Below are positions 1 through 64,000 of a stretch of DNA of 64,000 nucleotides, piece after piece; within the stretch, counting starts at the first letter, position 1, and the number at the start of each line of letters is the position of its first letter. This DNA is from a virus (taxonomy: Duplodnaviria; Caudoviricetes). Both the position numbers and the translations under genes were made by a program. The notes beneath the pieces are model-generated. The model saw nothing but the letters and a program-made list of their open reading frames with translations, made no database searches and was not told the origin of the DNA. The stretch lies in the IMG/VR virus record IMGVR_UViG_3300032038_000003, positions 1 through 64,000 of that record; one strand, 5' to 3'.

Positions 1-1
1 C

Positions 2-526
2 CAGTTCTTCACCAATGAAGAGCGTAAGGAGTCTGAGGCAGTAGTAGCTCCTGTTATCGAGGAGCCTGTAGTTGAGGAGCCTGTAGTGGAAACAGTAGTT
101 GAGGAGCCTGTAGTTGAGGAGCCTGTAGTGGAAACAGTAGTAGAGGAAAAGGAAAATAAGGAGGTTTCTATGAAAGAGAAGTACATGGATGCAAAGTGGG
201 ATAAGTTGGTTAAGGCTGTAGCTGCTGAGTACGTAAAGCAGTCTTTGGGTGTTAAGTGGGCATTGTTCTACAAGAACACTAAGGCTACTGCTACCAAGGC
301 TGAATACCTGGTTAAAACCAAGAAGCTTTGGGGTGCTACCAGCAAGGTAATTAAGAACCTTTATGGAGAGAAGAATTGCAACGAGGATACCATTCAGCAG
401 ACTTTGAATGCTATGGTAGTTCGTGGTTACCTTAACTTCCAGAAGGTACAGGGTAAGAACGGTACAAACGTTATCTTTAACGCAAGTGCTGATCAGATGA
501 ACGCTATGTGGAAACTTAGCAAGTAA
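2..526 (+). CDS. Hypothetical early protein, 5' truncated by window edge; acidic EEPVV-repeat linker then basic, possibly winged-helix C-terminal domain; strong internal in-frame start at 170
   Basis: Frame open from base 2; AAGGAGG SD before ATG 170; terminator follows. Confidence 0.7.
   Translation, partial: QFFTNEERKESEAVVAPVIEEPVVEEPVVETVVEEPVVEEPVVETVVEEKENKEVSMKEKYMDAKWDKLVKAVAAEYVKQSLGVKWALFYKNTKATATKAEYLVKTKKLWGATSKVIKNLYGEKNCNEDTIQQTLNAMVVRGYLNFQKVQGKNGTNVIFNASADQMNAMWKLSK
59..142 (+). repeat. Coding tandem repeat, 2 x 42 bp (EEPVVEEPVVETVV)
   Basis: Direct inspection. Confidence 0.95.
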
Positions 527-539
527 TCTTATTGTTGCT

Positions 540-564
540 GGGGGAATCTGAAAAAGGTTCCCCC
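540..564 (+). terminator. Stem-loop after first ORF
   Basis: GGGGGAATCT-gaaaa-AGGTTCCCCC. Confidence 0.6.
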
Positions 565-931
565 TATGTAATCATGTATCATTAGGATTTAAATTAGATC
601 AGATCTATATATAGTGTTGGTGTTTTATTTAAATTCTTATTTTTATAAATATTGCTATATTTATATATAATAGAAGAAACTCCTACTTGGAAAAAGTATT
701 AAGCCAGTAGGAGTTTCTATATATTGTGTATAACCAACTGCGATAGGAACTCGGCAAAGTAATCGTAACTGGTTATGCTATGCAATAGCATAACTAAAAA
801 TTAATCATTTGTCAATAGACGACTCATAGGAAGTCATGCCTATGTTTAAGCATTGTCCTTTAGCTGCATATAATATTGGGGTGTCATTATATTCTATATG
901 GTGGTACTTTGATAAGCGACTTTATTCAATG

Positions 932-945
932 TGGTCTAACGACCA
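932..945 (+). promoter_or_regulatory. Hairpin promoter candidate 1
   Basis: TGGTC-TAAC-GACCA, GATGAA at +9..14 after loop, upstream of ORF 977. Confidence 0.7.
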
Positions 946-976
946 AATGATGAATAATTATTAAGGAGGTCTAATC

Positions 977-1282
977 ATGAAAGACATTATTGTAAGAACT
1001 ATTAACAAGTATCAGACAGAGGTTATTGTAGAAGGTAGAAGAGTAGTATTAACTGATATGAAGAAAGTTAATGCTGCTAAGGCTAAGAGAAGAAAGGTTG
1101 GTAATATTATTATCAATACTGTTTTAGTAATCGCTTTTGGTGCATTAATGCTTTGGGAAATCTGGTTGTTCTTTACTTATGATGAAGGACACTGGGAGGC
1201 TGATTATGTTAATGAGGAGGGTCAGTTTATTGATATCGATGGCGATGGCGATTGTTATCATTGGGTTGACCCTGTTAACTAA
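977..1282 (+). CDS. Small single-pass membrane protein
   Basis: AAGGAGG SD; hydrophobic stretch IIINTVLVIAFGALMLWEIWLFF. Confidence 0.8.
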   Translation: MKDIIVRTINKYQTEVIVEGRRVVLTDMKKVNAAKAKRRKVGNIIINTVLVIAFGALMLWEIWLFFTYDEGHWEADYVNEEGQFIDIDGDGDCYHWVDPVN

Positions 1283-1976
1283 TCAGCTCTAAGAATAGAC
1301 AATAGCCCAGATATAGAATCTATGTTAAAAAGGTTTTTATTAGATCTTTAACAGATTATATATTAACCTTCGGTTATGGGGCGACAAAGAGAGTCGCCCT
1401 ACAGGGCATCGTTGTATCAGATGAAAAGAGCCAGTGAGAGTTTTCTCACTGGCTTTGCTTGCAAAGCAAGCAAAGTATAATCTATTTTAGCTTAAATGTC
1501 AATAGCATTAGACATTATTCTCTGGTTTATTTAATAAAATATGCTATCGAGTGCTGTTCGATAGTATATTAAGAGAATAAGTATATGCTGTCGCTAGGCG
1601 AGGGATCCTGGTCCCCCATAGAGAAATCTTTGATTCTTGGCTAAAATGTAGCTTATAGCTATATTATACTCTTTTCGTTTATTCTTCTGTCTATTCTATA
1701 TATTCCCCTATAGTGTATAAGTATCTTACCATATATAAGTACTCTTTTATCTCTTATATATTCTTGAGATTAGTTAGACGCTCTTATCCAAAAGTTAATC
1801 TATTCTCTATTCATTTTACTATGCTTTTGGATATTATTTATCGTCTTTGCTTAAAATAATATACACTATTCTTTTTGCTTTTGTGTAAGGGTAAGCTATA
1901 TTTCCTGTAGTTTTCTCTTACATTTTATATATATCACCTATTAACTTATTATTCATCCATAGAAAGGAGAACTATT

Positions 1977-3056
1977 ATGGAAAAGAAGAACAAAGAAATG
2001 TCACCCGTTGTTAAAGAGGTTCGTGAATCTCTTGGTAGAGATTACCACAGAGTATTAACTTGGTATCACATCATGCATCCTCACATTAAGAGAATGCGTG
2101 ATGAGCACTATCAGGAAATGGCCGCTCAGTGGAAACTCTGTAAAGCTGTTGAGGGTATGATCGAGATTGATGAAGAATCATCTTTATCTGCCTGTACTGT
2201 TGAAGAGCAGTATTTAGAGCGTACTTATCGCTTTTTCACCATGCTCTTTAATGGTGATAAGTTGGCTCAGCGTGATGACTCTGAAAAGAGAGCATATATC
2301 GCTGATTGTATGGCACAGTTTACCAGACAGACATCTACGGAGACTCTTCATAAGAATTCTATTTATTTACTGAAGATGTCTCTTGAGGATATCCAGTTTG
2401 ACTCTACTGGAAATGCTATCTTTGACTCTCGAAATGCTTCTGTATTTATTGGTGGCAATATTCAGAGTAAGAGCAAATCCATGCGTTGGGTAGCATCCTC
2501 TGAAGATGGAATTTCTCGTCTTCTTGAGAGTTATGGTTTATCCCAGGTTATCGTCTTTATGGGCGAACAGGGTAAGACCGATGAAGACAAAGCTACTCTG
2601 TTATCCACAAAGGAAAATATATTCCTTCATGGCATCACTGATATTGCTTCGGGCAAACACTATATGTGTTCTGCTCCTTCGGCATCCAGCACCCGTCACG
2701 CAGACTTTCCGTTTATTGAAGCGGATAGTCCAGCTGATGTCTTTAAAATCTGGTGCGAAATCACTGGATTTAAGACTATCGAAGATCTCGTAGCTGGAAT
2801 TGGGTCCTTCAAGGATGGTAAGTATATTGTCAATCTTGCTAAGCTTAAAGCGAGAATTGCAATGAGAGGTTCTAACTCTTTCGATACTTATCAGACTGTA
2901 CAGAATCCTAATGTATTGTGGAAGTTGAAGCATCCGAATGTTGATTATGTATCGGACGCTTCTGGAACTACTAAAGTACCATATAAGGGTATTACATCTC
3001 CTGGAGTTTTAGAGATGAAGAATCCCGATGGTACTATCACTACGGAGAGAGTCTAA
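1977..3056 (+). CDS. YonO/RdRP-like RNA polymerase, N-terminal part
   Basis: SASSTR and AKLKARIAMRGSNS match the S-x-S-Q-x-R and K-x-x-A-R-x-x-x-x-x-S motifs of cellular RdRP/YonO; GAAAGGAG SD. Confidence 0.7.
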   Translation: MEKKNKEMSPVVKEVRESLGRDYHRVLTWYHIMHPHIKRMRDEHYQEMAAQWKLCKAVEGMIEIDEESSLSACTVEEQYLERTYRFFTMLFNGDKLAQRDDSEKRAYIADCMAQFTRQTSTETLHKNSIYLLKMSLEDIQFDSTGNAIFDSRNASVFIGGNIQSKSKSMRWVASSEDGISRLLESYGLSQVIVFMGEQGKTDEDKATLLSTKENIFLHGITDIASGKHYMCSAPSASSTRHADFPFIEADSPADVFKIWCEITGFKTIEDLVAGIGSFKDGKYIVNLAKLKARIAMRGSNSFDTYQTVQNPNVLWKLKHPNVDYVSDASGTTKVPYKGITSPGVLEMKNPDGTITTERV

Positions 3057-3074
3057 TGGCTCTCTCCATATTTT
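3044..3074 (+). terminator. 10-bp hairpin with the ORF stop codon in its loop, followed by ATATTTT
   Basis: GGAGAGAGTC-TAAT-GGCTCTCTCC. Confidence 0.55.
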
Positions 3075-3146
3075 ACCTATCACTAATAATTTTAATTAGG
3101 GTGCAGAAAGGACATCCTTGGGTGAGAATCCCTAAAATGTTGGATT

Positions 3147-5861
3147 ATGATGAACAATAATACTGTTAAGGAACTCAGAGAGATGGCTAAGGTTGCTGGT
3201 ATCGTTGGATATAGCAAGATGAAGAAAGCTGAGCTTATTGACGCTCTTGCTAATGTTGCTGCTAACGAGATGGTTGAAGAAGTTGTTACAGAGTCTGCTG
3301 TTGAAGAGCGTAAGACCATTCCTGGTGATGGAATGATGATCTGCTCTTTCACCTATGCTGCTACTATGGCATGTGCAATGCGTATCATCACTGAGAATGA
3401 GTACGATGTATTCGTATCTCAGATCGCTACTGTTAATTCGCTTGAAGAAGCTTATGAGAATGTTAAGCTTCGCAAGCTTATCCAGAAAGTTCCTTCTGTA
3501 TTCCAGATTAGACATGAAGGATGTAAAGGTATCGTTGTTAAGTATCCTCTTGAGTTCATCGACGAGCTTAAGGATAAGGATCTGGTTATCACTGATGGAG
3601 CAAGAAAGTTCGCATCTCAGAACTGGGAAGAAGCTCCTTTGGAAGTATGTAATTACTTAAAGAGAAAGGATAAATGGGTTGCTCTTAATCCTCAGTTCAT
3701 CCAGGCTCTTAAGTTCGAGAATCCCAACGCTTTAATTCCCGTTGTGGATTTCTGGTTCAATAAGCTTGAGGAATCTGTAACTGATATCGCTAAAGCTCAG
3801 GAGTTCCATGGAATTATCTCTTCTGTAGATGGAGCAAGCGATACTAATAGCAACCTCGTTGTTGCTCTTCGTAACTCAAGTGACCTTGTTGATGATTTCC
3901 AGGTTATCAACTGGAGAAGACAGCAATACGAGAAGTTTATCACCGATATGAAGGTTGGTAGAGTTCTCGTTCCTGGTGAGTATACTTACATGGTATGTGA
4001 TCCAGCATACATGCTGAATTCTATTTATGGCCTTAACCTTAACGCCCTTGCATCTGGAGAATACTGGTTTAATAACCATGTAGGATTTGCTGGAGCATTT
4101 AGATCTCCTCTTATCGCTCCTTTCGAAGCACAGAAGTTCAATTGTGTTGAGAGAGAAGACTACTGGTTCTTCAAAGATATCGTAGTATTTAATGGCTATG
4201 ATGGTGCTTGGGAGAATATGGGCGGTGCCGATTTCGATGGCGACACTTGTGCTATCGTTCCCGACAATACAGATCTTGGCAAGATCATCGTTGATGGTAT
4301 CCGTTCTATGAACTATGTAGTATGGGAGCCTGGTCTGTCTGCTGTAAAAGAAGAGTTCTCTTGGGAGAATATGGCAAAGTTCAATGCTAAGGTTGCGAAA
4401 GTTGACCGTACTGGCATCATTACGAACTATGCATCCAGAGCCATGGATATCTCTAATCACCTTGAGTCTTGCATCTACTTTGCAAAGATGATGGGTTGTG
4501 TTGGTATCTATATGGTACATCCTTCTGAGGTTCAGAATTCTTCTGAAATGAAGCCTCACACTATGACTATTAATGGCGAGAAGTACTTCGCCATTCGTGG
4601 TCTCGTACATGCTACAGAGAAAGATGGCGTTGTTCGTTATGATAACGATGGCATCTATGGCATCAAGACATTTGACCAGGTTCAGAAGATCGCTGATGAA
4701 TATCTGGCAAAGGTTGAGTATCTTCGTCTTATGCAGGGTAGAGAGATTGACTCTGCAAAGACTGGTGTTGCTGCTGAAGGTATGAGTGGACTGGATTTTG
4801 TTGACTCTGTTAAGGTTGAATTCACTCCCCAGGAGATGATTACCAGAGTTGAGGTTCTTGGTCGTCCTGTAGCAAAGTTTGCTCAGCTGAACAAGTATCA
4901 GTCTCTGTCTCCTCTGGCAAGAGTACATGATTATGTTGAGCAGAAGGGCCTTGAATTCATGAATCGTTTTGCAAATGGTTCCGATAAGGTTGCTCTCCTT
5001 CTTAAGCTGTTATCAGCAGAAGAGAATGCTCAGCTTAAGATGAATGTTTCTTTTGCTGATGGACGCATGATGACTCTGCTTGACTATCTTAAGGCTCGTA
5101 AGTCTGAGTATGGTAAAAAGATGTCTGAAATCTTCAAGGCTGAATTACCCGATGAAGAACTTAAGGATGTCATCAATGGTCTCAAGACAAACGAGATTAA
5201 TACTCTTAACCAGCTTGCAGTAAACCTCAAGGTTTCTGTTGAGGTTATCGCAGTTGCTTGTTATATCGTTGCTTATACTAAGGACGGTAACTTTGGTACT
5301 GGTCTTACTTATGGCTGGTTACTCTTTGACGAGCTTCTGTCTGTATTCACAAGAAACAACAAGAAGTTTGAGCTTTACAGACTTCCTCGTTATGCTGAAG
5401 AGGTTTCAGTATCTGCTGGATATCTCTATGTAAATGAGAAGGAGTATGCTCCTATCGACGATGTTGATGATTGTGAGTATGTTCCTGTTCAGCTTATCAA
5501 TGGAAAGCCTTATGCACTGATCCACAAGAGAAGTGAAAAGGTTGTTGCTGTTGTTGCAAGCCAGAATGTTGGTGCTGTTTATACCATCGACATGATTTAT
5601 GGCTTCAAGTATTCTTGTGGTTCCAAGGACGAGTGGAAGAGAATCGTTAAGGAAAACGGTTATGTATTTACTGTTGACTTTGATGAAAACTCCAGACTGT
5701 CTGTTCTTGTTAACGGTGTTGTCATCGGTGCTATCAAGGCTACTGTTGCTGATCTTCACATTTCTGAGCTTGTTGGACACGAGGTAAAGGCTATTGGTTC
5801 TCCCGATTATAAGGAGACCGAGAATACTATCGCTAACCTCGTTGTTCGTGTAGTAAAGTAA
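3147..5861 (+). CDS. YonO/RdRP-like two-barrel RNA polymerase, catalytic part, with N-terminal Rho_N-like domain
   Basis: PGDG, FQIRHEGCKG, RSP and catalytic GGADFDGD motifs; N-terminal TVKELREMAK..GYSKMKKAELIDAL is Rho_N-like. Confidence 0.9.
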   Translation: MMNNNTVKELREMAKVAGIVGYSKMKKAELIDALANVAANEMVEEVVTESAVEERKTIPGDGMMICSFTYAATMACAMRIITENEYDVFVSQIATVNSLEEAYENVKLRKLIQKVPSVFQIRHEGCKGIVVKYPLEFIDELKDKDLVITDGARKFASQNWEEAPLEVCNYLKRKDKWVALNPQFIQALKFENPNALIPVVDFWFNKLEESVTDIAKAQEFHGIISSVDGASDTNSNLVVALRNSSDLVDDFQVINWRRQQYEKFITDMKVGRVLVPGEYTYMVCDPAYMLNSIYGLNLNALASGEYWFNNHVGFAGAFRSPLIAPFEAQKFNCVEREDYWFFKDIVVFNGYDGAWENMGGADFDGDTCAIVPDNTDLGKIIVDGIRSMNYVVWEPGLSAVKEEFSWENMAKFNAKVAKVDRTGIITNYASRAMDISNHLESCIYFAKMMGCVGIYMVHPSEVQNSSEMKPHTMTINGEKYFAIRGLVHATEKDGVVRYDNDGIYGIKTFDQVQKIADEYLAKVEYLRLMQGREIDSAKTGVAAEGMSGLDFVDSVKVEFTPQEMITRVEVLGRPVAKFAQLNKYQSLSPLARVHDYVEQKGLEFMNRFANGSDKVALLLKLLSAEENAQLKMNVSFADGRMMTLLDYLKARKSEYGKKMSEIFKAELPDEELKDVINGLKTNEINTLNQLAVNLKVSVEVIAVACYIVAYTKDGNFGTGLTYGWLLFDELLSVFTRNNKKFELYRLPRYAEEVSVSAGYLYVNEKEYAPIDDVDDCEYVPVQLINGKPYALIHKRSEKVVAVVASQNVGAVYTIDMIYGFKYSCGSKDEWKRIVKENGYVFTVDFDENSRLSVLVNGVVIGAIKATVADLHISELVGHEVKAIGSPDYKETENTIANLVVRVVK

Positions 5862-5865
5862 TATC

Positions 5866-5907
5866 TTGGGGGCATCCTGGAATACAGGGTGCTCCCAAAA
5901 ATTTTTT
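5866..5907 (+). terminator. Rho-independent terminator after RNAP
   Basis: TTGGGGGCATCCTG-gaata-CAGGGTGCTCCCAA followed by A/T run. Confidence 0.75.
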
Positions 5908-5928
5908 GCCCTAACGAGACGGGCATAA

Positions 5929-5944
5929 TAAAACTATCGTTTTA
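5929..5944 (+). promoter_or_regulatory. Hairpin promoter candidate 2
   Basis: TAAAAC-TATC-GTTTTA, GATGA at +9..13. Confidence 0.7.
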
Positions 5945-5976
5945 ATGATGATTTTAATTGCGAAAGGAGAATCGTT

Positions 5977-6444
5977 ATGCAGATACCTAAAAGTTATACA
6001 TCTTTATGGAAACAGATCAAAGGATTTATCCCCTCAGATGATATTGATAGTGAATTAGATTTCGGAGGTATTATCATTCCGATATCGAAATATGGAAGTG
6101 ATCCATATTATGACTTTAACGAAGGAGTAATATCATATCATATCCTTCCTAATGAGAATCATAAGGGATATAAGGGAAATTGGGATTTTGACTTTAATCA
6201 AGACTCTTATGAAGGATGGAAAAGCTGTCGTTCTCGTCGTTTCAATGACTTTGATACTAAGAAGAAAGACTATTCTCTGGAATATGCTGGTAAAAAGGTT
6301 AGTAGAAGAAAAGTGTACGACTGCTATGAAACGAGAACAACATATAAGTTTATCTATTCTTCAGATACAGAGAAAGTGATTTTGTATGTTACAATTGTTG
6401 AAGATATTGATATCGATGCATTTGCTATTGCAGAATATGAATAA
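5977..6444 (+). CDS. Hypothetical protein
   Basis: ORF with GAAAGGAG SD. Confidence 0.8.
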   Translation: MQIPKSYTSLWKQIKGFIPSDDIDSELDFGGIIIPISKYGSDPYYDFNEGVISYHILPNENHKGYKGNWDFDFNQDSYEGWKSCRSRRFNDFDTKKKDYSLEYAGKKVSRRKVYDCYETRTTYKFIYSSDTEKVILYVTIVEDIDIDAFAIAEYE

Positions 6445-6458
6445 TAGGGGGTGTTAAT

Positions 6459-7220
6459 ATGCTGTTTACTGGTAGTATTAAGGATATCGACAAATCAAAA
6501 TATGATGAAATTTGGATTATTGCCAGAAAGATTGGCAATGTACAGACTGGTGGAAATATATATCATGTTCCCCAGTTAGCTCCAAGCTATGACTTGCTGA
6601 ATCGTTATTTGTCGTGGAGGTCACAGGGTATCTGGAATAAGAATCAGTTTGATACTGTTTATACTCCACAATTCTTAAACGAAATGCAAATGCCTATGGC
6701 ACAGCAGTACTTAAGACTGTTGCAATCCAAATCCAAGGAGAAGGATGTATTGATCTGTTGTTTTTGTAGAGACGAATCAATATGTCACAGAACTCTCGTG
6801 AAAAGAATTATAGAATCTATGAATAATTCTTTTTATTTATTAGTTGCTGGATCTCGTGGTTTTAATAATTATCCTCTTCTCAAAGAGAAGTTGGATTATC
6901 TTTTACAGAACCAATCTGATAAAGAGATCCATATTGTTTCTGGTGGTGCTAAAGGAGCAGATACTCTTGCTGAATGGTATGCCAAGGAGCGTGGTTATCA
7001 AATGCATGTATTCCCAGCTGATTGGAATCGCTTTGGTAAGTCTGCTGGTTATCGTCGTAATGAACAAATGCATCAGTTTATCTCTCAGTTTCCAAAGAGA
7101 GGGTGCGTTTGTTTCTGGGATGGAGAATCTAAAGGTACTCAACATAATTTCAAGTTATGTGAAACCTACGGTACTCCTCTTCGTAAGATCATGTTTCAGC
7201 CTAATTCTCTCAGTCTTTAA
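6459..7220 (+). CDS. DUF488-like domain fused to SLOG (YspA/DUF2493-like) domain
   Basis: LAPS..CFCRDESICHR N-domain; VAGSR..VSGGAKGAD..ADW..GKSAGYRRNEQM C-domain. Confidence 0.75.
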   Translation: MLFTGSIKDIDKSKYDEIWIIARKIGNVQTGGNIYHVPQLAPSYDLLNRYLSWRSQGIWNKNQFDTVYTPQFLNEMQMPMAQQYLRLLQSKSKEKDVLICCFCRDESICHRTLVKRIIESMNNSFYLLVAGSRGFNNYPLLKEKLDYLLQNQSDKEIHIVSGGAKGADTLAEWYAKERGYQMHVFPADWNRFGKSAGYRRNEQMHQFISQFPKRGCVCFWDGESKGTQHNFKLCETYGTPLRKIMFQPNSLSL

Positions 7221-7235
7221 CGAGATAACGAGAGA

Positions 7236-7251
7236 GCCGCCTATTGGCGGC
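7236..7251 (+). promoter_or_regulatory. Hairpin promoter candidate 3
   Basis: GCCGCC-TATT-GGCGGC, GGTGAA at +9..14. Confidence 0.7.
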
Positions 7252-7370
7252 ATGGTGAAACAGTTTTGTTCTCTCTTCTCCTGTCGGGGGATGATCTATG
7301 ATCATCCCCCTCTTTTTTTAAAACAGGCTGAAGTTAGACATGGCTATTTATTTATATGGAGGTATCGCTT

Positions 7371-7829
7371 ATGCAAATTTTGAGAACTCAAACCGATATC
7401 TTTTATCTTCCCAAAACAACAGAGGCTGTTGGTATTACTACCAATGGTGTTATCGATAAAAACGGCAATGCAGTTATGGGTAAAGGAATTGCTCTTCAAG
7501 CAAAGAACTTATTTCATTGCGAAGCCAAACTTGGTCAGTATATTAAAACCTACGGTAATCGTTGTTTTAATCTTGGGATGTGTAAAAGAGATAACGAGAC
7601 ATTCACTCTATTTTCTTTTCCTACTAAACATCATTGGAAAGAAATGAGTGATATCACATTAATTTGCAAATCAGCAGAAGAGATTATGCAGATGTGTGAT
7701 AAGTTTGGTATCACCAAATGTTATTTACCACCAGTTGGATGTGGTGCTGGTGGACTGAACTGGGAAGTTACTGTTGAACCATGGTTATCAAATATATTAG
7801 ATGACCGTTTTATTATCGTGAGGAGGTAA
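7371..7829 (+). CDS. Macro domain (ADP-ribose binding/hydrolase) protein
   Basis: TTNG..MGKGIA, FPTKHHW and PPVGCGAGGL motifs. Confidence 0.85.
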   Translation: MQILRTQTDIFYLPKTTEAVGITTNGVIDKNGNAVMGKGIALQAKNLFHCEAKLGQYIKTYGNRCFNLGMCKRDNETFTLFSFPTKHHWKEMSDITLICKSAEEIMQMCDKFGITKCYLPPVGCGAGGLNWEVTVEPWLSNILDDRFIIVRR

Positions 7830-7831
7830 TT

Positions 7832-7963
7832 ATGGATAATTTTGATTACGACGCACAGTTAAGAACGATTGGATATTCTGAAGAAGAAATATCCAATATG
7901 GATCAGAACGAGAAAGAATATGTAGTACAGGAATGGCGTAGAGCCAACGACTTACCATTATAG
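7832..7963 (+). CDS. Small acidic hypothetical protein (43 aa)
   Basis: GAGGAGG SD; below ORF-track cutoff. Confidence 0.6.
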   Translation: MDNFDYDAQLRTIGYSEEEISNMDQNEKEYVVQEWRRANDLPL

Positions 7964-7974
7964 GAGGGAGAAAT

Positions 7975-8307
7975 ATGAAAACTAATTTTTTAACTTACGG
8001 AGACATCAAACATATCGCTGAAGATTATGCAAAAAAGAATAACTGCAAGGTTAAGATTGAGATTGTAAACCATAAGACACATAACACTATGACTCTCGAA
8101 GAGGTATCTTTATTACTCTATAGTGCTGGTATACCATCTTATCGAAATACATATAATCTTCGATCATCAAACAGAGAGAGGATGATCTATTATCTTGCAG
8201 TAAAAGGTATGAGTATCGTAGTTATCTGTAATTTTATCTATGCTCAAGGTACAGAAGTCAACGGATATAAGATAGAAGCAGATGGACAACTAAGTTTTGT
8301 ATTTTAG
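7975..8307 (+). CDS. Hypothetical protein
   Basis: ORF with SD. Confidence 0.75.
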   Translation: MKTNFLTYGDIKHIAEDYAKKNNCKVKIEIVNHKTHNTMTLEEVSLLLYSAGIPSYRNTYNLRSSNRERMIYYLAVKGMSIVVICNFIYAQGTEVNGYKIEADGQLSFVF

Positions 8308-8313
8308 GGTTAC

Positions 8314-8329
8314 GCCCCCTATCGGGGGC
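8314..8329 (+). promoter_or_regulatory. Hairpin promoter candidate 4
   Basis: GCCCCC-TATC-GGGGGC, GATGAA at +9..14. Confidence 0.75.
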
Positions 8330-8382
8330 TTGATGAAAGTAATTTCAAATCACCTATCAACCAAAATAAGGAGGAAATCAAA

Positions 8383-8475
8383 ATGATTGAAATCAGAGAG
8401 ACAGCGGACGGTCAGGTTATCTATGTGGACGGTTACTATGTAGGAATCATTCACAATGACAGTACAGCAGAATAA
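8383..8475 (+). CDS. 30-aa peptide MIEIRETADGQVIYVDGYYVGIIHNDSTAE
   Basis: AAGGAGG SD just after hairpin 4. Confidence 0.6.
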   Translation: MIEIRETADGQVIYVDGYYVGIIHNDSTAE

Positions 8476-8486
8476 GGAGGGTCACT

Positions 8487-8816
8487 ATGCAGATAATAAT
8501 GAGTGAAAAAGAAAAAGAGATTATGCAGACATTGTTAATCAATGTTGCTGATCAGCCACTTACAGAAACTCCTGGTATTCTTGCTATTAAATACAAGAAA
8601 TCAGCAGAAGAGAATGCTGAAACACAGACAGTTATCGAGATCAACGAGAAGTATGTAACCACTCTCTACGGAGAAGCAAATAAGTGGTTACCTGGTATTG
8701 TTGGTGCAACTAAAGGGCTTGTTGCACTATGCAAATCATTTATGAATGCTATATCTGAAACTGAAAACTCTTTGCTTAAGGAACTAAAAACTGAAAAGGT
8801 TCCAAACGAGAAATGA
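8487..8816 (+). CDS. Hypothetical protein
   Basis: ORF with SD. Confidence 0.75.
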   Translation: MQIIMSEKEKEIMQTLLINVADQPLTETPGILAIKYKKSAEENAETQTVIEINEKYVTTLYGEANKWLPGIVGATKGLVALCKSFMNAISETENSLLKELKTEKVPNEK

Positions 8817-9307
8817 TTATCAAGCGAATTATGCAAGGTTCCAATCTGGTTACATTTTGCGATGTTAACTGTCCAAAGTGTAATCGGATTGCGAAGCTTT
8901 TAGATTATCATATCGATAGTAAAGAGGTTATAGAATGTCCAGTTTGTGGATATGAGCAAACATTGAATCGAGAAACTAATGAGACGCAAATCAGATATGG
9001 TTATGGCGTTCTTTATGCAGAGTTTCTCAATAAGCCCTTCATGTATGTAATCTTCGATGAACCTATCTCTAAAACGGACAAAGAGAACTTCTTGAAAATC
9101 TTCGATGATTACTTTTTGGTTAAAGAGAAATCGTATTTTTATCTCTATGAACCGCACACAGACGAATTAACTGTTCTAAAGGGTGTCATACCACAGACTT
9201 TTGATGATTATATAGATGAACAGCAACAACAAATGGACTATGAAAAAATGCTGTCTTCTTATAGATATCAATCTTTGTGCTCTGATGATTATGTACCCTT
9301 TGAATAA
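8813..9307 (+). CDS. Zn-ribbon hypothetical protein
   Basis: CPKC...CPVCG. Confidence 0.75.
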   Translation: MIIKRIMQGSNLVTFCDVNCPKCNRIAKLLDYHIDSKEVIECPVCGYEQTLNRETNETQIRYGYGVLYAEFLNKPFMYVIFDEPISKTDKENFLKIFDDYFLVKEKSYFYLYEPHTDELTVLKGVIPQTFDDYIDEQQQQMDYEKMLSSYRYQSLCSDDYVPFE

Positions 9308-9311
9308 GTCC

Positions 9312-9329
9312 TTTGCCCTATCGGGCAAA
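9312..9329 (+). promoter_or_regulatory. Hairpin promoter candidate 5
   Basis: TTTGCCC-TATC-GGGCAAA, AGAA at +12..15. Confidence 0.7.
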
Positions 9330-9376
9330 CGGAAGAACTATTAACCCTAATTTTTATGAAAGTGAGGTAAACGCTT

Positions 9377-9889
9377 ATGTTACAGGGTACTATTATCAGT
9401 GACGGAAACGCAACCATGAACAATGGATATACTATGGCACAGGAGACTATCAATGTAGAGCCTACTCCTTGTGAGCAGTGCATTCCCGAAAAAGAAGATG
9501 TAAAGGACTTTACCGCTCAGTTTAAAGGACTGTTCGACGCTTTTGCAGAACAGATACCGAACAACAGTCATGAGGCGAAGAGTGCGAAAGGCTTCTTCAA
9601 GAAGTTCAGCAACTATGTTGGCAGTAAGGATTTTGAGAACGCTGTCAACGAGAAAGCAAAGAAGTATAAGGTTCCGCCTAAGCAGATTGCAAAGAACTTT
9701 TTCCTTAAGGTTCTGGGTATCATCGGAGATATTCTGGGCATCGTTGTTAATACCGTATGCTCTATCGTTGATACAGCAGTTACTCTGCTTGCAACACTCC
9801 TTCATGGAGCAGTCGCAGTTATCGGTAAGGTTGGTAATGCAGTAGCGTCCGTAGTGACACTGAATCAGACCAACGCACAGGTAGCATAA
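9377..9889 (+). CDS. Hypothetical protein with amphipathic/hydrophobic C-terminus
   Basis: ORF with SD. Confidence 0.8.
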   Translation: MLQGTIISDGNATMNNGYTMAQETINVEPTPCEQCIPEKEDVKDFTAQFKGLFDAFAEQIPNNSHEAKSAKGFFKKFSNYVGSKDFENAVNEKAKKYKVPPKQIAKNFFLKVLGIIGDILGIVVNTVCSIVDTAVTLLATLLHGAVAVIGKVGNAVASVVTLNQTNAQVA

Positions 9890-9912
9890 TCCTTACAACT
9901 GAATAACGAGAT

Positions 9913-9930
9913 TGCGACCTATCGGTCGCA
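9913..9930 (+). promoter_or_regulatory. Hairpin promoter candidate 6
   Basis: TGCGACC-TATC-GGTCGCA, GATGAA at +9..14. Confidence 0.75.
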
Positions 9931-9961
9931 CGATGAATATAATAATATCTTTTCCACGCTT

Positions 9962-9977
9962 GCGACCTATCGGTCGC
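9962..9977 (+). promoter_or_regulatory. Hairpin promoter candidate 7 (tandem with 6)
   Basis: GCGACC-TATC-GGTCGC, GATGAA at +9..14. Confidence 0.75.
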
Positions 9978-10062
9978 TTGATGAATAATATTATTTATTC
10001 AAAACTGTAAACAAACCCTAAATTTTGCATCGTGCTTAAATGCACAGAAAGTGAGGTACACT

Positions 10063-10698
10063 ATGAGTATGAAAATTCACGCAATCGGAAGAACTGTTAA
10101 AATCCTTCGCCCTTATGCTGTAGAGCAGAAGACTGGACGCAACGGCGTTTTCGAGTCCAAGATGGTTATGTGGACTCTTGCAACAGACCGTGATTATCGT
10201 CAGGCTACTACTAACGCAGACGGTTCTGTAACCCAGGAGAGACACACCGACTTCTTCGCATGTCGTGCTACTGGACCTATCGCAGACCTCTTTGCGAAGT
10301 ACTGCAACGCAATGAAGAAGGATGAGAATGGCAATGATAAGCTGGTTTCTCGTCGTATTGCTATCGAGGGTCACCTTGAGAAGTACAACGCAACAAGAAC
10401 TGAACAGGTTCAGCTCAACAACGGTCAGATTATCCAGGTTACTCTTCCAGAAGAGAGAGAAGTTGTTGTCGTAGAGAACATTGAGTTCCTCGACGCTAAT
10501 CCTTCCAAGAGCAATGCTGGTACTACTGCTACTGCTACTATCGCACAGACAGTTGCTCCTGTTGCACAGACAGTTGCTCCTGTTGCACAGACAGTTGCTC
10601 CTGTTGCACAGACAGTTGCTCCTGTTGCACAGACAGTTGAGAGCATTCCTGTTGCTCCTGTTGCTAATGCTGTTAATGCTGAAGTTGCTCCTTTCTAA
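10063..10698 (+). CDS. ssb: Single-stranded DNA-binding protein (early copy) with AQTVAPV repeat tail
   Basis: LATDRDY..TDFFAC..IEGHL..VVVENIEFLD OB-fold motifs; C-terminal APF. Confidence 0.8.
   Translation: MSMKIHAIGRTVKILRPYAVEQKTGRNGVFESKMVMWTLATDRDYRQATTNADGSVTQERHTDFFACRATGPIADLFAKYCNAMKKDENGNDKLVSRRIAIEGHLEKYNATRTEQVQLNNGQIIQVTLPEEREVVVVENIEFLDANPSKSNAGTTATATIAQTVAPVAQTVAPVAQTVAPVAQTVAPVAQTVESIPVAPVANAVNAEVAPF
10543..10639 (+). repeat. Coding tandem repeat, ~4.6 x 21 bp
   Basis: GCACAGACAGTTGCTCCTGTT units. Confidence 0.95.
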
Positions 10699-10710
10699 TC
10701 AGCACAATCA

Positions 10711-10742
10711 AGGGGCGGTTGAAATAGACCGCCCCATTTTTT
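10711..10742 (+). terminator. Rho-independent terminator
   Basis: GGGGCGGT..ACCGCCCC + T run. Confidence 0.85.
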
Positions 10743-10811
10743 CAAACTCAATCGACATTTACTGGTTCGTGTCGATAAAAACAGAGGAACCTTTTAGCTC
10801 AATGAGAGAGC

Positions 10812-10907
10812 AGTCAATCACGCCACAAAGGGTGGACGCTATGCAATAATTAAGTCTAAAGAGACAAAGGCATAGTAGAAGTACGGTTCGACTCCGTTGA
10901 TTAGACT
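10812..10907 (+). ncRNA. tRNA-like RNA with expanded anticodon loop
   Basis: Cloverleaf-like pairing; canonical T arm ACGG-TTCGACT-CCGT. Confidence 0.45.
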
Positions 10908-11018
10908 TCATGGTTAATCCCATGTGATGTATACTCCTTCTCCTTTCTCCCACCCACAACGAGACGAAGCTCCGTTGTGGGTGGGAATATTTTTTTACGA
11001 AAGAGATGTTGCTTTATG

Positions 11019-11047
11019 TTGCATTTTCTGTTATTATTTTTTATAAT
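11019..11047 (+). promoter_or_regulatory. Host sigmaA-type promoter
   Basis: TTGCAT-17-TATAAT. Confidence 0.6.
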
Positions 11048-11093
11048 AACTGAAGTCAGACATGGCTTTTAAAAAATATAAGGAGATACGGCT

Positions 11094-11717
11094 ATGGATC
11101 AAAGTATGACAGACAAGGCTATTGAGAAGTTACGTGAAGACAAAGACTTTCAAAATGCCTTAAGTAAATACGAAGAAGCAGAGAAACGTTCGCAAGAATA
11201 CTCTGCAAAGATTGCCAAAGATATTGTTGACATCTTACATTTGGATGATTCAAAACAGACTATTGAAGAAGCACGATTTAATTTAGTTATTGCTCGTATG
11301 ACAGCAGCAAAGCTATTAGCTACGCTTTCAAGCTTCAGCTATATAGAGCAAGACTTTATGGATGCTCTTATTAGTGCAAGAAAGTTAGTTCAAGATGAAT
11401 TAGTTCCAATGCTTATGCAGAAAGAACCATGTGGTGAATGCGAAGCATGTAAGAACGGACATCCAGATCGTTGTATCAGACCGCATGTAAGAGAAAAATA
11501 TTGTGAATCAAGATTTTTACCTTTACTGTCAGATGCTCTTATTGAATATGACGCTTGGAGTGAGATATTATATAATAATATTCCATCTGATAAGCGTGAT
11601 ATAGATGTATTACAGGATATTAATGATGATTTCCAGAATACAGTTAATCAGACCAAGAAGAGACGTGGCAGACCGCCAAAGGTAAATAACGATAACAATA
11701 ATAAAGGAGGAGATTAA
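11094..11717 (+). CDS. Hypothetical protein with Cys cluster and AT-hook-like RRGRPPK
   Basis: Translation. Confidence 0.75.
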   Translation: MDQSMTDKAIEKLREDKDFQNALSKYEEAEKRSQEYSAKIAKDIVDILHLDDSKQTIEEARFNLVIARMTAAKLLATLSSFSYIEQDFMDALISARKLVQDELVPMLMQKEPCGECEACKNGHPDRCIRPHVREKYCESRFLPLLSDALIEYDAWSEILYNNIPSDKRDIDVLQDINDDFQNTVNQTKKRRGRPPKVNNDNNNKGGD

Positions 11718-11719
11718 CC

Positions 11720-12250
11720 ATGGCTTTAACACAAGAAGACAACATTCAGATGCAGAAACAGCAGAACGGCTTATTAAATATCGATGCTGTTAAGTATTAT
11801 TTTGAGAACTTAAGACCAGCACTTGAGAAGTTTAACAAGACTTATCATACTGATCGAGAGTTGAATCGTACAATCGTAGAGGTTATGAATAAGGCAGACA
11901 GTGCTGCAACTGAAAAGAGATATCATGACCTGGAAGATGCGTATGCTAATCTTTTATCTGGTGTACAGGATCGTTCTTATATGACTGCTGGGCCAATGAG
12001 ATATGGTACTGAAGCAGAGAAGCAAGCAGTTGTAGAACTTATTGAGAAGTTCAACGATCTTTCCGTAATATTAAAATACGAACGTGAACCAGCAACAGAA
12101 GAGCATTCCGTTCGTGAAAGACTCAACTATCAACCACCTAACGGTGACATTGAGGGATATAATCTTGATGATTTATCCAATAGAGGACCTAAAGAAAATA
12201 GAGAGCGTATCCCTAATCTTAATGTCGAGAAAGACAAATATGCTTATTAA
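11720..12250 (+). CDS. Hypothetical protein
   Basis: ORF with SD. Confidence 0.75.
   Translation: MALTQEDNIQMQKQQNGLLNIDAVKYYFENLRPALEKFNKTYHTDRELNRTIVEVMNKADSAATEKRYHDLEDAYANLLSGVQDRSYMTAGPMRYGTEAEKQAVVELIEKFNDLSVILKYEREPATEEHSVRERLNYQPPNGDIEGYNLDDLSNRGPKENRERIPNLNVEKDKYAY
12135..12146 (+). promoter_or_regulatory. Hairpin promoter candidate 8 (intragenic)
   Basis: CACC-TAAC-GGTG, G at +12. Confidence 0.45.
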
Positions 12251-12285
12251 GGATTAATACGCTCTGAATAATTAAGGAGGAGCGT

Positions 12286-13260
12286 ATGTTCGAAAATTTT
12301 GACCCACGAAATGATGATGATTTAAAAAGACTGTTTAGCTATCTTGAGAAAGATAAGTTTAACAGTCTTTCTTTTTCTGATCAAAACTCAGTTATTGATA
12401 CTTTAATCAGCATCTCTAATAAAGATTGTGGTGATTCAACTGTAAAGACAATTGGAATGATGAAAGGTTCCAATGGTTTCACCAATTTCGATCTTCAATC
12501 CATTATAGACAAAATGGGTTATGAACCTTTTAGAGAAATGATGCGTGAAGCTATTTCAAAAGGTGGACTTACAACCAATTCTGTCAATGCATCAGAAATT
12601 ACAAACCTTGTAGAGAAAATGAAAAACGGAACTCTTACTGAAAAAGAGAGAGAGGCACTTGATGCTATTATGAGCCATGAACATCTTCATTGTAACGATC
12701 AAGAAGACGTTCAGTTCTCTACATATTCTATCGTTCATTTGTATACTAACTTGTTAGATCAGTCAATCAAAGATAAGGAAGTTACTCTTTTAAGAGATGC
12801 AGAACCTTTTATCAATGCTGCGTATATTACATTATTAGCTTCGCTTATCTCTAAACCAGATAATGCAATCGGTAAAATGTTCGACAAGCATGGCTTTGAG
12901 AAAGTACAAATGGGTATCATTGATCTTACTGTTAAATTTTCAAATATGATTATTGATTACAGTAAGGATAATAATATTGCACCAGAAAGAACACTGATTG
13001 CATTGGCAAATGTAATTAAGATTCTTGCTGGTTCATTAGATACTTCATTAGATGCTTATCCAGATGATATGCTTGAAGATGTTTTATCTCATGTACTTGC
13101 TGCTGTTTATGATATTGATTCACCTTCATCAGTAGATGAATTACGAAAAGGTTCCAAAGACGATAAGGAAAACAATGATAGTACCAACAAATCGGCTAAC
13201 GCCGACAAAAAGGAATCTCAAAGTGATAAAGATATAAGAAAATTATTACTTGATGATTGA
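12286..13260 (+). CDS. Hypothetical protein
   Basis: ORF with SD. Confidence 0.8.
   Translation: MFENFDPRNDDDLKRLFSYLEKDKFNSLSFSDQNSVIDTLISISNKDCGDSTVKTIGMMKGSNGFTNFDLQSIIDKMGYEPFREMMREAISKGGLTTNSVNASEITNLVEKMKNGTLTEKEREALDAIMSHEHLHCNDQEDVQFSTYSIVHLYTNLLDQSIKDKEVTLLRDAEPFINAAYITLLASLISKPDNAIGKMFDKHGFEKVQMGIIDLTVKFSNMIIDYSKDNNIAPERTLIALANVIKILAGSLDTSLDAYPDDMLEDVLSHVLAAVYDIDSPSSVDELRKGSKDDKENNDSTNKSANADKKESQSDKDIRKLLLDD
13192..13205 (+). promoter_or_regulatory. Hairpin promoter candidate 9 (3' end of CDS, upstream of RNA region)
   Basis: TCGGC-TAAC-GCCGA, GGA at +12..14. Confidence 0.6.
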
Positions 13261-13292
13261 CAAAGTGTTATATGTAATTTAAAATAACACTT
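13257..13292 (+). promoter_or_regulatory. sigmaA promoter overlapped by AAGTGTTA/TAACACTT inverted repeat (possible operator)
   Basis: TTGACA-17-TAAAAT. Confidence 0.65.
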
Positions 13293-13381
13293 GCATACTT
13301 TTCAAGCCAACTTATCCTTTCGAGGATTTAGTTGATAGGTGAAAGTGGCGTATAGGAGTCCATCCTCTCTGTACGCTACAT

Positions 13382-13433
13382 CGGGGTGTGGCTCAGTTTG
13401 GCTAGCGTGTGAGTTCAAGTCTCACTACCCGCA
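13382..13433 (+). pseudogene. tRNA-Pro-like remnant lacking the whole anticodon arm
   Basis: CGGGGTGTGGCTCAGTTTGG joined almost directly to T arm GTGAG-TTCAAGT-CTCAC. Confidence 0.6.
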
Positions 13434-13553
13434 CTAAAGTAATAAGTCAAAAACAGTTTGTAGAACAAGGATCGCAACCTTGGCTGGGCTGGAATATACT
13501 ACATCAAACCCCGATTGGGTAGGTCATTCCAGCCTTTCTTGTTACTTTTAATT

Positions 13554-13571
13554 TGCGACCTATCGGTCGCA
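13554..13571 (+). promoter_or_regulatory. Hairpin promoter candidate 10, upstream of large ncRNA
   Basis: TGCGACC-TATC-GGTCGCA, GGAA at +12..15. Confidence 0.75.
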
Positions 13572-13596
13572 TAATGGAATTTAGAGTTACTATTTT

Positions 13597-14331
13597 CTAT
13601 AAGGTATATACACTACCCTAGTGCAGATTGACTAATCATCATGCTAGGATATTGTCCAGACGCACGAACGAAAACAGAAGGATACTTTTGTTACCGAGTC
13701 GTTATGCGATGCTATAAGAGCTTGCTCGAAGGCGGAACATTGAATGGGGAATCCCAAAGTATTGGACGGTAGTGTATTTATATCGAGAGCGTTAGTGTGA
13801 CATGCTTGTGGTTGTCGTAATAGGAGTGAAAAGCGTTCATCGGTGTCTGCTTGCAGATGCTTATGGATGAATCTGTAACTTAACGCAGATATACTCTACC
13901 TTGATAACTCACCAGTCTGGTAAACTGGGGGAGTATTAGAAGTTCAAGGAAACACCAAAACCAAGACAATTCGCCGTGAACCATAGTAATATGGGTATAA
14001 CGCAAGCATAAGTCGCAAGTAGCCCAAGGCGAAAAAAACTTTCATAATGCTTCATATAGGAAAAATATGAAAAATTGAAAATCTGAATGATTTGGGTGAA
14101 AGCTGGGGGTATCAATCCCTCATGAGTGGTTATAGTATGTAGGTAGCACCACCCTTGCTTCGGCATGAGGTAGGAGCACCACTGCTATACATGGGAAAGG
14201 CTTCGGCTGATTACTGGTGCAAGAAGTTATAGGGTAGCTCCTTATAGCTCAGACTTGTATCCTCATTCGCATAATAAACATGGTTGATATAATTGTAAGG
14301 TGAACAAAAGCCTAGTGTGTATACCTTATAG
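13597..14331 (+). ncRNA. Large structured ncRNA, ROOL-like
   Basis: 19-bp closing helix 13597-13615/14313-14331; no credible ORF; many hairpins; adjacent to tRNA. Confidence 0.65.
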
Positions 14332-14431
14332 AGCGTAGTAGCTCTGATGGTTTTTTGGTCAAACCAATACCTCTTACTTCTGTGGGGAAAACAGAGGCGT
14401 AAAGCGGTGCGAACGTTATCGCATCGCATTT

Positions 14432-14503
14432 GGTCGGTTGGTCAAGCGGTTAAGACATTGCCCTTTCACGGCAGTAACACGAGTTCAAATCTCGTACCGA
14501 TCA
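14432..14503 (+). tRNA. tRNA-Glu(TTC)
   Basis: Full cloverleaf, anticodon TTC at 14465-14467. Confidence 0.95.
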
Positions 14504-14539
14504 TTTCTCCTATCAGAGAAGGTTTATTTTTCAATTTTC

Positions 14540-14580
14540 AATCCCCAGTCCATAAGTTTTGGGCTGGGGAATTTTTATTT
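14540..14580 (+). terminator. Terminator after tRNA-Glu
   Basis: TCCCCAGTCC..GGGCTGGGGA + T run. Confidence 0.7.
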
Positions 14581-14595
14581 TGAGGAGGTTAATGT

Positions 14596-15780
14596 ATGAA
14601 ATACTATCCATTGGAATGTGTAGATAGAATGTTAGAAACAGAACCGCCAGAGAAAACATTACAGATGATGAAAGATAAAGATATGTGCGATCCAGATTCA
14701 ACTGTAGCTGACCTTGAAGATTATGCATTTGATTTATTTTTCTTTACACCAGAATATAAAGGAAAGTTTGAAAAGTGGAATAATGAAATCATGTATAATA
14801 CTATGGTAAACAAGCTTTTCTTTCCTATGTATTCTATGAAAGATTTTGATCAGCGTTCTACTGAGTGGAAAGATGTATTAACTACTAATCTTGTTTTATC
14901 TACATGGATGAAATTCAAAATGGTCTATAAAATAGATAATGATTTCTTTCATGAGATTAAACAAACAGAGAACCTTATTACATCTAAAGAAATGTTTGAT
15001 AAGTTACCATTCAAATGTTTCTTTATTGATCTTACTGAAGTAGATAATATAGCCAACTTTAAAGGTGCATGGGTATATATTACTACAGATGATATCCATG
15101 GTAATAAAGATTTCTATAGTGTTAATATCTATATGGTTCAGAATGATAACTTTACTTTCTTTACATATTATTCCTGGTATAAGTTTACAGAAGAACAACA
15201 GGAAGTAGAATGGCATTCAGATGATTTACCAAAATCAGATTTCATAGCAAGAACATTTGTAGGTGAAGATGATTTAATGACTAAAGACATTAGGAGTTTA
15301 TTAGATAATCCTACAGATTTTACTAAAGACGGTTTAATTGATGTTACTCTGGATATGCGAGATGAATATGATCCAAGAGAAAGTATAGTTGTATCAATCT
15401 TTCAAATTATGTCTTTTATTGCTATTGATGCATCTGATGTTAATGAAAATGCTACAACAAAATCAACATACAGACCACATAAAGAAGGTTCAAAGATCAA
15501 GAATAAGTTTTCTGAGATTCGTATGTGGGATGTTGGTGTTCAATATGGTAAAGCTATTCGTGTTGCAAAACGAGAATATAAAAAGCATATTGAAAGAGAG
15601 AATGATCCTGTTGAGAGTAAGGATCGTAAACCAGTAAGACCACATATCAGAAGAGCACATTGGCATAAATATCATGTTGGTGAGGGTAGAAAAGAAACCA
15701 AGACTTTATGGCTTGCTCCAGTATATGTATGTGGTAACGGTAAAGAAATTCCAGTAACGATTAGGGAGGTAAAGAAATGA
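14596..15780 (+). CDS. AcrVA2/FinQ-like protein (putative)
   Basis: C-terminal RPHIRRAHWHKYHVG..LWLAPVYV motif; LPFKCFFID. Confidence 0.55.
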   Translation: MKYYPLECVDRMLETEPPEKTLQMMKDKDMCDPDSTVADLEDYAFDLFFFTPEYKGKFEKWNNEIMYNTMVNKLFFPMYSMKDFDQRSTEWKDVLTTNLVLSTWMKFKMVYKIDNDFFHEIKQTENLITSKEMFDKLPFKCFFIDLTEVDNIANFKGAWVYITTDDIHGNKDFYSVNIYMVQNDNFTFFTYYSWYKFTEEQQEVEWHSDDLPKSDFIARTFVGEDDLMTKDIRSLLDNPTDFTKDGLIDVTLDMRDEYDPRESIVVSIFQIMSFIAIDASDVNENATTKSTYRPHKEGSKIKNKFSEIRMWDVGVQYGKAIRVAKREYKKHIERENDPVESKDRKPVRPHIRRAHWHKYHVGEGRKETKTLWLAPVYVCGNGKEIPVTIREVKK

Positions 15781-16049
15781 CAGGATATGAAAGAGATTTG
15801 ATCTATAAAGTATTACCAAGGCTAACAAATTCTATTGATAACCTTGCAAAAAAGATTGATAAACAGAATAGCGATAAGTTCTACCAAGCATTAGATCAGG
15901 CTGGTATTACTGTAGAAGATTTTACTGGTTATATCGGTGCAATTCTTGGTATGAATACTGCTGAAGATCCAGCAGATAATGACGCTTTATTAAAATCGTC
16001 TTGGGATTTTATGCAACAGTTATATGAAATAGCTGTCCAATGTTTATAG
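15777..16049 (+). CDS. Hypothetical protein
   Basis: ORF with SD. Confidence 0.7.
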   Translation: MTGYERDLIYKVLPRLTNSIDNLAKKIDKQNSDKFYQALDQAGITVEDFTGYIGAILGMNTAEDPADNDALLKSSWDFMQQLYEIAVQCL

Positions 16050-16126
16050 GAGGCAGTAAATGAGTAAGTATTATCTTAATACTTCTTGATATTCTTGCAA
16101 AGGACAAGAAATAATGTAATTTTATG

Positions 16127-16154
16127 TTGCATTTTTGCAGTAAAATAGTATAAT
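16127..16154 (+). promoter_or_regulatory. sigmaA-type promoter of tRNA cluster
   Basis: TTGCAT-16-TATAAT. Confidence 0.55.
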
Positions 16155-16216
16155 AAAGAAGTGATAACCGTATTGATTACGGTTACGAGACTGGTAGTAA
16201 TATCAGTCTCGCACAT

Positions 16217-16288
16217 TGGGGTATCGCCAAGCGGTAAGGCACAGGGTTTTGATCCCTGCATACGACAGTTCGAATCTGTCTACCCCAG
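16217..16288 (+). tRNA. tRNA-Gln(TTG)
   Basis: Cloverleaf; CAGGG-TTTTGAT-CCCTG. Confidence 0.95.
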
Positions 16289-16292
16289 CTAT

Positions 16293-16520
16293 GGCGTGAA
16301 AGTTGAGGAGATATGACGATCCTATGGAGACCATGGGCAAAGTAGAGGAGGAATTGATCCAATAGTACTTGCGGTTCAAACAAATGAAGCTATCTTATGG
16401 CTAAGACATTGTATTATCCTAGTGTAATGTATTCACTTAGGCGTAGCGTTGTAAGAAAGAATAAAGAAAGTAATGAATTTGTAATAACCTAGTGGGGTGT
16501 GAATCCCTACCACGTCACCA
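16293..16520 (+). ncRNA. tRNA-like RNA ending in T arm, acceptor strand and encoded CCA
   Basis: GGCGTG pairs with CACGTC-A-CCA; GTGGGG-TGTGAAT-CCCTAC. Confidence 0.45.
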
Positions 16521-16521
16521 T

Positions 16522-16594
16522 TCCTCAATAGCTCAATGGTAGTAGCGTCTGACTGTTAATCAGAAGGTTGTAAGTTCGAGTCTTACTTGGGGAG
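16522..16594 (+). tRNA. tRNA-Asn(GTT)
   Basis: Cloverleaf; TCTGA-CTGTTAA-TCAGA. Confidence 0.95.
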
Positions 16595-16674
16595 CTAACA
16601 TATTAAACAGAATATGTCGTGAGAGTTATTATATAACGTCGATGTAGCTTCATATATAGTTTAATATGTTTTAA

Positions 16675-16748
16675 GGACCATTAGCTCAGTTGGTTAGAGC
16701 AATCGGCTCATAACCGATCGGTCTTAGGTTCAAACTCTAAATGGTCCA
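16675..16748 (+). tRNA. tRNA with CAT anticodon, most like Ile2 (lysidine)
   Basis: GGACCATTAGCTCAGTTGGTTAGAGC body resembles Firmicutes tRNA-Ile2. Confidence 0.85.
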
Positions 16749-16806
16749 TTATTTTACTAATCATCATACTTAAGAAACTAAAAATTATCTCAAGGAGGTA
16801 AAAAAC

Positions 16807-17433
16807 ATGTTAGGAAGTTGGAATGTTAAGGTTGCCGTTGACGCAATGCCTCAGAAGGTAGCTACTGCTATTGGAGAGCTTGCAGATCAGCTCATTGGTG
16901 CTGAGTATAAGCCTATCGCTTATCTTGGTTCACAGGTTGTTAACGGAACCAATCATGCAGTTCTTGCAGAGCAGACAATCCTTACTGGCAAGGACACAAA
17001 GAACGTAGTTGTTCTGATCTTCAACGAGAAGCCAAACGAGATGAAAGCTACTCTTGTTAACATCGAGCGTGTTGTTGAACAGGGTGGAGAAATGGGCGGC
17101 ATCCAGGTTGATGTTCAGACAGACATCCCAGTAGAAGCAAAAGAAGCATTTGATAAGGCTTTCGAAGGCTTCGTAGGATCAAAGGTTGAGCCTTTTGCTT
17201 ATCTTGGTTCTCAGGTTGTTAAGGGTGTTAACTACATCTTTGCAGCAGAGGTAACCAGTGTTACTGCTGAGCCTGTAACTAAGGTTTGCCTTGTAACTGT
17301 AAATGGCATGACTGGCGATATCGCATTTGGCGATCTGCTTGACAGCAGAAACGATCTCATGACAGTTGGTTATGCATTTACATGGCTCAAGAAAGGTACA
17401 TCATTCGGTGCTCCTCTTGGCGAATGGCCTTAA
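16807..17433 (+). CDS. Tandem-repeat protein with two cystatin-like QVVxG motifs
   Basis: PIAYLGSQVVNGTNH / PFAYLGSQVVKGVNY internal duplication. Confidence 0.6.
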   Translation: MLGSWNVKVAVDAMPQKVATAIGELADQLIGAEYKPIAYLGSQVVNGTNHAVLAEQTILTGKDTKNVVVLIFNEKPNEMKATLVNIERVVEQGGEMGGIQVDVQTDIPVEAKEAFDKAFEGFVGSKVEPFAYLGSQVVKGVNYIFAAEVTSVTAEPVTKVCLVTVNGMTGDIAFGDLLDSRNDLMTVGYAFTWLKKGTSFGAPLGEWP

Positions 17434-17569
17434 TCGTTAAGTAATGAAATAGTTGCCCACTATGGTTTTCGGACCGATATAACACTGATAGATACGTCTA
17501 TTAAGATTGGGGAAATTCCTCGTGAAAGCTCGCTCTTTAAGGAGAGAATGAGAAAGGCGTTATTTCTAA

Positions 17570-17642
17570 GTGCCACTAGCTTAGTCGGTAGAGCACATGA
17601 CTTTTAATCATGTTGTCCAGGGTTCGATTCCCTGGTGGCACA
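17570..17642 (+). tRNA. tRNA-Lys(TTT)
   Basis: Cloverleaf; CATGA-CTTTTAA-TCATG. Confidence 0.95.
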
Positions 17643-17832
17643 TAAAACCATACTCGTTCGAGCAATGCTAATTAGATAAGAGATTTTCAATCTCTAAAGC
17701 CATATAATTAGCATTGAAATCTGAAAAACCTATTCAGTTAAGATAGTAGAAAACAAACAAAGGCCTATCGGTAGAAAAATCTGCTCGATAGGTCTTTTTA
17801 TAGATTTTTATAGAAAGGATGTAACAGTAAAT

Positions 17833-18546
17833 ATGTGTGAAGTTGCATTAGTAAATCAGAGTTGCTTTGACTATCTCAAATCTTTAGAGAAGGAATCAGT
17901 TTCTTTAGTCCTGATTGACCCGCCTTACGAAGTTTCAAGAGATACAAATTTTGCATCAGGTGAGGCGAAAGGTAAAGATACTGACCGTTTTCGTGTCTCG
18001 ATGGATTTTGGTGATTGGGATGCTGAATTTACAGGTCTTGATGAAGTTATCAAAGAATGCTATCGAGTGCTGAAGAAGGGTGGCACAATGATATGCTTTT
18101 ATGACCTTTGGAAATTGACCAGTCTGAAAGACTACTTTGAATCTGCAAAATTCAAACAGATTCGATTCATTGAATGGATTAAAACAAATCCCGTTCCGCT
18201 GAATAGTAAAACTAATTATCTCACCAATGCTCGTGAGATTGCTGTTGTGGGTGTTAAAGGTGGTAAGCCTACATTTCATTCTGAATATGACAATGGGGTT
18301 TACAGTTATCCTATTTGCCATGATAAGGGCAGGTTCCACCCTACACAGAAACCCGTTGCCTTGCTTGAAGAACTGATTAAAAAGCACAGCAATGAAGGTG
18401 ATTTGGTGCTTGACTGTTTTGCAGGTTCGGCAAGTACAGCAGTTGCCGCATACAATCAGAATCGTGATTTCATTGGATGTGAGTTATCAAAAGAATATTA
18501 TGACAAGGCTATTGCCAGATTACAGAGCCTTGAAATTGTAAAGTAA
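17833..18546 (+). CDS. N4-C/N6-A DNA methyltransferase (beta class)
   Basis: DPPY, HPTQKP, LDCFAGS. Confidence 0.95.
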   Translation: MCEVALVNQSCFDYLKSLEKESVSLVLIDPPYEVSRDTNFASGEAKGKDTDRFRVSMDFGDWDAEFTGLDEVIKECYRVLKKGGTMICFYDLWKLTSLKDYFESAKFKQIRFIEWIKTNPVPLNSKTNYLTNAREIAVVGVKGGKPTFHSEYDNGVYSYPICHDKGRFHPTQKPVALLEELIKKHSNEGDLVLDCFAGSASTAVAAYNQNRDFIGCELSKEYYDKAIARLQSLEIVK

Positions 18547-18560
18547 AGGCGGTGGTAATT

Positions 18561-19298
18561 ATGGCAAAGCGAACAGATGAAGAACAGCATATATTAGATA
18601 TGATAGCATCAGGCGAAGATAAGATTGATGTAATGACCTATGTTAAAGGGAATTGTCAGTTAATCAAACTCAGTCCTCAAACATTAGGTATGTTATTTGA
18701 ATTATATGCAGGTATTCAATATGATGAAGATGACCCCACATCAGGGTTTTCAGATGAAATATCTATCGAAGAATTAAAAAATATCCATCCTGATTTTGAA
18801 AGCACTAACGGATGTCAATGGGCGAGGTCTGATGGAAGTTACCTCGGAAAGCGTTATAAGATTAAAAGACCTAAAAAAGGTGGCAAGGTATCAGCAATAC
18901 AGTTGGACGGGTTGAATCTTGATAGCGTTAAGAAATCAAGAGGCATTCGTGCTGATATTCGCAAAAGTATTGAAAAACAGTCTTGTCGTATTTTAGATAC
19001 ACATTCTCAAATCGAATGTGACCACAAAGACGGACATTATACTGTTTTATCGAATATTGATTTATCTACACAAAAAGAATCTGATTTTCAGCCGTTATCT
19101 AAAGCTGCAAATGATGCCAAGCGTCATCATTGTTCAGATTGCATTAAAACGGGAAAACGCTATGATGCAACAAGACTTGGATACAAAGAAGGCTTTATCG
19201 TAGGTGATGAAGATACTAAAGTCTGTGCAGGATGCTATTGGTATGACCCGAAGCGGTTTAACGAGGTTATTTCCAAGGATTATCAGAAAGGAAAATAA
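18561..19298 (+). CDS. HNH restriction endonuclease, NlaIII/IceA-like
   Basis: ECDHKDG, DFQPLSKAANDAKR, RYDAT, CAGCYWYDP motifs. Confidence 0.75.
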   Translation: MAKRTDEEQHILDMIASGEDKIDVMTYVKGNCQLIKLSPQTLGMLFELYAGIQYDEDDPTSGFSDEISIEELKNIHPDFESTNGCQWARSDGSYLGKRYKIKRPKKGGKVSAIQLDGLNLDSVKKSRGIRADIRKSIEKQSCRILDTHSQIECDHKDGHYTVLSNIDLSTQKESDFQPLSKAANDAKRHHCSDCIKTGKRYDATRLGYKEGFIVGDEDTKVCAGCYWYDPKRFNEVISKDYQKGK

Positions 19299-19303
19299 CA
19301 GAT

Positions 19304-19480
19304 ATGAAAGATAACAATAAGAAAGAAATCAAATATCTGAATGTCTGTATGGACAAGGCTCTGCACGAAGAATTTGAAGCATTCTGCAAGGCTCACGGTA
19401 TGAGCAAGGTTGGAGCGACAGAGCAGGCTATCAGACAGTATATGGATAAGATGAACAAAGCGTTGAAGAATGTGAAGTAA
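19304..19480 (+). CDS. Ribbon-helix-helix-like small regulator
   Basis: YLNVCMDKALHEEFEAFCKAHGMSK..EQAIRQYM; SD present. Confidence 0.6.
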   Translation: MKDNNKKEIKYLNVCMDKALHEEFEAFCKAHGMSKVGATEQAIRQYMDKMNKALKNVK

Positions 19481-19601
19481 AAAATAAAGCACCCTTTTCT
19501 CTTTGATTGAGAATTGGGTGCTTTTGATTTGGGTTGCTATTTGCTTAACTTATTAGCATTGACTCATTCGAGTAGGGTTTATTTATTTATGGAGGTATAA
19601 T

Positions 19602-19895
19602 ATGATTCTTGCAGCAGCAATTAAATTTCATATAACAGAAACAGATAAAGACGTAGTATTGTGTGGATGCAGACATGGAGATATATTTGCACAATTAGAA
19701 CCTTTAGGTTTCAGACCACATAAAGGTTATGAAGAAATAGAACAAGGTTTTATAGACCATCATAATAATTTTCTTACAAGAAAAGAAGCGTTTGAACATG
19801 CAAAACAATGTGGTCAATTATGTGATAAGATCATTTATGATCGTGAAAATGGTGGCGTAGGTGGACTTAATCTTATATCGGAAGACCTATGGTAA
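19602..19895 (+). CDS. Hypothetical phage protein
   Basis: ORF with SD. Confidence 0.75.
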   Translation: MILAAAIKFHITETDKDVVLCGCRHGDIFAQLEPLGFRPHKGYEEIEQGFIDHHNNFLTRKEAFEHAKQCGQLCDKIIYDRENGGVGGLNLISEDLW

Positions 19896-19922
19896 ATAAT
19901 AGTTATACGAAAGGAGATAAAT

Positions 19923-20789
19923 ATGATTAAGTTTCACATACCAGATTTCTTTTATCATTATGATTTAAATACATGTCTAATCCGTTATATGAATTCTAAT
20001 CCAGATGCATTCAGAAAAGATATTTGTATTGGATCTATATATGGAACTTTTCCAGATGCATATTGGAATGGTGGTCGTTTTATGAGCGGATATTCTGATG
20101 TGTTCAATATAGAAAATACAATTAATGCTATTAACGATTTGGGTATTCCAGTAAGATTTACATGGACCAATTCTTTAATAAACGAGCATCTTTTATATGA
20201 TCCATATTGTAATACAATTATGAAATTTGCTAATAATGGCATGAACGAAGTATTGGTAAATAGTCCATTATTAGAGGACTATTTAAGAAAAACATATCCA
20301 AATTTTAAATATATTTCATCTACTACAAAATGTTTATTGGATATAGATGCGATTAATAAAGAATGTGAAAATTATTATCTTGTTGTTCTTGATTATCGCA
20401 AGAATATAGATAAAGATTTTCTTGGTAAGCTAAAATATAAAGACAAAATAGAATTATTGATTAACGCATATTGTTCACCAGAATGTAAGGAAAGAAGTGA
20501 GCATTATGAATATTTATCAAGATTACAGCTTACTGAAAAATTAGAAGAGAGACAGTGCTATTTATTAGCAAAGACATTCCACGAATCTTTTAAATATAAT
20601 ACTGTCATTCGTGTAAATGATTTATATGACTATTATGTCAATCAAGGATTTGAAAACTTTAAGATAGAAGGTCGTACAGTTCATCCAATAGATCTGATTG
20701 ATAGTTATATGTATTATATGGTTAAAGAAGAATATCAAGACGAAATACGCAATAATATGGTACAAGAATTATGGCGATGGTCACGATAA
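19923..20789 (+). CDS. Peptidase U32-like protein
   Basis: GFENFKIEGR motif and Cys cluster. Confidence 0.6.
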   Translation: MIKFHIPDFFYHYDLNTCLIRYMNSNPDAFRKDICIGSIYGTFPDAYWNGGRFMSGYSDVFNIENTINAINDLGIPVRFTWTNSLINEHLLYDPYCNTIMKFANNGMNEVLVNSPLLEDYLRKTYPNFKYISSTTKCLLDIDAINKECENYYLVVLDYRKNIDKDFLGKLKYKDKIELLINAYCSPECKERSEHYEYLSRLQLTEKLEERQCYLLAKTFHESFKYNTVIRVNDLYDYYVNQGFENFKIEGRTVHPIDLIDSYMYYMVKEEYQDEIRNNMVQELWRWSR

Positions 20790-20803
20790 GAAAGGAGAAG
20801 AAC

Positions 20804-20974
20804 ATGAGTGTTGGAGAGTATATCTGTGTCGGTAGAATATATGTTATCATCAACGAAGCAAATGATAAGCTTACTATCGAACAAATAGAAGAAACAAAAG
20901 TATCATTGAAAAATATACTGCTTCGAATCTTCAGAATAATAACAGAGCAAAGCTTAGTGCTACTCTGGAATTAG
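20804..20974 (+). CDS. Small hypothetical protein
   Basis: GAAAGGAG SD. Confidence 0.55.
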   Translation: MSVGEYICVGRIYVIINEANDKLTIEQIEETKVSLKNILLRIFRIITEQSLVLLWN

Positions 20975-21028
20975 AAAAAATATTTCCATACGGTACACAA
21001 ATACTTATTCATTGAAAGGAGAAAAGAA

Positions 21029-21433
21029 ATGAGAGTAATTTCACAATGGAAGGACATTGATCTTGATTATGAATCCAGTAGTTTCTTAATCACAGACAAT
21101 GCAACAATGCAAGACATCGAAGAAGCACCAGACGAAGTAATACCAGGAGGAGACTTATCAGAAAAAGATAAAGGTGGTTATATTATCATTGGTATTACAC
21201 AAACTGGTCATCGATTCGCACTGGCTGGCTATTCAACTCTTGAAAAGGCACAGAAAGCATTAACTGATATGTCTAGTAATTATATTAGATATCTGATTAC
21301 AGATAGCAATAGTTACATGACAATGACAGATGCTCTTGACTGTGAGCTTGATAAACCTTTTAACAAGCTTGAGATCAAAGAGATGAAAGCAACAGTTTAT
21401 CAGTTTCCAGAGGAGGATGATATTCATGAATAA
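21029..21433 (+). CDS. Hypothetical protein
   Basis: ORF with SD. Confidence 0.75.
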   Translation: MRVISQWKDIDLDYESSSFLITDNATMQDIEEAPDEVIPGGDLSEKDKGGYIIIGITQTGHRFALAGYSTLEKAQKALTDMSSNYIRYLITDSNSYMTMTDALDCELDKPFNKLEIKEMKATVYQFPEEDDIHE

Positions 21434-21583
21434 TATGGATATTGTTATGTATGAAACTTTTATGGAAGAAGAGCAGAGACATAAAGACCTTGAAGATGAA
21501 GGAAGGTCTCTGCTATATCCAAACGCTGATGATGAAGAATATGAAGAAGAACTGATGGATCAGTGCTTCAAGGAGGATTAATC

Positions 21584-21862
21584 ATGGATCAGTATGAAAA
21601 GCATAAAAAGATATGTGATACTCTGAACGAGACATATATCCAGAAGAATAAAGCATATGGTAATAGTTTTACAGATACGTTTGAGAAATTAGGCGTAATA
21701 TCTGCTGTTACCAGAATTACAGACAAGTACAATCGTCTTGTCAATCTTGCTACTAATCCTAATGTCGATATCGGTGACGAATCCATTAAAGATACTCTTC
21801 TTGATATGGCAAATTACTGTATCATGACATACATGGAGCTTGACAAAGAAGAAAAAGTCTGA
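21584..21862 (+). CDS. DUF1599 / nucleotide-modification-associated domain protein
   Basis: KNKAYGNSF..RITDKYNRL..DESIKDTLLDMANY. Confidence 0.8.
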   Translation: MDQYEKHKKICDTLNETYIQKNKAYGNSFTDTFEKLGVISAVTRITDKYNRLVNLATNPNVDIGDESIKDTLLDMANYCIMTYMELDKEEKV

Positions 21863-21888
21863 TTTCAAGCTATTTTTGAAAATAGATA

Positions 21889-21917
21889 TTGACAACAAAC
21901 ATTTTTCGTATTATACT
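21889..21917 (+). promoter_or_regulatory. sigmaA promoter of HU gene
   Basis: TTGACA-17-TATACT. Confidence 0.75.
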
Positions 21918-21973
21918 TTTGCCATGGTGCATAACAGTAAATGCACAATTTCCTTAAAAGGAGGATTAAAGTC

Positions 21974-22222
21974 ATGACAAGAGTAGAATTAGCAGCTAAA
22001 GTTGGCGTTGATGACAAAGCTTTAAAAGCAGTATTCGACGCTATCAAAGAAGAGGTTGTTGCTGGTAATAAAGTTGACATCGCTGGCTTTGGATCATTCC
22101 AGCCCACTGATAGAGCAGCTCGTACAGCAAGAAATCCTCAAACTGGTGAAGCTATCCAGGTTGCAGCTAAGAAAGCTGTAAAGTTCAAAGTCTCAAAGAC
22201 TTTCAAGGATGCTTTAAACTAA
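21974..22222 (+). CDS. hup: HU family histone-like DNA-binding protein
   Basis: GFGSF..RAARTARNPQTGE..VKFK. Confidence 0.95.
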   Translation: MTRVELAAKVGVDDKALKAVFDAIKEEVVAGNKVDIAGFGSFQPTDRAARTARNPQTGEAIQVAAKKAVKFKVSKTFKDALN

Positions 22223-22223
22223 C

Positions 22224-22604
22224 GGAGGTTCAGGGCGACTGTAAGTTTGGTGTATAACTAAAATAATATATGTAAAGATAATATTGTCCCCTTCAGAAAG
22301 AATAAAACAGTCAGACGCAGCAAGTTGCTGACCGATAAATACATCGCTAAGATATTAACTGCATTGTGTCAGAGTTTCACTTAGGTCGAAAGATATTGTA
22401 ACAAAGAATGTAGTTGTATTGTGTAGGAGGTAATGCCTGATGCTGGACTATTAATAGAAATGGTTTTCAGTAGCGTAAAGATATTTTCCATTTTCTGATT
22501 GTAATTATAATAAACGAACAATATTTCAAGCAGTATTATCGATGTTAAAGTAGTCAGTAAGTGAACGTGCTTGAGGATTATACTCGATATGGTTCTGCCC
22601 TTCC
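22224..22604 (+). ncRNA. Candidate ~380-nt structured RNA between HU and tRNA-Thr
   Basis: ORF-free; ends can pair (GGAGG..CAGGGC / GTTCTG..CTTCC). Confidence 0.35.
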
Positions 22605-22607
22605 TAA

Positions 22608-22680
22608 GCCGTCTTAGCTCAATTGGTAGAGCAGTTGATTTGTAATCAACAGGTTGAGGGTTCGATTCCCCCAGGCGGCT
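22608..22680 (+). tRNA. tRNA-Thr(TGT)
   Basis: Cloverleaf; GTTGA-TTTGTAA-TCAAC. Confidence 0.95.
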
Positions 22681-22714
22681 TTTGCTAATTATTTAGCATA
22701 AAGGAGAAGAAGCA

Positions 22715-23419
22715 ATGATTACTGTAGAAAACATTCAAGTATTTAATCTTGAAAACACAATCATAGGAATGCGTAACCCTATGAACAGCTGGGATAAGAG
22801 CGATAGTAAGTGGGAATGGGAAGAAGACCCATCACTAATCAATCCTAATGACCCAGGAATGACTTTTAAAGTAGGACAGAATGATTTGGACCTTATGCAC
22901 AAACTTATTCATAGTGGTTCTCCACATGATAAGTTTATGAGACAAATCTTATGTTCTATGCAAATAACAGCCCCCTTGTATTGGTGGAAAGAAATGGATA
23001 CCTATAAGGTCGCTACTGTAGCCAACAGTACTTCTACGATGCATAAGATCCATTCTAAACCAATTGAAGCAACAGATCTTAGTTTGGATTTACCTCTGGA
23101 AATGCCATCAGACGATGAAGGAAATGTGAAGATTTTTACAAAAGACTTTATCAATTTCCTTGAGTGGCTTAGACAGAAGTATCTTGAAACTAAAGATGTG
23201 ATGCCCAAGGATAATCCATACTGGAGAACGCTTATTCAGTATCTTCCAGAGTCTTACAATCAAACAAGAATGTGGACAGCCAATTATGAAACCTTAAGAA
23301 ATATTTATATTTGGCGTAAGAACCACAAGCTGATTGAATGGAGACAGTTCTGTGAGTTATTTACTGATGACAGCTTATTCCCTTATGGTAAGGAGTTAAT
23401 TGCATACGAACTTGATTAA
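22715..23419 (+). CDS. ThyX-like (flavin-dependent thymidylate synthase-related) phage protein
   Basis: HDKFMRQI..APLYWWKEMDTY..STMH..RKNHKLIEW pattern. Confidence 0.55.
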   Translation: MITVENIQVFNLENTIIGMRNPMNSWDKSDSKWEWEEDPSLINPNDPGMTFKVGQNDLDLMHKLIHSGSPHDKFMRQILCSMQITAPLYWWKEMDTYKVATVANSTSTMHKIHSKPIEATDLSLDLPLEMPSDDEGNVKIFTKDFINFLEWLRQKYLETKDVMPKDNPYWRTLIQYLPESYNQTRMWTANYETLRNIYIWRKNHKLIEWRQFCELFTDDSLFPYGKELIAYELD

Positions 23420-23435
23420 ATAAATATATCAAGGA

Positions 23436-23705
23436 GTGAAGAGTATGCGAATTGGGTTAACAGAAGTGAAGAATGCTGATTATCAAGATCGACACTTTTA
23501 CCTAATCGAAGTAAAGACTAGGAATATGAAAGTGTTAACACTTGGTAAGTTTAATGAACGTCAATTGTTATTCGAATACTACAATTACTATACCAATCGT
23601 GTAGAAACTGTAGATATTTTTGAAACGAGAAAGCTGGTTGGCGTATTCAGTATCGAAGGAATAATTAGAGACATCGAGTATCACAGATTATTTGATAAAC
23701 CCTAA
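23436..23705 (+). CDS. Hypothetical protein
   Basis: ORF. Confidence 0.65.
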   Translation: MKSMRIGLTEVKNADYQDRHFYLIEVKTRNMKVLTLGKFNERQLLFEYYNYYTNRVETVDIFETRKLVGVFSIEGIIRDIEYHRLFDKP

Positions 23706-23759
23706 AGATCAAACCTACACTTATAAAGAGCCTTTTATGATAGAGGCTCTTTTCTTTTA

Positions 23760-23769
23760 CCCTAACGGG
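23760..23769 (+). promoter_or_regulatory. Hairpin promoter candidate 11, upstream of helicase
   Basis: CCC-TAAC-GGG, GAA at +12..14, right after a terminator. Confidence 0.6.
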
Positions 23770-23821
23770 CATATTTGGAACTATTATTACATAAAATCTA
23801 TAAAAGGAAGGTACAGACGTT

Positions 23822-25732
23822 ATGCTGACAGATTTAAGTGGTCTTAACCCACAGCAGAAAGATGCAGTGCTTCAGTCTATAGACCATAATGTGGTTCTGT
23901 TAGCTGGTGCTGGATCTGGAAAGACATTTACACTTGTAAAGAGAACTGAATATTTGATCACTGATCTGGGTGTAAATCCAGAGAATATTATGCTTGTTAC
24001 ATTCACAAATAAAGCAGCTAATGAGATAAGAGAAAGAATGAATAAGTTATCTCCAGATGCTTATAAGATGTGGATTGGAACATTCCATAGAATTTGTACA
24101 AGAATTATGCGTATGTTTGGTTGGCATCTTGGTATTGACTCTTTTACCATTCTTGATACAAAAGACGCAAGAAAGATTATCAAAGACTTTTTAGTACAAG
24201 AAGGTGAAGATGATAGCATTCAGAACGTTAAAGCTTACCAGGCACGTATCAGCAAGTTTAAGAACAATCTTATTAAGAAAAACGATGCAAAGAACGATCC
24301 TAATGTTAGCACAGCACTTGCTAATGTATATGCTAACTATATGGATTATTGCTGGAAGAATAAGTCTTTTGATTTCGATGATCTGATTACTTATACTATT
24401 CTTTTACTTTCTTCTTTTAAGGATGTAGCTGAATGGGTTCATACGAACATTAAGTATATCATGGTTGACGAATGCCAGGATACTAATTCTGCACAGTTCA
24501 TTTTGATTAAGCTTATTCGTGGTGAGAATAACACCATGCTCGTTGGTGATGTTAATCAGTCCATTTATGCATTCAGAAATGCAAAGCCTAAGTATCTTGA
24601 AAACTTTGCTGAAACAACGCCTAACACTCTTAAGCTTAAGCTTGAACAGAATTATCGTTCTACTCGTAACATTATCAATGCTGCTAATGCAGTGGTTAAA
24701 AACAATAAGTTTGGTACTAAGCTTGAAATGTTTTGCGACAACGAAGACGGAGCAAAGGTTCAGCTTTATAATGCAAATACTACATTTGCAGAGGCTGATT
24801 GGGTAGTATCAGAGATTATGACTGGTCATAATTATCTTAATAAAGATTTCTCTGATTTTGCTATCATTTATAGAGCGAATTTCCAGTCACGTTTGTTTGA
24901 AGAAGCATTAACAAAGCTTGGTATTCCTTACGTAGTATTTGGTTCTGGTTCTTTCTATTCTCGTAAAGAAGTTAAAGATTTGTTGGCATTTTGTAAATGC
25001 GTTATTAATCCTTTTGACGTTGTATCTTTCAGAAGAGCATTAGGAACTTTTAAGGGCGTTGGCTCAAAGACTATTGATAACATCGTAGATTATGCTCTTG
25101 CAAATAAGATTACATATGCAATGGCTCTTGAGCATTATTTTAATAATAATACCAGACCTACATTAAGAGAGCCTCTTCGTCAGATGCTTAATGTTATCCA
25201 CAAAAGTTACACAAAATGTGTGGATATTGTGGATAACGTATTTCTTGAGACTAAATATCGTGCATCCCAGGCAGTTATCAATACTGAAGAAGCACAAGAT
25301 AATGTGCAGATTATGGATGAATTCAGAGAAATGGTTAAGTCTCTTGAGGATCGCAAAGGCGAAGATACAACTCTTATGGAAATGCTTGATGAAATTTCTT
25401 TACTTACAGATGCAAAGGGTGACGAAAAGGCAAATGCTAATGCAGTTAAGCTTATGACTGCTCATGCATCTAAAGGTCTTGAGTTTAATTCTGTATTTAT
25501 CGTAGGTTCTGAAGAGGGTCTTTTCCCTCATAGTAATGCTATTCAGACTGGTAATCCAGATGATATCGAAGAAGAGAGAAGATTATATTATGTAGCCATG
25601 ACAAGAGCACAGAAAAAGCTCTATATCACTTATGCAGAAAACAAAAAGACTGGAAGTGAAGGATATCAGCCGATTACCGAAAGTCGTTTTATCTATGAAA
25701 TACCAGAGACTCTTAAAGAATACACTTTATAG
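23822..25732 (+). CDS. pcrA: PcrA/UvrD SF1 DNA helicase
   Basis: AGAGSGKT, VDECQD, GDVNQSIY, NYRS, HASKGLEF, YVAMTRA. Confidence 0.95.
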   Translation: MLTDLSGLNPQQKDAVLQSIDHNVVLLAGAGSGKTFTLVKRTEYLITDLGVNPENIMLVTFTNKAANEIRERMNKLSPDAYKMWIGTFHRICTRIMRMFGWHLGIDSFTILDTKDARKIIKDFLVQEGEDDSIQNVKAYQARISKFKNNLIKKNDAKNDPNVSTALANVYANYMDYCWKNKSFDFDDLITYTILLLSSFKDVAEWVHTNIKYIMVDECQDTNSAQFILIKLIRGENNTMLVGDVNQSIYAFRNAKPKYLENFAETTPNTLKLKLEQNYRSTRNIINAANAVVKNNKFGTKLEMFCDNEDGAKVQLYNANTTFAEADWVVSEIMTGHNYLNKDFSDFAIIYRANFQSRLFEEALTKLGIPYVVFGSGSFYSRKEVKDLLAFCKCVINPFDVVSFRRALGTFKGVGSKTIDNIVDYALANKITYAMALEHYFNNNTRPTLREPLRQMLNVIHKSYTKCVDIVDNVFLETKYRASQAVINTEEAQDNVQIMDEFREMVKSLEDRKGEDTTLMEMLDEISLLTDAKGDEKANANAVKLMTAHASKGLEFNSVFIVGSEEGLFPHSNAIQTGNPDDIEEERRLYYVAMTRAQKKLYITYAENKKTGSEGYQPITESRFIYEIPETLKEYTL

Positions 25733-25741
25733 GAGGATTAT

Positions 25742-26311
25742 ATGGCTGAAAAGAGTATAGATGAAATCCTCGCAGAAAAAGAAATTACAGAGAAAGCCAT
25801 ATCAGATACTATATCTGGTATGGCTTTTTTCTTTCAAAAAGAGGACGAAAGAAAAAGTGCAGATGACACTCGTAAAGTAGTTGATTTTTATGTTAACGAG
25901 TGCAATAAAGATGACGATTATTATGCAACACAAATGCATTTAATTTGTCATCGTTTTAATGAAGTACCAGCAAAGCCTTGGCTAATGAGTAGTTATCGTC
26001 AGCATGTTCAGAAATGGGATAAATTTATCGTTGAGTCTATTTTTAATGGTTTATTTTCCCATTGGGTTTATAAGATGATCGAACATCATGAGGATAATAG
26101 AGGTGGTCAAGCAGACAAAGAGAGGTTTATTACCAGACGGCTTCTTGAAGCTATTGATACACAGACTAATATATCTTTGTATTCTGAATATAAGGACGAA
26201 CCAGGAAAACAAGCATACTGGTCACCAAAGTATTTTAAAGATACACATCAAGTAAAGGTTGAGTTTGTATCGTGGTGGATGGGCGAAGACATGTCTAAAT
26301 ATGTAAATTAG
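25742..26311 (+). CDS. Hypothetical protein
   Basis: ORF with SD. Confidence 0.75.
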   Translation: MAEKSIDEILAEKEITEKAISDTISGMAFFFQKEDERKSADDTRKVVDFYVNECNKDDDYYATQMHLICHRFNEVPAKPWLMSSYRQHVQKWDKFIVESIFNGLFSHWVYKMIEHHEDNRGGQADKERFITRRLLEAIDTQTNISLYSEYKDEPGKQAYWSPKYFKDTHQVKVEFVSWWMGEDMSKYVN

Positions 26312-26321
26312 GAGGAACATC

Positions 26322-26744
26322 ATGGCAGAAGTTACATGGACAATTCATGGAATATACGATACAGAAGAAACATTCAATGAACAGGAACATAAAGATCATC
26401 CATACATGGGTAATTTTCATACCCATGGACTGAATGAATACAATAATCAAAGAGAACTGTGTATCGTAATGGCTTTACCTGGAAAACAGGCAGCTAGATT
26501 GCTTAATCATATGGGCTTAAAAGTAGCAAATAATGAAACTGTATTCACCGAAGGTATCAGAACAGACATACTAAGCAATAATATGGACGTACAGTTATTA
26601 TCTTTTGATGATGATCCAGTTCTATATGTGATTTTACCAGATGCTAATGGAAAGTTACCAATGGATGATGATTGCGAGGATCCTTTTAAGTATCAGTACG
26701 AGTATGCAAAACTGATATCCGACAATGCTAAATCACGGAGGTAG
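26322..26744 (+). CDS. Hypothetical protein (possibly DUF4262-like)
   Basis: FHTHGL..EL motif. Confidence 0.6.
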   Translation: MAEVTWTIHGIYDTEETFNEQEHKDHPYMGNFHTHGLNEYNNQRELCIVMALPGKQAARLLNHMGLKVANNETVFTEGIRTDILSNNMDVQLLSFDDDPVLYVILPDANGKLPMDDDCEDPFKYQYEYAKLISDNAKSRR

Positions 26745-27692
26745 TTTATGAATTTAATGTTGTTTATTCTATGTATCGGAGCATATTGCGTAGCCAGAAG
26801 ATTAAAGGAGGATTATCATGTTTCACCCATTGATCGAAGAAGAATATTTGACTTTTCTTGATGAGATGAAGGTTAGCATTACAAAAGAATTATATTTAAG
26901 TTTTATATATCAGGTAGCAGAAAGCAAATACAAATATTTAAATTTTCAAGTACCAGAAGATTTTCAAGTACCAGAAGATTTTATTGAAAGCGTTATCTAT
27001 TGTTTAGATTTCTTATATAAAAGAGAAGCATTCGTTGTTGGAACATATTCTTTTGTAATTCCACATAAATCATATAAGACGATAGGAGGCGAACTTAATA
27101 TTAGCCTAGAACGAGTTAGACAGATATATTTCAAGGGCATTAGAAAAATACGTAGAAGCGAAACATGTATGTTCGTTTTAATAAATGGTCTTAGTAAATA
27201 TAACGCACTAATAGATACAAAAATAAAAGATGCAAATGATCATAAAAATTTGCTAGACATATTAAAAGATATTAGTATCGAAACACTATTTGGTTATGAC
27301 ATTCCACATAAAGATGATACTAAAATAGTTACTAGAAGTTATAACGCATGTAAAAGAGCTGGTATGAATAATGTATACGATTTATTATATTATTCATCAT
27401 CTCATATAAGAAATATTGGTTTACAATCAATAATTTATATGTCTCATAAAGTAGATGAATTAATGCAAAATAATATCGGTATGTCGTTAAACGAATTTGA
27501 GACATTGATGAAACCTACTTTTAATCAGAATAATTCATTTATTTATGTGCTGTTAAAACAAGAATATTATGATTATCGTTCCACATTGAGAAATTGAGAA
27601 AAAGGGAGGTAGCTTATGAATTTAATGTTATTTATTCTATGCATATATGCGTATAGCGTATATAGAGACATAGAAGGAAAGGAATAATCATG
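26737..27692 (+). repeat. Diverged ~85-bp direct repeats (26737-26820 and 27605-27692) flanking one gene
   Basis: GGAGGTAG(T/C)TTATGAATTTAATGTT(G/A)TTTATTCTATG...ATCATG. Confidence 0.8.
26818..27597 (+). CDS. Sigma-70 region-4 HTH plus RNAP alpha-CTD-like domain protein
   Basis: SYKTIGGELNISLERVRQI..KGIRKIR; TRSYNACKRAGMNNVYDL..IRNIG. Confidence 0.7.
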   Translation: MFHPLIEEEYLTFLDEMKVSITKELYLSFIYQVAESKYKYLNFQVPEDFQVPEDFIESVIYCLDFLYKREAFVVGTYSFVIPHKSYKTIGGELNISLERVRQIYFKGIRKIRRSETCMFVLINGLSKYNALIDTKIKDANDHKNLLDILKDISIETLFGYDIPHKDDTKIVTRSYNACKRAGMNNVYDLLYYSSSHIRNIGLQSIIYMSHKVDELMQNNIGMSLNEFETLMKPTFNQNNSFIYVLLKQEYYDYRSTLRN

Positions 27693-28061
27693 TCAGATAG
27701 AAGAAAATATGATTTACCAATCTTTATCGAGACTCTTGATAAGCCAGATTCATGGAACCAAGATTATACCGTTGATAAGGTAAGAGATATTGAAAAAGTA
27801 AAAGAGTGGTATCAGAATCTTGGCATTGAAATTATCGATGTAAGACATATCGACCCAGCCATTGGACCAGAACGTGACGAGATCGAAGCTTATTATCCAG
27901 AAGGCTGGGAAGAAGTTAGTGACGGTAGTAGCCCTTGGGTTGACGTTCTTAACGCAGAGAAACAAGTTATGTTCTCTATGTTTGTTAAGAAAGCACCATG
28001 GGATTATTGTTTTTTTGCAAGACCAAGAAAAGGTCTTGAGTATCTTAAAGGAGGTTTTTAA
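27690..28061 (+). CDS. Hypothetical protein
   Basis: ORF with SD. Confidence 0.7.
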   Translation: MSDRRKYDLPIFIETLDKPDSWNQDYTVDKVRDIEKVKEWYQNLGIEIIDVRHIDPAIGPERDEIEAYYPEGWEEVSDGSSPWVDVLNAEKQVMFSMFVKKAPWDYCFFARPRKGLEYLKGGF

Positions 28062-28062
28062 A

Positions 28063-28509
28063 ATGGTTAAGATTACCCAACCATGGGAGAAACTTGTTAT
28101 ATATGTAGAAAAGCATCCGAAAAGAGGAGATGTTCTTTTACATAGTGACATAGAACGAATTACAGGAGTAACATACGGTACTACAAGGTACGGTTATGTT
28201 GTTTCTAAGGCAAAGAAAGAACTTACAAAGAAACAGCTTCGTTTTAAGTCAGTTAATGGTGTTGGTTATCGTATTATGGAACACCGTGAATATGATGATG
28301 ATGCAGCTTCACAAGTAATACAGGCAGCTAACCATCTCTCAAATGCTAAATTTATTTCTGATTGTACTGATGTTTCTAAGTTAAATAAGAAACAAACATC
28401 TAATCATAATAAGCTTGCAAATGAAATTGGTCAGGCAAATATAATGCTGCAAAGTAGTGTTACTCTTGCTAATAGTATTCGTGTACTGAATAAAGGAATT
28501 AAACCATGA
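28063..28509 (+). CDS. Hypothetical protein (possible wHTH)
   Basis: AAGGAGG SD before ATG 28063. Confidence 0.7.
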   Translation: MVKITQPWEKLVIYVEKHPKRGDVLLHSDIERITGVTYGTTRYGYVVSKAKKELTKKQLRFKSVNGVGYRIMEHREYDDDAASQVIQAANHLSNAKFISDCTDVSKLNKKQTSNHNKLANEIGQANIMLQSSVTLANSIRVLNKGIKP

Positions 28510-29225
28510 TAGATACGATAGATACGTCATCTTCTTCAAAAAGATTAACAGAACAAGAATTATATAAGATGAAAATGCTACATAAGAAAGGTGCATCAAA
28601 AAGTAAAATTTCAAAAGAAATAGGTTGTTGCGAAAAAACAGTATCATATTGGATAGAACATAATTTTCAAAGACGTATACAAAATGATTATAATCTCGAA
28701 AATAAAGTAGATATAATACAACAAATGTTAAATGAAGGATATACGCAAGAATATATAGCTATTCAATGTAATTGTCCAAAAACAACAATGTTTAAATTTA
28801 TACATTCACACGGTTTTAAAAAGGTAACGTTAAAAGATAAAGTTAATACTTTATATGAAAATAATTATTCAAATAAAGATATTGCTAAGCAATTAGGTAT
28901 ACATGCATCAGTCGTAGCAAAGTATAAAAAACAAATCAAACAAGAAAATACTTTAAAATATGCTTCTCGTTTAGAAGACGAGAACAAAAATCTTATAGAG
29001 AAAGTTTCTTTACTTGAAGAAGAAAATGAAAGACTTAAAAGAGAACTCGAAGCAACATATCAAATTGATAACTACGATAATTCTGATATACCAGCACTAA
29101 GAAGACGCATATATGATTTAGAGGAAACATTTGATGCCATCAAGCAACATTTTAATATTGGTTTAGCACAAATGTCATCAGTCAGATATACGGAGTATGA
29201 AAAACAAGAAAATGAGGATGTATAA
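28506..29225 (+). CDS. Multi-HTH DNA-binding protein with coiled-coil C-terminus
   Basis: Three HTH-like segments (SKSKISKEIGC, TQEYIAIQCNC, SNKDIAKQLGI). Confidence 0.7.
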   Translation: MIDTIDTSSSSKRLTEQELYKMKMLHKKGASKSKISKEIGCCEKTVSYWIEHNFQRRIQNDYNLENKVDIIQQMLNEGYTQEYIAIQCNCPKTTMFKFIHSHGFKKVTLKDKVNTLYENNYSNKDIAKQLGIHASVVAKYKKQIKQENTLKYASRLEDENKNLIEKVSLLEEENERLKRELEATYQIDNYDNSDIPALRRRIYDLEETFDAIKQHFNIGLAQMSSVRYTEYEKQENEDV

Positions 29226-29226
29226 A

Positions 29227-29463
29227 ATGAGAGTAAGAAAATAACCAGATTTACCAAATGGAACAATCGAACCAAAAAGATTATTAAATATCAATGAGGC
29301 AATGGTGTACCTTGGTATTGGTCGTGCTGGTGCGATAAAATATTTGGAAGAAATCGGAGCAAAAGTTAAGATTGGTCGTAGAACCTTATATGATAAATGG
29401 GTTATAGATGATGTTATTTCATCTCAACATAACCAATCTGATACAGAAAAGGAAAATCTATAA
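29227..29463 (+). pseudogene. Excisionase-like HTH gene interrupted by in-frame TAA at codon 6
   Basis: MRVRK*PDLPNGTIEPKRLLNINEAMVYLGIGR..KIGRRTLYD. Confidence 0.65.
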
Positions 29464-29928
29464 ACCCATCAGTTTTGTATTAAGTTACAGGAAGGCGGAG
29501 ACCGCCATTCGTCCGAGAAGTGCCTTGCGTTGACTGATCAGATTTAAAAATAACACAGAAAATTAATGTAGAGATTTGGACCGTTTTTCGAATCGTAACG
29601 TTAAACGAGGGAGGAAATCATACAATTGGGATAATTGTATGTAATGATGTCATATCTTTAAAATTCCTATCTTATAGTATAAGTACAATTTATTATAAGA
29701 TAGGGAGATGTGATTGTTTTAAAAAGGCTATGAATTTTTCATAGCCTTTTTTAATTTAGAGGTAAACTATGAAAACTATAGAAGTAAAGTTTCTAATGGA
29801 AGTAGAAGATAATGCAGTAGAAGAAGTGAAGAAGAGTGTAGATCATCACATAGAAAGATTGATTGACCTTGAAAGTTGGCCCGAAATTAAAAGTGTTTAT
29901 CACGCCACAACAAAGGAGGTCGAAATGA

Positions 29929-30519
29929 ATGAAGTACGCAATGAGTGATGTTGGTACATACACTCTGAAGAAACAAGAAGAATTGGCGGATACTTATAAA
30001 TACAAACAATTACCGTATCAGCTTGCATTAAATTGTATGAGACATTATGTAACGTCTTTACCAGAAGGTTTTTGTTTAAAAGATAACGCTTTAAAAGTAG
30101 CAGAGAATCCAGAAATTAATAAATGTATCAGCAAGCCTGGATATGAAGTTATCAAAGAATATAAATTACCTATTGTTACAAGAGACGGAACAATGATCGC
30201 ATACAAATATAATCGTATCGTTATTGGACATTATGGTGCATTTATCGAGATAGAAAAGGATGATATATATGACAAGAACGTTAAATGTGAACCAGGACAA
30301 GAATATCGTATACGAGACAGGAGATACAGAGATAAAGTTAAATATCAATGGTATACTGCTAAAGATCACAGTCACTGCAAACTATATAAACAAAAGAGAC
30401 AAGTTGCATATGCAGATTATCAAGAAGATATGTGGTATATTTCGCCATTCGAAGTCTTGGATCAGAACGAGTTAACCCAATTATTTTTATCAGAAGGAGA
30501 TGAAGAAGAAAATGAGTAA
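29929..30519 (+). CDS. Hypothetical protein
   Basis: ORF with SD. Confidence 0.75.
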   Translation: MKYAMSDVGTYTLKKQEELADTYKYKQLPYQLALNCMRHYVTSLPEGFCLKDNALKVAENPEINKCISKPGYEVIKEYKLPIVTRDGTMIAYKYNRIVIGHYGAFIEIEKDDIYDKNVKCEPGQEYRIRDRRYRDKVKYQWYTAKDHSHCKLYKQKRQVAYADYQEDMWYISPFEVLDQNELTQLFLSEGDEEENE

Positions 30520-31366
30520 AGTTTCAGACAATGTATCAGAGCAGTTAGAAATAGCTGCACAAGAAGCATTAGAAAAAATGGACCCTTTTCAACAGCTTAT
30601 GAATGCTGGTGTTGAATATGAAAAAGAACAGCAAGAAGAACAGCCAGACAAACCAAAACGTAAACGAAGAACAAAGGCTGAAATGCAAGCTGCACGAGAA
30701 GAAGAGTCTAAAGAAAAAGAAGATGATTCATTGTTAAAGTGTAGTACGCCAAGTCATATTGTCGCCATCGTTGATTGGGATCAAGATAAAGACGATGATA
30801 CTGTATTACCAAGACGAGTTGAGATTCCAGATAGTATTTTAACAGGCGATTATGATATTGAAACCGTTAGTGATTGGTTATCTAATACAGTCGGTTATTG
30901 TCATAAAAGCTTTAGTCTGGCATGGCCTGAATATCATGAAGATCATGATCAATTTTGTGAGTGGGAGATAGAGAAGGCACATCTTGAAGGAAAGGCAGAA
31001 CCAGACTTCGATTATAGAAGATTTTATCAGCAAGGAGATAAAGTATATCTTGTACGTTATTATCCTATTATGAAAACTAAAGAAATGATCTATATAAAAC
31101 TGCGTACCATTTATGCAAGAGAAATGGTAGGTGTTGTTGGAAAACAGTACTGTCAGTGTGTAGGTCTTTCTGATAAGGATAATATTTTCTATGGTCGTCA
31201 AGAAGCTCTTGATTGCTTTAATTCTATCAAGGCTAAAGTTGCAGACGAATACAACGAAGAAACTGGAAAGAAGAAACGTAAGCGTAAGAAAGCAGTAGAA
31301 GAAGACGAGGATATTACAGACTCTGAATCTTATGATGATGAATCGGAGGATGAAGACGATGAGTAA
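30500..31366 (+). CDS. Hypothetical acidic protein with basic KRKRRTKAEM patches
   Basis: Translation. Confidence 0.75.
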   Translation: MKKKMSKVSDNVSEQLEIAAQEALEKMDPFQQLMNAGVEYEKEQQEEQPDKPKRKRRTKAEMQAAREEESKEKEDDSLLKCSTPSHIVAIVDWDQDKDDDTVLPRRVEIPDSILTGDYDIETVSDWLSNTVGYCHKSFSLAWPEYHEDHDQFCEWEIEKAHLEGKAEPDFDYRRFYQQGDKVYLVRYYPIMKTKEMIYIKLRTIYAREMVGVVGKQYCQCVGLSDKDNIFYGRQEALDCFNSIKAKVADEYNEETGKKKRKRKKAVEEDEDITDSESYDDESEDEDDE

Positions 31367-31787
31367 GCCGAAGTATAAACAAGGCAAAATGATAAAGTCA
31401 ATAGCTGATTTTGCCAAGAGTGATAGTAAATGGTTTAAGGTACGCTTTGGTAATAAGCCAAAAACTGTACATAGATCATTTTTGATCTCTTGGCAATACA
31501 GAACTTTAGAATTGTTTATCAATAGAGGTTCTGTATATGAAGCAGAAGAAATCGAATATCCAAAGCCTTGTCCGTGTTGTAACAGAAGACCGATACGTAA
31601 ACAATTGCATTTTAAATTAGAGCCAGGAGAGGACAGATATAAATGTGAACATCACGAAGATGGAAGTCTTAAATGGACTTATCTTATCTGTCCTAAGTGT
31701 GGTACTAGAACAGATGCATATTGTTACGAGTATCAGTCAACGCAATTATGGAACAAAGATGAAACTACAAAAGAAACAATACAATAG
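31359..31787 (+). CDS. Zn-finger protein (Lar-like C-terminus possible)
   Basis: PKPCPCC...CPKCG..WN. Confidence 0.6.
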   Translation: MSKPKYKQGKMIKSIADFAKSDSKWFKVRFGNKPKTVHRSFLISWQYRTLELFINRGSVYEAEEIEYPKPCPCCNRRPIRKQLHFKLEPGEDRYKCEHHEDGSLKWTYLICPKCGTRTDAYCYEYQSTQLWNKDETTKETIQ

Positions 31788-31807
31788 TATTAAGTTAAGG
31801 AGGAAAT

Positions 31808-32092
31808 ATGACAAATTCAGAAGTATTTAAACAATATAACACGGAAGAATGGGTTATAGAACAAAATCTCTGCTTTCTTTTACAAACCTACTGGGAAGAG
31901 TATGGCAAAAAGGCAATTGAACAGGCCAAAAATGGATATGTGACCAGTGATATGCCTTATAATCCCGTAAGTTTCGTTAAAGAATTTATGAAAGATGAAA
32001 CTCTCTGTGATGTAAAATATGCAGAACAATCAAAAATATCCACTATCAAAAATGATGTAGTAATAGATGCTGATTTTATAGAATTGACTTAG
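31808..32092 (+). CDS. Hypothetical protein
   Basis: ORF with SD. Confidence 0.7.
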   Translation: MTNSEVFKQYNTEEWVIEQNLCFLLQTYWEEYGKKAIEQAKNGYVTSDMPYNPVSFVKEFMKDETLCDVKYAEQSKISTIKNDVVIDADFIELT

Positions 32093-32114
32093 TCTAATAA
32101 CATTAGGAGGCAAT

Positions 32115-32555
32115 ATGAGTATACGAATAAGTAAAAAGCATGGAGTAAATCCAACCATTCCAGTTTGTTTTTGGTGCGGTAAAGAAAAGAACGAAATTGC
32201 CTTACTGGGTAAATTAAAAGGTGATATCGAAGCACCAAAGAACTGTGTATTGGATTATGAACCATGTGATGAATGCAAGAAGAATTGGTCATTAGGAGTA
32301 GCATTGTTAGGCACGAGCAAGAAACCATTAAACGAAACATTGCCACCTATTAAGGATACTCAAGAAGAGACTTTATATCCTACTGGTCAATGGCTCGTTG
32401 TAACCAAAGAAGCAGCAAAAAGATACTTTGGTGAGGTAGCCACAGAAGAGGAAATTGAAAAGGCAGACCGTATTCTTGTTGAACAGGAGTTTATTGATTA
32501 TCTTAATGCCGAGTTTCTTAAAATGGCAGAAGATAACATAGAAAGCGAGGAATAA
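32115..32555 (+). CDS. Hypothetical Zn-binding phage protein
   Basis: KHGVNP..CFWCG..PCDEC. Confidence 0.75.
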   Translation: MSIRISKKHGVNPTIPVCFWCGKEKNEIALLGKLKGDIEAPKNCVLDYEPCDECKKNWSLGVALLGTSKKPLNETLPPIKDTQEETLYPTGQWLVVTKEAAKRYFGEVATEEEIEKADRILVEQEFIDYLNAEFLKMAEDNIESEE

Positions 32556-32780
32556 CATGGATAGTGAAGCAATTGGCAATATTATTATGGAATATTGCGA
32601 GAAGCATAATATCGATCTGGAATCAACAGATATTGGCGAAGCAGTCTATCAGAATGAGAATGCATATGAAGATGCGGTAGAATACTTCGTTAAAATATTA
32701 CATGAATGTCAACCGTAAACAGGACGGTCATTAGAGACCTGGCATCGAAATGTCATTATTTTTATAGCCATATTAGGTCT

Positions 32781-32792
32781 CTACTAACGTAG
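32781..32792 (+). promoter_or_regulatory. Hairpin promoter candidate 12
   Basis: CTAC-TAAC-GTAG, AGAA at +12..15, upstream of ORF 32824. Confidence 0.6.
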
Positions 32793-32823
32793 CAATCATA
32801 GAAAAACGTAAAGGAGGCTTAAT

Positions 32824-33243
32824 ATGGCTCATAATTTTTATGCTGTAAAGCGAGGTTTTGATAAAAAACAGAATAAAGAGATAACGGACCTCATATCAAA
32901 TGATTGGTATGAGGTTGCTCCTTTGGTAAAAGGATACAACGATGCCCGTTATAAAGGCTTCGACACAAAAGAAGAAGCAGAAACATGGCTCTCTGTTGTT
33001 GATAAAACAGATGCAGAAAAGAGAGCAAAGAGCACTATTGATCAAGCAAAGAAAGATATCGGTATCGAATCTGGATTACCATGGGAAGAGGCTCATGAAG
33101 ACGTTCATGCTGTTGCAGATGAATATGCAGATGCGTTGACAAAACTTCTTAAAGAGTATAAGAAAGCTAAATGGGATCTGGATGCAACTATTGGTCATCT
33201 TACTCGTGTATTGATCAATGAAGCTGAACAAGTTTATAAATAG
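32824..33243 (+). CDS. RNase H1 N-terminal (viroplasmin-like) hybrid-binding domain protein
   Basis: FYAVKRG..W..VKGY..ARYKGFDTKEEAETWL. Confidence 0.8.
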   Translation: MAHNFYAVKRGFDKKQNKEITDLISNDWYEVAPLVKGYNDARYKGFDTKEEAETWLSVVDKTDAEKRAKSTIDQAKKDIGIESGLPWEEAHEDVHAVADEYADALTKLLKEYKKAKWDLDATIGHLTRVLINEAEQVYK

Positions 33244-33401
33244 GAGGTATGGATATGAATATTTTAACACTTATCTTAGTAGCATTTTTGTTCTATTACC
33301 TTGGATGGAAACGTTCTATCCAGGCACATAACTTATAAAATTGAATATTGTTGCTTGTAGCTTAGTAACCAAGAGGAAAGGAGGAAAAGCGTAGAAATGA
33401 G

Positions 33402-33644
33402 GTGAATATTATGATGGAAGGAAAGACTAATCTAAGTATGATTTTTAATGTGAACGGTACTGAGGTACTTGGTAGCATTAAATACAATGACAGAGATACA
33501 TTTGCAGAAATTGTTTATAAGGATAACAACCAGGAAGAAAAGGTTGCTCAAAAGCTATATAACGGTAGCCTAGATAACAAAGAGCAAATGATTTCAGAAA
33601 TAGAAAGTTTGATAGAGGAGCTGCATATTGATATTGATGAATAA
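33402..33644 (+). CDS. Hypothetical protein
   Basis: ORF. Confidence 0.65.
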   Translation: MNIMMEGKTNLSMIFNVNGTEVLGSIKYNDRDTFAEIVYKDNNQEEKVAQKLYNGSLDNKEQMISEIESLIEELHIDIDE

Positions 33645-33666
33645 GGTATGATATCGGGTAGCCGTT

Positions 33667-34092
33667 TTGTGGCTACCCGATACTTATTTTGGTGGAGAGG
33701 TATACAATATGAATCAAGATTGGCACAACTTTAAAGATAAGAAACCATCTTTTGTTACCATTGAAGAAGAAATTAAATTTTCAAATCAATTATTCTTTTT
33801 TATTGATGGAAAACTTTATATGGGATATTACACATCCTCGTTGTATTATGATGCCGATGAAGATAAGGACGAGTGGGATGAAAGTATAGAGCTTGCAAAG
33901 TATTCTTTGACAAGGTTATCTGATCAGTATATCGAGCAAGAAACTATTTACTCAAATGATTTTGAAAAACATGAGATTTACTGGCGTTCTATCGATCTTC
34001 TTGGTATTATATGTAGTGTAGATTTACAGAAAATGCAAAGAGAGGATGGTAAAAATGGTAGTATTAAGATTGGAAAACAAATTGACGGATAA
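33667..34092 (+). CDS. Hypothetical protein
   Basis: ORF; true start probably downstream ATG. Confidence 0.65.
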   Translation: MWLPDTYFGGEVYNMNQDWHNFKDKKPSFVTIEEEIKFSNQLFFFIDGKLYMGYYTSSLYYDADEDKDEWDESIELAKYSLTRLSDQYIEQETIYSNDFEKHEIYWRSIDLLGIICSVDLQKMQREDGKNGSIKIGKQIDG

Positions 34093-34690
34093 AGAAGTCA
34101 AAAAGTTTAAGATTCCTAATACACTTGAACTATCAAATTTTGGTGGCGTACAATACGCTATGTGTCTTGGTGCTATATATAGAGATAACAACAAGAACTA
34201 TCAGTATCTCCCAGAGTATTCTATGGGATACATCAATAGTGATATTACACCAACAAAGCTTATTAGTTTTTGTGAACTTCACAAGGATCTTATTATTAAA
34301 GACAAAACATATGTGAATGGTCATTTTGCTAATATCTATTACATTAAATATATTCGAGATGAAAAGCCTATGTTGGTTAACGAATATGTTAATTTTAATC
34401 GAAATTTTGTCGATTTAGAACTAACATTTAATGAAAATGGATATTACAGCGTCAACGAACTTCACATTGATTTGTCACCTAACACTTCTATTATTAGAGC
34501 GATAGAATCGTTGTTTTCTAACGAAAACATTGAGGCTATTCCTTTTATCTCTACCGACAATAATAATTATTATATTTCTTACTATGATGATTACGGTAGA
34601 GAGAAGAAATATCGCTATCAGAATATTATACAGATATTTGACCGCATTGTTAATGTACGGTTAATAGGCTGTAAAGAAGTGGAGAGTTGA
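34046..34690 (+). CDS. Hypothetical protein
   Basis: ORF. Confidence 0.7.
   Translation: MVKMVVLRLENKLTDKEVKKFKIPNTLELSNFGGVQYAMCLGAIYRDNNKNYQYLPEYSMGYINSDITPTKLISFCELHKDLIIKDKTYVNGHFANIYYIKYIRDEKPMLVNEYVNFNRNFVDLELTFNENGYYSVNELHIDLSPNTSIIRAIESLFSNENIEAIPFISTDNNNYYISYYDDYGREKKYRYQNIIQIFDRIVNVRLIGCKEVES
34512..34529 (+). promoter_or_regulatory. Hairpin promoter candidate 13 (intragenic)
   Basis: TGTTTTC-TAAC-GAAAACA, G at +12. Confidence 0.55.
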
Positions 34691-34879
34691 ATGAAAAGAG
34701 AACAGATACTAAAGGCAATTGCTGATCTTGCAAGAAGCCAGGGTTTTTATGGCAGACTTTTAATGAATCTTACTAATTTACAAAGTAATGATCCAGAAAA
34801 ATACGAGAAAGCAATGTCTGAATTAGAAGCAAAGAACTTCAAAGATGAACTGGAATTGATACTGTATCTCGAAACATAG
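34691..34879 (+). CDS. Small hypothetical protein
   Basis: ORF with SD. Confidence 0.7.
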   Translation: MKREQILKAIADLARSQGFYGRLLMNLTNLQSNDPEKYEKAMSELEAKNFKDELELILYLET

Positions 34880-34891
34880 GAGGAAATATTT

Positions 34892-36676
34892 ATGCTAATC
34901 GTATCTCAATTACCAAGTGGTCATTTGAGTATTAAATGTGATTATTATTATCGTGATAGGATACATAGTGTTCCTACCGCATATTTTAATCCCAGTTTAA
35001 AACAATGGATGATAGAACCTTATATGCTTGGATATCTTGAGAACGAATTTAAAGGCGAACTTGTTTATAAAACGCCACGTTGGGTGATTTTAAACGAGCC
35101 TATGCCAGATATGTCCGAGATGTACAAGATATCTGATACAAGTATTAAATGTCCAGCATTAAAGCTCAAACCATTTGATTATCAAGATTATGGTGTACGC
35201 TTTATGATCGATAAGATTTTGCAGAACAATATGGTTCTAAACTCAGATGACGTTGGATTAGGAAAAACGATACAGACCATTGGTACTTTAAAATGGTTTA
35301 TTGATAATAAAGGATTTACCAAGATTCTTATTATCTGTAAGAAATCAATCAAAAGACAGTGGAAAGAAGAAATTGAAAAGTTTACAGACTTACAGAAAGA
35401 TTTTACATTACTTTATACTGGAGAAACAGCCGCTAAGCGTAAAAAGGCATATAAAGATTTTCAGAACGCCAATAAGGGCGTACTTATTACTAATTATCAT
35501 AGTTTTTTAAATGATACAGAGATAATTAAAATGCTTAATTACGATATGGTTGTTATCGATGAAGTACATTCTGTAAAAGCAAGAACTGGTAAATTGAATA
35601 ATAATATAGCATCTGCTGTACAAGGAAAACCAGTTATCTTTTTGACTGGTACTCCTGTTATGTCAAAACCAGAAGATATATTTGGTATTATTCAGATTGC
35701 CAATCCAGATTATTTTGGTCCGTGGAAAGAATTTTCTAAAGAGTATCTCGTTGGTACAATGACCAATTTTGGTTATAAGGTAGTAGGTGCAAAACACCTG
35801 GACGAACTACGAGACAAAGTACAGAACATCCTAATTCGTAGAACACGCTATGAAGTGTCTATTGATCTTCCAGAAACAAATATCGTAAAGATATCTTGTG
35901 ATATGGATGCTGTACAGTATAAGTTACTAAAGATGATATCCGAAGAAACTCTTGAATTAAATGATCAAATGAATCGTTTAAAAGGACCAGATGGAAAGAT
36001 TAAGAATCAACAATTATATGATGCACTTGAAGGGCGTTCTAAAGGTCTTATTGCTGCAAGACAGGCAGCAAGTACAGATCCACGTATGTTCTGGTACTCT
36101 AACTCTAAAATGATGAAAGAGAAATATGGAGCAGAAGTACCAAAGACATATAAGATGTCAAGCAAGGCAGAATCTATTGTGGATACAGTCGAAGATATTA
36201 TTCAGAGTGGTAATAAAGTAATTTTATTTTCAAAATTTGTTACTTCGGCAAAGTTAGTAGCACAAGATATTTATGACAAGTTAAAGATTCCTGTATTGAT
36301 GTACACTGGTTTAGAAAACCAGGATACAAGAGATAACAATGTTAATCTCTTTAAAGAATCTGTAGACCATAATATTCTCATTGGTACTGATGCTATGGCT
36401 GAAGGGTTAAATCTTCAAGTAGCTAATTATGTTATTAATATAGACCAGCCAGATACAAATGCTATCAAAGAACAGCGTATCGGTCGTGTACGTAGAGCTG
36501 GATCTAAATTTAATAATGTTACAGTATACGATATGATTACTGCCAACGGAATGAATATGAAATCGAAAGATGAAGAGCGTCTTGAGAATATCGAAAAGAA
36601 TAAAGATTTATCAGATGCTTTGATTTCTATTGATGAAGCACAGAGACAAGCTTTAATTACAGCAATGAAGAGGTAA
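34892..36676 (+). CDS. SNF2-family SF2 helicase/ATPase
   Basis: DDVGLGKT, DEVH, LTGTP, EGLNLQ, QRIGRVRRAG. Confidence 0.95.
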   Translation: MLIVSQLPSGHLSIKCDYYYRDRIHSVPTAYFNPSLKQWMIEPYMLGYLENEFKGELVYKTPRWVILNEPMPDMSEMYKISDTSIKCPALKLKPFDYQDYGVRFMIDKILQNNMVLNSDDVGLGKTIQTIGTLKWFIDNKGFTKILIICKKSIKRQWKEEIEKFTDLQKDFTLLYTGETAAKRKKAYKDFQNANKGVLITNYHSFLNDTEIIKMLNYDMVVIDEVHSVKARTGKLNNNIASAVQGKPVIFLTGTPVMSKPEDIFGIIQIANPDYFGPWKEFSKEYLVGTMTNFGYKVVGAKHLDELRDKVQNILIRRTRYEVSIDLPETNIVKISCDMDAVQYKLLKMISEETLELNDQMNRLKGPDGKIKNQQLYDALEGRSKGLIAARQAASTDPRMFWYSNSKMMKEKYGAEVPKTYKMSSKAESIVDTVEDIIQSGNKVILFSKFVTSAKLVAQDIYDKLKIPVLMYTGLENQDTRDNNVNLFKESVDHNILIGTDAMAEGLNLQVANYVINIDQPDTNAIKEQRIGRVRRAGSKFNNVTVYDMITANGMNMKSKDEERLENIEKNKDLSDALISIDEAQRQALITAMKR

Positions 36677-36722
36677 TCTTTGACACTGATATATATAATT
36701 TGACTGGAAGGGAGAATGACTA

Positions 36723-36914
36723 ATGTACGGTGTTCTTGAACCAACCGAGGCACAATTGAGTTTCGTTAAAGATATATGTGACGTACTCAACGTTGATGAA
36801 CCAGAAGAGTTTACGAGAGAAGCATACTCAGATTTTATTTCTGAATACAAGGATCAGCTGTATAATAAAAGAGCAACCAATAGATATAATGACCAGTTTA
36901 TATTCTGGCGTTAA
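36723..36914 (+). CDS. Small hypothetical protein
   Basis: ORF with SD. Confidence 0.65.
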   Translation: MYGVLEPTEAQLSFVKDICDVLNVDEPEEFTREAYSDFISEYKDQLYNKRATNRYNDQFIFWR

Positions 36915-36932
36915 AGAGAAGGAGAACGGAGT

Positions 36933-37253
36933 ATGATCAAGAGTAATGTTTTTTATGTAGCCTCTGAAAAGACCGTGTATGTTTGTTGGGAAAAGATAAA
37001 CGGTTTATCTGGTTATACTATTTATCGTAATGGCGTAGAGTTAGCAGATTCAGAAACAAGTGATTTTGTTCGCCCCTATGAATTTGATAATGATCATCAT
37101 ACAGAATTGTTTAAGCCAGCAACGAGAAATTGGTTGTATTTTAAAGACCATTCCGTACAAGGTTTACAGCATTATAAGTATCAAATCGTAGGGAAAGGAG
37201 GACATACCTCTGAATCATATGAGTCATTACTAACAGAGGTATATACAGAATAA
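36933..37253 (+). CDS. Hypothetical protein (FN3-like pattern)
   Basis: W..GYTIYRNG..YKYQI. Confidence 0.6.
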   Translation: MIKSNVFYVASEKTVYVCWEKINGLSGYTIYRNGVELADSETSDFVRPYEFDNDHHTELFKPATRNWLYFKDHSVQGLQHYKYQIVGKGGHTSESYESLLTEVYTE

Positions 37254-37561
37254 TGACATTTGCTAAAGTACATGAAGTTTTACGATTTATTGATGCTATT
37301 AAAGGAAGGTATCCTTATGAAATTGAGGATACCTTTTCTAATGGCTTTTGTTATTGGTTCGCAAAAATGTTGGAATTAAGATTTGGAGGTACTATTTATT
37401 ATAATCCCGATATTATTCATTTTGCGACCCTTATAGAAGAACAACTATTTGATATTACAGGCTTAATTGAAGTTGGTGACAACTGGTTTAACTGGGAAGA
37501 TTATCAATCACGTAATGATACTTCAGCCATTTATCATAGTTGTATTCTTAAAGACCAATAA
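37253..37561 (+). CDS. Hypothetical phage protein
   Basis: GFCYWFA..H..FDITG. Confidence 0.7.
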   Translation: MTFAKVHEVLRFIDAIKGRYPYEIEDTFSNGFCYWFAKMLELRFGGTIYYNPDIIHFATLIEEQLFDITGLIEVGDNWFNWEDYQSRNDTSAIYHSCILKDQ

Positions 37562-37567
37562 AGTCTT

Positions 37568-37579
37568 CGCCTATCGGCG
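37568..37579 (+). promoter_or_regulatory. Hairpin promoter candidate 14
   Basis: CGCC-TATC-GGCG, GGA at +12..14, intergenic. Confidence 0.7.
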
Positions 37580-37619
37580 TATTTTTGGATTTCAAAAATA
37601 CAGAAAGGAGCATGTTTGA

Positions 37620-38378
37620 ATGTTAGAAATCGTTGATATTGGTTTCACTTTGGATTTCACAACTTTTCATAATGTTGTTGACGAAGTAATATCGGACGAA
37701 TCTTCAAGAACTGGAATTGGCTTTGACTGGAGCGATAAAGAAGCTCATTTAAGTAAAAGCAATAAAAATGTATATAAAATTACATTTACCAATCTTGACA
37801 GCAGTAACACGATTGACTTGGTTGCAAGTAAAGTAGCAAGTGGAATACAATTCGAACCAATCGAATTAAGAAACTATAATAATACATTTTATAAATGGAA
37901 TTATGAGGACGATGATTTAATGCAAGTAATGTTACTTGCTTTAAAGAAGAGTGCATTAAAAGCCAAAGGAAACTTTGGATGTATTTTCGACGGTCAATAT
38001 ACCCTTGTAAAAGACGGTAGAGATATGTCCACACATGTTGCTGGTTTGGCAATAATTGATGATCGAGGAAAGGTATATCATCTGAAACACGGTCAGAACC
38101 TTGACGAAGAAGATGATGATAATACAATAGGATATGTTCCAAAGTACTTGATTAATGACTGGTTGGACGAGAATCCACAGTTTCAAGCAAAACTACAGAC
38201 AATACCAAAGATTGATCAGTTCGAGATGATGGCACAGTTTGCCGTATATCAGAAAAGAAAGAATATGTTAACAGCTGATCAGTTTAGAGATGTATTGTTA
38301 CAAGTAGGTACTTTTGCAGAAATGATAGGTGGTTTCAAAGATGAATCTATCAAGAGCATCTATCAATTTTTTGTATAA
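37620..38378 (+). CDS. Hypothetical protein
   Basis: ORF with SD. Confidence 0.75.
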   Translation: MLEIVDIGFTLDFTTFHNVVDEVISDESSRTGIGFDWSDKEAHLSKSNKNVYKITFTNLDSSNTIDLVASKVASGIQFEPIELRNYNNTFYKWNYEDDDLMQVMLLALKKSALKAKGNFGCIFDGQYTLVKDGRDMSTHVAGLAIIDDRGKVYHLKHGQNLDEEDDDNTIGYVPKYLINDWLDENPQFQAKLQTIPKIDQFEMMAQFAVYQKRKNMLTADQFRDVLLQVGTFAEMIGGFKDESIKSIYQFFV

Positions 38379-38384
38379 AGGAGA

Positions 38385-39836
38385 ATGAAACACATGAATA
38401 ACGAAGATAAAGGAGAAAAGACAATGGAATCATCAGCAGCACTGAATTTTGGTGGACTTGACAGCATGTTTGATGACATGTTTACACCAGCACCACAGAA
38501 GACAGTCGAAGAAAATAAAACAGAACAGAAAGAACTTACCGCAGAAGAGACACAGGAGTTACAGGGAAAGGTAGAAAATATTTCCAGTGTGAATATTGAT
38601 ACAGCCTTAAGCAAGCTTACAAATATCGAGGTAGAACTGAACAACGAGTTCGTAGAAAGAAACGAACTTATTAAGATTATGTTACTTTCAGTGGTTACCA
38701 GCTCTAACCTTTTAATGCTTGGCCCTCCTGGTACTGCTAAGTCATTAATTAGTAGAGCAATGTGTAACCGTATCGACAACTCTAACTATTTTGAGTGGCT
38801 CTTAAATAAATCTTCTGATCCAGCAGAATTGCTTGGTACTTTCTCTATTAAGGGAATGGAAAATGATCAGTTTAAGAGAATGACTGCTGGTAAGTTACCA
38901 GAGGCAAATATTGCCTTCATCGATGAAGTATATAAGTGTAATTCACCTACTCTTAATGCATTGTTAAGTATTATGAATGAGCACGTATTCTTCAATGATG
39001 GTAAGCCAGTAGATGTTCCTTTGATTTCTATGTTTGCAGCTTCAAATGAGCCACCAGAGGACGATAGCCTTCTGGCAATGCATGATAGATTCTTATTTAG
39101 AATCGAAGTTGAGTATGTTCATGATGCCGCTAATAAGAAGAGAATGTTCAACAATTACATCTATGATCGTGCTGGCGTTGCAACAAACAAGGCACATACT
39201 ACTATTACGGTAGAAGAACTTGAAGCATTACAGGCTAAGGCAAGAACCATTCCTGTACCAAAGGCAATCATCAACAAGTTCATTTCGTTAATGAACGGTC
39301 TTCAGAAGAATGCTACTATTTCTATTTCTGATAGACGTGCAAATGAATGCTTTAAGGTATTACAGGGTTCTGCATTGCTTAACGGACGTAACAAGGTTGG
39401 TCTTGATGACTTCAATGCATTGAAGTATGTTCTCTGGGAGAAGAAAGAGGACATTGATACTATCGGTGCAGAAATTAGCAAAATCGTTAATCCTTATGAT
39501 GAAGAATTTGCTAAGTTCACAAGACAGTTCAATGAAGTTAAGGATAAGATTGAATCCAGCAGCGACATTAAGGACAGAAACCAGGCATACTTCCAGTATC
39601 AGAATTCTATTAAGAATACTATCGGAAGAATGAATAAGCTGATTTCTGAGGCATCCACAAGTGGTAAGGATGTTACTGAGTTCGCTAAGTTCCGTGACGA
39701 AATCGTATCTTATCATACAAACCTTGCAAATGAAATTCTTGGTGGTACATTAGGTAATTCATTTAACAGTGTAACACTCGATTCAGATATCGATAATGTC
39801 AATAACGACACAGATTCTGATGACGAGAATTTCTAA
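38385..39836 (+). CDS. MoxR/RavA-family AAA+ ATPase
   Basis: GPPGTAKS, FIDEVYK, ASNE, DRFLFR, ISDRR. Confidence 0.9.
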   Translation: MKHMNNEDKGEKTMESSAALNFGGLDSMFDDMFTPAPQKTVEENKTEQKELTAEETQELQGKVENISSVNIDTALSKLTNIEVELNNEFVERNELIKIMLLSVVTSSNLLMLGPPGTAKSLISRAMCNRIDNSNYFEWLLNKSSDPAELLGTFSIKGMENDQFKRMTAGKLPEANIAFIDEVYKCNSPTLNALLSIMNEHVFFNDGKPVDVPLISMFAASNEPPEDDSLLAMHDRFLFRIEVEYVHDAANKKRMFNNYIYDRAGVATNKAHTTITVEELEALQAKARTIPVPKAIINKFISLMNGLQKNATISISDRRANECFKVLQGSALLNGRNKVGLDDFNALKYVLWEKKEDIDTIGAEISKIVNPYDEEFAKFTRQFNEVKDKIESSSDIKDRNQAYFQYQNSIKNTIGRMNKLISEASTSGKDVTEFAKFRDEIVSYHTNLANEILGGTLGNSFNSVTLDSDIDNVNNDTDSDDENF

Positions 39837-39902
39837 TTTGTAACTAACTCTTGTGGTTCGTAAGAGAAATCTTACGAACCACATTTTTATTGGAGGTAAC
39901 AT

Positions 39903-41729
39903 ATGGCATTAGATTTGAATGCGTTTTTTAATAATCTGAAGTCATATACGGTAGACGACGATGATAATACACAAGCAGATGGAAACCAGATGGATCCAGC
40001 TTTGTATAATAAAAGTCTATCTGATATGACAGAAGAAGAAAAAGAACAATTCTATGAATCTAAAGACTATAAGGAATATAGTGCTGGTACAGAGATTTTC
40101 AATGACAGCTATTCTGTTAATTATAGCGGTAAGAATGTACAGGAAATCTTTGGACTGTCTGGTAAATCCAATAAGTATTCGTATAACTGTTTTGAGTTTC
40201 TTGAAACAGATCACGAAGACTATCTTGATATCGTAGATTTCTCTCCAGAAATGCAGAATACTATTGCAGAAGGAGAAGCTTTACTGCCAACATTTAAATA
40301 TCTTCATGAAGATATTTTTATGTCTTTATATCAGTATAATGCTACGGTATTACCGCCAGAACGTATGCACATCCAGTCTTGGATGAATAGAAATATTTTA
40401 AGTCAGTTAATCAATACACCAGTATTCATTACATTAAGAAAGACTTGTCGTTGTGACTTGTTCAATGCTGGTATTGGTACTGAAATCATTGGTAAACAGG
40501 CCATTGAAATTCTTAAGAAAGAACTTGCAAAGATTAAGGATTTTCAGAAAAAGAAAGATGCTCTTGAAAAGCTTGTTGAACAAGAAGAACAGATGGACTC
40601 TCTTGCAGAAGACCTTGATGAAATGGAAGAGCTTCTTGATGAAATGCGTATGAGTGGTCAGGAAGGTTCTCAAGAGTTCGAAGAATTACAAGAGCAGTAT
40701 AACAATGGTGAAATGAATCTACAGCAAGCAAGAGCTGTTGCAGAGCAGATGGCACAGGATTGTGAGGAGCTTGTTGAGACAACTGATGACCTTGTAGATA
40801 ACTTTACTGTACAGATGGATAATTCTATTATTAACGCAACATCTGAAGTACAGCAAGTGTCTGATTATGTACAAGCGTGGGGGTTAGGAGAAGGCAGTGA
40901 CATTAAAATACCATTCGGTTTAAAGAGGTCAGCACTTGAGCGTATCAGAAATTCAGAGTATTTGCGTAAGTTTACCGATATGATTGGTAAATATAAAGAA
41001 TGTGCAGTAACTGAACAGAAAAAGAAAGTAAAGGCTTCTGCCATTGAAATCAAATCTGTTAAGGTTGGCGATAAGATTGAAGATGCATTGCCATCTGATA
41101 AGTTAAATCTTTGTAATAATATTACAAAGAAAGACTTTTATCGTCGTATGACTCAAGGACAGCTTATGTCTTATGACAAGGAATCACAGAAGCAGAAGAA
41201 TAAAGGTCCGATTATCGTATGTATTGACCAGTCTGGTTCAATGCAAGGTGATAAAGATATGTGGGCTAAAGCATTGGCTGTAGGTATTCTTGAAGTTGCA
41301 CAGTTACAGAAGCGAGAGTTTGCTTGTATTCCTTATGATAGTAGATGTCGTAAGACTACTATTATTCACAAGGACGAAATCAGTCCAGATAAGATTATCG
41401 GTATTGCAGAAGAAAGAGCAACTGGTGGTACTGATTTCGAATCACCATTGAAAGAAGCATCTAAACTTATTGAAGATTCTAACTTCAAAGAGGCAGACGT
41501 TGTATTTATTACTGATGGTGATTGTTGCGTATCTGATGAATTCAGACGTAAGTTTAAGCAGTTAAAGGAAGACAAAGAGTTCCGTACTATGGGTGTTCTT
41601 GTTGATTACGGATATACATCCAGAACTACTCTCAATGATTTCTGCGACTCTGTAACTACTGTAAGTAAGATTGCAGATGCAAAGAATGCAAATTCTGATG
41701 TAAACAAAATGATCTTTGGTTCGTTGTAA
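39903..41729 (+). CDS. VWA-domain protein (ViaA-like partner)
   Basis: KGPIIVCIDQSGSM, GGTDF, FITDG. Confidence 0.9.
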   Translation: MALDLNAFFNNLKSYTVDDDDNTQADGNQMDPALYNKSLSDMTEEEKEQFYESKDYKEYSAGTEIFNDSYSVNYSGKNVQEIFGLSGKSNKYSYNCFEFLETDHEDYLDIVDFSPEMQNTIAEGEALLPTFKYLHEDIFMSLYQYNATVLPPERMHIQSWMNRNILSQLINTPVFITLRKTCRCDLFNAGIGTEIIGKQAIEILKKELAKIKDFQKKKDALEKLVEQEEQMDSLAEDLDEMEELLDEMRMSGQEGSQEFEELQEQYNNGEMNLQQARAVAEQMAQDCEELVETTDDLVDNFTVQMDNSIINATSEVQQVSDYVQAWGLGEGSDIKIPFGLKRSALERIRNSEYLRKFTDMIGKYKECAVTEQKKKVKASAIEIKSVKVGDKIEDALPSDKLNLCNNITKKDFYRRMTQGQLMSYDKESQKQKNKGPIIVCIDQSGSMQGDKDMWAKALAVGILEVAQLQKREFACIPYDSRCRKTTIIHKDEISPDKIIGIAEERATGGTDFESPLKEASKLIEDSNFKEADVVFITDGDCCVSDEFRRKFKQLKEDKEFRTMGVLVDYGYTSRTTLNDFCDSVTTVSKIADAKNANSDVNKMIFGSL

Positions 41730-41936
41730 TATCAAACCCACCAGCAGATACGCTGGTGGGTATTTCAATCGAGAGGAGAATTATAGTGATACTTCTTTAC
41801 CAATGATTTTTGAAGACCTTATCAGAGTAAATAAAATCTGGTAAGGTATTTCTTTTGAAAGTCTTGTATGGTAAAATATATTAACGAGGTAGATAAAAAA
41901 CTACCAGTAAGACAGTGAAAAGGAGGTAAGTGAGTT

Positions 41937-42278
41937 ATGGCAATCCAGAGTTTAGTGTCAAATGCAAGTATCATGATGACAGTGGTTGCTGTATTATGCA
42001 CTTTAATTTCTGTCATTACAGAGTTCACCAAAGAGATAGGTTTTCTTAAAAAGATACCTACTGATTTGCAGGTGTTAGTGTTATCACTAATTGTGTGTAT
42101 TGTTGCTTTCTTCGCTTATATCTCTTATGCAGGTATTCCTTTTGTGTGGTATTACCTTGTTGCAGTTATTTTTGCAAGTTTTATTGTTGCAATCATCTGT
42201 ACAAAGGGTTGGGAATATCTGATAGAGATTTGGAAGAGATATTACAAAAAGGATTCAACAGTTAGAAAGGAGACTTGA
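41937..42278 (+). CDS. Putative holin (3 TM)
   Basis: Three hydrophobic helices, basic tail, precedes lysin. Confidence 0.7.
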   Translation: MAIQSLVSNASIMMTVVAVLCTLISVITEFTKEIGFLKKIPTDLQVLVLSLIVCIVAFFAYISYAGIPFVWYYLVAVIFASFIVAIICTKGWEYLIEIWKRYYKKDSTVRKET

Positions 42279-42281
42279 TAA

Positions 42282-43220
42282 ATGATTTATGACATTTCAA
42301 GCTATCAAGAGGGCTTGGATATAAGCACACTTGAAGATTTAGAGGGCGTAATCATTCGAGCAGGCTGGGGAGACGATTTTGAACAGCAGGACGATTCAGC
42401 AACACGGAATTTTGTTGAACAATGCAAGGCCAATGGCATCCCTTTCGGATTCTATCTCTTCAGCTATGCGACTGATACAGGAATTGGATTTGATTCGCAT
42501 ATAGAATCGGAAATTGAGCACATGAACAGGCTTTTGGCTTTGTATGGCACTCCTGCCTTGGGTGTATGGCTTGATATCGAGAATGAGGAGGCATACAAAA
42601 GGGCAAAATGCGGATGGGAGGATTCAGAGCACACCGATGAGCTGAATGGATACATTGCAAAATGGCTTGACACATATCCAACGGGTGGCATTTATTGCGA
42701 CAGAAGCCACAACAGTTATCTTGACATTCCAGTGGACAGACTATGGCTTGCTACACTTGACGGCACAAAGATAGAGGACTGTGTGCTCTGTCAGTTCACA
42801 TCAGACCCGCTTGATACAAATGTATGGGGAAATTATCGACTTGAGGCACACGAGGACGCAACAGAGGCTGAGGAAGAAGAGACAGAGGATGTGACTTACA
42901 TCGTGGAGCCAGGTGACACCCTTTGGAGTATCGCTGAACGATTCTTCGGTGATGGTAACCGATACAAGGAAATAGCTGAGCTTAATAACTTGGCTGACCC
43001 TAACATCATCCATGCAGGCCAAGAACTCGTGATACAGCGAGTCAGTGGTGATGATGAGGAAGAGTCACTTCCCGCTGACTACATCGTGCAGGAAGGCGAC
43101 ACACTCTGGAGCATAGCTGAAAGAGCCTACGGCGATGGAAGTAAGTACACAGAGATAGCTGAGAAGAACGGCTTGGAAAATCCTGAGCTAATCTATCCAG
43201 GACAAAGAATTATGCTATAA
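42282..43220 (+). CDS. GH25 lysozyme with two LysM domains
   Basis: DISSYQ, LDIE; two YIV..GDTLWSIAER LysM repeats. Confidence 0.9.
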   Translation: MIYDISSYQEGLDISTLEDLEGVIIRAGWGDDFEQQDDSATRNFVEQCKANGIPFGFYLFSYATDTGIGFDSHIESEIEHMNRLLALYGTPALGVWLDIENEEAYKRAKCGWEDSEHTDELNGYIAKWLDTYPTGGIYCDRSHNSYLDIPVDRLWLATLDGTKIEDCVLCQFTSDPLDTNVWGNYRLEAHEDATEAEEEETEDVTYIVEPGDTLWSIAERFFGDGNRYKEIAELNNLADPNIIHAGQELVIQRVSGDDEEESLPADYIVQEGDTLWSIAERAYGDGSKYTEIAEKNGLENPELIYPGQRIML

Positions 43221-43310
43221 CAATGTAAACAAAATGATCTTTGGTTCGTTGTAATATCAAACCCACCAGCGTATCTGCTGGTGGGTATTTCAATCTAGAG
43301 GAGAATTATA

Positions 43311-44090
43311 ATGATTGATGTTGAAGACCAGATTCAGAATCTGAATTTAACCAGTGAACTTGGTAAAATGATTACAAGTACGAGCGAGTTCCAGTCATTC
43401 AGTACAGATACTGATTTTATACAGGAAACTCTAAATGTTCTTGCTTCTGATAATCTTATCAACAAGAAAAATTATTTCATGGATAACCAGGTTTATATTA
43501 CAGACACTTTAAAGAATCTCCATGATTTACTCCAGTTATTGCAAGACAATGTTGGAGCAGATAATGCAGATGCTGATTTGGTTCAGCTTGTTAAGGTTGT
43601 CGGTGTTACTATTAACCAGCTTGAACGTGGTATCGATAAGTTCAATCAAGAACTTACTGGGCAAGTATCTTCTCATACACAGAAAGATGAAGTACTTGTC
43701 ACAGAAGATACTATCAAAGAAGCTATGCAGACAAATGAGAATACTATGCAGATCGCAAAAGATTTACGCAATCCAGATCAGATTGAGATTGACGAAAAGA
43801 CTGCACAGATTCAGAAAAGTTTCCAGGAGCTTAAACAACAGAAACGTGCAGCGGCAGCGATGCAACAGAATAGACCGCAGAAAGGTATACAGCCAAATGC
43901 ACAGCCAGTAAGATATCTGATTGCATCTCAAGACTTACAGGAAGTTCGCTTTGTACAGCAACAGTGTAATAAACAAATGTTAAACAATATCTTACAGAAT
44001 TGTGGTATTGATGATGCCAGAGTGTTTGAACTTAAAGAAGTTCCTACAAGGAAAAAAATAATTCAGAAGACGGTAACAGTTATAGGATAA
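43311..44090 (+). CDS. Hypothetical coiled-coil protein
   Basis: ORF with SD. Confidence 0.75.
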   Translation: MIDVEDQIQNLNLTSELGKMITSTSEFQSFSTDTDFIQETLNVLASDNLINKKNYFMDNQVYITDTLKNLHDLLQLLQDNVGADNADADLVQLVKVVGVTINQLERGIDKFNQELTGQVSSHTQKDEVLVTEDTIKEAMQTNENTMQIAKDLRNPDQIEIDEKTAQIQKSFQELKQQKRAAAAMQQNRPQKGIQPNAQPVRYLIASQDLQEVRFVQQQCNKQMLNNILQNCGIDDARVFELKEVPTRKKIIQKTVTVIG

Positions 44091-44096
44091 GGAGGT

Positions 44097-45056
44097 ATGG
44101 TTATGCCCGCTTTATATCAAAGCAACCAAGACGTACCAGACAATATGTTACTTGGTAATCTTTTAACCTATACTCTTACTAATATGACAGTAAGTGAACA
44201 GGATTTATTAGATACGTTTGCTAATAATAATCTGTCACAGTCATATGTACGTAAGATTTCTCATGCAGATGCGTTCCGTAGAGCCACATCATCTATTAAG
44301 AACGAAAAAGTTGTTTATATAGACGATAATGGTGATCAGTTTGACGGACGTATCAATGTTGATGAAGTGGTAAACGATAATATGTACATTAAAAGAATAG
44401 TCGGAGTAAGAGTGTTAAATGATCAAAAGGAAGAAGTATCATATACACAGCTCGGTGCTATTACATATGATCGTGCAAATGATCGTTGTGCAACATATTT
44501 GGAGCCAACATCTACGCATTATGTAGCGAATATCAGTTTCTTATTTAATCAAATAGAAACTCGTTATATGACATGGTCTACATATCATAATCACGATACG
44601 ATCCGTAATATTATCAATCGTATCGTATATGATATGCATCCAGTAGCTTTAATGTCTACTGGTATTAACAAGTTTATTCCTAAAACATCTAAAGATACTC
44701 TATATGCATTAAAGGGTGTATTGAATGATTTATCTCAGTATAGCGATAACGGTTACGGAGAGAACGTAGTTGAAATCATTCCATTCATCGATACCCAGGA
44801 ACAGCGTGACCTTGTAAATAAAATGTATGAGGAAGAAATCAAAGAGACGCTGTATAATTACAGTATGGAGTTGGCAGAGATACTGAAAAAGAAACAGACT
44901 CTGTCGAGTAGACAGGCTGCTACTTATGTTGAAAAGTACAGAGAACTTTCAGACAAAGTAAAAGACTATCAAGGATTGTTAGGTACATATACACAGAACA
45001 TCCATGATCAGTTACAAGCAGCTTTTCAGTTAATAGACGATAATAAGGAATCATAA
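44097..45056 (+). CDS. DUF6744/DUF3150-like protein often found near AAA-VWA pairs
   Basis: LLGNLLTY..DAFRRATS pattern; context. Confidence 0.5.
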   Translation: MVMPALYQSNQDVPDNMLLGNLLTYTLTNMTVSEQDLLDTFANNNLSQSYVRKISHADAFRRATSSIKNEKVVYIDDNGDQFDGRINVDEVVNDNMYIKRIVGVRVLNDQKEEVSYTQLGAITYDRANDRCATYLEPTSTHYVANISFLFNQIETRYMTWSTYHNHDTIRNIINRIVYDMHPVALMSTGINKFIPKTSKDTLYALKGVLNDLSQYSDNGYGENVVEIIPFIDTQEQRDLVNKMYEEEIKETLYNYSMELAEILKKKQTLSSRQAATYVEKYRELSDKVKDYQGLLGTYTQNIHDQLQAAFQLIDDNKES

Positions 45057-45058
45057 CT

Positions 45059-45475
45059 ATGTACAAATATGTTAAGGGCATCACAGTATTAAGTGAAGAT
45101 CGAATGCCAAATGCGTTAGAGGTAGCACAAGAATACAATCTATGGATGCCATTAACAGATTCTATGACCCCTAACGGGGAACTCATAGAATTCTTAGTTA
45201 AGGCTTACATAGAGAAAAACAATTATAAGACGAGCGAATACTATTATATCAATCCTTATAATGTTTCTTTCCCTGTATATCCATGGAAATTTATAGGACC
45301 GATTATGGATGAATTTATCGAGTATCTTGAGCAAAATAATATAGTAAAAGATAAAGAAAAGATTTATACCATAGGAAATATAGATTTTATGTATTATGAC
45401 GAGCCTCGCCAAGAATGCAAAATAATAAGCTTAGAAGAATTTAAAAAGCGAAAGGAAGGAAAGCATCATGATTAA
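45059..45475 (+). CDS. Hypothetical protein
   Basis: ORF. Confidence 0.7.
   Translation: MYKYVKGITVLSEDRMPNALEVAQEYNLWMPLTDSMTPNGELIEFLVKAYIEKNNYKTSEYYYINPYNVSFPVYPWKFIGPIMDEFIEYLEQNNIVKDKEKIYTIGNIDFMYYDEPRQECKIISLEEFKKRKEGKHHD
45168..45179 (+). promoter_or_regulatory. Hairpin promoter candidate 15 (intragenic)
   Basis: CCCC-TAAC-GGGG, AGAA at +12..15. Confidence 0.5.
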
Positions 45476-46124
45476 TTGCCCAAAATGCGGTAGTAACATC
45501 TTTCAGACTGGACTGCATATGTGTAAAAGAGCAAACGTTGATTTTGTAAATGGAGTTCTTACAGTTCAGCCTTTTGAAAACGAAGTAGATAACTCTTTAA
45601 TCCAGTGTACACAGTGTGGTGAGAAGTTTAATGTAAATGACGAGAATGTTGTTCACATGCTTACACATCCACTTATTAAGTGTACAAAATGTGGAAAGGA
45701 ATTCACAGAAGAAGAGCTGGACGAGAATCATGTATGTGCAATCTGTCGTGTAAAAGAAATGGACGCTGGATTTTCTCAGTTAGAGAACGCAGACCCTTTT
45801 ACACTTATGAGAATGCTTGCACAGGTTCGTATTGACAATCTCAATCTTACCAAGACAAACGAACAGATTCAGAAACGTCTTGAGAGAGCAGAAGAGATTG
45901 GACAGGAAAACAACGAACAGCCAGAAGAAACACCAAAGAAAAAGCGTGGTGGACGTAAGAAGAAGACAGAAGAACCAGTGCAGACAGAGGAAGATACTAT
46001 TGATATCGACGGAGAGGATGCACAGGGAGACTCTGATATTGAAATCAGTGAAGATGTAGCACCAGACTTACCAGCAGAGGTAACTGCTATGTCTAATGAA
46101 ATGAATGCAGAAACAGAGGAGTAA
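45468..46124 (+). CDS. Double Zn-ribbon protein with acidic tail
   Basis: Four CxxC pairs. Confidence 0.75.
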   Translation: MINCPKCGSNIFQTGLHMCKRANVDFVNGVLTVQPFENEVDNSLIQCTQCGEKFNVNDENVVHMLTHPLIKCTKCGKEFTEEELDENHVCAICRVKEMDAGFSQLENADPFTLMRMLAQVRIDNLNLTKTNEQIQKRLERAEEIGQENNEQPEETPKKKRGGRKKKTEEPVQTEEDTIDIDGEDAQGDSDIEISEDVAPDLPAEVTAMSNEMNAETEE

Positions 46125-46126
46125 AT

Positions 46127-46774
46127 ATGGAGACAGCGACACCTAATGCTATCTCTGTTAATATTCCAATTCAATCAGACTTTAGTGACATTACAAAAGA
46201 ATCTATTGATGAATGTGTAGATATTGTAAAACTCAACGCATTAAACAGTGCTTTGTATTGTAATTGTCATTATTCCAATTGCAGTAATTGCGACAAGACA
46301 CAGGGTAAGTGTATCTCAAATGGTGGATTAAATGCGTCTATAATGTTTGTAGACGCATTTCCATCAGAGTATGAATCTGTTGCTGGAGCATTTACTGAAG
46401 AAAAAGGATATATTTTGAATGAAGTCTTGAAAGGAACTAAATATAAACGCTCTGATATCTATTGCACTAACATGATTAAGTGTCATAATGTTCAAGATAC
46501 AAACAGTAATATAATTTCTCATTGTCTTGAGGAATATTTTTACAAAGAGATAGAGTTGGTGAAGCCGAAGCGTATTATATTCACATATTCTGCTTTTCAA
46601 GCTTGTTTAAAATATAAAGTTGTTCCTCATACTGGCAACGTGAATTATTTTACAAAGATACATACAAATATTCGTAACCTTGAAACGGATATATTTATAG
46701 TGTATGATATAAAAGCGTTGACACAACAGCAGAGAGATGCATTCAAACAAGGTATGAAAATGATTTTACAATAA
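46127..46774 (+). CDS. Family-4 uracil-DNA glycosylase-like protein, catalytic motifs degenerate
   Basis: IMFVDAFP, YCTNMIKC, EIELVKPKRII. Confidence 0.65.
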   Translation: METATPNAISVNIPIQSDFSDITKESIDECVDIVKLNALNSALYCNCHYSNCSNCDKTQGKCISNGGLNASIMFVDAFPSEYESVAGAFTEEKGYILNEVLKGTKYKRSDIYCTNMIKCHNVQDTNSNIISHCLEEYFYKEIELVKPKRIIFTYSAFQACLKYKVVPHTGNVNYFTKIHTNIRNLETDIFIVYDIKALTQQQRDAFKQGMKMILQ

Positions 46775-46786
46775 GGAGGCACGTAT

Positions 46787-47107
46787 ATGGACGCAACTAA
46801 AATTGTTGTGAAGGGAGCCAGAGTTCTCGTTAAGGAACAGAAGCTTTCCCAGACCACAGAAAGTGGTATTATTATCCAGGGAAGAGAGAAAGAACATACG
46901 AACCAAGGTATTGTACTTGCCGTTGGCGAAGGAGCAATGCTTGAGGACGGAACTTTAGTACCAGTGGGAGTAAAGGTAGGAGATAAGGTAATGTATACGG
47001 CATTCAGTGGTAGTCCAATCACTAAGGCTGGAGACGATGACGAAGAAGATGTAAGATATTTAATTCTTAATGAAAGAGATATCTTATGCCAGATTTTACC
47101 AGATTAA
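46787..47107 (+). CDS. groES: Co-chaperonin GroES
   Basis: TTESGII, VLAVGEG, VKVGDKV, ILNERDIL. Confidence 0.95.
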   Translation: MDATKIVVKGARVLVKEQKLSQTTESGIIIQGREKEHTNQGIVLAVGEGAMLEDGTLVPVGVKVGDKVMYTAFSGSPITKAGDDDEEDVRYLILNERDILCQILPD

Positions 47108-47177
47108 ACAATAATAAAGAAATAATGGTGGTGGTAGGCATTGTCTTACCACCACTTTTTTATTGTAGGAGGTTAAT

Positions 47178-47945
47178 ATGATTATATCTATTACAGAATC
47201 CTGTCACATGGGTTGTTCGCACTGTATGGATGATGCAAGGCCATGCGACAAACACATGTCTATGAAAACATTTCAAGATGCAATAAGCTTTTTTAATCAG
47301 TTTGGCGGTATTGAATGTTTAATTACTGGTGGAGAGCCAACTGATAATCCAGAATGGATTAAAATGCTTGAGTATGCGTTAGAACACGCACATGGGTCTA
47401 CTGGCACTGGCATTGCACATATTACATTAGCTACAAATGCAATGAATATAGCCAACAATCGTGACATACAAACATATTTACTATTACTTATGCAGCGTTA
47501 TCCTGGTAAACTAAACATACAAGTAACTCATGTAGACAAATATTATCCGCATGATGTTGATCTGTCTCAAAGCTTTTTCCATTGTGGACCAGTTGTTGTA
47601 TGTAATTCCATTGAAGCAATTTATCCAATGGGTAGAGCAAGAGATAATCAAATGCCATGGCAAGCAAAGTGTAGTAAGTGTTTTAATATCAGATTAGCTA
47701 CAAGATCATTTCGTGATTTAAGTAAAGCGAGTATTATGTTAGCTATGAGAGGTAAGTTTTGTACTCCTCAAGTAAGTATCAACGGAGAGGTTAAACTTGG
47801 AGAGAGTACGTTGTGTCCGCCATGTAGCAGTATTTATACTGGAACTGAACAGTTAATCAATGATATTTGTAATTTTCATTGTAGTGGCTGTGACATGATT
47901 AATAAACACCTAACACCAGAACAAAGAAAGGCTATAGGAGAATAG
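47178..47945 (+). CDS. Radical SAM protein
   Basis: CHMGCSHC and TGGEP. Confidence 0.9.
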   Translation: MIISITESCHMGCSHCMDDARPCDKHMSMKTFQDAISFFNQFGGIECLITGGEPTDNPEWIKMLEYALEHAHGSTGTGIAHITLATNAMNIANNRDIQTYLLLLMQRYPGKLNIQVTHVDKYYPHDVDLSQSFFHCGPVVVCNSIEAIYPMGRARDNQMPWQAKCSKCFNIRLATRSFRDLSKASIMLAMRGKFCTPQVSINGEVKLGESTLCPPCSSIYTGTEQLINDICNFHCSGCDMINKHLTPEQRKAIGE

Positions 47946-47947
47946 AG

Positions 47948-48712
47948 ATGCTTTATTTAAAGAACAAAAACGAAATATCTTTAGATAACTTTCAACGTTT
48001 TGATGCAAGTAATTGGGATGAACTAAAGAATCGTATTTCATATAAATTAGTAAACAAGAGAGTTTTTCATGCTTCAGAAGATGTAGATGATATTGTTTAC
48101 GAAGACTGTATGGATTTGTCTAAAGTATATATCGTTACAGAAGTATCTCAAGATAGAAAAAATATCATCTCATATACTTTAAAGCATCAAGACCTGGAAC
48201 GTTTTCAGAAAGATACAGATGAATTATATATGCAAGTGTATAGTAATTATCTTCGAGATATCAATAGAAGAATACGTACACTTAAAGAAGACGTGTTAGC
48301 ACATGAAATTTTATATCCTTTAATGGGAAGTAAAAAAGATATTATGCTAAGCGGAGTAAACATGCTTATTGAAGATTCATCTAAATACAAAGACAATGTC
48401 TTGTTTGTCACGAATAAATATAATGTTTTCGGTACATCATATATGCTTGACCATTCTACATTAGACGAAGTTCATGATAGAATGGGATGTGATTTCTATA
48501 TCATTCCAACATCTGTACACCAGTTTATGTGTGTAAGTAGGGATTATGTCACAAAAGGCAAAGATTCTATGGAAGTTGAGGATGATTTACTTGATATGTT
48601 ATACAAAATGAATTCAGAAAATAAAAATACTGAAGACATATTAAGTTATAGAATCTATTTGTACTTGCATGATGATGGACATATTTTGTTCCCAATCAAA
48701 CAAAAACTATGA
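47948..48712 (+). CDS. DUF5688-like protein
   Basis: FYIIPTSVH..VN-type C-terminal motif, paralog of 60634. Confidence 0.65.
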   Translation: MLYLKNKNEISLDNFQRFDASNWDELKNRISYKLVNKRVFHASEDVDDIVYEDCMDLSKVYIVTEVSQDRKNIISYTLKHQDLERFQKDTDELYMQVYSNYLRDINRRIRTLKEDVLAHEILYPLMGSKKDIMLSGVNMLIEDSSKYKDNVLFVTNKYNVFGTSYMLDHSTLDEVHDRMGCDFYIIPTSVHQFMCVSRDYVTKGKDSMEVEDDLLDMLYKMNSENKNTEDILSYRIYLYLHDDGHILFPIKQKL

Positions 48713-49099
48713 TTGAAAGGAGAAAAATATATGCTGGGAACTATTACAAAGTACAACTACGAAAAGCTTTATGGATTTATTCTTGGTGATGATAACCAAG
48801 AATATTTTTTTGCTAATGCAGATTTTAAAAACAATCCTAAGAAGTTTAAAGGCAAGCGTGTAAAGTTTGTACCAGATTATAACAATACAGAAGAACAGCA
48901 TCCAAGAGCAACAGAAATCTATACGCTTGGAAGAGACACTATTACTCTGGTTGCTGTACTCGATATTGAATCTTCAGAACCATATCCACAAGATATTGGA
49001 AAGACCTTAAAAGTAATGGTAGAACGAGAAATAGAGAAATTGAAAACTATTGAAGGTACTACCATTACTGGTACGGTATCAGTTGGGAGGCAGCTATGA
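48713..49099 (+). CDS. Cold-shock/OB-fold domain protein
   Basis: GTITKYNYEKLYGFI..EYFF. Confidence 0.65.
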   Translation: MKGEKYMLGTITKYNYEKLYGFILGDDNQEYFFANADFKNNPKKFKGKRVKFVPDYNNTEEQHPRATEIYTLGRDTITLVAVLDIESSEPYPQDIGKTLKVMVEREIEKLKTIEGTTITGTVSVGRQL

Positions 49100-49539
49100 T
49101 AGTAAAAGCTAAATACCATAAAGAGATTGAAGTCACAGACGATATCTCCCAGGAAGAAATTGACCGAATCTGCCAATACGGGATGCCAAATAGATTCGAT
49201 TGTATGGCAGACGAAATCGACAACGAGAAACCACTTGAATTTGGTAGTTGGGAATTCGTTGAAGATAAGTATTATAAACCAACTCAAAACATACCAAAAC
49301 AAGAAGAATCGACTGAAGAAGTCAAAAAGACCGATAGACAACTTACAGTAATGAAATGGTTAATGCCTATTGTTTTCGGCATAGTTTTCGGTATTGTTTG
49401 GGGATTTATTAAATATAGTTTTTGGTTTGGCTTACTGAACGTTGGTTTATATATTGCAGTATGGATTCCAGTGACCACAGTAGTCAACTGGGTAAGAAAA
49501 GTAAATAAATTTATGGAAGGAGACGGACGAAATGTTTAA
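49096..49539 (+). CDS. Membrane protein (2 TM)
   Basis: Hydrophobic C-terminus. Confidence 0.7.
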   Translation: MIVKAKYHKEIEVTDDISQEEIDRICQYGMPNRFDCMADEIDNEKPLEFGSWEFVEDKYYKPTQNIPKQEESTEEVKKTDRQLTVMKWLMPIVFGIVFGIVWGFIKYSFWFGLLNVGLYIAVWIPVTTVVNWVRKVNKFMEGDGRNV

Positions 49540-50734
49540 CATTCAGATCGCAAAGGATGATTTGGCAGAGGCTCTGTCTTATGTCGAATCAACAGTAGGT
49601 AACAACAGTCAGAATCTCGGTGACGATTGTGTATCAATCACCGATATGGGTACAAATACTCTTGATATATATACTACGAATGGTATTGAGTTTTCAAGAG
49701 TACAGGTAGTTTTAACGAGCGGTTCTTCTGGTAAAACAGAAAGAATGCCATACGTTAACTACAAGAGGTTTAAGTCAATGATAGACTCTATTCCGAATGG
49801 AGAATATATCTCTATCAAAGCAACAGTTAACGATATTGAGATTAATTATGGTACGAGAAAGAAGCCATTAAAGTTGACAGGATCAACAAATGGTATCATT
49901 CCGTTACCTCAGAACAGCGGTTCTATTATTACAATCAACAAGGATATTGTAGAGAAAGGTCTTACACAGGCTTGTAGTATTATCAAAGATGATACAAACA
50001 GTGCTCTTACCAACTGTATCCGTATTCACACAAATGCTTTTAATGTAGAAATTACTGCTGTTGATATTAAGAACAACAGAATGTTTGTGCATAAAGGCGT
50101 AACAACAGAGAGTAATAATGGCGACGTTATTATCGAGGCCAACAAGTTCAAGAAAGCATTTAAGCTTTTTAAAGACTTTCGTGATCTTGAATTTGAATGC
50201 GGTACAAGCGTCATTAAGGTATCTGGTGCAGATCCAGTAAATAGATCATCACAGATGATTATGGGCGTAGAATATTACTCCAGAGTTCTTGCTGGTAATT
50301 ATCCAACTACGGTAGGTGCAATGTTCAACAATGTTACTGAGTTCGCAGTTGTAAACAAGGACGAATTAAAGTCAAGTTTAATTCGTATCAATGCAATTGA
50401 GGACAATACCATTGGTTCTGGAACAATGGAATTAAAGATCGATAAGAACATGGTAAACATTGTGAAAACCTCTCAGTATGGTACTGTCGAGGATAGTTTC
50501 AGCCTTGAGAACGAGATCGGTACACCAATTATTGAAACATTTAAGTCAAAGCCTTTAGCAGAAGTTTTGAAGAATTTTACTGATAATGGTACTTATGGTA
50601 CTCCAAATACATTTGAGATTGGTAAAAGTAATGCTAATGGTAATGCGAATTATTATGTGTTAAAGGAAACTGGTGCTACTGGCAGCATGTTCCTTATTAC
50701 AGGCTTTGGTTCAGCATCACCGACTAATCCATAA
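49532..50734 (+). CDS. dnaN: DNA polymerase III beta sliding clamp (divergent)
   Basis: ~400 aa three-domain pattern, SRVLAGNYP, upstream of dnaE. Confidence 0.75.
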   Translation: MFNIQIAKDDLAEALSYVESTVGNNSQNLGDDCVSITDMGTNTLDIYTTNGIEFSRVQVVLTSGSSGKTERMPYVNYKRFKSMIDSIPNGEYISIKATVNDIEINYGTRKKPLKLTGSTNGIIPLPQNSGSIITINKDIVEKGLTQACSIIKDDTNSALTNCIRIHTNAFNVEITAVDIKNNRMFVHKGVTTESNNGDVIIEANKFKKAFKLFKDFRDLEFECGTSVIKVSGADPVNRSSQMIMGVEYYSRVLAGNYPTTVGAMFNNVTEFAVVNKDELKSSLIRINAIEDNTIGSGTMELKIDKNMVNIVKTSQYGTVEDSFSLENEIGTPIIETFKSKPLAEVLKNFTDNGTYGTPNTFEIGKSNANGNANYYVLKETGATGSMFLITGFGSASPTNP

Positions 50735-50774
50735 GTTTTGTGTCTTCCTTGTGTTTAGTGGTATTGATATAATA

Positions 50775-50786
50775 TTGCTAACGCAA
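50775..50786 (+). promoter_or_regulatory. Hairpin promoter candidate 16, upstream of dnaE
   Basis: TTGC-TAAC-GCAA, GACGAA at +9..14. Confidence 0.65.
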
Positions 50787-50816
50787 GGAAGACGAATACT
50801 TTGAAAGGAGAAAGTC

Positions 50817-53800
50817 ATGAAGAAACAATTCGCTTATTTACATAATCATACAAAATTCTCTATCCAGGATGCTATGCCAAGTCCAAAGGATTATGTTGAT
50901 AAAGTATACGAAATCAATCAGACCAGTAATGATTATGAATGTATCGCATTAGCGTTAACAGATCATGGCAACATATCTGTATTGCCACAGCAATACAATG
51001 CTTGCTTAAAACCAGATGATCCAAATAGAAAGATTAAACCGTTATTTGGATTTGAAGCATATCATTGCGTCGATGTAAATAATAATCCAAACGGTGATAG
51101 ATTTCATATGGTTCTTTTGGCAAAGAATCAGAAGGGTTTAGAGAATATATATCAGATTGCGTCTCATGGCGGAATGAATATTGTTAAAGGACGTACAAAG
51201 AATTTTCCAGTAACCGATTTGGATTTTATAAAGAACCACGGTGAGGGCGTAATATGTCTTACAGCATGTATTGCTGGTATCATTCCACAAATGATATTGA
51301 ATGGAAAAGAAACGGATGCTATTGATTTAATATCCAAATTAAAGATATATGTAGACGAACTTTATCTTGAGGTACAACCTCTGGATATTCCAGAACAATT
51401 ACTTGTGAATGAAGCAATGGTACGCTTATCTCAAAGTACCAATACAAAGTTGGTAATGACTTGCGATGCTCATTATATCGAGAAGTCTGATAAACAGTAT
51501 CATAATTTATTTAAAGAAATTTCACATCAGAAACCGTTTACTACGGAAAATTATTTGCGTACACCAGAAGAAATGGAACAGTATTGTTTACAGTACAATA
51601 TTCCATTAGAGGCAATCACGAATAGTGCAGAAATTGCGAATATGTGTGACGTGGATCCAAAGCCAAAAGACCATAGAGCGTTACTGCCTATTTATCCATG
51701 CCCTGTAGGATATGATGAATCCAGTTATCTTCGTGAGTTATGTATTCAGTTTTTAAACGATAAGATAATCGAGAAGAAAATTACAGAGCCAGAGAAATAT
51801 ATCAAAGAAATGTTATATGAACTTGATGTTATATGTAACGCTGGTTTTGCTGGTTATTTCTTAATCTTATGGGATTGGTTTAAGTGGTGTAGAGATAATG
51901 ATATCTTGACTGGACCAGGTAGAGGTAGTGCCGCTGGTAGTATTGTCAGTTATGTTCTAAATATTACCAAGGTAGACCCTATTAAGAACGGTTTCTATTT
52001 TGAAAGATTCTTATCTCCAGAAAGACTTGAATTTCCAGATGTTGATACAGATATACCAAGAGATAAAAGAGCAGATGCTATCAATTATCTGTTGGGTAAA
52101 TATGGTAAAGAAAATGTATCACAGATAGTTACTTTCGGAGAATATAAGGTCAAAAACACCATTAAAGCAGTGCTATCTAAATATAATTGTCCAATAGTAG
52201 AGGCAAATAAAATAACCAAATCATTACCAGATATGGTAGACGGTAAAGCTGTTACTTTTGATTTGCTTGAGCATAGGCACAATAATCCAGATGATTATGA
52301 TTCGTGGGAAGAGACAGACCTTAAAACGCTTGATAAAGCATGGGAGACGTTAGAAGAAGTGTTCCAGCAATATCCTCAAGTGTATGATGCATTAAAGCAT
52401 ATCAGTGGTTGTTATAATAACACTGGTATTCATGCTGGTGGTGTTATTATCTGTAACAAACCTATCAATCAAAATGGCCAGGTTATGATGGGTAGTGAAA
52501 CTGCCGTATTACCTATTTTGCAATTTGAAATGGGTGATCTGGATTTCTTTGGTTTCCTTAAGATTGATGTTTTAGGACTCAAGACTCTTGATACTATTAA
52601 GTATGCTATGGATTTGGCTCATTTAAATTATGACTGGTATGATAGTGAAGATTATACCGATCCAGAAGTATATAGAATGTTAAGAGAAGGAGAAACAACA
52701 GACGTATTCCAGATGGCAAAATATTCGCCAACAAAAATGATATCAGACTTTAACGTAACCAATATCGAAGGATTATGTGCTGTTAATGCTGGTAATCGCC
52801 CTGGCCCTCTTGAGAAAGATAAGAATACTGGTAAATCTATGGTTGATTTATATATTGATCATGTTAAGACTAATACACCAGAAGATTGGGGTAATTCAGA
52901 TGTAAATGAAATTCTTAAACAAACCTATGGCTGTATCTGGTATCAAGAGAATTGTATGATGCTTGGAAGAGTAATGGCTGGTTATTCTATGGGAGGAGCT
53001 GACAGTCGCATCCGTAAAGTGCTCGGCAAGAAAAAAGTTAAGATGATACCAGAAATTAAGAATGAATTTATCTATGGTAAAAAATCTATTTTTGATGAAG
53101 ACCACAATGTAATAGGTATGTCTGATGAACCATCAGATTATTGTGAGGGTGCAGTTAATAGAGGATATGATTTACAGTTATGTGAGAAGATATTTGATAA
53201 CATGGCAGCTTTTGCTAAGTATAGTTTCAATAAATCTCATTCATTCTGTTATGGTGTTCTTGCGTATAAGACCGCTTGGCTGTCATATCATTATCCGATT
53301 GAATTTGCTATTGCAAACTGTACTATCAATGAGAAAGAGGAAGATATTATATCTACTCTTGCAAGTGCAAGAAAGAGAAAAATCAGAGTTCTTCCACCAG
53401 ATATTAATAAGTCTCAAGTAGACTTTTCAAATGATAACGGAGCAATTCGTTATGGTATTAAGGCTATTAAAGGCGTTGGCTCAAGAGTAATTGATTTCTT
53501 ACGAGATTATAAGTTAATGGACAATGTACCGTTCCAGAATCTTGATGATTTTTATAGCAGAATTCATAATACGAGTAATCCAATTGTATCGTCTTTGATA
53601 AATAGCATTCAGCAACAGACTGGAAAGGCAAGTCCTAATCCGTTAAAGAAAGATGTTGAGATAGCATTGATACTGTCTGGTTGTTTTGATTTTCAAGAGA
53701 AGAACAGATTTACTCTTGTTAATTATTATATTTCTAACATCAGAAAAGAAAATCCTTCGACAATTAAGATTATGGGAGAAGATAAAAAGTTTCCGTTAGA

Positions 53801-54284
53801 TGATAAGAAGTATGATAGTAAACAGAAATTGGCACTTGAAATGTTCTATATGGGTGCATATATATCAGAGCATCCACTTGATAAGTTCCCTTATATCGAC
53901 CTTGATGCTGCACAAGAAGGCGAAAAGGTTCGTATAGGTGGAATAGTTACAGGAGTAACCAAGAAACAAACAAGAACTGGTAAAGATTATCTTGTAATTA
54001 AGTTTAAGGGAAAAGATGATATCGAAAGAAATACAAATATGTTTTTCGAAGATAGAGTTAAATCGCTTGAGCAAGACCTTAAGAAGAATCAGATTATTGT
54101 AGTAACTGGTACATATAGTCAGAGGTATCACAATATTAATGCTTCTAATATTAAAATCCAGATAGACAAGAAACAAATGCTTCAGCAAGAAAATTTACAG
54201 ATCAATACAGTACAGAATCAACAGGTTCCAGTAGGTATGCCAGTCGTCCAAGCACCAGACATGTTCAAGGGATTATTTGATTAA
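50817..54284 (+). CDS. dnaE: DNA polymerase III alpha subunit
   Basis: PHP HNHT/TDHG, GRGSAAGS, FPDVDTD, KIDVLGL, YSFNKSHS. Confidence 0.97.
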   Translation: MKKQFAYLHNHTKFSIQDAMPSPKDYVDKVYEINQTSNDYECIALALTDHGNISVLPQQYNACLKPDDPNRKIKPLFGFEAYHCVDVNNNPNGDRFHMVLLAKNQKGLENIYQIASHGGMNIVKGRTKNFPVTDLDFIKNHGEGVICLTACIAGIIPQMILNGKETDAIDLISKLKIYVDELYLEVQPLDIPEQLLVNEAMVRLSQSTNTKLVMTCDAHYIEKSDKQYHNLFKEISHQKPFTTENYLRTPEEMEQYCLQYNIPLEAITNSAEIANMCDVDPKPKDHRALLPIYPCPVGYDESSYLRELCIQFLNDKIIEKKITEPEKYIKEMLYELDVICNAGFAGYFLILWDWFKWCRDNDILTGPGRGSAAGSIVSYVLNITKVDPIKNGFYFERFLSPERLEFPDVDTDIPRDKRADAINYLLGKYGKENVSQIVTFGEYKVKNTIKAVLSKYNCPIVEANKITKSLPDMVDGKAVTFDLLEHRHNNPDDYDSWEETDLKTLDKAWETLEEVFQQYPQVYDALKHISGCYNNTGIHAGGVIICNKPINQNGQVMMGSETAVLPILQFEMGDLDFFGFLKIDVLGLKTLDTIKYAMDLAHLNYDWYDSEDYTDPEVYRMLREGETTDVFQMAKYSPTKMISDFNVTNIEGLCAVNAGNRPGPLEKDKNTGKSMVDLYIDHVKTNTPEDWGNSDVNEILKQTYGCIWYQENCMMLGRVMAGYSMGGADSRIRKVLGKKKVKMIPEIKNEFIYGKKSIFDEDHNVIGMSDEPSDYCEGAVNRGYDLQLCEKIFDNMAAFAKYSFNKSHSFCYGVLAYKTAWLSYHYPIEFAIANCTINEKEEDIISTLASARKRKIRVLPPDINKSQVDFSNDNGAIRYGIKAIKGVGSRVIDFLRDYKLMDNVPFQNLDDFYSRIHNTSNPIVSSLINSIQQQTGKASPNPLKKDVEIALILSGCFDFQEKNRFTLVNYYISNIRKENPSTIKIMGEDKKFPLDDKKYDSKQKLALEMFYMGAYISEHPLDKFPYIDLDAAQEGEKVRIGGIVTGVTKKQTRTGKDYLVIKFKGKDDIERNTNMFFEDRVKSLEQDLKKNQIIVVTGTYSQRYHNINASNIKIQIDKKQMLQQENLQINTVQNQQVPVGMPVVQAPDMFKGLFD

Positions 54285-54286
54285 GG

Positions 54287-54333
54287 TTGATTATTGCCCG
54301 ATAATGTAATATAATGTTACATATCGGGCAATA
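54287..54333 (+). promoter_or_regulatory. sigmaA-like promoter embedded in a long palindrome
   Basis: TTGATT-17-TATAAT overlapping TTATTGCCCGAT..ATCGGGCAATAA. Confidence 0.5.
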
Positions 54334-54350
54334 ATTGTAAGGAGAATCCT

Positions 54351-54590
54351 ATGAAAGCAGAAGATATTGAGTTTATTGTAAACAACTACAAAAACGAAAA
54401 GCCTAGAATACAGGAAGAGATTAAGGATGAATTATCAGAACAAGAAACCATTCAGATATATAATGAGTTGATTCAAGTTTTGAGTAAGCACAATGTATCG
54501 TATAAGTGTGCTTTGAACATATCTATATCTTTAATGTATGCTTTTATGACTGGTGCAGCAGAATTGTACGATAATGAAATGAATCCCTAA
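54351..54590 (+). CDS. Hypothetical protein
   Basis: ORF with SD. Confidence 0.7.
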   Translation: MKAEDIEFIVNNYKNEKPRIQEEIKDELSEQETIQIYNELIQVLSKHNVSYKCALNISISLMYAFMTGAAELYDNEMNP

Positions 54591-54596
54591 CGGGAT
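54583..54596 (+). promoter_or_regulatory. Hairpin promoter candidate 17; loop TAA doubles as stop codon
   Basis: ATCCC-TAAC-GGGAT, GG at +12..13. Confidence 0.7.
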
Positions 54597-54647
54597 AACA
54601 AAGGTATTTTAACCATTCCAAATCAAAATTGAAAGGAGAATAGTAAA

Positions 54648-55244
54648 ATGGTTAACACAAATAATTTATGCGTTTTTGAAGGTAGAGTTGCAAAAGATCC
54701 TAAGTTTAGTCAGATTAATGGACAGAATGGTACAATTGATAAAGTTGTATTTGATTTGGTAGTAGACAGAGGGATGAATGCACAGCAGAGACAGAACGCA
54801 CAGACTAATCAGCAGCAGACAGCTGATTTTATCCATTGTTCTATGATCGGTAACCAGGTTAATGCCTTTAGACAGTGGTGTCCAAAGGGAAAGGCTGTCA
54901 AGGTATTATGCCATTATACACAGTATACTTATACAGATAAGCAGACTGGTCAGACACAGTATGGACATCAGTTTGATGTCGACAATTTTGGCTTTACAAC
55001 AGCAGATGCAAAAGCATTAGGCGACGGCAGCAATGCTGGTGGCGGTAACTATGGACAGAACAATGGTGGCGGATACGCTCAGAACAACAATGGTAACTAT
55101 GGGCAGAATAACGGTGGAAATTATGGTGGTCAGCAGAATAATAACTATGGCAATAACCAGCAGAATAATGGAAACTTTATGAATGCTCCACAGCCACAGA
55201 GCAACTTTGATATGTTCAGCGATAATCCAGCATCACCGTTTTAA
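54648..55244 (+). CDS. ssb: Single-stranded DNA-binding protein (replicative)
   Basis: GRVAKDP, ADFIHC, G/N/Q-rich tail ending SPF. Confidence 0.9.
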   Translation: MVNTNNLCVFEGRVAKDPKFSQINGQNGTIDKVVFDLVVDRGMNAQQRQNAQTNQQQTADFIHCSMIGNQVNAFRQWCPKGKAVKVLCHYTQYTYTDKQTGQTQYGHQFDVDNFGFTTADAKALGDGSNAGGGNYGQNNGGGYAQNNNGNYGQNNGGNYGGQQNNNYGNNQQNNGNFMNAPQPQSNFDMFSDNPASPF

Positions 55245-55270
55245 GTATAAGTAAGTAGGAGGGTTCTTTT

Positions 55271-55624
55271 ATGAATCAAGAAGAGTATCAAAATGCTATT
55301 AATGAAGAAGTAAAAGGATCTGAATCTGCTGTAAGAAAGATGCTTCTATATTACGTATCAGCTTTACAATCAGTTGGTGTTGAAGATGTGAAACAATATA
55401 TTGCAACTCGGATAGGCGAAATGATTAGTCTATCCGAGGAGCAAGTTCAGTTTATTCTTGCGAATTTCAACAAAGAAAATAAACTTATAGAGAATCTTGA
55501 TAACAGCATTCAGCTTCTTGAGAAAATGAGAAAAGAGGAAAAGTTGGATTTAGAGTCTCTTGATATTGTTATTCAAGTGTTAAATCTAATTATGAAAGAT
55601 TATGATAACTTCAAATTACAATAA
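55271..55624 (+). CDS. Hypothetical protein
   Basis: ORF with SD. Confidence 0.7.
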   Translation: MNQEEYQNAINEEVKGSESAVRKMLLYYVSALQSVGVEDVKQYIATRIGEMISLSEEQVQFILANFNKENKLIENLDNSIQLLEKMRKEEKLDLESLDIVIQVLNLIMKDYDNFKLQ

Positions 55625-56072
55625 TAATTATGATGATTCAACAGCTGTTGGGTTGCATAATCTAAATCAGTTAAATCAGTTATATAATACAACCAATAGT
55701 ACAAATAGCACTGTATGGGAAACGGTATATACAAATTATGTTCCGTTTCAGAATCAGTATGTCTATGATACAGGCATTCAATGGAAGTATACTGCTGATA
55801 TTAGAGGATTAAGAGAGTATATGTTCGCTAATAATCTGTATAAAGAATTAAGCGATATTTTGTATGATCTATATCTGATTACTACTGATGAACAAGATTT
55901 TGAAGATAGTTTGTATCGTAATACTTTAGATTTAATATACGAATTTACACGTCCAGAACAAGCATTTGATGATTTATTAAACGAAGAGATATTTGATTAT
56001 AGGTCATTAAATAAAGTTATAAGCGAAGTAATAGAAGCATACCGAAACAATTTTGAAACGGAGGAGTTTTAA
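55602..56072 (+). CDS. Hypothetical protein
   Basis: ORF. Confidence 0.65.
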   Translation: MITSNYNNNYDDSTAVGLHNLNQLNQLYNTTNSTNSTVWETVYTNYVPFQNQYVYDTGIQWKYTADIRGLREYMFANNLYKELSDILYDLYLITTDEQDFEDSLYRNTLDLIYEFTRPEQAFDDLLNEEIFDYRSLNKVISEVIEAYRNNFETEEF

Positions 56073-57241
56073 TGGCTGAACAGAAAACACTAAATGAAAA
56101 AATGAAATTATTAAACGGTCTCCAGAAACAAGTAAACAAAAAGTATGGAGAACGTGCTTTAATGACTGGTAAAGAGGCTATTGAGAGTGGTGCGTTAGAT
56201 AATGTTATTACCGCAACACCATCTTTAGAGTTGAACCAGGCACTATATTGTGGTGGTTTAAGTGGAATCGTAGAATTATTTGGACCACCAGCATCTGGTA
56301 AGACAAGTCTTGCTATTGAAACTCTTGCACAGGCACAGAAGAACGACCCTAACTTTATTGCGTTATGGGTTGAAACAGAGCATTCAATTACTCAAGACAT
56401 TCTTGAACAGCATGGAGTAGATATCTCCAGAATCGCATTTGCAGACCAGGCACAAGTAGATAGTGCTGAAAGTGTATTGGATATTGCATATGCTGCTATG
56501 GTTCAGAATGCAGTCAATATGGTTATTGTTAACTCTGTTGCTGGCTTCTTGCCAAAGCAAGAATTTGAAAGCGATTTAGATAAGCAGAACGTAGGACGTA
56601 CTGCTCAGTTAATGTCTAAATTGTTCAGAAAGATTACTGGTCCAGCTGGTAAGAATAAAATCAATGTAATCTTCATCAATCAGTTAAGAGATAAGATTGG
56701 TGTTATGTTTGGTGACCCTTCTACTACTACTGGTGGTAGAGCGTTGGCATTCTATGCTGATCAGAGAATCAGAATGAGTGCTTTAAAGATACAGGCAGCA
56801 GACCCAATCACAGCCAATGAAGGTGTAAAGATTCATTGTATTGTTCAGAAGAACAGAAGGGCTGGTAAGCATAATCCAAATACTGAATGTACTTATTATG
56901 CTTTATTTGACCAGGGTATAGACTCTACTGTAAGTATCCCTCAGTTACTTGCAGATAAGGGTATTTTTGAAGTGTCTGGTCGTTGGTGGTATTATCCATC
57001 AAAAGATAATGTACAGTCACTTGCTGGTGTTGAATGTAAATTCGGTTCTAAGAGCGATTTACAGAATCTTTTACGCACAAATGAAGCTTTCAAGAATGAA
57101 GTAAAGAATTTATTAAGCGTAAGCGAAGTTTCCGTTGAAGAGAAAGAAAGAATTGATGCAGAAGAAGAGGCTAATAATGCCTTTATGATGGATGCTGAAG
57201 CGTCGTTACAGAACGAAGTAGGAGACGAGAGTGACGCTTAA
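56072..57241 (+). CDS. recA: RecA-like recombinase
   Basis: GPPASGKT, FINQLRDKIGVMFGDPSTTTGGRALAFYA. Confidence 0.95.
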   Translation: MAEQKTLNEKMKLLNGLQKQVNKKYGERALMTGKEAIESGALDNVITATPSLELNQALYCGGLSGIVELFGPPASGKTSLAIETLAQAQKNDPNFIALWVETEHSITQDILEQHGVDISRIAFADQAQVDSAESVLDIAYAAMVQNAVNMVIVNSVAGFLPKQEFESDLDKQNVGRTAQLMSKLFRKITGPAGKNKINVIFINQLRDKIGVMFGDPSTTTGGRALAFYADQRIRMSALKIQAADPITANEGVKIHCIVQKNRRAGKHNPNTECTYYALFDQGIDSTVSIPQLLADKGIFEVSGRWWYYPSKDNVQSLAGVECKFGSKSDLQNLLRTNEAFKNEVKNLLSVSEVSVEEKERIDAEEEANNAFMMDAEASLQNEVGDESDA

Positions 57242-57292
57242 TTTGCGTCACAATCGTCTTTTATTTATAATATCAAGTAAAGGAGAAAGAAA

Positions 57293-57970
57293 ATGGCTGG
57301 AGAAAAAGAAACAAAAGAAGTCATTGAGGAGGAATCTAAAGGCTTTGATTACAGACATGCAGCGTCTTTCAAGGTGTCTGATAAGTTTAAAGATAGATTC
57401 ATGACACGTTCTGCTGGCGGTCCTACAATGAGCGTAGATGGTCTGGTAGCATTAGGCCATGTAAAAGGATTATGGAAAATCGATGTAGAGATTTTACAGT
57501 ATCCAAATACAGATAATGGCAGAGAATGTGTATGTAAGGCTATCGTAGGCGGATACGGATGGGATCCGATTGAAGAGAAAGTAATCAGAGTAGAATTTAC
57601 AGATATTGGTGATGCAAGTCCAGCGAATACAAATGGACAGGTTGCAAAGGCTCTTATCCGTATGGCTTCTACAAGAGCAATCGGTAGAGCATTAAGAAAA
57701 TATACCAATATCGATATGGTATGTACCGAAGAACTTGGTGAAGATGATATCTCTACTGAATCAATGGAAGAAATTGCTTCTGTACAGATGGTTGATCAGC
57801 AGCAATTAATCACCATGAAAGGTTTGATTCAGCAAAAGGGTATCGACAAGGCTACTTTTGAAGCAATGCTTACCAAGACTTTTAATACAAGCGATTTCCA
57901 AAGATTGACTTTTGAACAGGCTAATACAATGATTCAAATTCTGAACAATTATGTTGCACCTTCGAAGTAA
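57293..57970 (+). CDS. Rad52/Sak-like single-strand annealing protein (putative)
   Basis: GDASPAN..IRMASTRAIGRALR. Confidence 0.6.
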   Translation: MAGEKETKEVIEEESKGFDYRHAASFKVSDKFKDRFMTRSAGGPTMSVDGLVALGHVKGLWKIDVEILQYPNTDNGRECVCKAIVGGYGWDPIEEKVIRVEFTDIGDASPANTNGQVAKALIRMASTRAIGRALRKYTNIDMVCTEELGEDDISTESMEEIASVQMVDQQQLITMKGLIQQKGIDKATFEAMLTKTFNTSDFQRLTFEQANTMIQILNNYVAPSK

Positions 57971-57995
57971 TTAGGTATCAAACAACGAAAGGAGT

Positions 57996-58805
57996 TTGTG
58001 TATGAGGAACTTTACAAAACGCCTTTCTGAGTTTATAAACCACATTCGAACCGACAAAATACGACAGCGACAGCTTTGTGCTGTCGCATGTATTTTCGGA
58101 ATGTTTATCGTATTACACGTTTATAGCTCAGAGGCACATTCTCTTGATAACGCTGATAGCGTTGAAGAAGAGAACATTACAGTTGTATCGAAAACTGCTG
58201 ATACAGCTTATACTCCTACTGCTGGCATTAATGCCGAATTAGGCAGAATTATGCGAGAAGTAAAAGCAGAAGAATTAAATGGTGATATCGAACCAAATGA
58301 AATCGTCCTAGTAATGGAAGAAGAAGTAAAAGAACCAGAAGAAACAAAGCCTGTCAGAGAGAATATCTTATATTACGTCGTAGATGACGATTATACTTTT
58401 TATCTTGATAATGAATATCAAGACTATCTTTGGAACAAACTTAAAGAATACAACAATACGGAGTTGTATGAAGTCTGTCTCGCCCAAATGTATCATGAAT
58501 CACAATTTGAAAAAGATGTAGTAAGTGCTACTAATGATCATGGCTTATGCCAAATAAATGCTGGTAATTATTCATGGTTACACGAAACATTAGGGATAGG
58601 CTCACTTGACGATCCATATGATAACATAGATAGTGGTGTATATATCCTTGTGACTAATGTGGAAAAGTATGGTAGTATAGAAGAGGCATTAGTTGCATAC
58701 AATCAAGGATATTGTGGAGAAGTAAAATCAACTAAGTATAGTAGATGCATCTTAAACCATGATATGGACTGTCTGCACATACTGGAAATCGAAGAAACAA
58801 ATTAG
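57996..58805 (+). CDS. Membrane-anchored lytic transglycosylase (SLT domain)
   Basis: HESQF, GLCQIN, DPYDNI, ALVAYNQG. Confidence 0.85.
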   Translation: MCMRNFTKRLSEFINHIRTDKIRQRQLCAVACIFGMFIVLHVYSSEAHSLDNADSVEEENITVVSKTADTAYTPTAGINAELGRIMREVKAEELNGDIEPNEIVLVMEEEVKEPEETKPVRENILYYVVDDDYTFYLDNEYQDYLWNKLKEYNNTELYEVCLAQMYHESQFEKDVVSATNDHGLCQINAGNYSWLHETLGIGSLDDPYDNIDSGVYILVTNVEKYGSIEEALVAYNQGYCGEVKSTKYSRCILNHDMDCLHILEIEETN

Positions 58806-58825
58806 GTAGTTAGGAGGAAAGCAAT

Positions 58826-59317
58826 ATGATTGTTCAGTGTTCTGTTGAAGAAGTAACAAAAGTAATTGATTATGCAAGAAGTGGTAAGTTAGTTTACCTT
58901 AAGGTAGAAAAGAAAGATGATTTCTTAATCATGAATTATTCATTGATTGATGAAGTTCATAATGAATCCGATATTGAACGGATCAAGAACGTCCAGAAAA
59001 CATCTATCAAGACCACTTTCGACTTAATCAACAAGCTTACTCAGCTTAACGATATAATCGTTAAAGACATTAAGCCGCAAAGTTATACTCTTACATATGA
59101 ATGTAAAGCTAATGCAAATGCTCCAATATACTCTCACTCAAGTATATTACCGAATGGAGTATTCGACGTACAGACAAGACAGGCAATTAACGTCGATTGG
59201 GATAATGTCTTTACTGATAAGCTTGAGGAAATCGTGCCTGGATTATACAGTAAGAAATCTTCTAAGAAGTATGTTCCAGTGACGTACAAAGAACTTATTG
59301 AGATTTTACGTAACTAA
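58826..59317 (+). CDS. Hypothetical protein
   Basis: ORF with SD. Confidence 0.7.
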   Translation: MIVQCSVEEVTKVIDYARSGKLVYLKVEKKDDFLIMNYSLIDEVHNESDIERIKNVQKTSIKTTFDLINKLTQLNDIIVKDIKPQSYTLTYECKANANAPIYSHSSILPNGVFDVQTRQAINVDWDNVFTDKLEEIVPGLYSKKSSKKYVPVTYKELIEILRN

Positions 59318-59325
59318 CACCAAAA

Positions 59326-59574
59326 GTGGTAAAGATTATGAAACATGAATTGTTCACTGATGACAACGGTGAGAACATAGTTGTCATAACTGAGTGGGGA
59401 ACGAAGCAGAAGACAGAAAAAGAGGCTATTCGTTATGCTGCAAACTATTATTTCAAGGTTAAGAAAGATAAGTTGCAGTGTATTCCAGTCTATATGACGG
59501 ATAAGAATGCAGACGAGATCCACTTCTCCAACAAGAAAGGTACTAAAAAGTACTTGGGCGTGTGCTATAAATAA
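59326..59574 (+). CDS. Hypothetical protein
   Basis: ORF. Confidence 0.6.
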   Translation: MVKIMKHELFTDDNGENIVVITEWGTKQKTEKEAIRYAANYYFKVKKDKLQCIPVYMTDKNADEIHFSNKKGTKKYLGVCYK

Positions 59575-59599
59575 TTATTATAGAACAGTCTAAGGTATA

Positions 59600-59613
59600 C
59601 CACCTATCGGTGG
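59600..59613 (+). promoter_or_regulatory. Hairpin promoter candidate 18
   Basis: CCACC-TATC-GGTGG, GAA at +12..14, intergenic. Confidence 0.7.
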
Positions 59614-59695
59614 CATTGGGAAACATTAGGGGATATCTATTAACAATGGATATCCCCATTTTCTTTATTTTTATTTATAGAAAGGAAAAAGTCAT

Positions 59696-60616
59696 ATGAA
59701 GAAAATAAAATCATTATTAGGATTATGCCTAATCCTATCTCTTGTAATGATAGGATTCCCTGTAAGTACAACGGCACATGCACAGGAAAACAGTGTTGTA
59801 GTAACACATGAAATGCTTGGAGATAACAATACAACAGAAGTTGTTCGTCTTACAAGTAGAGTAGTAGAGGTTAAAGACGGAGCGTTCTCTGGTTTAACCG
59901 CATTGAAAGAAATTCGTGTTGATAGCGATAATCAATATTATGCTTCGTGTAACGGATGCTTGTATAACAAAGATTATACTGTCTTGATATGTATTCCACA
60001 GAATACAACCAGTATTCAAGTAAAAACCAGCATTACAAGTTATACACCACATGCATTAGATGGATTGGCACAATCACGTAAAGATGCGTTAAATCAGTTT
60101 TTAGGCATAAGTGGACCAACTGAATATTCTGGAGGTAGCAATACTACAACAGCTACACCTACAGATAATCAGCCACAGAATAATCCAGTTGTAACACAAC
60201 CTACAAATAACAATACAGATTTCTCACAGTACGTATATACAAATAGTAACGGACAGAAAGTATTTAAGTATACTGGTAGTGGTAATTCAAGCATCATTGT
60301 ACCAGAAGGAGTAGAAATTATCGAAGGCTTTGCTCCTGGATATGGTGATTTTAATGATGAAATTACTTATGTATATTTACCAAGTACATTAAAAAGAATG
60401 TACACTACTGGTATGTATTGCAAAGAAAAATATAACTGGGATACTAATTGTTATAACGTATTATACCAGTGTAGAAATTTACAAAAGGTTAAGGGTGGTA
60501 ACCATGCATACCAGTGCAATGGAAATACTGTTACAAGACCTGGAAATATTACGGTATGGTCAACAAGCGGATTAATACCATACGATTCGCAGCAATATTA
60601 CAATTATAACAGATAA
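59696..60616 (+). CDS. Secreted BspA-type leucine-rich-repeat protein
   Basis: Signal peptide (AHA); AFSGLTALKEI..NGCLYNKDYTVLI; IIVPEGVEII. Confidence 0.75.
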   Translation: MKKIKSLLGLCLILSLVMIGFPVSTTAHAQENSVVVTHEMLGDNNTTEVVRLTSRVVEVKDGAFSGLTALKEIRVDSDNQYYASCNGCLYNKDYTVLICIPQNTTSIQVKTSITSYTPHALDGLAQSRKDALNQFLGISGPTEYSGGSNTTTATPTDNQPQNNPVVTQPTNNNTDFSQYVYTNSNGQKVFKYTGSGNSSIIVPEGVEIIEGFAPGYGDFNDEITYVYLPSTLKRMYTTGMYCKEKYNWDTNCYNVLYQCRNLQKVKGGNHAYQCNGNTVTRPGNITVWSTSGLIPYDSQQYYNYNR

Positions 60617-60633
60617 TAAGGAGATAAAACGGA

Positions 60634-61569
60634 ATGGATATCAATTCATACACAGAAGAGATTGCGAAAGCAATTAGTGAACAGAACGAAAACTTAATAG
60701 TTGAAGTGTCGGACGTACAGAAGAACAATGGTCTGATGCTTAAGGGTATTACAATGCGTACCAAAGATTGTAATATCTCACCAGTGATTTATACGGATGC
60801 ATTTTATGAGCATGAGCTTAGCACAGATGAAGCTGTTTCAAAGATTATGGAAATCTACAATGCTCATAAAGATGGCATGAGTAATTTTGATGCAAATATC
60901 GTGCAGAACTTTGACGCTATCAAAGATAAGATCGTCGCACGAGTAGTTAATAAGAGCCGTAATGAACTTATTACTAACTCATGTCCTTATGCACAGTTCG
61001 GTGATCTTATAGTGATGTTCGTTATTTTCGTTGAACAGGGAGAGCCACTTGGCGGTACAGCGTCCATTAAGATTACCAATGAGATGATGAATTCGTGGAA
61101 GGTTAATCTTGGACAGCTTATTGCGGCGGCATATGAGAACACCAAGAAGTTATTACCGCTTGAAGTGATTACCATGTCAGAAATCCTTAAGCAGATGATG
61201 GAACGTGCTGGTGGTTCATCTCTAGAAATGGAGACAGAACTTGCAGCTCCAGACCATCTTATGTATGTGGTTAGCAATACATCAAGACAGTTCGGTGCGT
61301 ATTTCCTTACCGACAGAGAGGCTTTGATTAAGGTTGCTTCAGAGATTAAGGAAGATCGGTTCTTCATTCTTCCATCTTCAATACATGAGATGATTGTGAT
61401 TCCAGAATCACAAGTAGAGGACACAGACGGCTTAATGGCAATGGTTAAAGAGGTAAACGCTACACATATCGCTCCAGATGAAGTGTTGGCAGACAATGTA
61501 TACTCTTTTGACGCAAAGACAGAAGAGTTACGTACTATCGATGGTACAATTATTCCATTTATCGCTTGA
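60634..61569 (+). CDS. DUF5688-like protein
   Basis: KNNG..ISPVIY, FILPSSIHE, MVKEVN..LADNVY. Confidence 0.8.
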   Translation: MDINSYTEEIAKAISEQNENLIVEVSDVQKNNGLMLKGITMRTKDCNISPVIYTDAFYEHELSTDEAVSKIMEIYNAHKDGMSNFDANIVQNFDAIKDKIVARVVNKSRNELITNSCPYAQFGDLIVMFVIFVEQGEPLGGTASIKITNEMMNSWKVNLGQLIAAAYENTKKLLPLEVITMSEILKQMMERAGGSSLEMETELAAPDHLMYVVSNTSRQFGAYFLTDREALIKVASEIKEDRFFILPSSIHEMIVIPESQVEDTDGLMAMVKEVNATHIAPDEVLADNVYSFDAKTEELRTIDGTIIPFIA

Positions 61570-61594
61570 TATTGTAACGATACTTTGCTATAAT
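61566..61594 (+). promoter_or_regulatory. sigmaA promoter with extended -10
   Basis: TTGATA-17-TATAAT preceded by TG. Confidence 0.7.
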
Positions 61595-61628
61595 TGTAGC
61601 ATAATATTACAGAAAGGTAGATTACTGT

Positions 61629-64000
61629 ATGAAAATCTTACATATAACAGACTCACATGGTACAGCGAAATCACCAGAATCAAGGACAGATGTATATTAT
61701 CTGTCCTTTTTAAAGAAAATGTATGAACTTAAATATGTCATTCAGCAAAATGATATTAAGTTAATCATACATACTGGTGATTTGTTCCATTCAGCAAGAG
61801 CATCGGATAAGTTCGCTGGTCAGTTAGCAGAGATTATCAAATCATACGGTATCCCTATGTATGTAGTTCCTGGTAACCATGATATTGAAGGTTACACAAT
61901 CAATACTTTAGATCAGACAAAATTAGGGTTATTATATAAAACTGGTGTTGTAAAAGAGCTGGATAGGGGTAAAAACCCTATCCAGCTCAAACATCAGAAA
62001 GAGAATCTGAATATAAGTATTGTTGGACAAGAATACTATAAGGATATCGATACTGGTGACATGAGCGACTTTGAGATGCGTAACAATAATCCAAATGCCA
62101 ATTTTAATATATTGGCTATTCATGGATATCTATGCAATTCTCCGCAGCATCCAGATGTTAAATGTACTCAGTGTAAAGATATTGTGACAGACGCAGATGT
62201 TATTCTTGCTGGTCATTTTCATGAAGCATTTGAATATCATGGTGCTGATTTTAGTGTGTATAATCCTGGTTCTATGATGCGTGTTGAACAAACAACATAT
62301 AATAAGACTCATTTGCCTCAATATGGTATTCTTGAGATTACCAATAATAATGGTGTAGTTCAGCACACATATACAATGCATCCATTTAAAGTAGCAGAGC
62401 CTTCAGAAAAGGTATTCGATTATACTTTAAAGAACCAGAAGAAAAAGACATTAATTACACTTGAAAATTTCAAGAACAGTATTGCAAATACTAATTTCAA
62501 TTCGAATCTTAACACGTCTATTGAGAATATTATCAGTAGCGTAGCTGGTAACTTATCTGTTACACAGGATATTATAGATAAAACAATTGATGTCTATCAT
62601 GATGCTTTGAATAATTCTCCAGACAAACTCGAAGTACAGCAAGGTTATATTGCTGATGTCAGCAGAAAGATAATCAAGCACGTTGAGATTAAGAATTTCC
62701 AGTCTCACGAATATACTATTGTAGAGTTTAAGGATGGATTGAATACCATTATAGGCGAATCTAATAGTGGTAAAACAAGTATCTTAAGAGCAATACGATG
62801 GTGTCTTGATAATGATCCTAAAGGATCAGACTTTATTACTACTGGAAGAGACGAATGTTCGGTTACTGTCGTGTTTGATGACGGTACTTCTATCATTCGC
62901 AAAAGGACTCGTAATGATTCTGGTACGTATGATGTAGTAGGAAAGACTATTCAGCCAGACGGTACTGTATCTAAATGGACACAAACGTATAAAGGATTTG
63001 CGAATAATCTTCCAATAGAGATTATGAACATCCATCAAATGCCTAAAGTAAATCTTACTAAAGATATATGTACGCATCTGAATATGATGTCTCAGTTGGA
63101 TGGACCGTTCCTTGTTACAGAAAGTCCTCAAGTTAAGGCAGCAATTATTGGACGTTTAACTGGTACTCAGATTATTGATCTTGGTATTAAAGAAACCAAT
63201 AAGAAAATCTTGAGTAATTCTAAGACCATTAAGACATATACTCAAGAAAAGACAGATAGAGAAAACGAATTATTCAGATATCAGTATCTGCCATTTTATG
63301 AACGTTATGTAAGAGGATTCGATTTGATTTGTAAGTATTGCGAATCAAAGATGAATACCATTACAAATGTCGAAATGATTCTTGATGAATTATATAAGAG
63401 ACGTAAAATGATTAACGACATAACTAATAATATTGTTCAGATACAGAATAATATTGATATGTATAATATCATGCTTGCCATTAAGACATATATGGCAAAA
63501 CAGTTAGAGATTATTGATATGTATAATGAATTAAAGGATACAATGTTACATATTAAATCTCTTCAGAAGCAGATAAAATGGTTAATCATTCTTACATCGT
63601 TCAGATCTTTTGTTGACGCTACAAACTTGAAAGTAGGATTATATGGACAGTTAACGAACGGTTATACAAGAGCAACCTCATTACATCAGCAAATATCAGA
63701 TAATACTAATTTGTGTAATAACCTTACAGCAGAGATTACAGTGATAGAAACTGCAAAGAAATGCTTTAATGATATTTACAAATATGCACAAGTATTATCG
63801 CAAGATATCAGTAATACTAAAGGCGTATATGACAAATATGTTATTCGTCGTCAAAATGCTAATCAGCAAAGCGATATTGCTGTACAGTGGAATGTTGAGG
63901 TTAATCATCTTACAAGTCAGATAGAAGAGTTAACCAATCAACAGAAACAAATAATTAAACAGAATAATATCTGTCCTTGTTGTGGACAAAAGATTACATC
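61629..64000 (+). CDS. SbcD/Mre11 nuclease fused to SbcC/Rad50 ATPase, runs off window
   Basis: TDSH, TGDLF, GNHD, GHFH then in frame KNFQSH, GESNSGKT, and CPCC zinc hook. Confidence 0.85.
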   Translation, partial: MKILHITDSHGTAKSPESRTDVYYLSFLKKMYELKYVIQQNDIKLIIHTGDLFHSARASDKFAGQLAEIIKSYGIPMYVVPGNHDIEGYTINTLDQTKLGLLYKTGVVKELDRGKNPIQLKHQKENLNISIVGQEYYKDIDTGDMSDFEMRNNNPNANFNILAIHGYLCNSPQHPDVKCTQCKDIVTDADVILAGHFHEAFEYHGADFSVYNPGSMMRVEQTTYNKTHLPQYGILEITNNNGVVQHTYTMHPFKVAEPSEKVFDYTLKNQKKKTLITLENFKNSIANTNFNSNLNTSIENIISSVAGNLSVTQDIIDKTIDVYHDALNNSPDKLEVQQGYIADVSRKIIKHVEIKNFQSHEYTIVEFKDGLNTIIGESNSGKTSILRAIRWCLDNDPKGSDFITTGRDECSVTVVFDDGTSIIRKRTRNDSGTYDVVGKTIQPDGTVSKWTQTYKGFANNLPIEIMNIHQMPKVNLTKDICTHLNMMSQLDGPFLVTESPQVKAAIIGRLTGTQIIDLGIKETNKKILSNSKTIKTYTQEKTDRENELFRYQYLPFYERYVRGFDLICKYCESKMNTITNVEMILDELYKRRKMINDITNNIVQIQNNIDMYNIMLAIKTYMAKQLEIIDMYNELKDTMLHIKSLQKQIKWLIILTSFRSFVDATNLKVGLYGQLTNGYTRATSLHQQISDNTNLCNNLTAEITVIETAKKCFNDIYKYAQVLSQDISNTKGVYDKYVIRRQNANQQSDIAVQWNVEVNHLTSQIEELTNQQKQIIKQNNICPCCGQKIT

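Follow-up and report, generated by a model that had tools for sequence, protein, structure and literature searches.

A family of DNA hairpins in a cattle-gut jumbo phage as probable structure-read promoters for a two-barrel RNA polymerase

How the YonO-like single-chain two-barrel RNA polymerases (RNAPs) of phages find their promoters was left open by the authors of the YonO study (Forrest et al. 2017, PMC5467207). The question is raised again by the stretch of 64,000 nucleotides studied here (hereafter the window), which belongs to a 210-kb jumbo phage genome from the cattle gut, a relative of Bacillus phage 0305phi8-36. A first-pass annotation of the window had noticed a family of hairpins, oriented alike, and proposed that they are promoters defined by structure and read either by a YonO-like RNAP or by a virion RNAP. 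To our knowledge, phage N4, with its unrelated T7-type enzyme, is the one case in which structure-read hairpin promoters have been shown so far. The evidence collected below suggests that the hairpins are probably promoters whose shape is recognised by a phage RNAP of the cell type (two-barrel).

Both polymerases found in the genome appear to be of the DxDGD two-barrel type. One, a non-virion RNAP (nvRNAP), is encoded in the window in two parts:

1977..3056, + strand: nvRNAP, N-terminal part of 359 aa, which can be aligned with residues about 40-385 in single-chain homologues of 1,250 aa
3147..5861, + strand: nvRNAP, catalytic part of 904 aa, orthologous to 0305phi8-36 gp99, with Rho_N, PF05183, DFDGD and a QDE-1/RDR2 fold

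The split into 359 + 904 aa is found here and in close strains, most relatives having one chain of 1,210-1,320 aa. The PF05183 RdRP domain scores 72 bits (cut-off 23.8), the triad D362, D364 and D366 is invariant, and the structural model matches QDE-1 with a Foldseek E of 2e-11. The other is a 3,391-aa protein in the tape-measure slot, encoded outside the window at genome positions 136,882-147,057, whose sequence suggests that it is probably a tape-measure-fused virion RNAP of the P23-45 gp96 type. Its RYP..NLDFDGD motif is invariant in 24 homologues, and the structures most like it are two-barrel RNAPs, at a middling Z of 7.5; a Foldseek search with the virion-RNAP model gave nothing at E <= 0.001. 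The protein is syntenic with 0305phi8-36 gp146 and also occurs in the relatives G001-G003. A PDB sequence search gave no match for either polymerase, and a PF00940 (T7-fold) search of G000 found nothing, its positive control being silent as well.

All 18 repeats of the first-pass annotation are perfect inverted repeats with a C-G closing pair and the loop TATC or TAAC, or TATT in a single copy. They are listed here from the first base of the stem, with the bases at positions +12/13 past the loop:

932..953, + strand: hairpin, 5-bp stem, TAAC, GA; lies ahead of both ORF 977 and the RNAP genes
5929..5951, + strand: hairpin, 6 bp, TATC, GA; directly past the terminator of the RNAP gene
7236..7258, + strand: hairpin, 6 bp, variant loop TATT, GA; TAAC in L005, TATC (at 7242) in a strain contig
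8314..8336, + strand: hairpin, 6 bp, TATC, GA
9312..9335, + strand: hairpin, 7 bp, TATC, AG; L005, G001 and G002 have orthologous copies whose stems differ
9913..9936, + strand: hairpin, 7 bp, TATC, GA; opens a tandem pair that precedes an SSB-like gene
9962..9984, + strand: hairpin, 6 bp, TATC, GA; second of the tandem pair
12135..12155, + strand: hairpin, 4 bp, TAAC, GG; within the 3' part of ORF 11720-12250; 6-bp orthologue in L005
13192..13213, + strand: hairpin, 5 bp, TAAC, GG; within the 3' end of ORF 12286-13260; orthologue in L005
13554..13577, + strand: hairpin, 7 bp, TATC, GG; 16 nt ahead of the ROOL RNA
13593..14332, + strand: ROOL RNA (RF03087, 234 bits), presumed transcript of the element at 13554
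23760..23779, + strand: hairpin, 3 bp (weakest stem), TAAC, GA; between a terminator and a UvrD/PcrA helicase gene
32781..32801, + strand: hairpin, 4 bp, TAAC, AG; SD at +23
34512..34535, + strand: hairpin, 7 bp, TAAC, GG; inside an ORF, less certain
37568..37588, + strand: hairpin, 4 bp, TATC, GG; heads a MoxR/VWA block
45168..45188, + strand: hairpin, 4 bp, TAAC, AG; inside an ORF; similar position in G002
50775..50795, + strand: hairpin, 4 bp, TAAC, GA; heads the DNA polymerase III alpha gene
54583..54604, + strand: hairpin, 5 bp, TAAC, GG; G001, G002 and G003 have orthologous copies
59600..59621, + strand: hairpin, 5 bp, TATC, GA

Purines occupy +12 and +13 in all 18 copies, with G at +12 in 15, exactly as claimed. 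On the + strand of the window CTAWCG hexamers occur 42 times. Of these, 16 are flanked by a stem of at least 4 bp, and the - strand has no such hairpin; the flank-swap null has a mean of 1.1 (maximum 6 in 20,000) and the block-shuffle null a mean of 0.35 (maximum 2). Two purines stand at +12/13 in 17/17 hairpins with a stem of at least 3 bp (background 0.31, p 2e-9) and in only 9/25 of the non-hairpin hexamers of the window. The observation of the first-pass annotation is confirmed. A genome-wide scan adds one further copy, at 66,688, whereas the structural arm of 130 kb holds no hairpin that shows the signature.

Some descriptions needed correction. The statement that the copies often lie just after a terminator holds for 2 of 18 only (5929 and 23760); what directly precedes most of them is the stop codon of the upstream gene. 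The reported absence of U-tracts is true of 17 copies, with at most 4 T in the 8 nt past the stem, and not of copy 37568, which has 6; as a family the hairpins do not look like intrinsic terminators, taken as a U-tract after a G-U-tolerant RNA stem. For the intragenic copies 12135, 13192 and 45168, and likewise for the TATT copy at 7236, relatives have a counterpart at the orthologous site; the doubt cast on intragenic copies stays with 34512, for which the relatives offered no orthologue.

Comparison with four complete relatives (G001, G002, G003 and 0305phi8-36) revealed about 20 equivalent early-arm hairpins in each, and the stems are swapped yet still paired at orthologous sites, which bears out the covariation originally proposed. 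A hairpin just before the RNAP gene is also found in 0305phi8-36, L008, L012, L015, G001 and G002, the tandem pair 9913/9962 is kept in G001 and G002, and the orthologues of 37568 in G001, G002 and G003 have different stems at ATG -43 to -47. TNNC hairpins on the early-arm sense strand number 22-23 in each of the four relatives and 11 in G000 (stricter cut-off), copy number overall being 18-25 per genome spread over 65-75 kb. In G001 and G002 the late arm also has TNNC hairpins on the minus strand, but these lie inside a gene, have no G000 counterpart and were set aside as chance or unrelated.

The loops seen are TATC, TAAC, TCGC, TACC and TGTC; throughout the jumbo relatives the sense strand keeps T..C, which corresponds to GNNA on the template; the closing pair is C-G, but T-A in 0305phi8-36 and some L010 copies. 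The comparison covered 142 perfect 5-bp stems of differing sequence, 123 of which have G at +12/13, unshifted across stem lengths of 5-8 bp. This G accompanies 70/83 TNNC hairpins as against about half in other loop classes. The hairpins are mostly intergenic, as had been noted (71/103 with the relatives included, 17 expected), and sit 20-60 nt ahead of start codons, before the same genes in relatives. An SD lies at +17 or beyond in 66/67 cases (mode +22 to +28) and never ahead of +12. All are confined to one arm, nearly all lie downstream of the nvRNAP gene, where they head replication genes, and the genes upstream of the nvRNAP gene have none.

The ROOL RNA and four tRNAs start just downstream of hairpins, and in four genomes the tRNA 5' ends fall between +10 and +13. 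The +12 purine of the earlier proposal is no more than a candidate transcription start. It is +13 that holds the fixed purine in 0305phi8-36, and tRNA-Leu (G001) at +10 and tRNA-Asn (L012) at +11 start upstream of the purine, so either transcription starts earlier or these tRNAs come from read-through. The RNA data comprised contigs of related strains from four cattle-gut metatranscriptome runs, which carry no starts or strand information.

These tRNA ends also suit a signal acting in RNA, in which a UNNC-loop transcript hairpin guides a nuclease or other protein to cut about 10-13 nt past the loop, which would create the 5' ends of mRNA, tRNA and ROOL, while the upstream RNA would keep the hairpin as protection at its 3' end. 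The ruler anchored on the loop and the position of most copies right after a stop codon, seldom after a terminator, fit this as well. However, G-U pairs occur in 2/144 hairpin stems and in 11/39 terminators of the same genomes (p 7e-7), and because they are avoided we favour an element acting as DNA. The invariant bases match the DNA GNNA loop and not UNCG or UNAC, positions 2-3 being variable, and GCGNNAGC mini-hairpins are extra stable as DNA, their RNA counterparts much less so (PMC13037366). Furthermore, copies 5929 and 23760 follow a strong terminator, where no transcript would arrive, and the presence of hairpins tracks an RNAP family across unrelated phage types. We consider RNA processing an unlikely explanation.

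For a DNA element the template strand is the more plausible carrier. The template 5'G..A3' loop ends and the C-G closure are the bases that N4 requires for extrusion (PMC4496689), and the template arm is predicted to fold better than the non-template arm by 0.1-0.8 kcal/mol. Orientation, intergenic position, the SD spacing, a G at +12/13 that does not depend on stem length, G-U avoidance, the GNNA ends and the lack of a sigma-A match lend indirect, comparative support to the earlier idea of a structure-defined promoter on the template strand.

Of the two enzymes proposed as the reader, the YonO-like one (gp99/QDE-1-type) is favoured over the probable virion RNAP encoded outside the window. Promoters for the 3,391-aa protein would have a precedent in N4, and its invariant motif, its middling two-barrel matches, its occurrence in G001-G003 and the hairpin that precedes the nvRNAP gene itself are all compatible with that role. 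Against it, the 18 copies in 0305phi8-36 occur with no such domain detectable: the only long-ORF DxDGD of that phage lies in gp99, and gp146 lacks DxDxD and does not match the virion-RNAP profile. The distribution of the copies, about 20 along 70 kb with nearly all of them past the nvRNAP gene and at replication genes, argues the same way. The small prophages G005-G008 (records 50-64% complete by CheckV), with only the gp99-type RNAP, have C-TAWC-G hairpins before the late operon and the portal gene, one directly ahead of the portal SD in G005 and G008 and four clustered after a rep-like gene in G005-G007. In G006 the sequence from integrase to tape measure holds hairpins without a second DxDGD. 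Since 0305phi8-36 and the small prophages have hairpins without a detectable virion enzyme, the hairpin tracks the nvRNAP, and reading by the virion RNAP is distinctly improbable. Points that weigh on the other side are the probable virion RNAP of the present genome and a possible divergent virion enzyme in 0305phi8-36.

In the prophage copies the G-run falls at +14, and in G004 the loop is a C-AAA-G triloop, followed by YGAA at +14..17; hence spacing and loop differ between lineages, and GNNA does not hold for all. No TNNC hairpin family surrounds SPbeta yonO or 72 close YonO loci, and the flanks in PMBT24, Perkons, TR-TP1, c-st and BUCT082 have no hairpin family. The YonO start corresponds to strain 168 position 2,225,998 and the sequencing primers bracket SPbeta 60,330-60,575, where the sole TNNC hairpin falls within the upstream primer. 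An imperfect repeat close to the estimated start on SPbeta, about 60,450, was not counted. YonO, the only tested enzyme of the wider family, is thus not obviously a hairpin user. In a quick tree YonO falls in a different clade, with long branches for gp99 and L025, which allows either one origin with losses or two origins.

Recognition might also be assisted, with host RNAP directed by a phage activator bound to the cruciform, or the phage RNAP helped by such an accessory protein. Cofactors are used in N4 RNAPII and T4 middle transcription (PMC4496689), and the positional evidence fits direct and assisted reading alike. However, sigma-A -35/-10 hexamers at canonical spacing gave no match (best 4-6 of 12), and hairpins and RNAP co-occur in phages that otherwise share little, which makes assistance just as improbable as the virion enzyme. 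No sigma factor genes were found in five genomes, the control being positive. Non-transcriptional DNA signals, whether primase/primosome assembly or origin sites of the ssi/G4 type, for which mini-hairpin priming in G4 and ssiA (PMC13037366) and the prophage cluster after the rep-like gene could speak, or terminators specific to the phage RNAP, by analogy with the special terminator motif of the P23-45 virion RNAP (10.1101/2022.12.01.518664), are very improbable given the restriction to one arm 20-60 nt before the start codons of the same genes, the copies directly before the portal SD, and, for terminators, the lack of room for a promoter ahead of SDs at +17.

We therefore return to the nvRNAP and think it somewhat likelier true than false, judging from sequence comparison, that the hairpins are N4-like template-hairpin middle promoters, serving early and replication genes and read as structure by the gp99-type enzyme. 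Negative supercoiling or local melting would let the inverted repeat extrude. The template-strand arm would persist, its stable d(GNNA) loop capping a C-G pair, and the weaker non-template arm would be melted, possibly by SSB; the SSB-like gene behind the 9913/9962 pair is a weak match only. Promoters of the N4 type require gyrase supercoiling and SSB. Stems of 3-4 bp would be hard to extrude unaided, which counts against the nvRNAP reading. The enzyme would bind the loop and the first 4-5 base pairs irrespective of stem sequence and begin the RNA a set distance away; the purine 12-13 nt past the loop is the likeliest start, though it may lie as far upstream as +9/+10. The copy ahead of the RNAP genes could provide positive feedback once the virion or host enzyme has made the first molecules.

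The likeness to N4 promoters P1-P3, read by its virion RNAP (PMC4496689), extends to a stem of free sequence, a template 5'G..A3' loop with C-G closure, a fixed distance to G, and a short GC-rich stem followed by an AT-rich spacer. In contrast, N4 has a three-base loop centred at -11 where a tetraloop is found here, a purine at about +10 rather than at loop +12/13, three copies at the genome end rather than about 20 over 70 kb heading middle genes, and a T7-fold virion enzyme where the candidate reader here is a two-barrel non-virion one. SPbeta YonO shares the broad family (PF05183, QDE-1 fold) but serves late genes from one start and lacks the hairpin family (PMC5467207). Thermus phage P23-45 (gp96/gp64) likewise combines a tape-measure-slot virion RNAP with a non-virion two-barrel RNAP in one genome (10.1101/2022.12.01.518664). 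The AR9 non-virion RNAP (PMC5449584) is also a two-barrel phage RNAP and recognises the template strand of its promoter; unlike the present candidate it is multisubunit and reads a uracil-containing sequence motif with no hairpin.

The element is not wholly new. Hardies et al. (2007, PMC2147016) listed a 14-copy, 21-bp 'phage-specific promoter candidate' in 0305phi8-36 and proposed it as the gp99 middle promoter, where our scan counts 18 elements of the form stem-GTTCGCAC-stem, TG being at +12/13. Their candidate appears to be the hairpin, unrecognised, in the same lineage and the same arm; the text of the paper presents a linear motif and mentions no hairpin, covariation or template GNNA loop. 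No paper on hairpin-promoter recognition by a two-barrel RNAP was found in a literature that lay largely outside subscription journals.

Whether a two-barrel RNAP of the QDE-1/RDR branch recognises promoters without sigma, through an extruded template-strand mini-hairpin from which it measures to the start, in a mode common to 0305phi8-36-like jumbo phages and unrelated small prophages, with the loop co-evolving with the enzyme and an origin independent of N4, seems to us an evenly balanced question. It would give one RNAP branch a specific answer, with a cultured phage and host (0305phi8-36 and B. thuringiensis), 18 predicted sites and natural loop variants. Were it so, two unrelated polymerase folds would each have evolved hairpin promoters, a compact orthogonal promoter with a freely recodable stem would become available, and the closest prokaryotic kin of the RNAi polymerases would start by reading nucleic-acid structure.

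All 18 hairpins that the first-pass annotation put forward as candidate promoters are perfect inverted repeats closed by a C-G pair, with a TATC or TAAC loop (TATT at 7236). Counted from the loop, +12 and +13 are both purines in each, and 15 have G at +12. A scan of both strands of the window, made without picking by eye, found 16 hairpins with stems of at least 4 bp on the plus strand and none on the minus strand. These come from 42 plus-strand CTAWCG hexamers, whereas swapping flanks among the hexamers gave a mean of 1.1 (maximum 6 in 20,000) and block shuffling a mean of 0.35. Purines at both +12 and +13 were found in 17/17 hairpins with stems of at least 3 bp (background 0.31, p 2e-9), compared with 9 of 25 stemless hexamers. 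Over all 210,314 nt of the genome, no tetraloop on a stem of at least 5 bp outranks C-TATC-G and C-TAAC-G. Copies are on the plus strand and fall within 0.9-66.7 kb, in the arm of early and replication genes; the whole-genome scan found none with this signature in the opposite, structural arm. The suggestion that they often follow a terminator did not hold, a terminator-like stem preceding just 2 of the 18; a stop codon lies 3-80 nt ahead of most.

The genome is syntenic with the Bacillus thuringiensis jumbo phage 0305phi8-36 in capsid, tail and replication genes, and related sequence occurs in cattle-gut runs. The element is present in every jumbo relative with sequence 3' of the RNAP gene (L005, L008, L010, L011, L012, L015 and the complete genomes G001, G002 and G003), with 22-23 TNNC-loop hairpins per complete genome on the early-arm sense strand, far more than any other loop class. 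At orthologous sites the stem sequence differs while pairing is kept: stems before the orthologues of ORF 37620 read CGCC, AATAACTCCC, AAAACTCCC and CGCCCTC, and seven sites shared with L005 (RNAP 89% identical) likewise have changed yet pairing stems. The relatives use the loops TATC, TAAC, TGTC, TGAC, TAGC, TACC or TCGC, which share just an initial T and a final C, hence GNNA on the template strand. In 0305phi8-36 itself the element reads stem-GT-TCGC-AC-stem with TG at +12/13, and its 18 copies are all on the sense strand of the early arm. In the same arm, Hardies et al. described a phage-specific promoter candidate of 21 bp that occurs 14 times, at positions suiting middle promoters and with gp99 as its possible reader, in passages that mention no hairpin (PMC2147016); we equate their sites with these hairpins. 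In the more distant G004 there are seven hairpins with a C-AAA-G triloop, and YGAA follows at +14..17 in five of them, so the plan of hairpin, fixed spacer and G extends beyond the GNNA loop. The element is real and conserved across a broad lineage, in which selection maintains both Watson-Crick pairing and a loop-anchored purine.

The pairing rules point to DNA. Five perfect pairs occur in 142 elements, and just two that share their loop and closing pair have one G-T, whereas 11 of 39 terminators from the same sequences have G-U among the five pairs nearest the loop (Fisher p 7e-7). The fixed bases match those required for hairpin extrusion in coliphage N4, a C-G closing pair and a template-strand loop with 5'G and 3'A (PMC4496689). 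GCGNNAGC mini-hairpins are unusually stable as DNA and far less so as RNA (PMC13037366). An energy model gave the template arm a slight folding advantage. For G004 the template strand would again be preferred, since in DNA a loop of T is more stable than one of A.

The elements are mostly intergenic, as proposed (71 of 103 in five genomes, 17 expected), and indeed lack U-tracts. G stands at +12 or +13 in 123 of 142, at a position constant across stems of 5 to 8 bp, hence a ruler anchored on the loop. Since +11 is mostly T, we infer a pyrimidine-purine step of the kind usual where transcripts begin. Of 67 close cases, 66 have the next SD starting no nearer than +17 and the remaining one has it at +12, and no sigma-A likeness was found at the corresponding spacing. 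Stable RNAs also begin near the elements:

13593-14332, plus strand: ROOL RNA (Rfam RF03087, 234 bits), beside six tRNA genes, starting 16 nt past +13 of element 13554
L008 21853, G003 27123 (rotated), L012 23659 and G001 22228 (rotated): tRNA genes in relatives, starting at +13, +12, +11 (L012) and +10 (G001)

The host of this ROOL RNA is a lytic-type jumbo phage, and rumen RNA library contigs are deep over it, a depth that may include other organisms. The RNA runs, available as contigs, revealed no transcript starts.

These starts tie the element to RNA 5' ends, but they cut both ways. With transcription beginning at +12/13, two tRNAs would be leaderless and not need RNase P; those at +10 and +11 require an earlier start or read-through and are also compatible with processing. 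On balance we consider a promoter of some kind quite probable. Most likely, by analogy, the elements work like the N4 hairpin promoter, yet their tetraloop, many copies and different polymerase fold place them outside that family. The P23-45 promoters are linear motifs (10.1101/2022.12.01.518664), and our literature search turned up no report of a two-barrel RNAP that uses a hairpin promoter. One element is followed closely by a stop signal, which implies either attenuation or a very short RNA; G002, L008 and L015 have a hairpin with a T-run at the equivalent position:

7286-7310, plus strand: terminator, ~30 nt after element 7236

Two polymerases come into question as reader. ORF 3147-5861 (PF05183, DFDGD) is the orthologue of gp99, the non-virion RNAP of 0305phi8-36, with a predicted QDE-1/RDR2-like fold (pLDDT 84; Foldseek E 2e-11). 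ORF 1977-3056 is its missing N-terminal third, and the two together cover the full length of single-chain homologues of 1,250 aa. The Rho_N domain has been relocated to the start of the second part. A terminator-like stem lies between the halves, and the other polymerase is encoded outside the window:

3044-3067, plus strand: terminator-like stem between the RNAP halves, overlapping the stop of the first
Genome 136,882-147,057 (L001:6383-16558), minus strand: 3,391-aa protein in the tape-measure slot, with an RYP..NLDFDGD motif

This motif is invariant among 24 homologues, and a model of the protein gave weak to middling structural matches, the best to two-barrel RNAPs; it is a probable virion RNAP. 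It is present in gut relatives and G001-G003 and was not detected in the syntenic gp146 of 0305phi8-36. On contig ERZ27256846 the non-virion RNAP is 89% identical to ours and the virion-RNAP region only 50%, hinting at exchange. No sigma factor was found in the five genomes searched, where the positive control was detected.

The first-pass annotation had left the reader open between the YonO-like and a virion RNAP; our comparisons favour the former and speak against the latter. Complete 0305phi8-36 has 18 elements, its sole long-ORF DxDGD is in gp99, and gp146 lacks DxDxD and any similarity to the virion-RNAP profile. Small records give a second case:

G005-G008 (L109-L112): HK97-type, prophage-like, about 40 kb (CheckV), 920-aa YonO-like RNAP beside a rep-like gene

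Their RNAPs show 24-26% identity, and their C-TAWC-G hairpins, with a G-run at +14, cluster ahead of the late operon and also sit immediately before the portal SD. In G006, no second DxDGD was found from the integration end through the complete 962-aa tape measure. In the jumbo genomes the elements follow the RNAP gene almost without exception; most genomes have one more immediately before it, and genes further upstream have none. Such a layout is that expected of autoregulated middle promoters. We therefore lean towards direct reading by the gp99-type RNAP. Against this, no such hairpin family was found in SPbeta, 72 YonO loci or five other isolates, and the YonO promoter is undefined (PMC5467207). 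A quick tree groups the jumbo enzymes together, with the prophage enzymes nearer YonO, so one origin with loss and two origins are both possible. SPbeta 59,153-60,833 (L036 14154-15834), behind the YonO start, is a long hairpin-rich non-coding stretch conserved among SPbeta relatives.

A second signal lies upstream of the RNAP genes:

771-815 and 1460-1502: palindrome ending AGYATA, 17 nt, then TGTCAA

Read from the minus strand, it is a near-perfect sigma-A promoter, TTGACA-17-TATRCT, facing away from the RNAP gene. It is shared with L005, L010, L014, L015, G002 and G003, and its loop is TNNC in G002, G003 and L015. Possible roles are those of a virion-RNAP signal or of a host promoter firing divergently, which either causes supercoiling or is shut off by the hairpin. 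Separately, a reverse-oriented TNNC hairpin ~2 kb upstream of the RNAP gene is conserved in five relatives (G001 8332, G002 7982, L008 7530, L015 8197, L014 9186), with no counterpart found in our genome; it may give rise to antisense transcripts of the pre-early genes or be a terminator. 0305phi8-36 is cultured, and hence the idea of a hairpin promoter is directly testable.

Follow-up and report, generated by a model that had tools for sequence, protein, structure and literature searches.

YonO, encoded by the Bacillus subtilis prophage SPbeta, is a proven DNA-dependent RNA polymerase (RNAP) (PMC5467207), and YonO-like enzymes are presented in the literature as single-peptide relatives of the multisubunit RNA polymerase. 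YonO and gp99 (ORF099, 1,218 aa) of Bacillus phage 0305phi8-36 are phage two-barrel enzymes of family PF05183 with the same catalytic residues as the locus described here, and the genome of 0305phi8-36 (approximately 219 kb) is comparable in size with that of the source phage, a 210-kb phage from the cattle gut. YonO and gp99 are single chains (PMC7824862), whereas in the present phage the YonO-type RNA polymerase is divided between two genes, the second of which carries a Rho_N head. A literature search of incomplete coverage returned no published description of a split YonO-like enzyme. The eukaryotic RdRPs QDE-1 (2J7N, 7Y7P-T) and RDR2 (7ROZ, 7W84) are the best structural matches to both halves and share the order of slab, barrel 1, and barrel 2, but they are single chains that act in RNA silencing, have 12–15% identity, and lack a Rho_N head.

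The window analyzed is a 64,000-nt stretch of this phage (positions 1 to 64,000 of IMG/VR record IMGVR_UViG_3300032038_000003). Its two-gene locus very probably encodes a non-virion, DNA-dependent two-barrel RNAP of the YonO/QDE-1 family composed of two separately translated subunits. Judged by its sequence, the locus is a split variant that would work like YonO. DNA-dependent activity, with transcription from phage promoters, is assigned by family and from the dsDNA phage context because identity to the nearest cultured-phage protein reaches only 28% and covers part of the chain (gp99, 27.6% over ORF2 residues 58–438, E 1e-19), and the tie to YonO is at the family level because YonO was not among the phage matches found.

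Domain content of the two ORFs

The two genes are as follows:

1977..3056, plus strand: ORF1, predicted N-terminal subunit, 359 aa (matches to uncut relatives, fold comparison, complex model)
3147..5861, plus strand: ORF2, predicted catalytic subunit, 904 aa (51-homolog alignment, Foldseek, Pfam RdRP)

They lie 90 nt apart in the same frame with four in-frame stops between them, in agreement with the original prediction of same-frame ORFs separated by several stops, and the distance from TTER to KTIPGDG measures 261 nt, matching the insert of approximately 260 nt proposed there. ORF2 matches Pfam RdRP PF05183 over residues 107–449 (E 5e-20, 72.2 bits against a curated cut-off of 23.8) and carries the features of a two-barrel polymerase: the DxDGD triad, the R-x-P before it, the barrel-1 Asp, and two basic residues. 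Residues D61-G62, Q120/R122, K127, K154, R319/P321, and D362-D364-D366 are invariant across 51 homologs, and the catalytic residues are followed by neck/head-like and then C-terminal regions. Its Foldseek matches are QDE-1 (2j7n, E 2.9e-12) and also RDR2.

ORF1 has no match in Pfam and PHROG searches, but RNAP homology, which the original prediction made the condition of its reading, is present by way of the uncut relatives and the fold match to QDE-1. It aligns with the N-terminal approximately 340 residues of uncut chains at about 22–36% identity, and it consists of a helical N-terminus, a QDE-1 slab-like region with a SASSTR motif, a pre-barrel-1 helix (KxxAR, R293), and barrel 1's opening strand, with a beta-hairpin at the C-terminus. 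From the motif, R293 would be the counterpart of QDE-1 R671 (PMC9508822). The predicted fold of ORF1 is closest to QDE-1 (7y7p, Z 6.8, rmsd 4.6, 148 aligned residues; a Z that is moderate by itself), followed by RDR2 and crAss gp66 (Z 4.0 each), while Foldseek gave weak RdRP rows (E 0.01–0.1) and nothing stronger, and profile comparison with gp99 of 0305phi8-36 was weak (E 0.05). Against the related locus L001, dN/dS is about 0.08 for ORF1 and ORF2 alike, a value that places both polymerase parts under purifying selection. ORF1 and ORF2 each represent a part of one QDE-1/YonO-type two-barrel RNA polymerase.

Position of the cut and recurrence among relatives

The original prediction of a one-chain YonO/RdRP-type polymerase broken just before the DG motif is supported by 82 uncut relatives, each a single chain of approximately 1,250 aa in the order head, ORF1 part, catalytic part, against the two ORFs found here. 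Stand-alone chains also exist: 27 catalytic (about 900 aa) and about 39 of the ORF1 type (340–430 aa). The same split (site A) occurs in 11 loci, the present one and 10 other contigs, and ORF1 lies directly upstream of ORF2 at every split locus examined. Since ORF2 carries the barrel-1 residues as well as the DxDGD barrel, this is not a beta/beta′-type cut between barrels; the cut falls away from that boundary, within barrel 1, in a beta-hairpin insert. Separate lineages repeatedly show another cut site (site B), and it appears that enzymes of this family have undergone repeated splitting at two favored positions.

The Rho_N head

The catalytic chain begins with the following feature:

3147..3278, plus strand: Rho_N (helix-extension-helix) head of ORF2 (Pfam, HMM survey, selection)

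The proposed Rho_N-like domain and linker leading ORF2 were recovered as a Pfam Rho_N match at residues 6–36 (E 1.9e-7) and a predicted disordered linker at 42–51. The head is under strong constraint (dN 0.011, dS 0.80 against L001). The suggestion that an insert had added a nucleic-acid-binding module did not hold, for 60 of the 82 uncut chains have Rho_N as their native N-terminal head and none has it internally. In the HMM survey, the head was present on 25 of 27 split catalytic chains and missing from all 41 ORF1 homologs, with ORF1 of this genome likewise head-less; P0089, P0020, and P0034 are head-less split relatives, and the N-terminal extension of clade-2 ORF1s did not score as a decayed head. 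Rho_N thus seems to have been lost from the first gene and to have reached the second by relocation or copying. The ORF2 head is identical to the head of an upstream Rho_N gene at 17 of 30 positions and to uncut heads at up to 22 of 30 (median 17), and its source may be either the 5′ end of its own gene or the upstream gene.

Such an arrangement likely arose in one of two ways: the 5′ part of the gene was duplicated and the copies then underwent complementary losses, or a start-site-plus-head cassette was copied into the hairpin. A short ER strand is kept at both ends and fits either route.

Spacer anatomy and translation of ORF2

Three RNA features accompany the two genes:

3044..3067, plus strand: 10-bp hairpin whose loop holds the ORF1 stop codon, then a T-rich run (9 of 11 site-A loci)
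3098..3132, plus strand: two-hairpin RNA element about 15 nt upstream of the ORF2 start (5 loci)
5866..5898, plus strand: intrinsic-terminator-like hairpin ending the two-gene unit (hairpin scan)

The spacers of the 11 loci are 24–91 nt long and represent all three frames; the shared frame of ORF1 and ORF2 here is incidental because spacers are out of frame at 7 of the 11 loci. The ORF2 ATG is kept in all 11. Six loci have a Shine-Dalgarno sequence ahead of ORF2 (−7.9 to −10.7 kcal/mol) that is spaced to the ATG, and the remaining five, without it, have a common two-hairpin element. In this genome, the Shine-Dalgarno of ORF2 is unrecognizable (−0.3 kcal/mol, against −4 to −12 in most other genes). 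The stop hairpin is weakened in L001, its 3′ arm carries matching changes, and it may be either terminator-like or mRNA-stabilizing.

In the two-hairpin element, a 6-bp stem closes a purine-rich loop, and the 3-bp stem that follows it closes a T-loop-like UGARAAU loop. The element is restricted to loci whose ORF2 has no Shine-Dalgarno (the window, L001, L002, L034, and L041, in two clades), and all 45 pair cells are paired, with one pair varying as G-C/A-U/C-G. The element may resemble the T-loops of the FMN riboswitch and the group IIC intron, a likeness that Rfam did not support. The element itself has no Rfam match, an exact-pattern search of IMG/VR gave no further occurrence, and an Rfam scan of positions 1–8000 returned nothing real.

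Other candidate signals were set aside. A 35-codon frame (3056–3160) overlapping the ORF1 stop was rejected as a general ribosome relay to ORF2 because, of the loci compared, the window and L002 have it open, whereas L001, L034, and L041 do not. An ACCTATYA motif, found in the spacer and ahead of ORF1, has 3 of 10 plus-strand copies in intergenic positions, too few for a promoter, and sigma-70 sites are at chance level.

Proposed assembly of the two chains and alternative readings

A heterodimer derived from a split single-subunit RNAP, as originally proposed, is the best reading. The ORF1–ORF2 complex model scored 0.83, against 0.00 for the best of three controls, above a mark that 58 of 80 solved complexes and 2 of 110 mismatched pairs reached, a pass that may derive from likeness to the solved single-chain QDE-1/RDR2. 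The runs share at least 84% of contacts, with partner pLDDT of at least 81; in the model, ORF1 residues 320–328 pair with ORF2 145–149, and ORF1 supplies a barrel-1 strand with more than 300 contacts. ORF1 (slab-like part, pre-barrel-1 helix, and first barrel strand) would dock on ORF2 and complete the active site, with ORF2 supplying the rest of barrel 1 and the whole of barrel 2 with the DxDGD triad. The head, first in the uncut chain, now leads the catalytic chain, attached through a linker that is acidic and flexible, and probably helps the enzyme grip DNA or nascent RNA. It may also engage hairpin or ssDNA promoters, as originally suggested; some split relatives do without it. This reading draws on observed homology, conservation, head position, and spacer anatomy, together with a modelled interface.

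Programmed hopping like that of T4 gene 60, alone or beside two separate chains, would give a single chain with Rho_N within barrel 1, the ribosome taking off at the last ORF1 Val codon and landing at the first Rho_N Val codon. The layout is gene 60-like, with the take-off codon in the 5′ arm of the conserved stop hairpin, then the stop and an AU-rich gap (bioRxiv 10.1101/2022.08.31.505936). The take-off codon and the first same-residue codon fit one tRNA at 10 of the 11 loci (exact in five; not exact in the window), Val codons are readable by the same tRNA in six of seven independent loci (a weak hint, with a rough after-the-fact chance of about 0.04), and five loci lack a Shine-Dalgarno sequence. 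However, an ATG is retained a few codons ahead of the putative landing site in every locus, Shine-Dalgarno sequences are spaced to it rather than to the landing codon, the gap would range from about 33 to 115 nt, the L004 codons mismatch, no uncut relative has an internal head, and heads of this kind commonly have Val and Glu at their start anyway. Neither the conserved gap length nor the Shine-Dalgarno at the landing codon of the gene 60 type was found. Hopping is therefore improbable, and skipping of the insert by recoding, as once suggested, is unlikely given the varying spacers and retained start signals. It is just as doubtful that the stop hairpin and matched Val codons mark a second natural hopping family, unrelated to T4 gene 60, in which one mRNA would yield the two-chain polymerase together with a one-chain form that carries Rho_N inside barrel 1.

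Similarly improbable is that ORF2 suffices as a shortened polymerase, with ORF1 as an accessory or regulatory factor dispensable for catalysis. All eight residues called invariant in two-barrel polymerases (PMC2919709) map to ORF2, ORF2 is about the size of YonO, and the terminator-like hairpin may permit differing expression levels of the two genes; on the other side, the invariant KxxAR arginine and the modelled barrel-1 strand belong to ORF1, activity of QDE-1 depends on its matching slab and helix residues, which bind the RNA product (PMC9508822), and ORF1 is consistently the immediate upstream neighbor.

It is very unlikely that the ancestral single chain is restored by splicing, of either RNA or protein, with loss of the 260-nt insert or of its product. 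Joining the facing ends can give a junction like that of uncut relatives, and group I introns do enter this gene family, at the catalytic motif (L051). However, Rfam intron matches are absent in positions 1–8000 of the window, L034, and L041; the non-coding part is too short for a group I/II core; insert length and frame vary, with the head-coding part under strong purifying selection as protein; and the ORF1 end is conserved a few residues beyond the uncut junction. ORF1 ends in ERV or similar, the facing ends being polymerase hairpin and Rho_N, and there is no Hint/intein Pfam match or intein motif, so the original alternative of splicing is unsupported. No RNA contigs join ORF1 to the catalytic part, which is no proof since contigs drop rare variants, and one DNA-only joint (3066 to 3390, with unknown letters between) is probably a diverged relative.

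Although the window is an assembly of an uncultured virus, an assembly artefact or decaying pseudogene is scarcely credible, and a chimeric junction is excluded, given an independent bovine-gut contig spanning 1500–4108 through the junction, the recurrence of this split in 10 other contigs and among proteins as distant as about 40% identity, and the low dN/dS.

Implications and comparison with known systems

With two separately translated chains as the preferred reading, a single chain would break repeatedly at two defined seams, neither of them the beta/beta′ boundary; chain number is therefore labile and weak evidence on the ancestral state. That the head tracks the catalytic chain suggests that its function requires a tether near the barrels. 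The natural whole, site-A, and site-B versions form a series for probing slab and head roles, and a naturally split polymerase could act as a two-input switch in synthetic biology.

T4 gene 60 likewise has a stop codon in a hairpin and then an AU-rich gap between parts of one ancestral gene. The split NrdA of phage Aeh1 (PMC3045599) is likewise an essential phage enzyme encoded by two genes, reassembled without splicing and bearing new tails at the cut, but there a homing endonuclease gene, which persists in the phage, made the cut, whereas no such gene or remnant of one was seen in the 11 spacers here. The phiKZ/AR9-type jumbo phage RNAPs (PMC7824862) likewise have the beta equivalent cut into an N-terminal piece and a barrel piece; they belong to the multisubunit, cell-type enzymes, in which beta and beta′ form separate chains, whereas here both barrels are largely on one chain of an RdRP-like family.

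Organization of the split polymerase

The YonO/QDE-1-type RNA polymerase of the window is encoded by two genes:

1977-3056, plus strand: ORF1, N-terminal subunit, 359 aa
3147-5861, plus strand: ORF2, catalytic subunit, 904 aa, with Rho_N at residues 6-36 and RdRP (PF05183) at 107-449

The layout in the original prediction was re-found, with both ORFs in one frame and a 90-nt gap containing four in-frame stops. Misassembly is countered by one independent contig that crosses the junction and by the identical split on ten further contigs. The source record (G000, 210,314 bases) has ends overlapping by 166 nt and is therefore circular; its near relatives come mainly from bovine gut samples. Relative to locus L001 of a related contig, dN/dS is approximately 0.08 for ORF1 and ORF2 alike.

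The homolog search yielded 82 uncut chains of approximately 1200-1480 aa, 27 chains of approximately 870-940 aa with an ORF2-like start, and stand-alone ORF1 homologs (n = 41). ORF1 aligns with the first ~340 residues behind the Rho_N head of the uncut chains, and the ORF2 alignment begins at its residue 54, a few residues past the end of ORF1; thus, the pair tiles the whole enzyme, and the proposed division of a single-chain polymerase is borne out. The polymerase kinship of ORF1 also holds in its predicted structure (pLDDT 86), for which QDE-1 is the top match (Z 6.8, rmsd 4.6, 148 aligned), ahead of RDR2 and crAss gp66. ORF2 has a QDE-1- and RDR2-like fold in structure comparison (E 2.9e-12) and carries all catalytic residues, invariant across 51 sequences. 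Based on motifs, ORF1 R293 would be the counterpart of QDE-1 R671, a residue of the helix preceding barrel 1, and ORF2 D61 that of D709 (PMC9508822), which places the cut (site A, just before the DG motif) within a beta-hairpin insert inside barrel 1 and not between the barrels.

The Rho_N head

The head lies at the N-terminus of 60 of the 82 uncut chains and is internal in none; it starts 25 of the 27 site-A catalytic chains and is absent from all 41 ORF1 homologs. Judged from these sequences, Rho_N is the ancestral N-terminus of the enzyme, being already native in uncut chains rather than a newly added module as first supposed, and the order has shifted from head-A-C (A, ORF1-type part; C, catalytic part) to A and head-C. 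The ORF2 head is strongly conserved (dN 0.011, dS 0.80) and is joined to the body by a linker predicted to be disordered, but it is dispensable, as chains P0089, P0020, and P0034 lack it.

The close relatives L004 and P0001 (98% identical in the catalytic part for P0001) have a Rho_N head clearly unlike that of the window, and in L004 the Shine-Dalgarno is normal, which suggests that a spacer-plus-head cassette is exchanged between phages. A second Rho_N head is found in the gene across the record join (G000 210051-210148 plus window 1-526), followed by a Glu/Val/Pro-rich repeat linker and a weak BlaI-type winged-helix match (E 0.03).

Spacer and translation of ORF2

The spacer measures 24, 49, 53, 62, 64, 70, 87, 88, 90, 90, and 91 nt in 11 loci and is in frame in just four, while the ORF2 ATG is kept in all 11. 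A Shine-Dalgarno precedes ORF2 in six; the other five, including the window, share a two-hairpin element with one covarying pair, distributed over two distant clades, which probably serves ORF2 translation. In nine loci, a hairpin over the ORF1 stop is followed by a T-rich run and could terminate or stabilise part of the transcripts.

Skipping of the insert by recoding had been offered as an alternative, and T4 gene 60-like hopping from the ORF1 end to the head retains a small chance, as a single tRNA could read both the final codon of ORF1 and the head's first Val codon in six of seven independent loci. However, the conserved ATG, a Shine-Dalgarno distance set relative to it, the variable gap length, and the fact that no natural chain carries the head internally all speak against it. 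Splicing is disfavored, as Pfam and Rfam searches found no intron or intein features. On sequence grounds, ORF1 and ORF2 are most likely made as two chains, without recoding.

Modelled complex and proposed working

The ORF1-ORF2 model scores 0.83 (best control, 0.00), where the mark is attained by 58/80 solved pairs and 2/110 mismatched pairs; runs share at least 84% of contacts with partner pLDDT of at least 81, and ORF1 320-328 pairs with ORF2 145-149. The model is evidence of fit and not of binding, because the two parts of one divided gene can reach the mark through likeness to solved chains. After infection, both genes would be transcribed, and the separately translated ORF1 and ORF2 would assemble; ORF1 would thereby complete barrel 1 together with the surface that binds the RNA product. 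By analogy with YonO, which transcribes phage genes from DNA (PMC5467207), the assembled enzyme would do the same.

A minus-strand open frame at G000 136885-147072 (3396 codons, ~3390-aa protein, DFDGD near residue 2362) is a candidate second, virion-type RNA polymerase. Twelve perfect hairpins with the loop C-TA(T/A)C-G, none on the minus strand, may be phage promoters recognised by one or other polymerase:

Window 932, 5930, 8315, 9314, 9915, 9963, 13192, 13556, 34514, 54583, 59600 and G000 66683, plus strand: perfect hairpin, fixed loop

All eight plus-strand copies of CCTATCGG are intergenic.

Second cut site and repeated fission

Site B lies approximately 75 residues earlier than site A, immediately before the KxxAR helix, and is cut in P0020, P0034, P0052, P0065, and P0071, for which corresponding short N-halves exist. 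In at least one such locus (L011), the first chain seems to have kept a decayed head. In unrooted trees of the catalytic part, P0052, P0065, and P0071 cluster with uncut P0075, distant from P0020 and P0034, which nest among site-A chains. Single clades of all site-B chains (p ~1e-59) and of all split chains (4e-5) were rejected, as was a site-A clade excluding the nested B chains (5e-4); for site A plus P0020 and P0034 as one clade, the rejection was only weak (0.02; long branches, model without mixtures). These sequence trees therefore indicate that fission occurred independently at least twice, and probably more often, the uncut state being taken as ancestral because it is the usual one in both sub-lineages and is found in 0305phi8-36 gp99. 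The stop hairpin, ERV end, and RNA element shared by both site-A clades favour a single origin of site A, followed by change or recombination yielding P0020 and P0034.

Other interruptions were also observed. In one sub-clade of ORF1 homologs (L010 3816-4976 and L038 599-1867), the very loop that is cut in site-B enzymes holds an insert of ~45 residues. At the catalytic DxDGD, uncut-type L051 is interrupted by a group I intron (4065-4401, Rfam E 8e-11) and uncut-type L049 by an insert (2145-3299) with a 272-aa ORF; P0162, P0165, P0169, and P0182 terminate at the same position.

Genomic neighbourhood

A gene at window 6459-7829 fuses DUF488-N3a to a YAcAr/SLOG domain and is followed by a Macro-domain gene. 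DUF488 and/or YAcAr genes follow the polymerase in most relatives, L035 adds NADAR, and in L043 the second gene downstream is a DUF1273 gene; these neighbours are possibly an NAD/ADP-ribose counter-defence. Ahead of ORF1, ~700 nt (window 1283-1976) are gene-free with several hairpins (e.g., 1429-1454). Since relatives also have a long gap before the polymerase, and the terminal repeat of 0305phi8-36 stops ~800 nt before its polymerase gene, this region may by analogy be the genome end. Window 10051-10698 encodes a single-strand DNA binding protein-like product (PHROG 44, E 4e-5); a tandem repeat of 7 residues lies close to its end.

Comparison with known systems

The enzyme family of ORF1 and ORF2 is already known; a split YonO-like member was not found in the papers searched. 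Reassembly of split phage enzymes has precedents in Aeh1 NrdA (PMC3045599) and phiKZ-type RNA polymerases (PMC7824862). New here are the relocation of a native Rho_N head in a split enzyme, two recurring cut sites within one polymerase subfamily, and a structured RNA element in place of a Shine-Dalgarno.

Follow-up and report, generated by a model that had tools for sequence, protein, structure and literature searches.

ROOLs are large phage RNAs that self-assemble as hollow cages. The family was described by Weinberg et al. 2017 (PMC5737381) and Cousin et al. 2017 (PMC5643018), and cryo-EM structures of ROOLs were reported by Kretsch et al. 2025 (PMC12286853). Transcription of ROOLs together with tRNAs has been proposed (PMC5737381); when the ROOL of Lactobacillus salivarius was deleted, no clear function emerged (PMC5643018). 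In the solved cages, helix P7, which is not always conserved, forms a ring at the apex, and an A-rich linker is disordered and lies inside the cage (PMC12286853). A review notes that the hexamer and the octamers differ at the apical region (PMC12990946). GOLLD, another large and ornate RNA from the tRNA islands of phages, likewise forms cages and has a variable 5' domain.

In this study, a ROOL was identified in the window, a stretch of 64,000 nucleotides with which a virus record of 210,314 bases begins; the record has a single copy. The Rfam model RF03087 (ROOL) covers positions 13593-14332 in cmscan along its whole length (model positions 1-574), with a score of 234.4 bits against a cut-off of 99.1 (E 5.6e-52), whereas the GOLLD model (RF02032) gave no match in the Rfam search even at E up to 10. 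No Rfam family besides ROOL and tRNA was matched within 13200-14620. The original prediction had assigned the RNA to the ROOL class from motifs that resemble ROOL and proposed a comparison with both Rfam models; the full-length match bears the assignment out. The motifs are all present: CAAGGAAAC and the stretch GGGTAGCTCC..GCTCAGAC fall on the Rfam consensus in the alignment, whereas TAGGAGTGAAAAG enters a lineage-specific insertion. A 763-nt stretch of the locus folds far better than its shuffles (z -6.6), the multi-stem core P4-P9 and the 3' hairpins are present in the cmscan alignment, and 88 of the 190 pairs of the consensus fold changed on both sides. The RNA is a full-length ROOL with intact, covarying helices. 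It is highly probable that the locus is an unexceptional ROOL gene, probably functional, within the tRNA island of a large rumen phage, and that a second, competing helix at its 5' end is a by-product and not a selected switch.

Related loci were collected by a conserved 3' motif, which retrieved about 310 loci and, from these, 63 non-redundant full-length ROOLs. Four of them are close relatives (L142, L201, L013 and L215; identity 85-63%). Three other searches added no relatives: in named phage genomes the tRNA-Glu was the sole match, the exact 23-nt motif was absent from the viral contigs, and a search for related loci through two flanking proteins returned none. The RNA agrees with the ROOL family in its whole-model match, helices P1-P3, conserved core and 3' motifs, position in a phage tRNA island and rumen habitat. 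It differs in length (740 nt here; ROOLs average 581 nt, and env-120 has 659), in a P7 that forms a three-way junction of 70 nt, in a variable insertion of 86 nt towards the 3' end, and in a preceding DNA hairpin of a phage family, which stands before only 5 of the 63 sampled ROOLs. Measured between two anchors, its 640 nt exceed the length of every other ROOL in the sample of 63 (median 491), and three internal insertions account for the surplus: 31, 65 and 86 nt stand in place of 16, 13 and 14 nt in the model. Within this sample, its distinctive features are the greatest length and the 70-nt three-way junction at P7, the latter found in five phages. The features of the locus are listed in Table 1.

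Table 1. Features of the ROOL locus and its surroundings (window positions)
Feature	Position	Strand	Basis or remark
Sigma-70-type promoter match, 11/12	13257..13285	+	Possible upstream source of a read-through transcript
tRNA-Pro 5' part fused to tRNA-Leu 3' part, without anticodon arm	13382..13434	+	Scar of a deletion of about 680 bp, by comparison with L142
DNA hairpin, 7-bp stem, loop TATC	13554..13571	+	Candidate phage promoter; compensatory stem changes in four relatives
ROOL RNA	13593..14332	+	RF03087 full-length match; 13583-14345 if the extended closing stem is counted
P1, 5' strand	13583..13615 (core 13597-13615)	+	18-19/19 pairs kept in four relatives; 8/19 change on both sides
Alternative helix, 5' arm	13608..13617	+	Inner P1 strand plus two bases; not conserved
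P2 hairpin, standard ROOL	13617..13648 (13617-13621 x 13644-13648)	+	100% of cells paired; 3/5 pairs covary
P3 multi-stem domain, standard ROOL	13650..13771 (13650-13657 x 13764-13771)	+	100% of cells paired; 5/8 pairs covary
Alternative helix, 3' arm	13768..13777	+	P3 end plus conserved GYGY junction segment
Enlarged P7 (by helix order), three-way junction with two hairpins	13823..13897	+	Fold; 22-27/27 pairs and same fold in four relatives
A-rich variable linker	14024..14080 (limits approximate)	+	Model alignment
UCUGA linker flank	14082..14086	+	Complementary to UCAGA 14249-14253; putative pseudoknot; invariant in A1
Variable insertion, 86 nt (model 14)	14128..14213	+	Sequence and length differ in relatives
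Self-complementary AGCU loop	14236..14239	+	Candidate symmetric kissing loop between half-shells; invariant in A1
P1, 3' strand	14313..14345	+	Partner of 13583-13615
tRNA-Glu(TTC)	14431..14504	+	Downstream neighbour also in 3/4 relatives
Intrinsic-terminator-like hairpin	14542..14570	+	After tRNA-Glu

The enlarged P7 sits after a conserved AAUAG motif and measures 70-73 nt in the five related phages, whereas the other inspected ROOLs carry a single short hairpin, mostly of 12-24 nt. The order of helices in the published covariation table suggests that this element corresponds to P7. By analogy with the solved cages, an enlargement at the site of the apex ring may alter the pore or the number of chains. 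Because this site differs in size between the solved hexamer and the octamers, the enlarged P7 would offer a natural test of what determines cage size. ROOL has three pseudoknots, for one of which a candidate was mapped: the UCUGA linker flank and its UCAGA partner may correspond, by their complementarity, to the interaction of this type described for ROOL (PMC12286853). Similarly, the AGCU loop has, at the level of sequence, the self-complementarity of the symmetric kissing-loop bridge that the 3' hairpin forms in ROOL cages (PMC12286853, PMC12990946), onto which it can be tentatively mapped.

The promoter hairpin of the original prediction, which was given without coordinates, is presumably the hairpin at 13554-13571. 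In the four relatives it lies 54-58 nt from P2, and it precedes none of the 58 other ROOLs. It belongs to a family with the loop TATC or TAAC closed by a C-G pair, and these are the two commonest loops among the short perfect hairpins of the genome. At least 17 copies with stems of at least 4 pairs lie on the plus strand of the first 80 kb (936-66687), where the genes run in the plus direction; on the minus strand of the same 80 kb, 21 such loop sequences include no hairpin. Purines occur at +11 and +12 after the loop in all 17 copies, and copies precede protein genes too. The family recurs seven times in L162. Since the purines stand at a fixed distance, the ROOL transcript is predicted to start at G13576/G13577, 6-7 nt before P1.

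This layout resembles the promoters of the N4 virion RNA polymerase, which likewise have a short inverted repeat with a variable stem, a C-G closing pair, a template loop of the form G...A and a fixed distance to a purine (PMC4496689). In N4, a sheared G-A pair stabilises the template hairpin (PMC4496689). Here the template strand reads C-G(A/T)TA-G, so that the loop starts with G, ends with A and is closed by C-G, and the copies share one orientation, a fixed loop and closing pair and a fixed spacing to the purine. The phage also has polymerase candidates of its own. One, of 904 aa (window 3147-5861), matches Pfam RdRP (E 5e-20) and Rho_N and contains DFDGD; a search of solved structures with this candidate returned none. 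The other, of 3391 aa (genome 136882-147057, minus strand), contains DFDGD. There are also differences from N4: the loop has 4 nt instead of 3, the predicted start is 13-14 nt away from the centre of the loop (11 nt in N4), and the N4 reader is a T7-like virion polymerase, whereas the candidates here look two-barrel (DFDGD, Pfam RdRP). The family layout, the N4-like template loop and the encoded polymerase candidates together make it plausible, and somewhat probable, that the hairpin is a phage promoter.

Alternatively, the hairpin may be an RNA processing signal or a protein-binding site, with ROOL made only within a long tRNA-island transcript. This is possible, though the less favoured reading. 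A second family hairpin at 13196 and the sigma-70-type match lie upstream and could give read-through; contigs from RNA libraries span the hairpin and the region upstream of it, and such a transcript would agree with the supposed co-transcription of ROOLs and tRNAs (PMC5737381). However, a start site accords with the fixed-distance purines after each of the 17 copies, and the N4-like template (PMC4496689) and the copies before protein genes also argue for a promoter. The promoter and processing readings can both hold. A 9-bp inverted repeat at 13263-13292 overlaps the sigma-70-type match and could be an operator.

Transcription would most likely start at the upstream hairpin by a phage-encoded RNA polymerase, and read-through from the upstream tRNA unit is also possible. 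The transcript would run through tRNA-Glu to the terminator-like hairpin and then be trimmed. As the model match and covariation show, the RNA folds like a standard ROOL, with P1 as its closing stem, and its homology to the solved ROOLs suggests that RNA-only cage assembly is most likely. The alternative helix may form for a time in the unfinished transcript; the longer P1 would then displace it. Because ROOL lies behind a hairpin of the phage family in the co-oriented first 80 kb, its production may be controlled by the phage during infection, which, if true, would constrain its time of action. The hairpin family is more surprising than the ROOL itself and constitutes a separate finding. One further member does not answer the question of ROOL function; a scaffold or container acting with the RNAs of the tRNA island during infection is our tentative, rather doubtful guess.

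The 19-bp pairing of the two ends claimed by the original prediction was confirmed. Positions 13597-13615 pair with 14313-14331 at 19/19 with one G-U, and the helix extends outward into a 33-nt inverted repeat (13583-13615/14313-14345, 85% complementary). Across P1, P2 and P3, 97.9% of cells are paired over six sequences and 16 of the 32 pairs changed on both sides, whereas slid controls gave 28-51%. The 19-bp helix is the ordinary ROOL closing stem P1, covarying in the relatives. Its length is no special feature and was rejected as such (39 pairs here, against a median of 35 in other ROOLs). The "extra 5' domain" of the prediction does not stand: 13593-13785 aligns to model positions 1-180, which are the standard P1, P2 and P3, and the P3 domain (13650-13771) makes up the bulk of it.

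The mutually exclusive 5' pairing is also present as predicted, with 13608-13617 and 13768-13777 forming 10/10 Watson-Crick pairs. It excludes P1 and also competes with P2 (by one base) and P3. Among dinucleotide shuffles, 2% gave one of the 10-mers within the first 45 nt a perfect 10-bp partner, and 19% contained a perfect 10-bp helix at some place in the RNA; by these frequencies the helix is modestly unusual, not extreme. Equilibrium folds, which take no account of kinetics, of tertiary contacts or of P2 and P3 having formed earlier, favour P2 and P3 up to 13772; in 3'-truncated folds ending at 13778-14315 the alternative helix has a probability of about 0.9 and is 3.5 kcal/mol better than P2 and P3, whereas in the full RNA it falls to 0.0 and P1, P2 and P3 reach 0.96. 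The difference between truncated and full folds makes the intermediate thermodynamically reasonable for the sequence of the window.

It could be proposed that selection maintains the alternative helix as a folding guide: during transcription it would sequester the 5' strand of P1 and hold back P3 and the core until the 3' end has been transcribed, restricting cage assembly to full-length RNA, and different lineages would use differing sequences and registers. A change from the alternative to the native fold is indeed predicted exactly as the 3' strand of P1 appears. However, the helix is poorly kept. The window has all 10 pairs, and the relatives keep 9, 7, 5 and 4 of 10 with increasing distance, whereas P1 keeps 18-19/19 in all four; in alignment A1, 43 of 60 cells are paired, decaying with distance. 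The predicted probability of the helix is 0.9 in the nearest relative and 0.56, 0.23 and 0.0 in the others, so that it is lost in two of the four. In addition, RNA contigs of relatives differ at 13777, which disrupts the end pair of the helix.

In the window's register, none of the 51 other ROOLs has 5/6 pairs (3.6 expected; median 4/10). The published ROOL covariation table partners env-120 positions 1-17 only at 642-659 (power 0.94-1.0), and a pair matching the alternative helix is absent from it. In the same 51 ROOLs, complementarity between the two segments is nevertheless somewhat higher than after permutation of the partners (z -4.3 to -5.6, with non-native controls at -2.6 to +2.6). With one sequence per broad clade this excess drops to a median z of -1.3 to -2.1, and permutation within clades gave p 0.0055 or lower at broad cuts but 0.15-0.17 at tight clades. 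It arises in a few clades, with differing registers. At a register shifted by one, 13 ROOLs have 5/6 pairs, which is not significant (p 0.063) and comes mostly from one part of the tree, and many ROOLs are without such pairing. We attribute the family-wide excess to shared descent and to a junction motif that is partly complementary to itself.

In a conserved conformational switch, both exclusive helices would be conserved with compensatory change, and here the alternative helix is not. Thus the co-transcriptional switch of the original prediction is predicted as a folding event for the RNA of the window and for its nearest relative, but the alternative helix is not conserved and so gives no support for an evolved switch. 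A selected folding guide is unlikely; the alternative helix is at best a lineage-limited folding intermediate and probably incidental. Even less likely is a distinct ROOL subfamily that is transcribed by the phage's own two-barrel RNA polymerase from a DNA-hairpin promoter, forms a cage of different pore or chain number through its enlarged P7 and uses the transient 5' helix as a checkpoint that delays assembly until transcription is complete. A decaying remnant, in which the loss of neighbouring RNA genes and the insertions would mark a non-functional ROOL, is hardly credible: two nearby deletions relative to L142 (the tRNA-Pro/Leu fusion and a missing tmRNA) are in its favour, but all tested helices are intact, the P7 insertion is shared with the same fold in four relatives, and near-identical sequence occurs in an RNA library.

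The ROOL body is covered by contigs of four RNA libraries from four rumen studies, which speaks for its presence in RNA libraries only, as contigs show no strand, ends or level and gaps in their coverage prove nothing. In one run, several contig pieces are identical to the window. The runs holding the stretch are mostly bovine gut metatranscriptomes. Contig depth is above the flanks over the ROOL body, and this is no expression measure, since contigs cannot rank parts of the region. One run shows an 89-nt "skip" at 13703-13793, with undefined letters between.

The ROOL gene belongs to a tRNA island, and six tRNAs were counted in all. The tRNA-Glu lies 99 nt downstream of the model end, and four more tRNAs lie within about 3.3 kb. 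The order tRNA-Pro/Leu, hairpin and ROOL is common to the four relatives, with tRNA-Glu next in three. The tRNA-Pro/Leu fusion is not an assembly error, because a contig from an RNA library crosses the junction with no difference in sequence. In L201, a match to the Pistol ribozyme (1251-1323, minus strand) lies between tRNA-Pro and tRNA-Leu, in the stretch lost in the window. In L142, a tmRNA (6603-6975) lies between the tRNA-Gln spacer and tRNA-Asn and is missing almost exactly at window 16519-16521; the spacer at 16293-16520 is also present in L142.

Between the tRNA scar and the hairpin, 13435-13548 forms a closed structured domain with no Rfam match, which is conserved in L142 and partly in L201. 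Right after P1, a small hairpin insertion at 14346-14371, absent in the three closest relatives, carries a weak terminator-like site. A contact between a ROOL loop region and the tRNA-Glu leader (13704-13717/14416-14429, 13/14 complementary) was considered and rejected, as it is kept in L142 only. On one further contig (L160, 970-2351, minus strand), GOLLD, a tRNA and ROOL occur in tandem.
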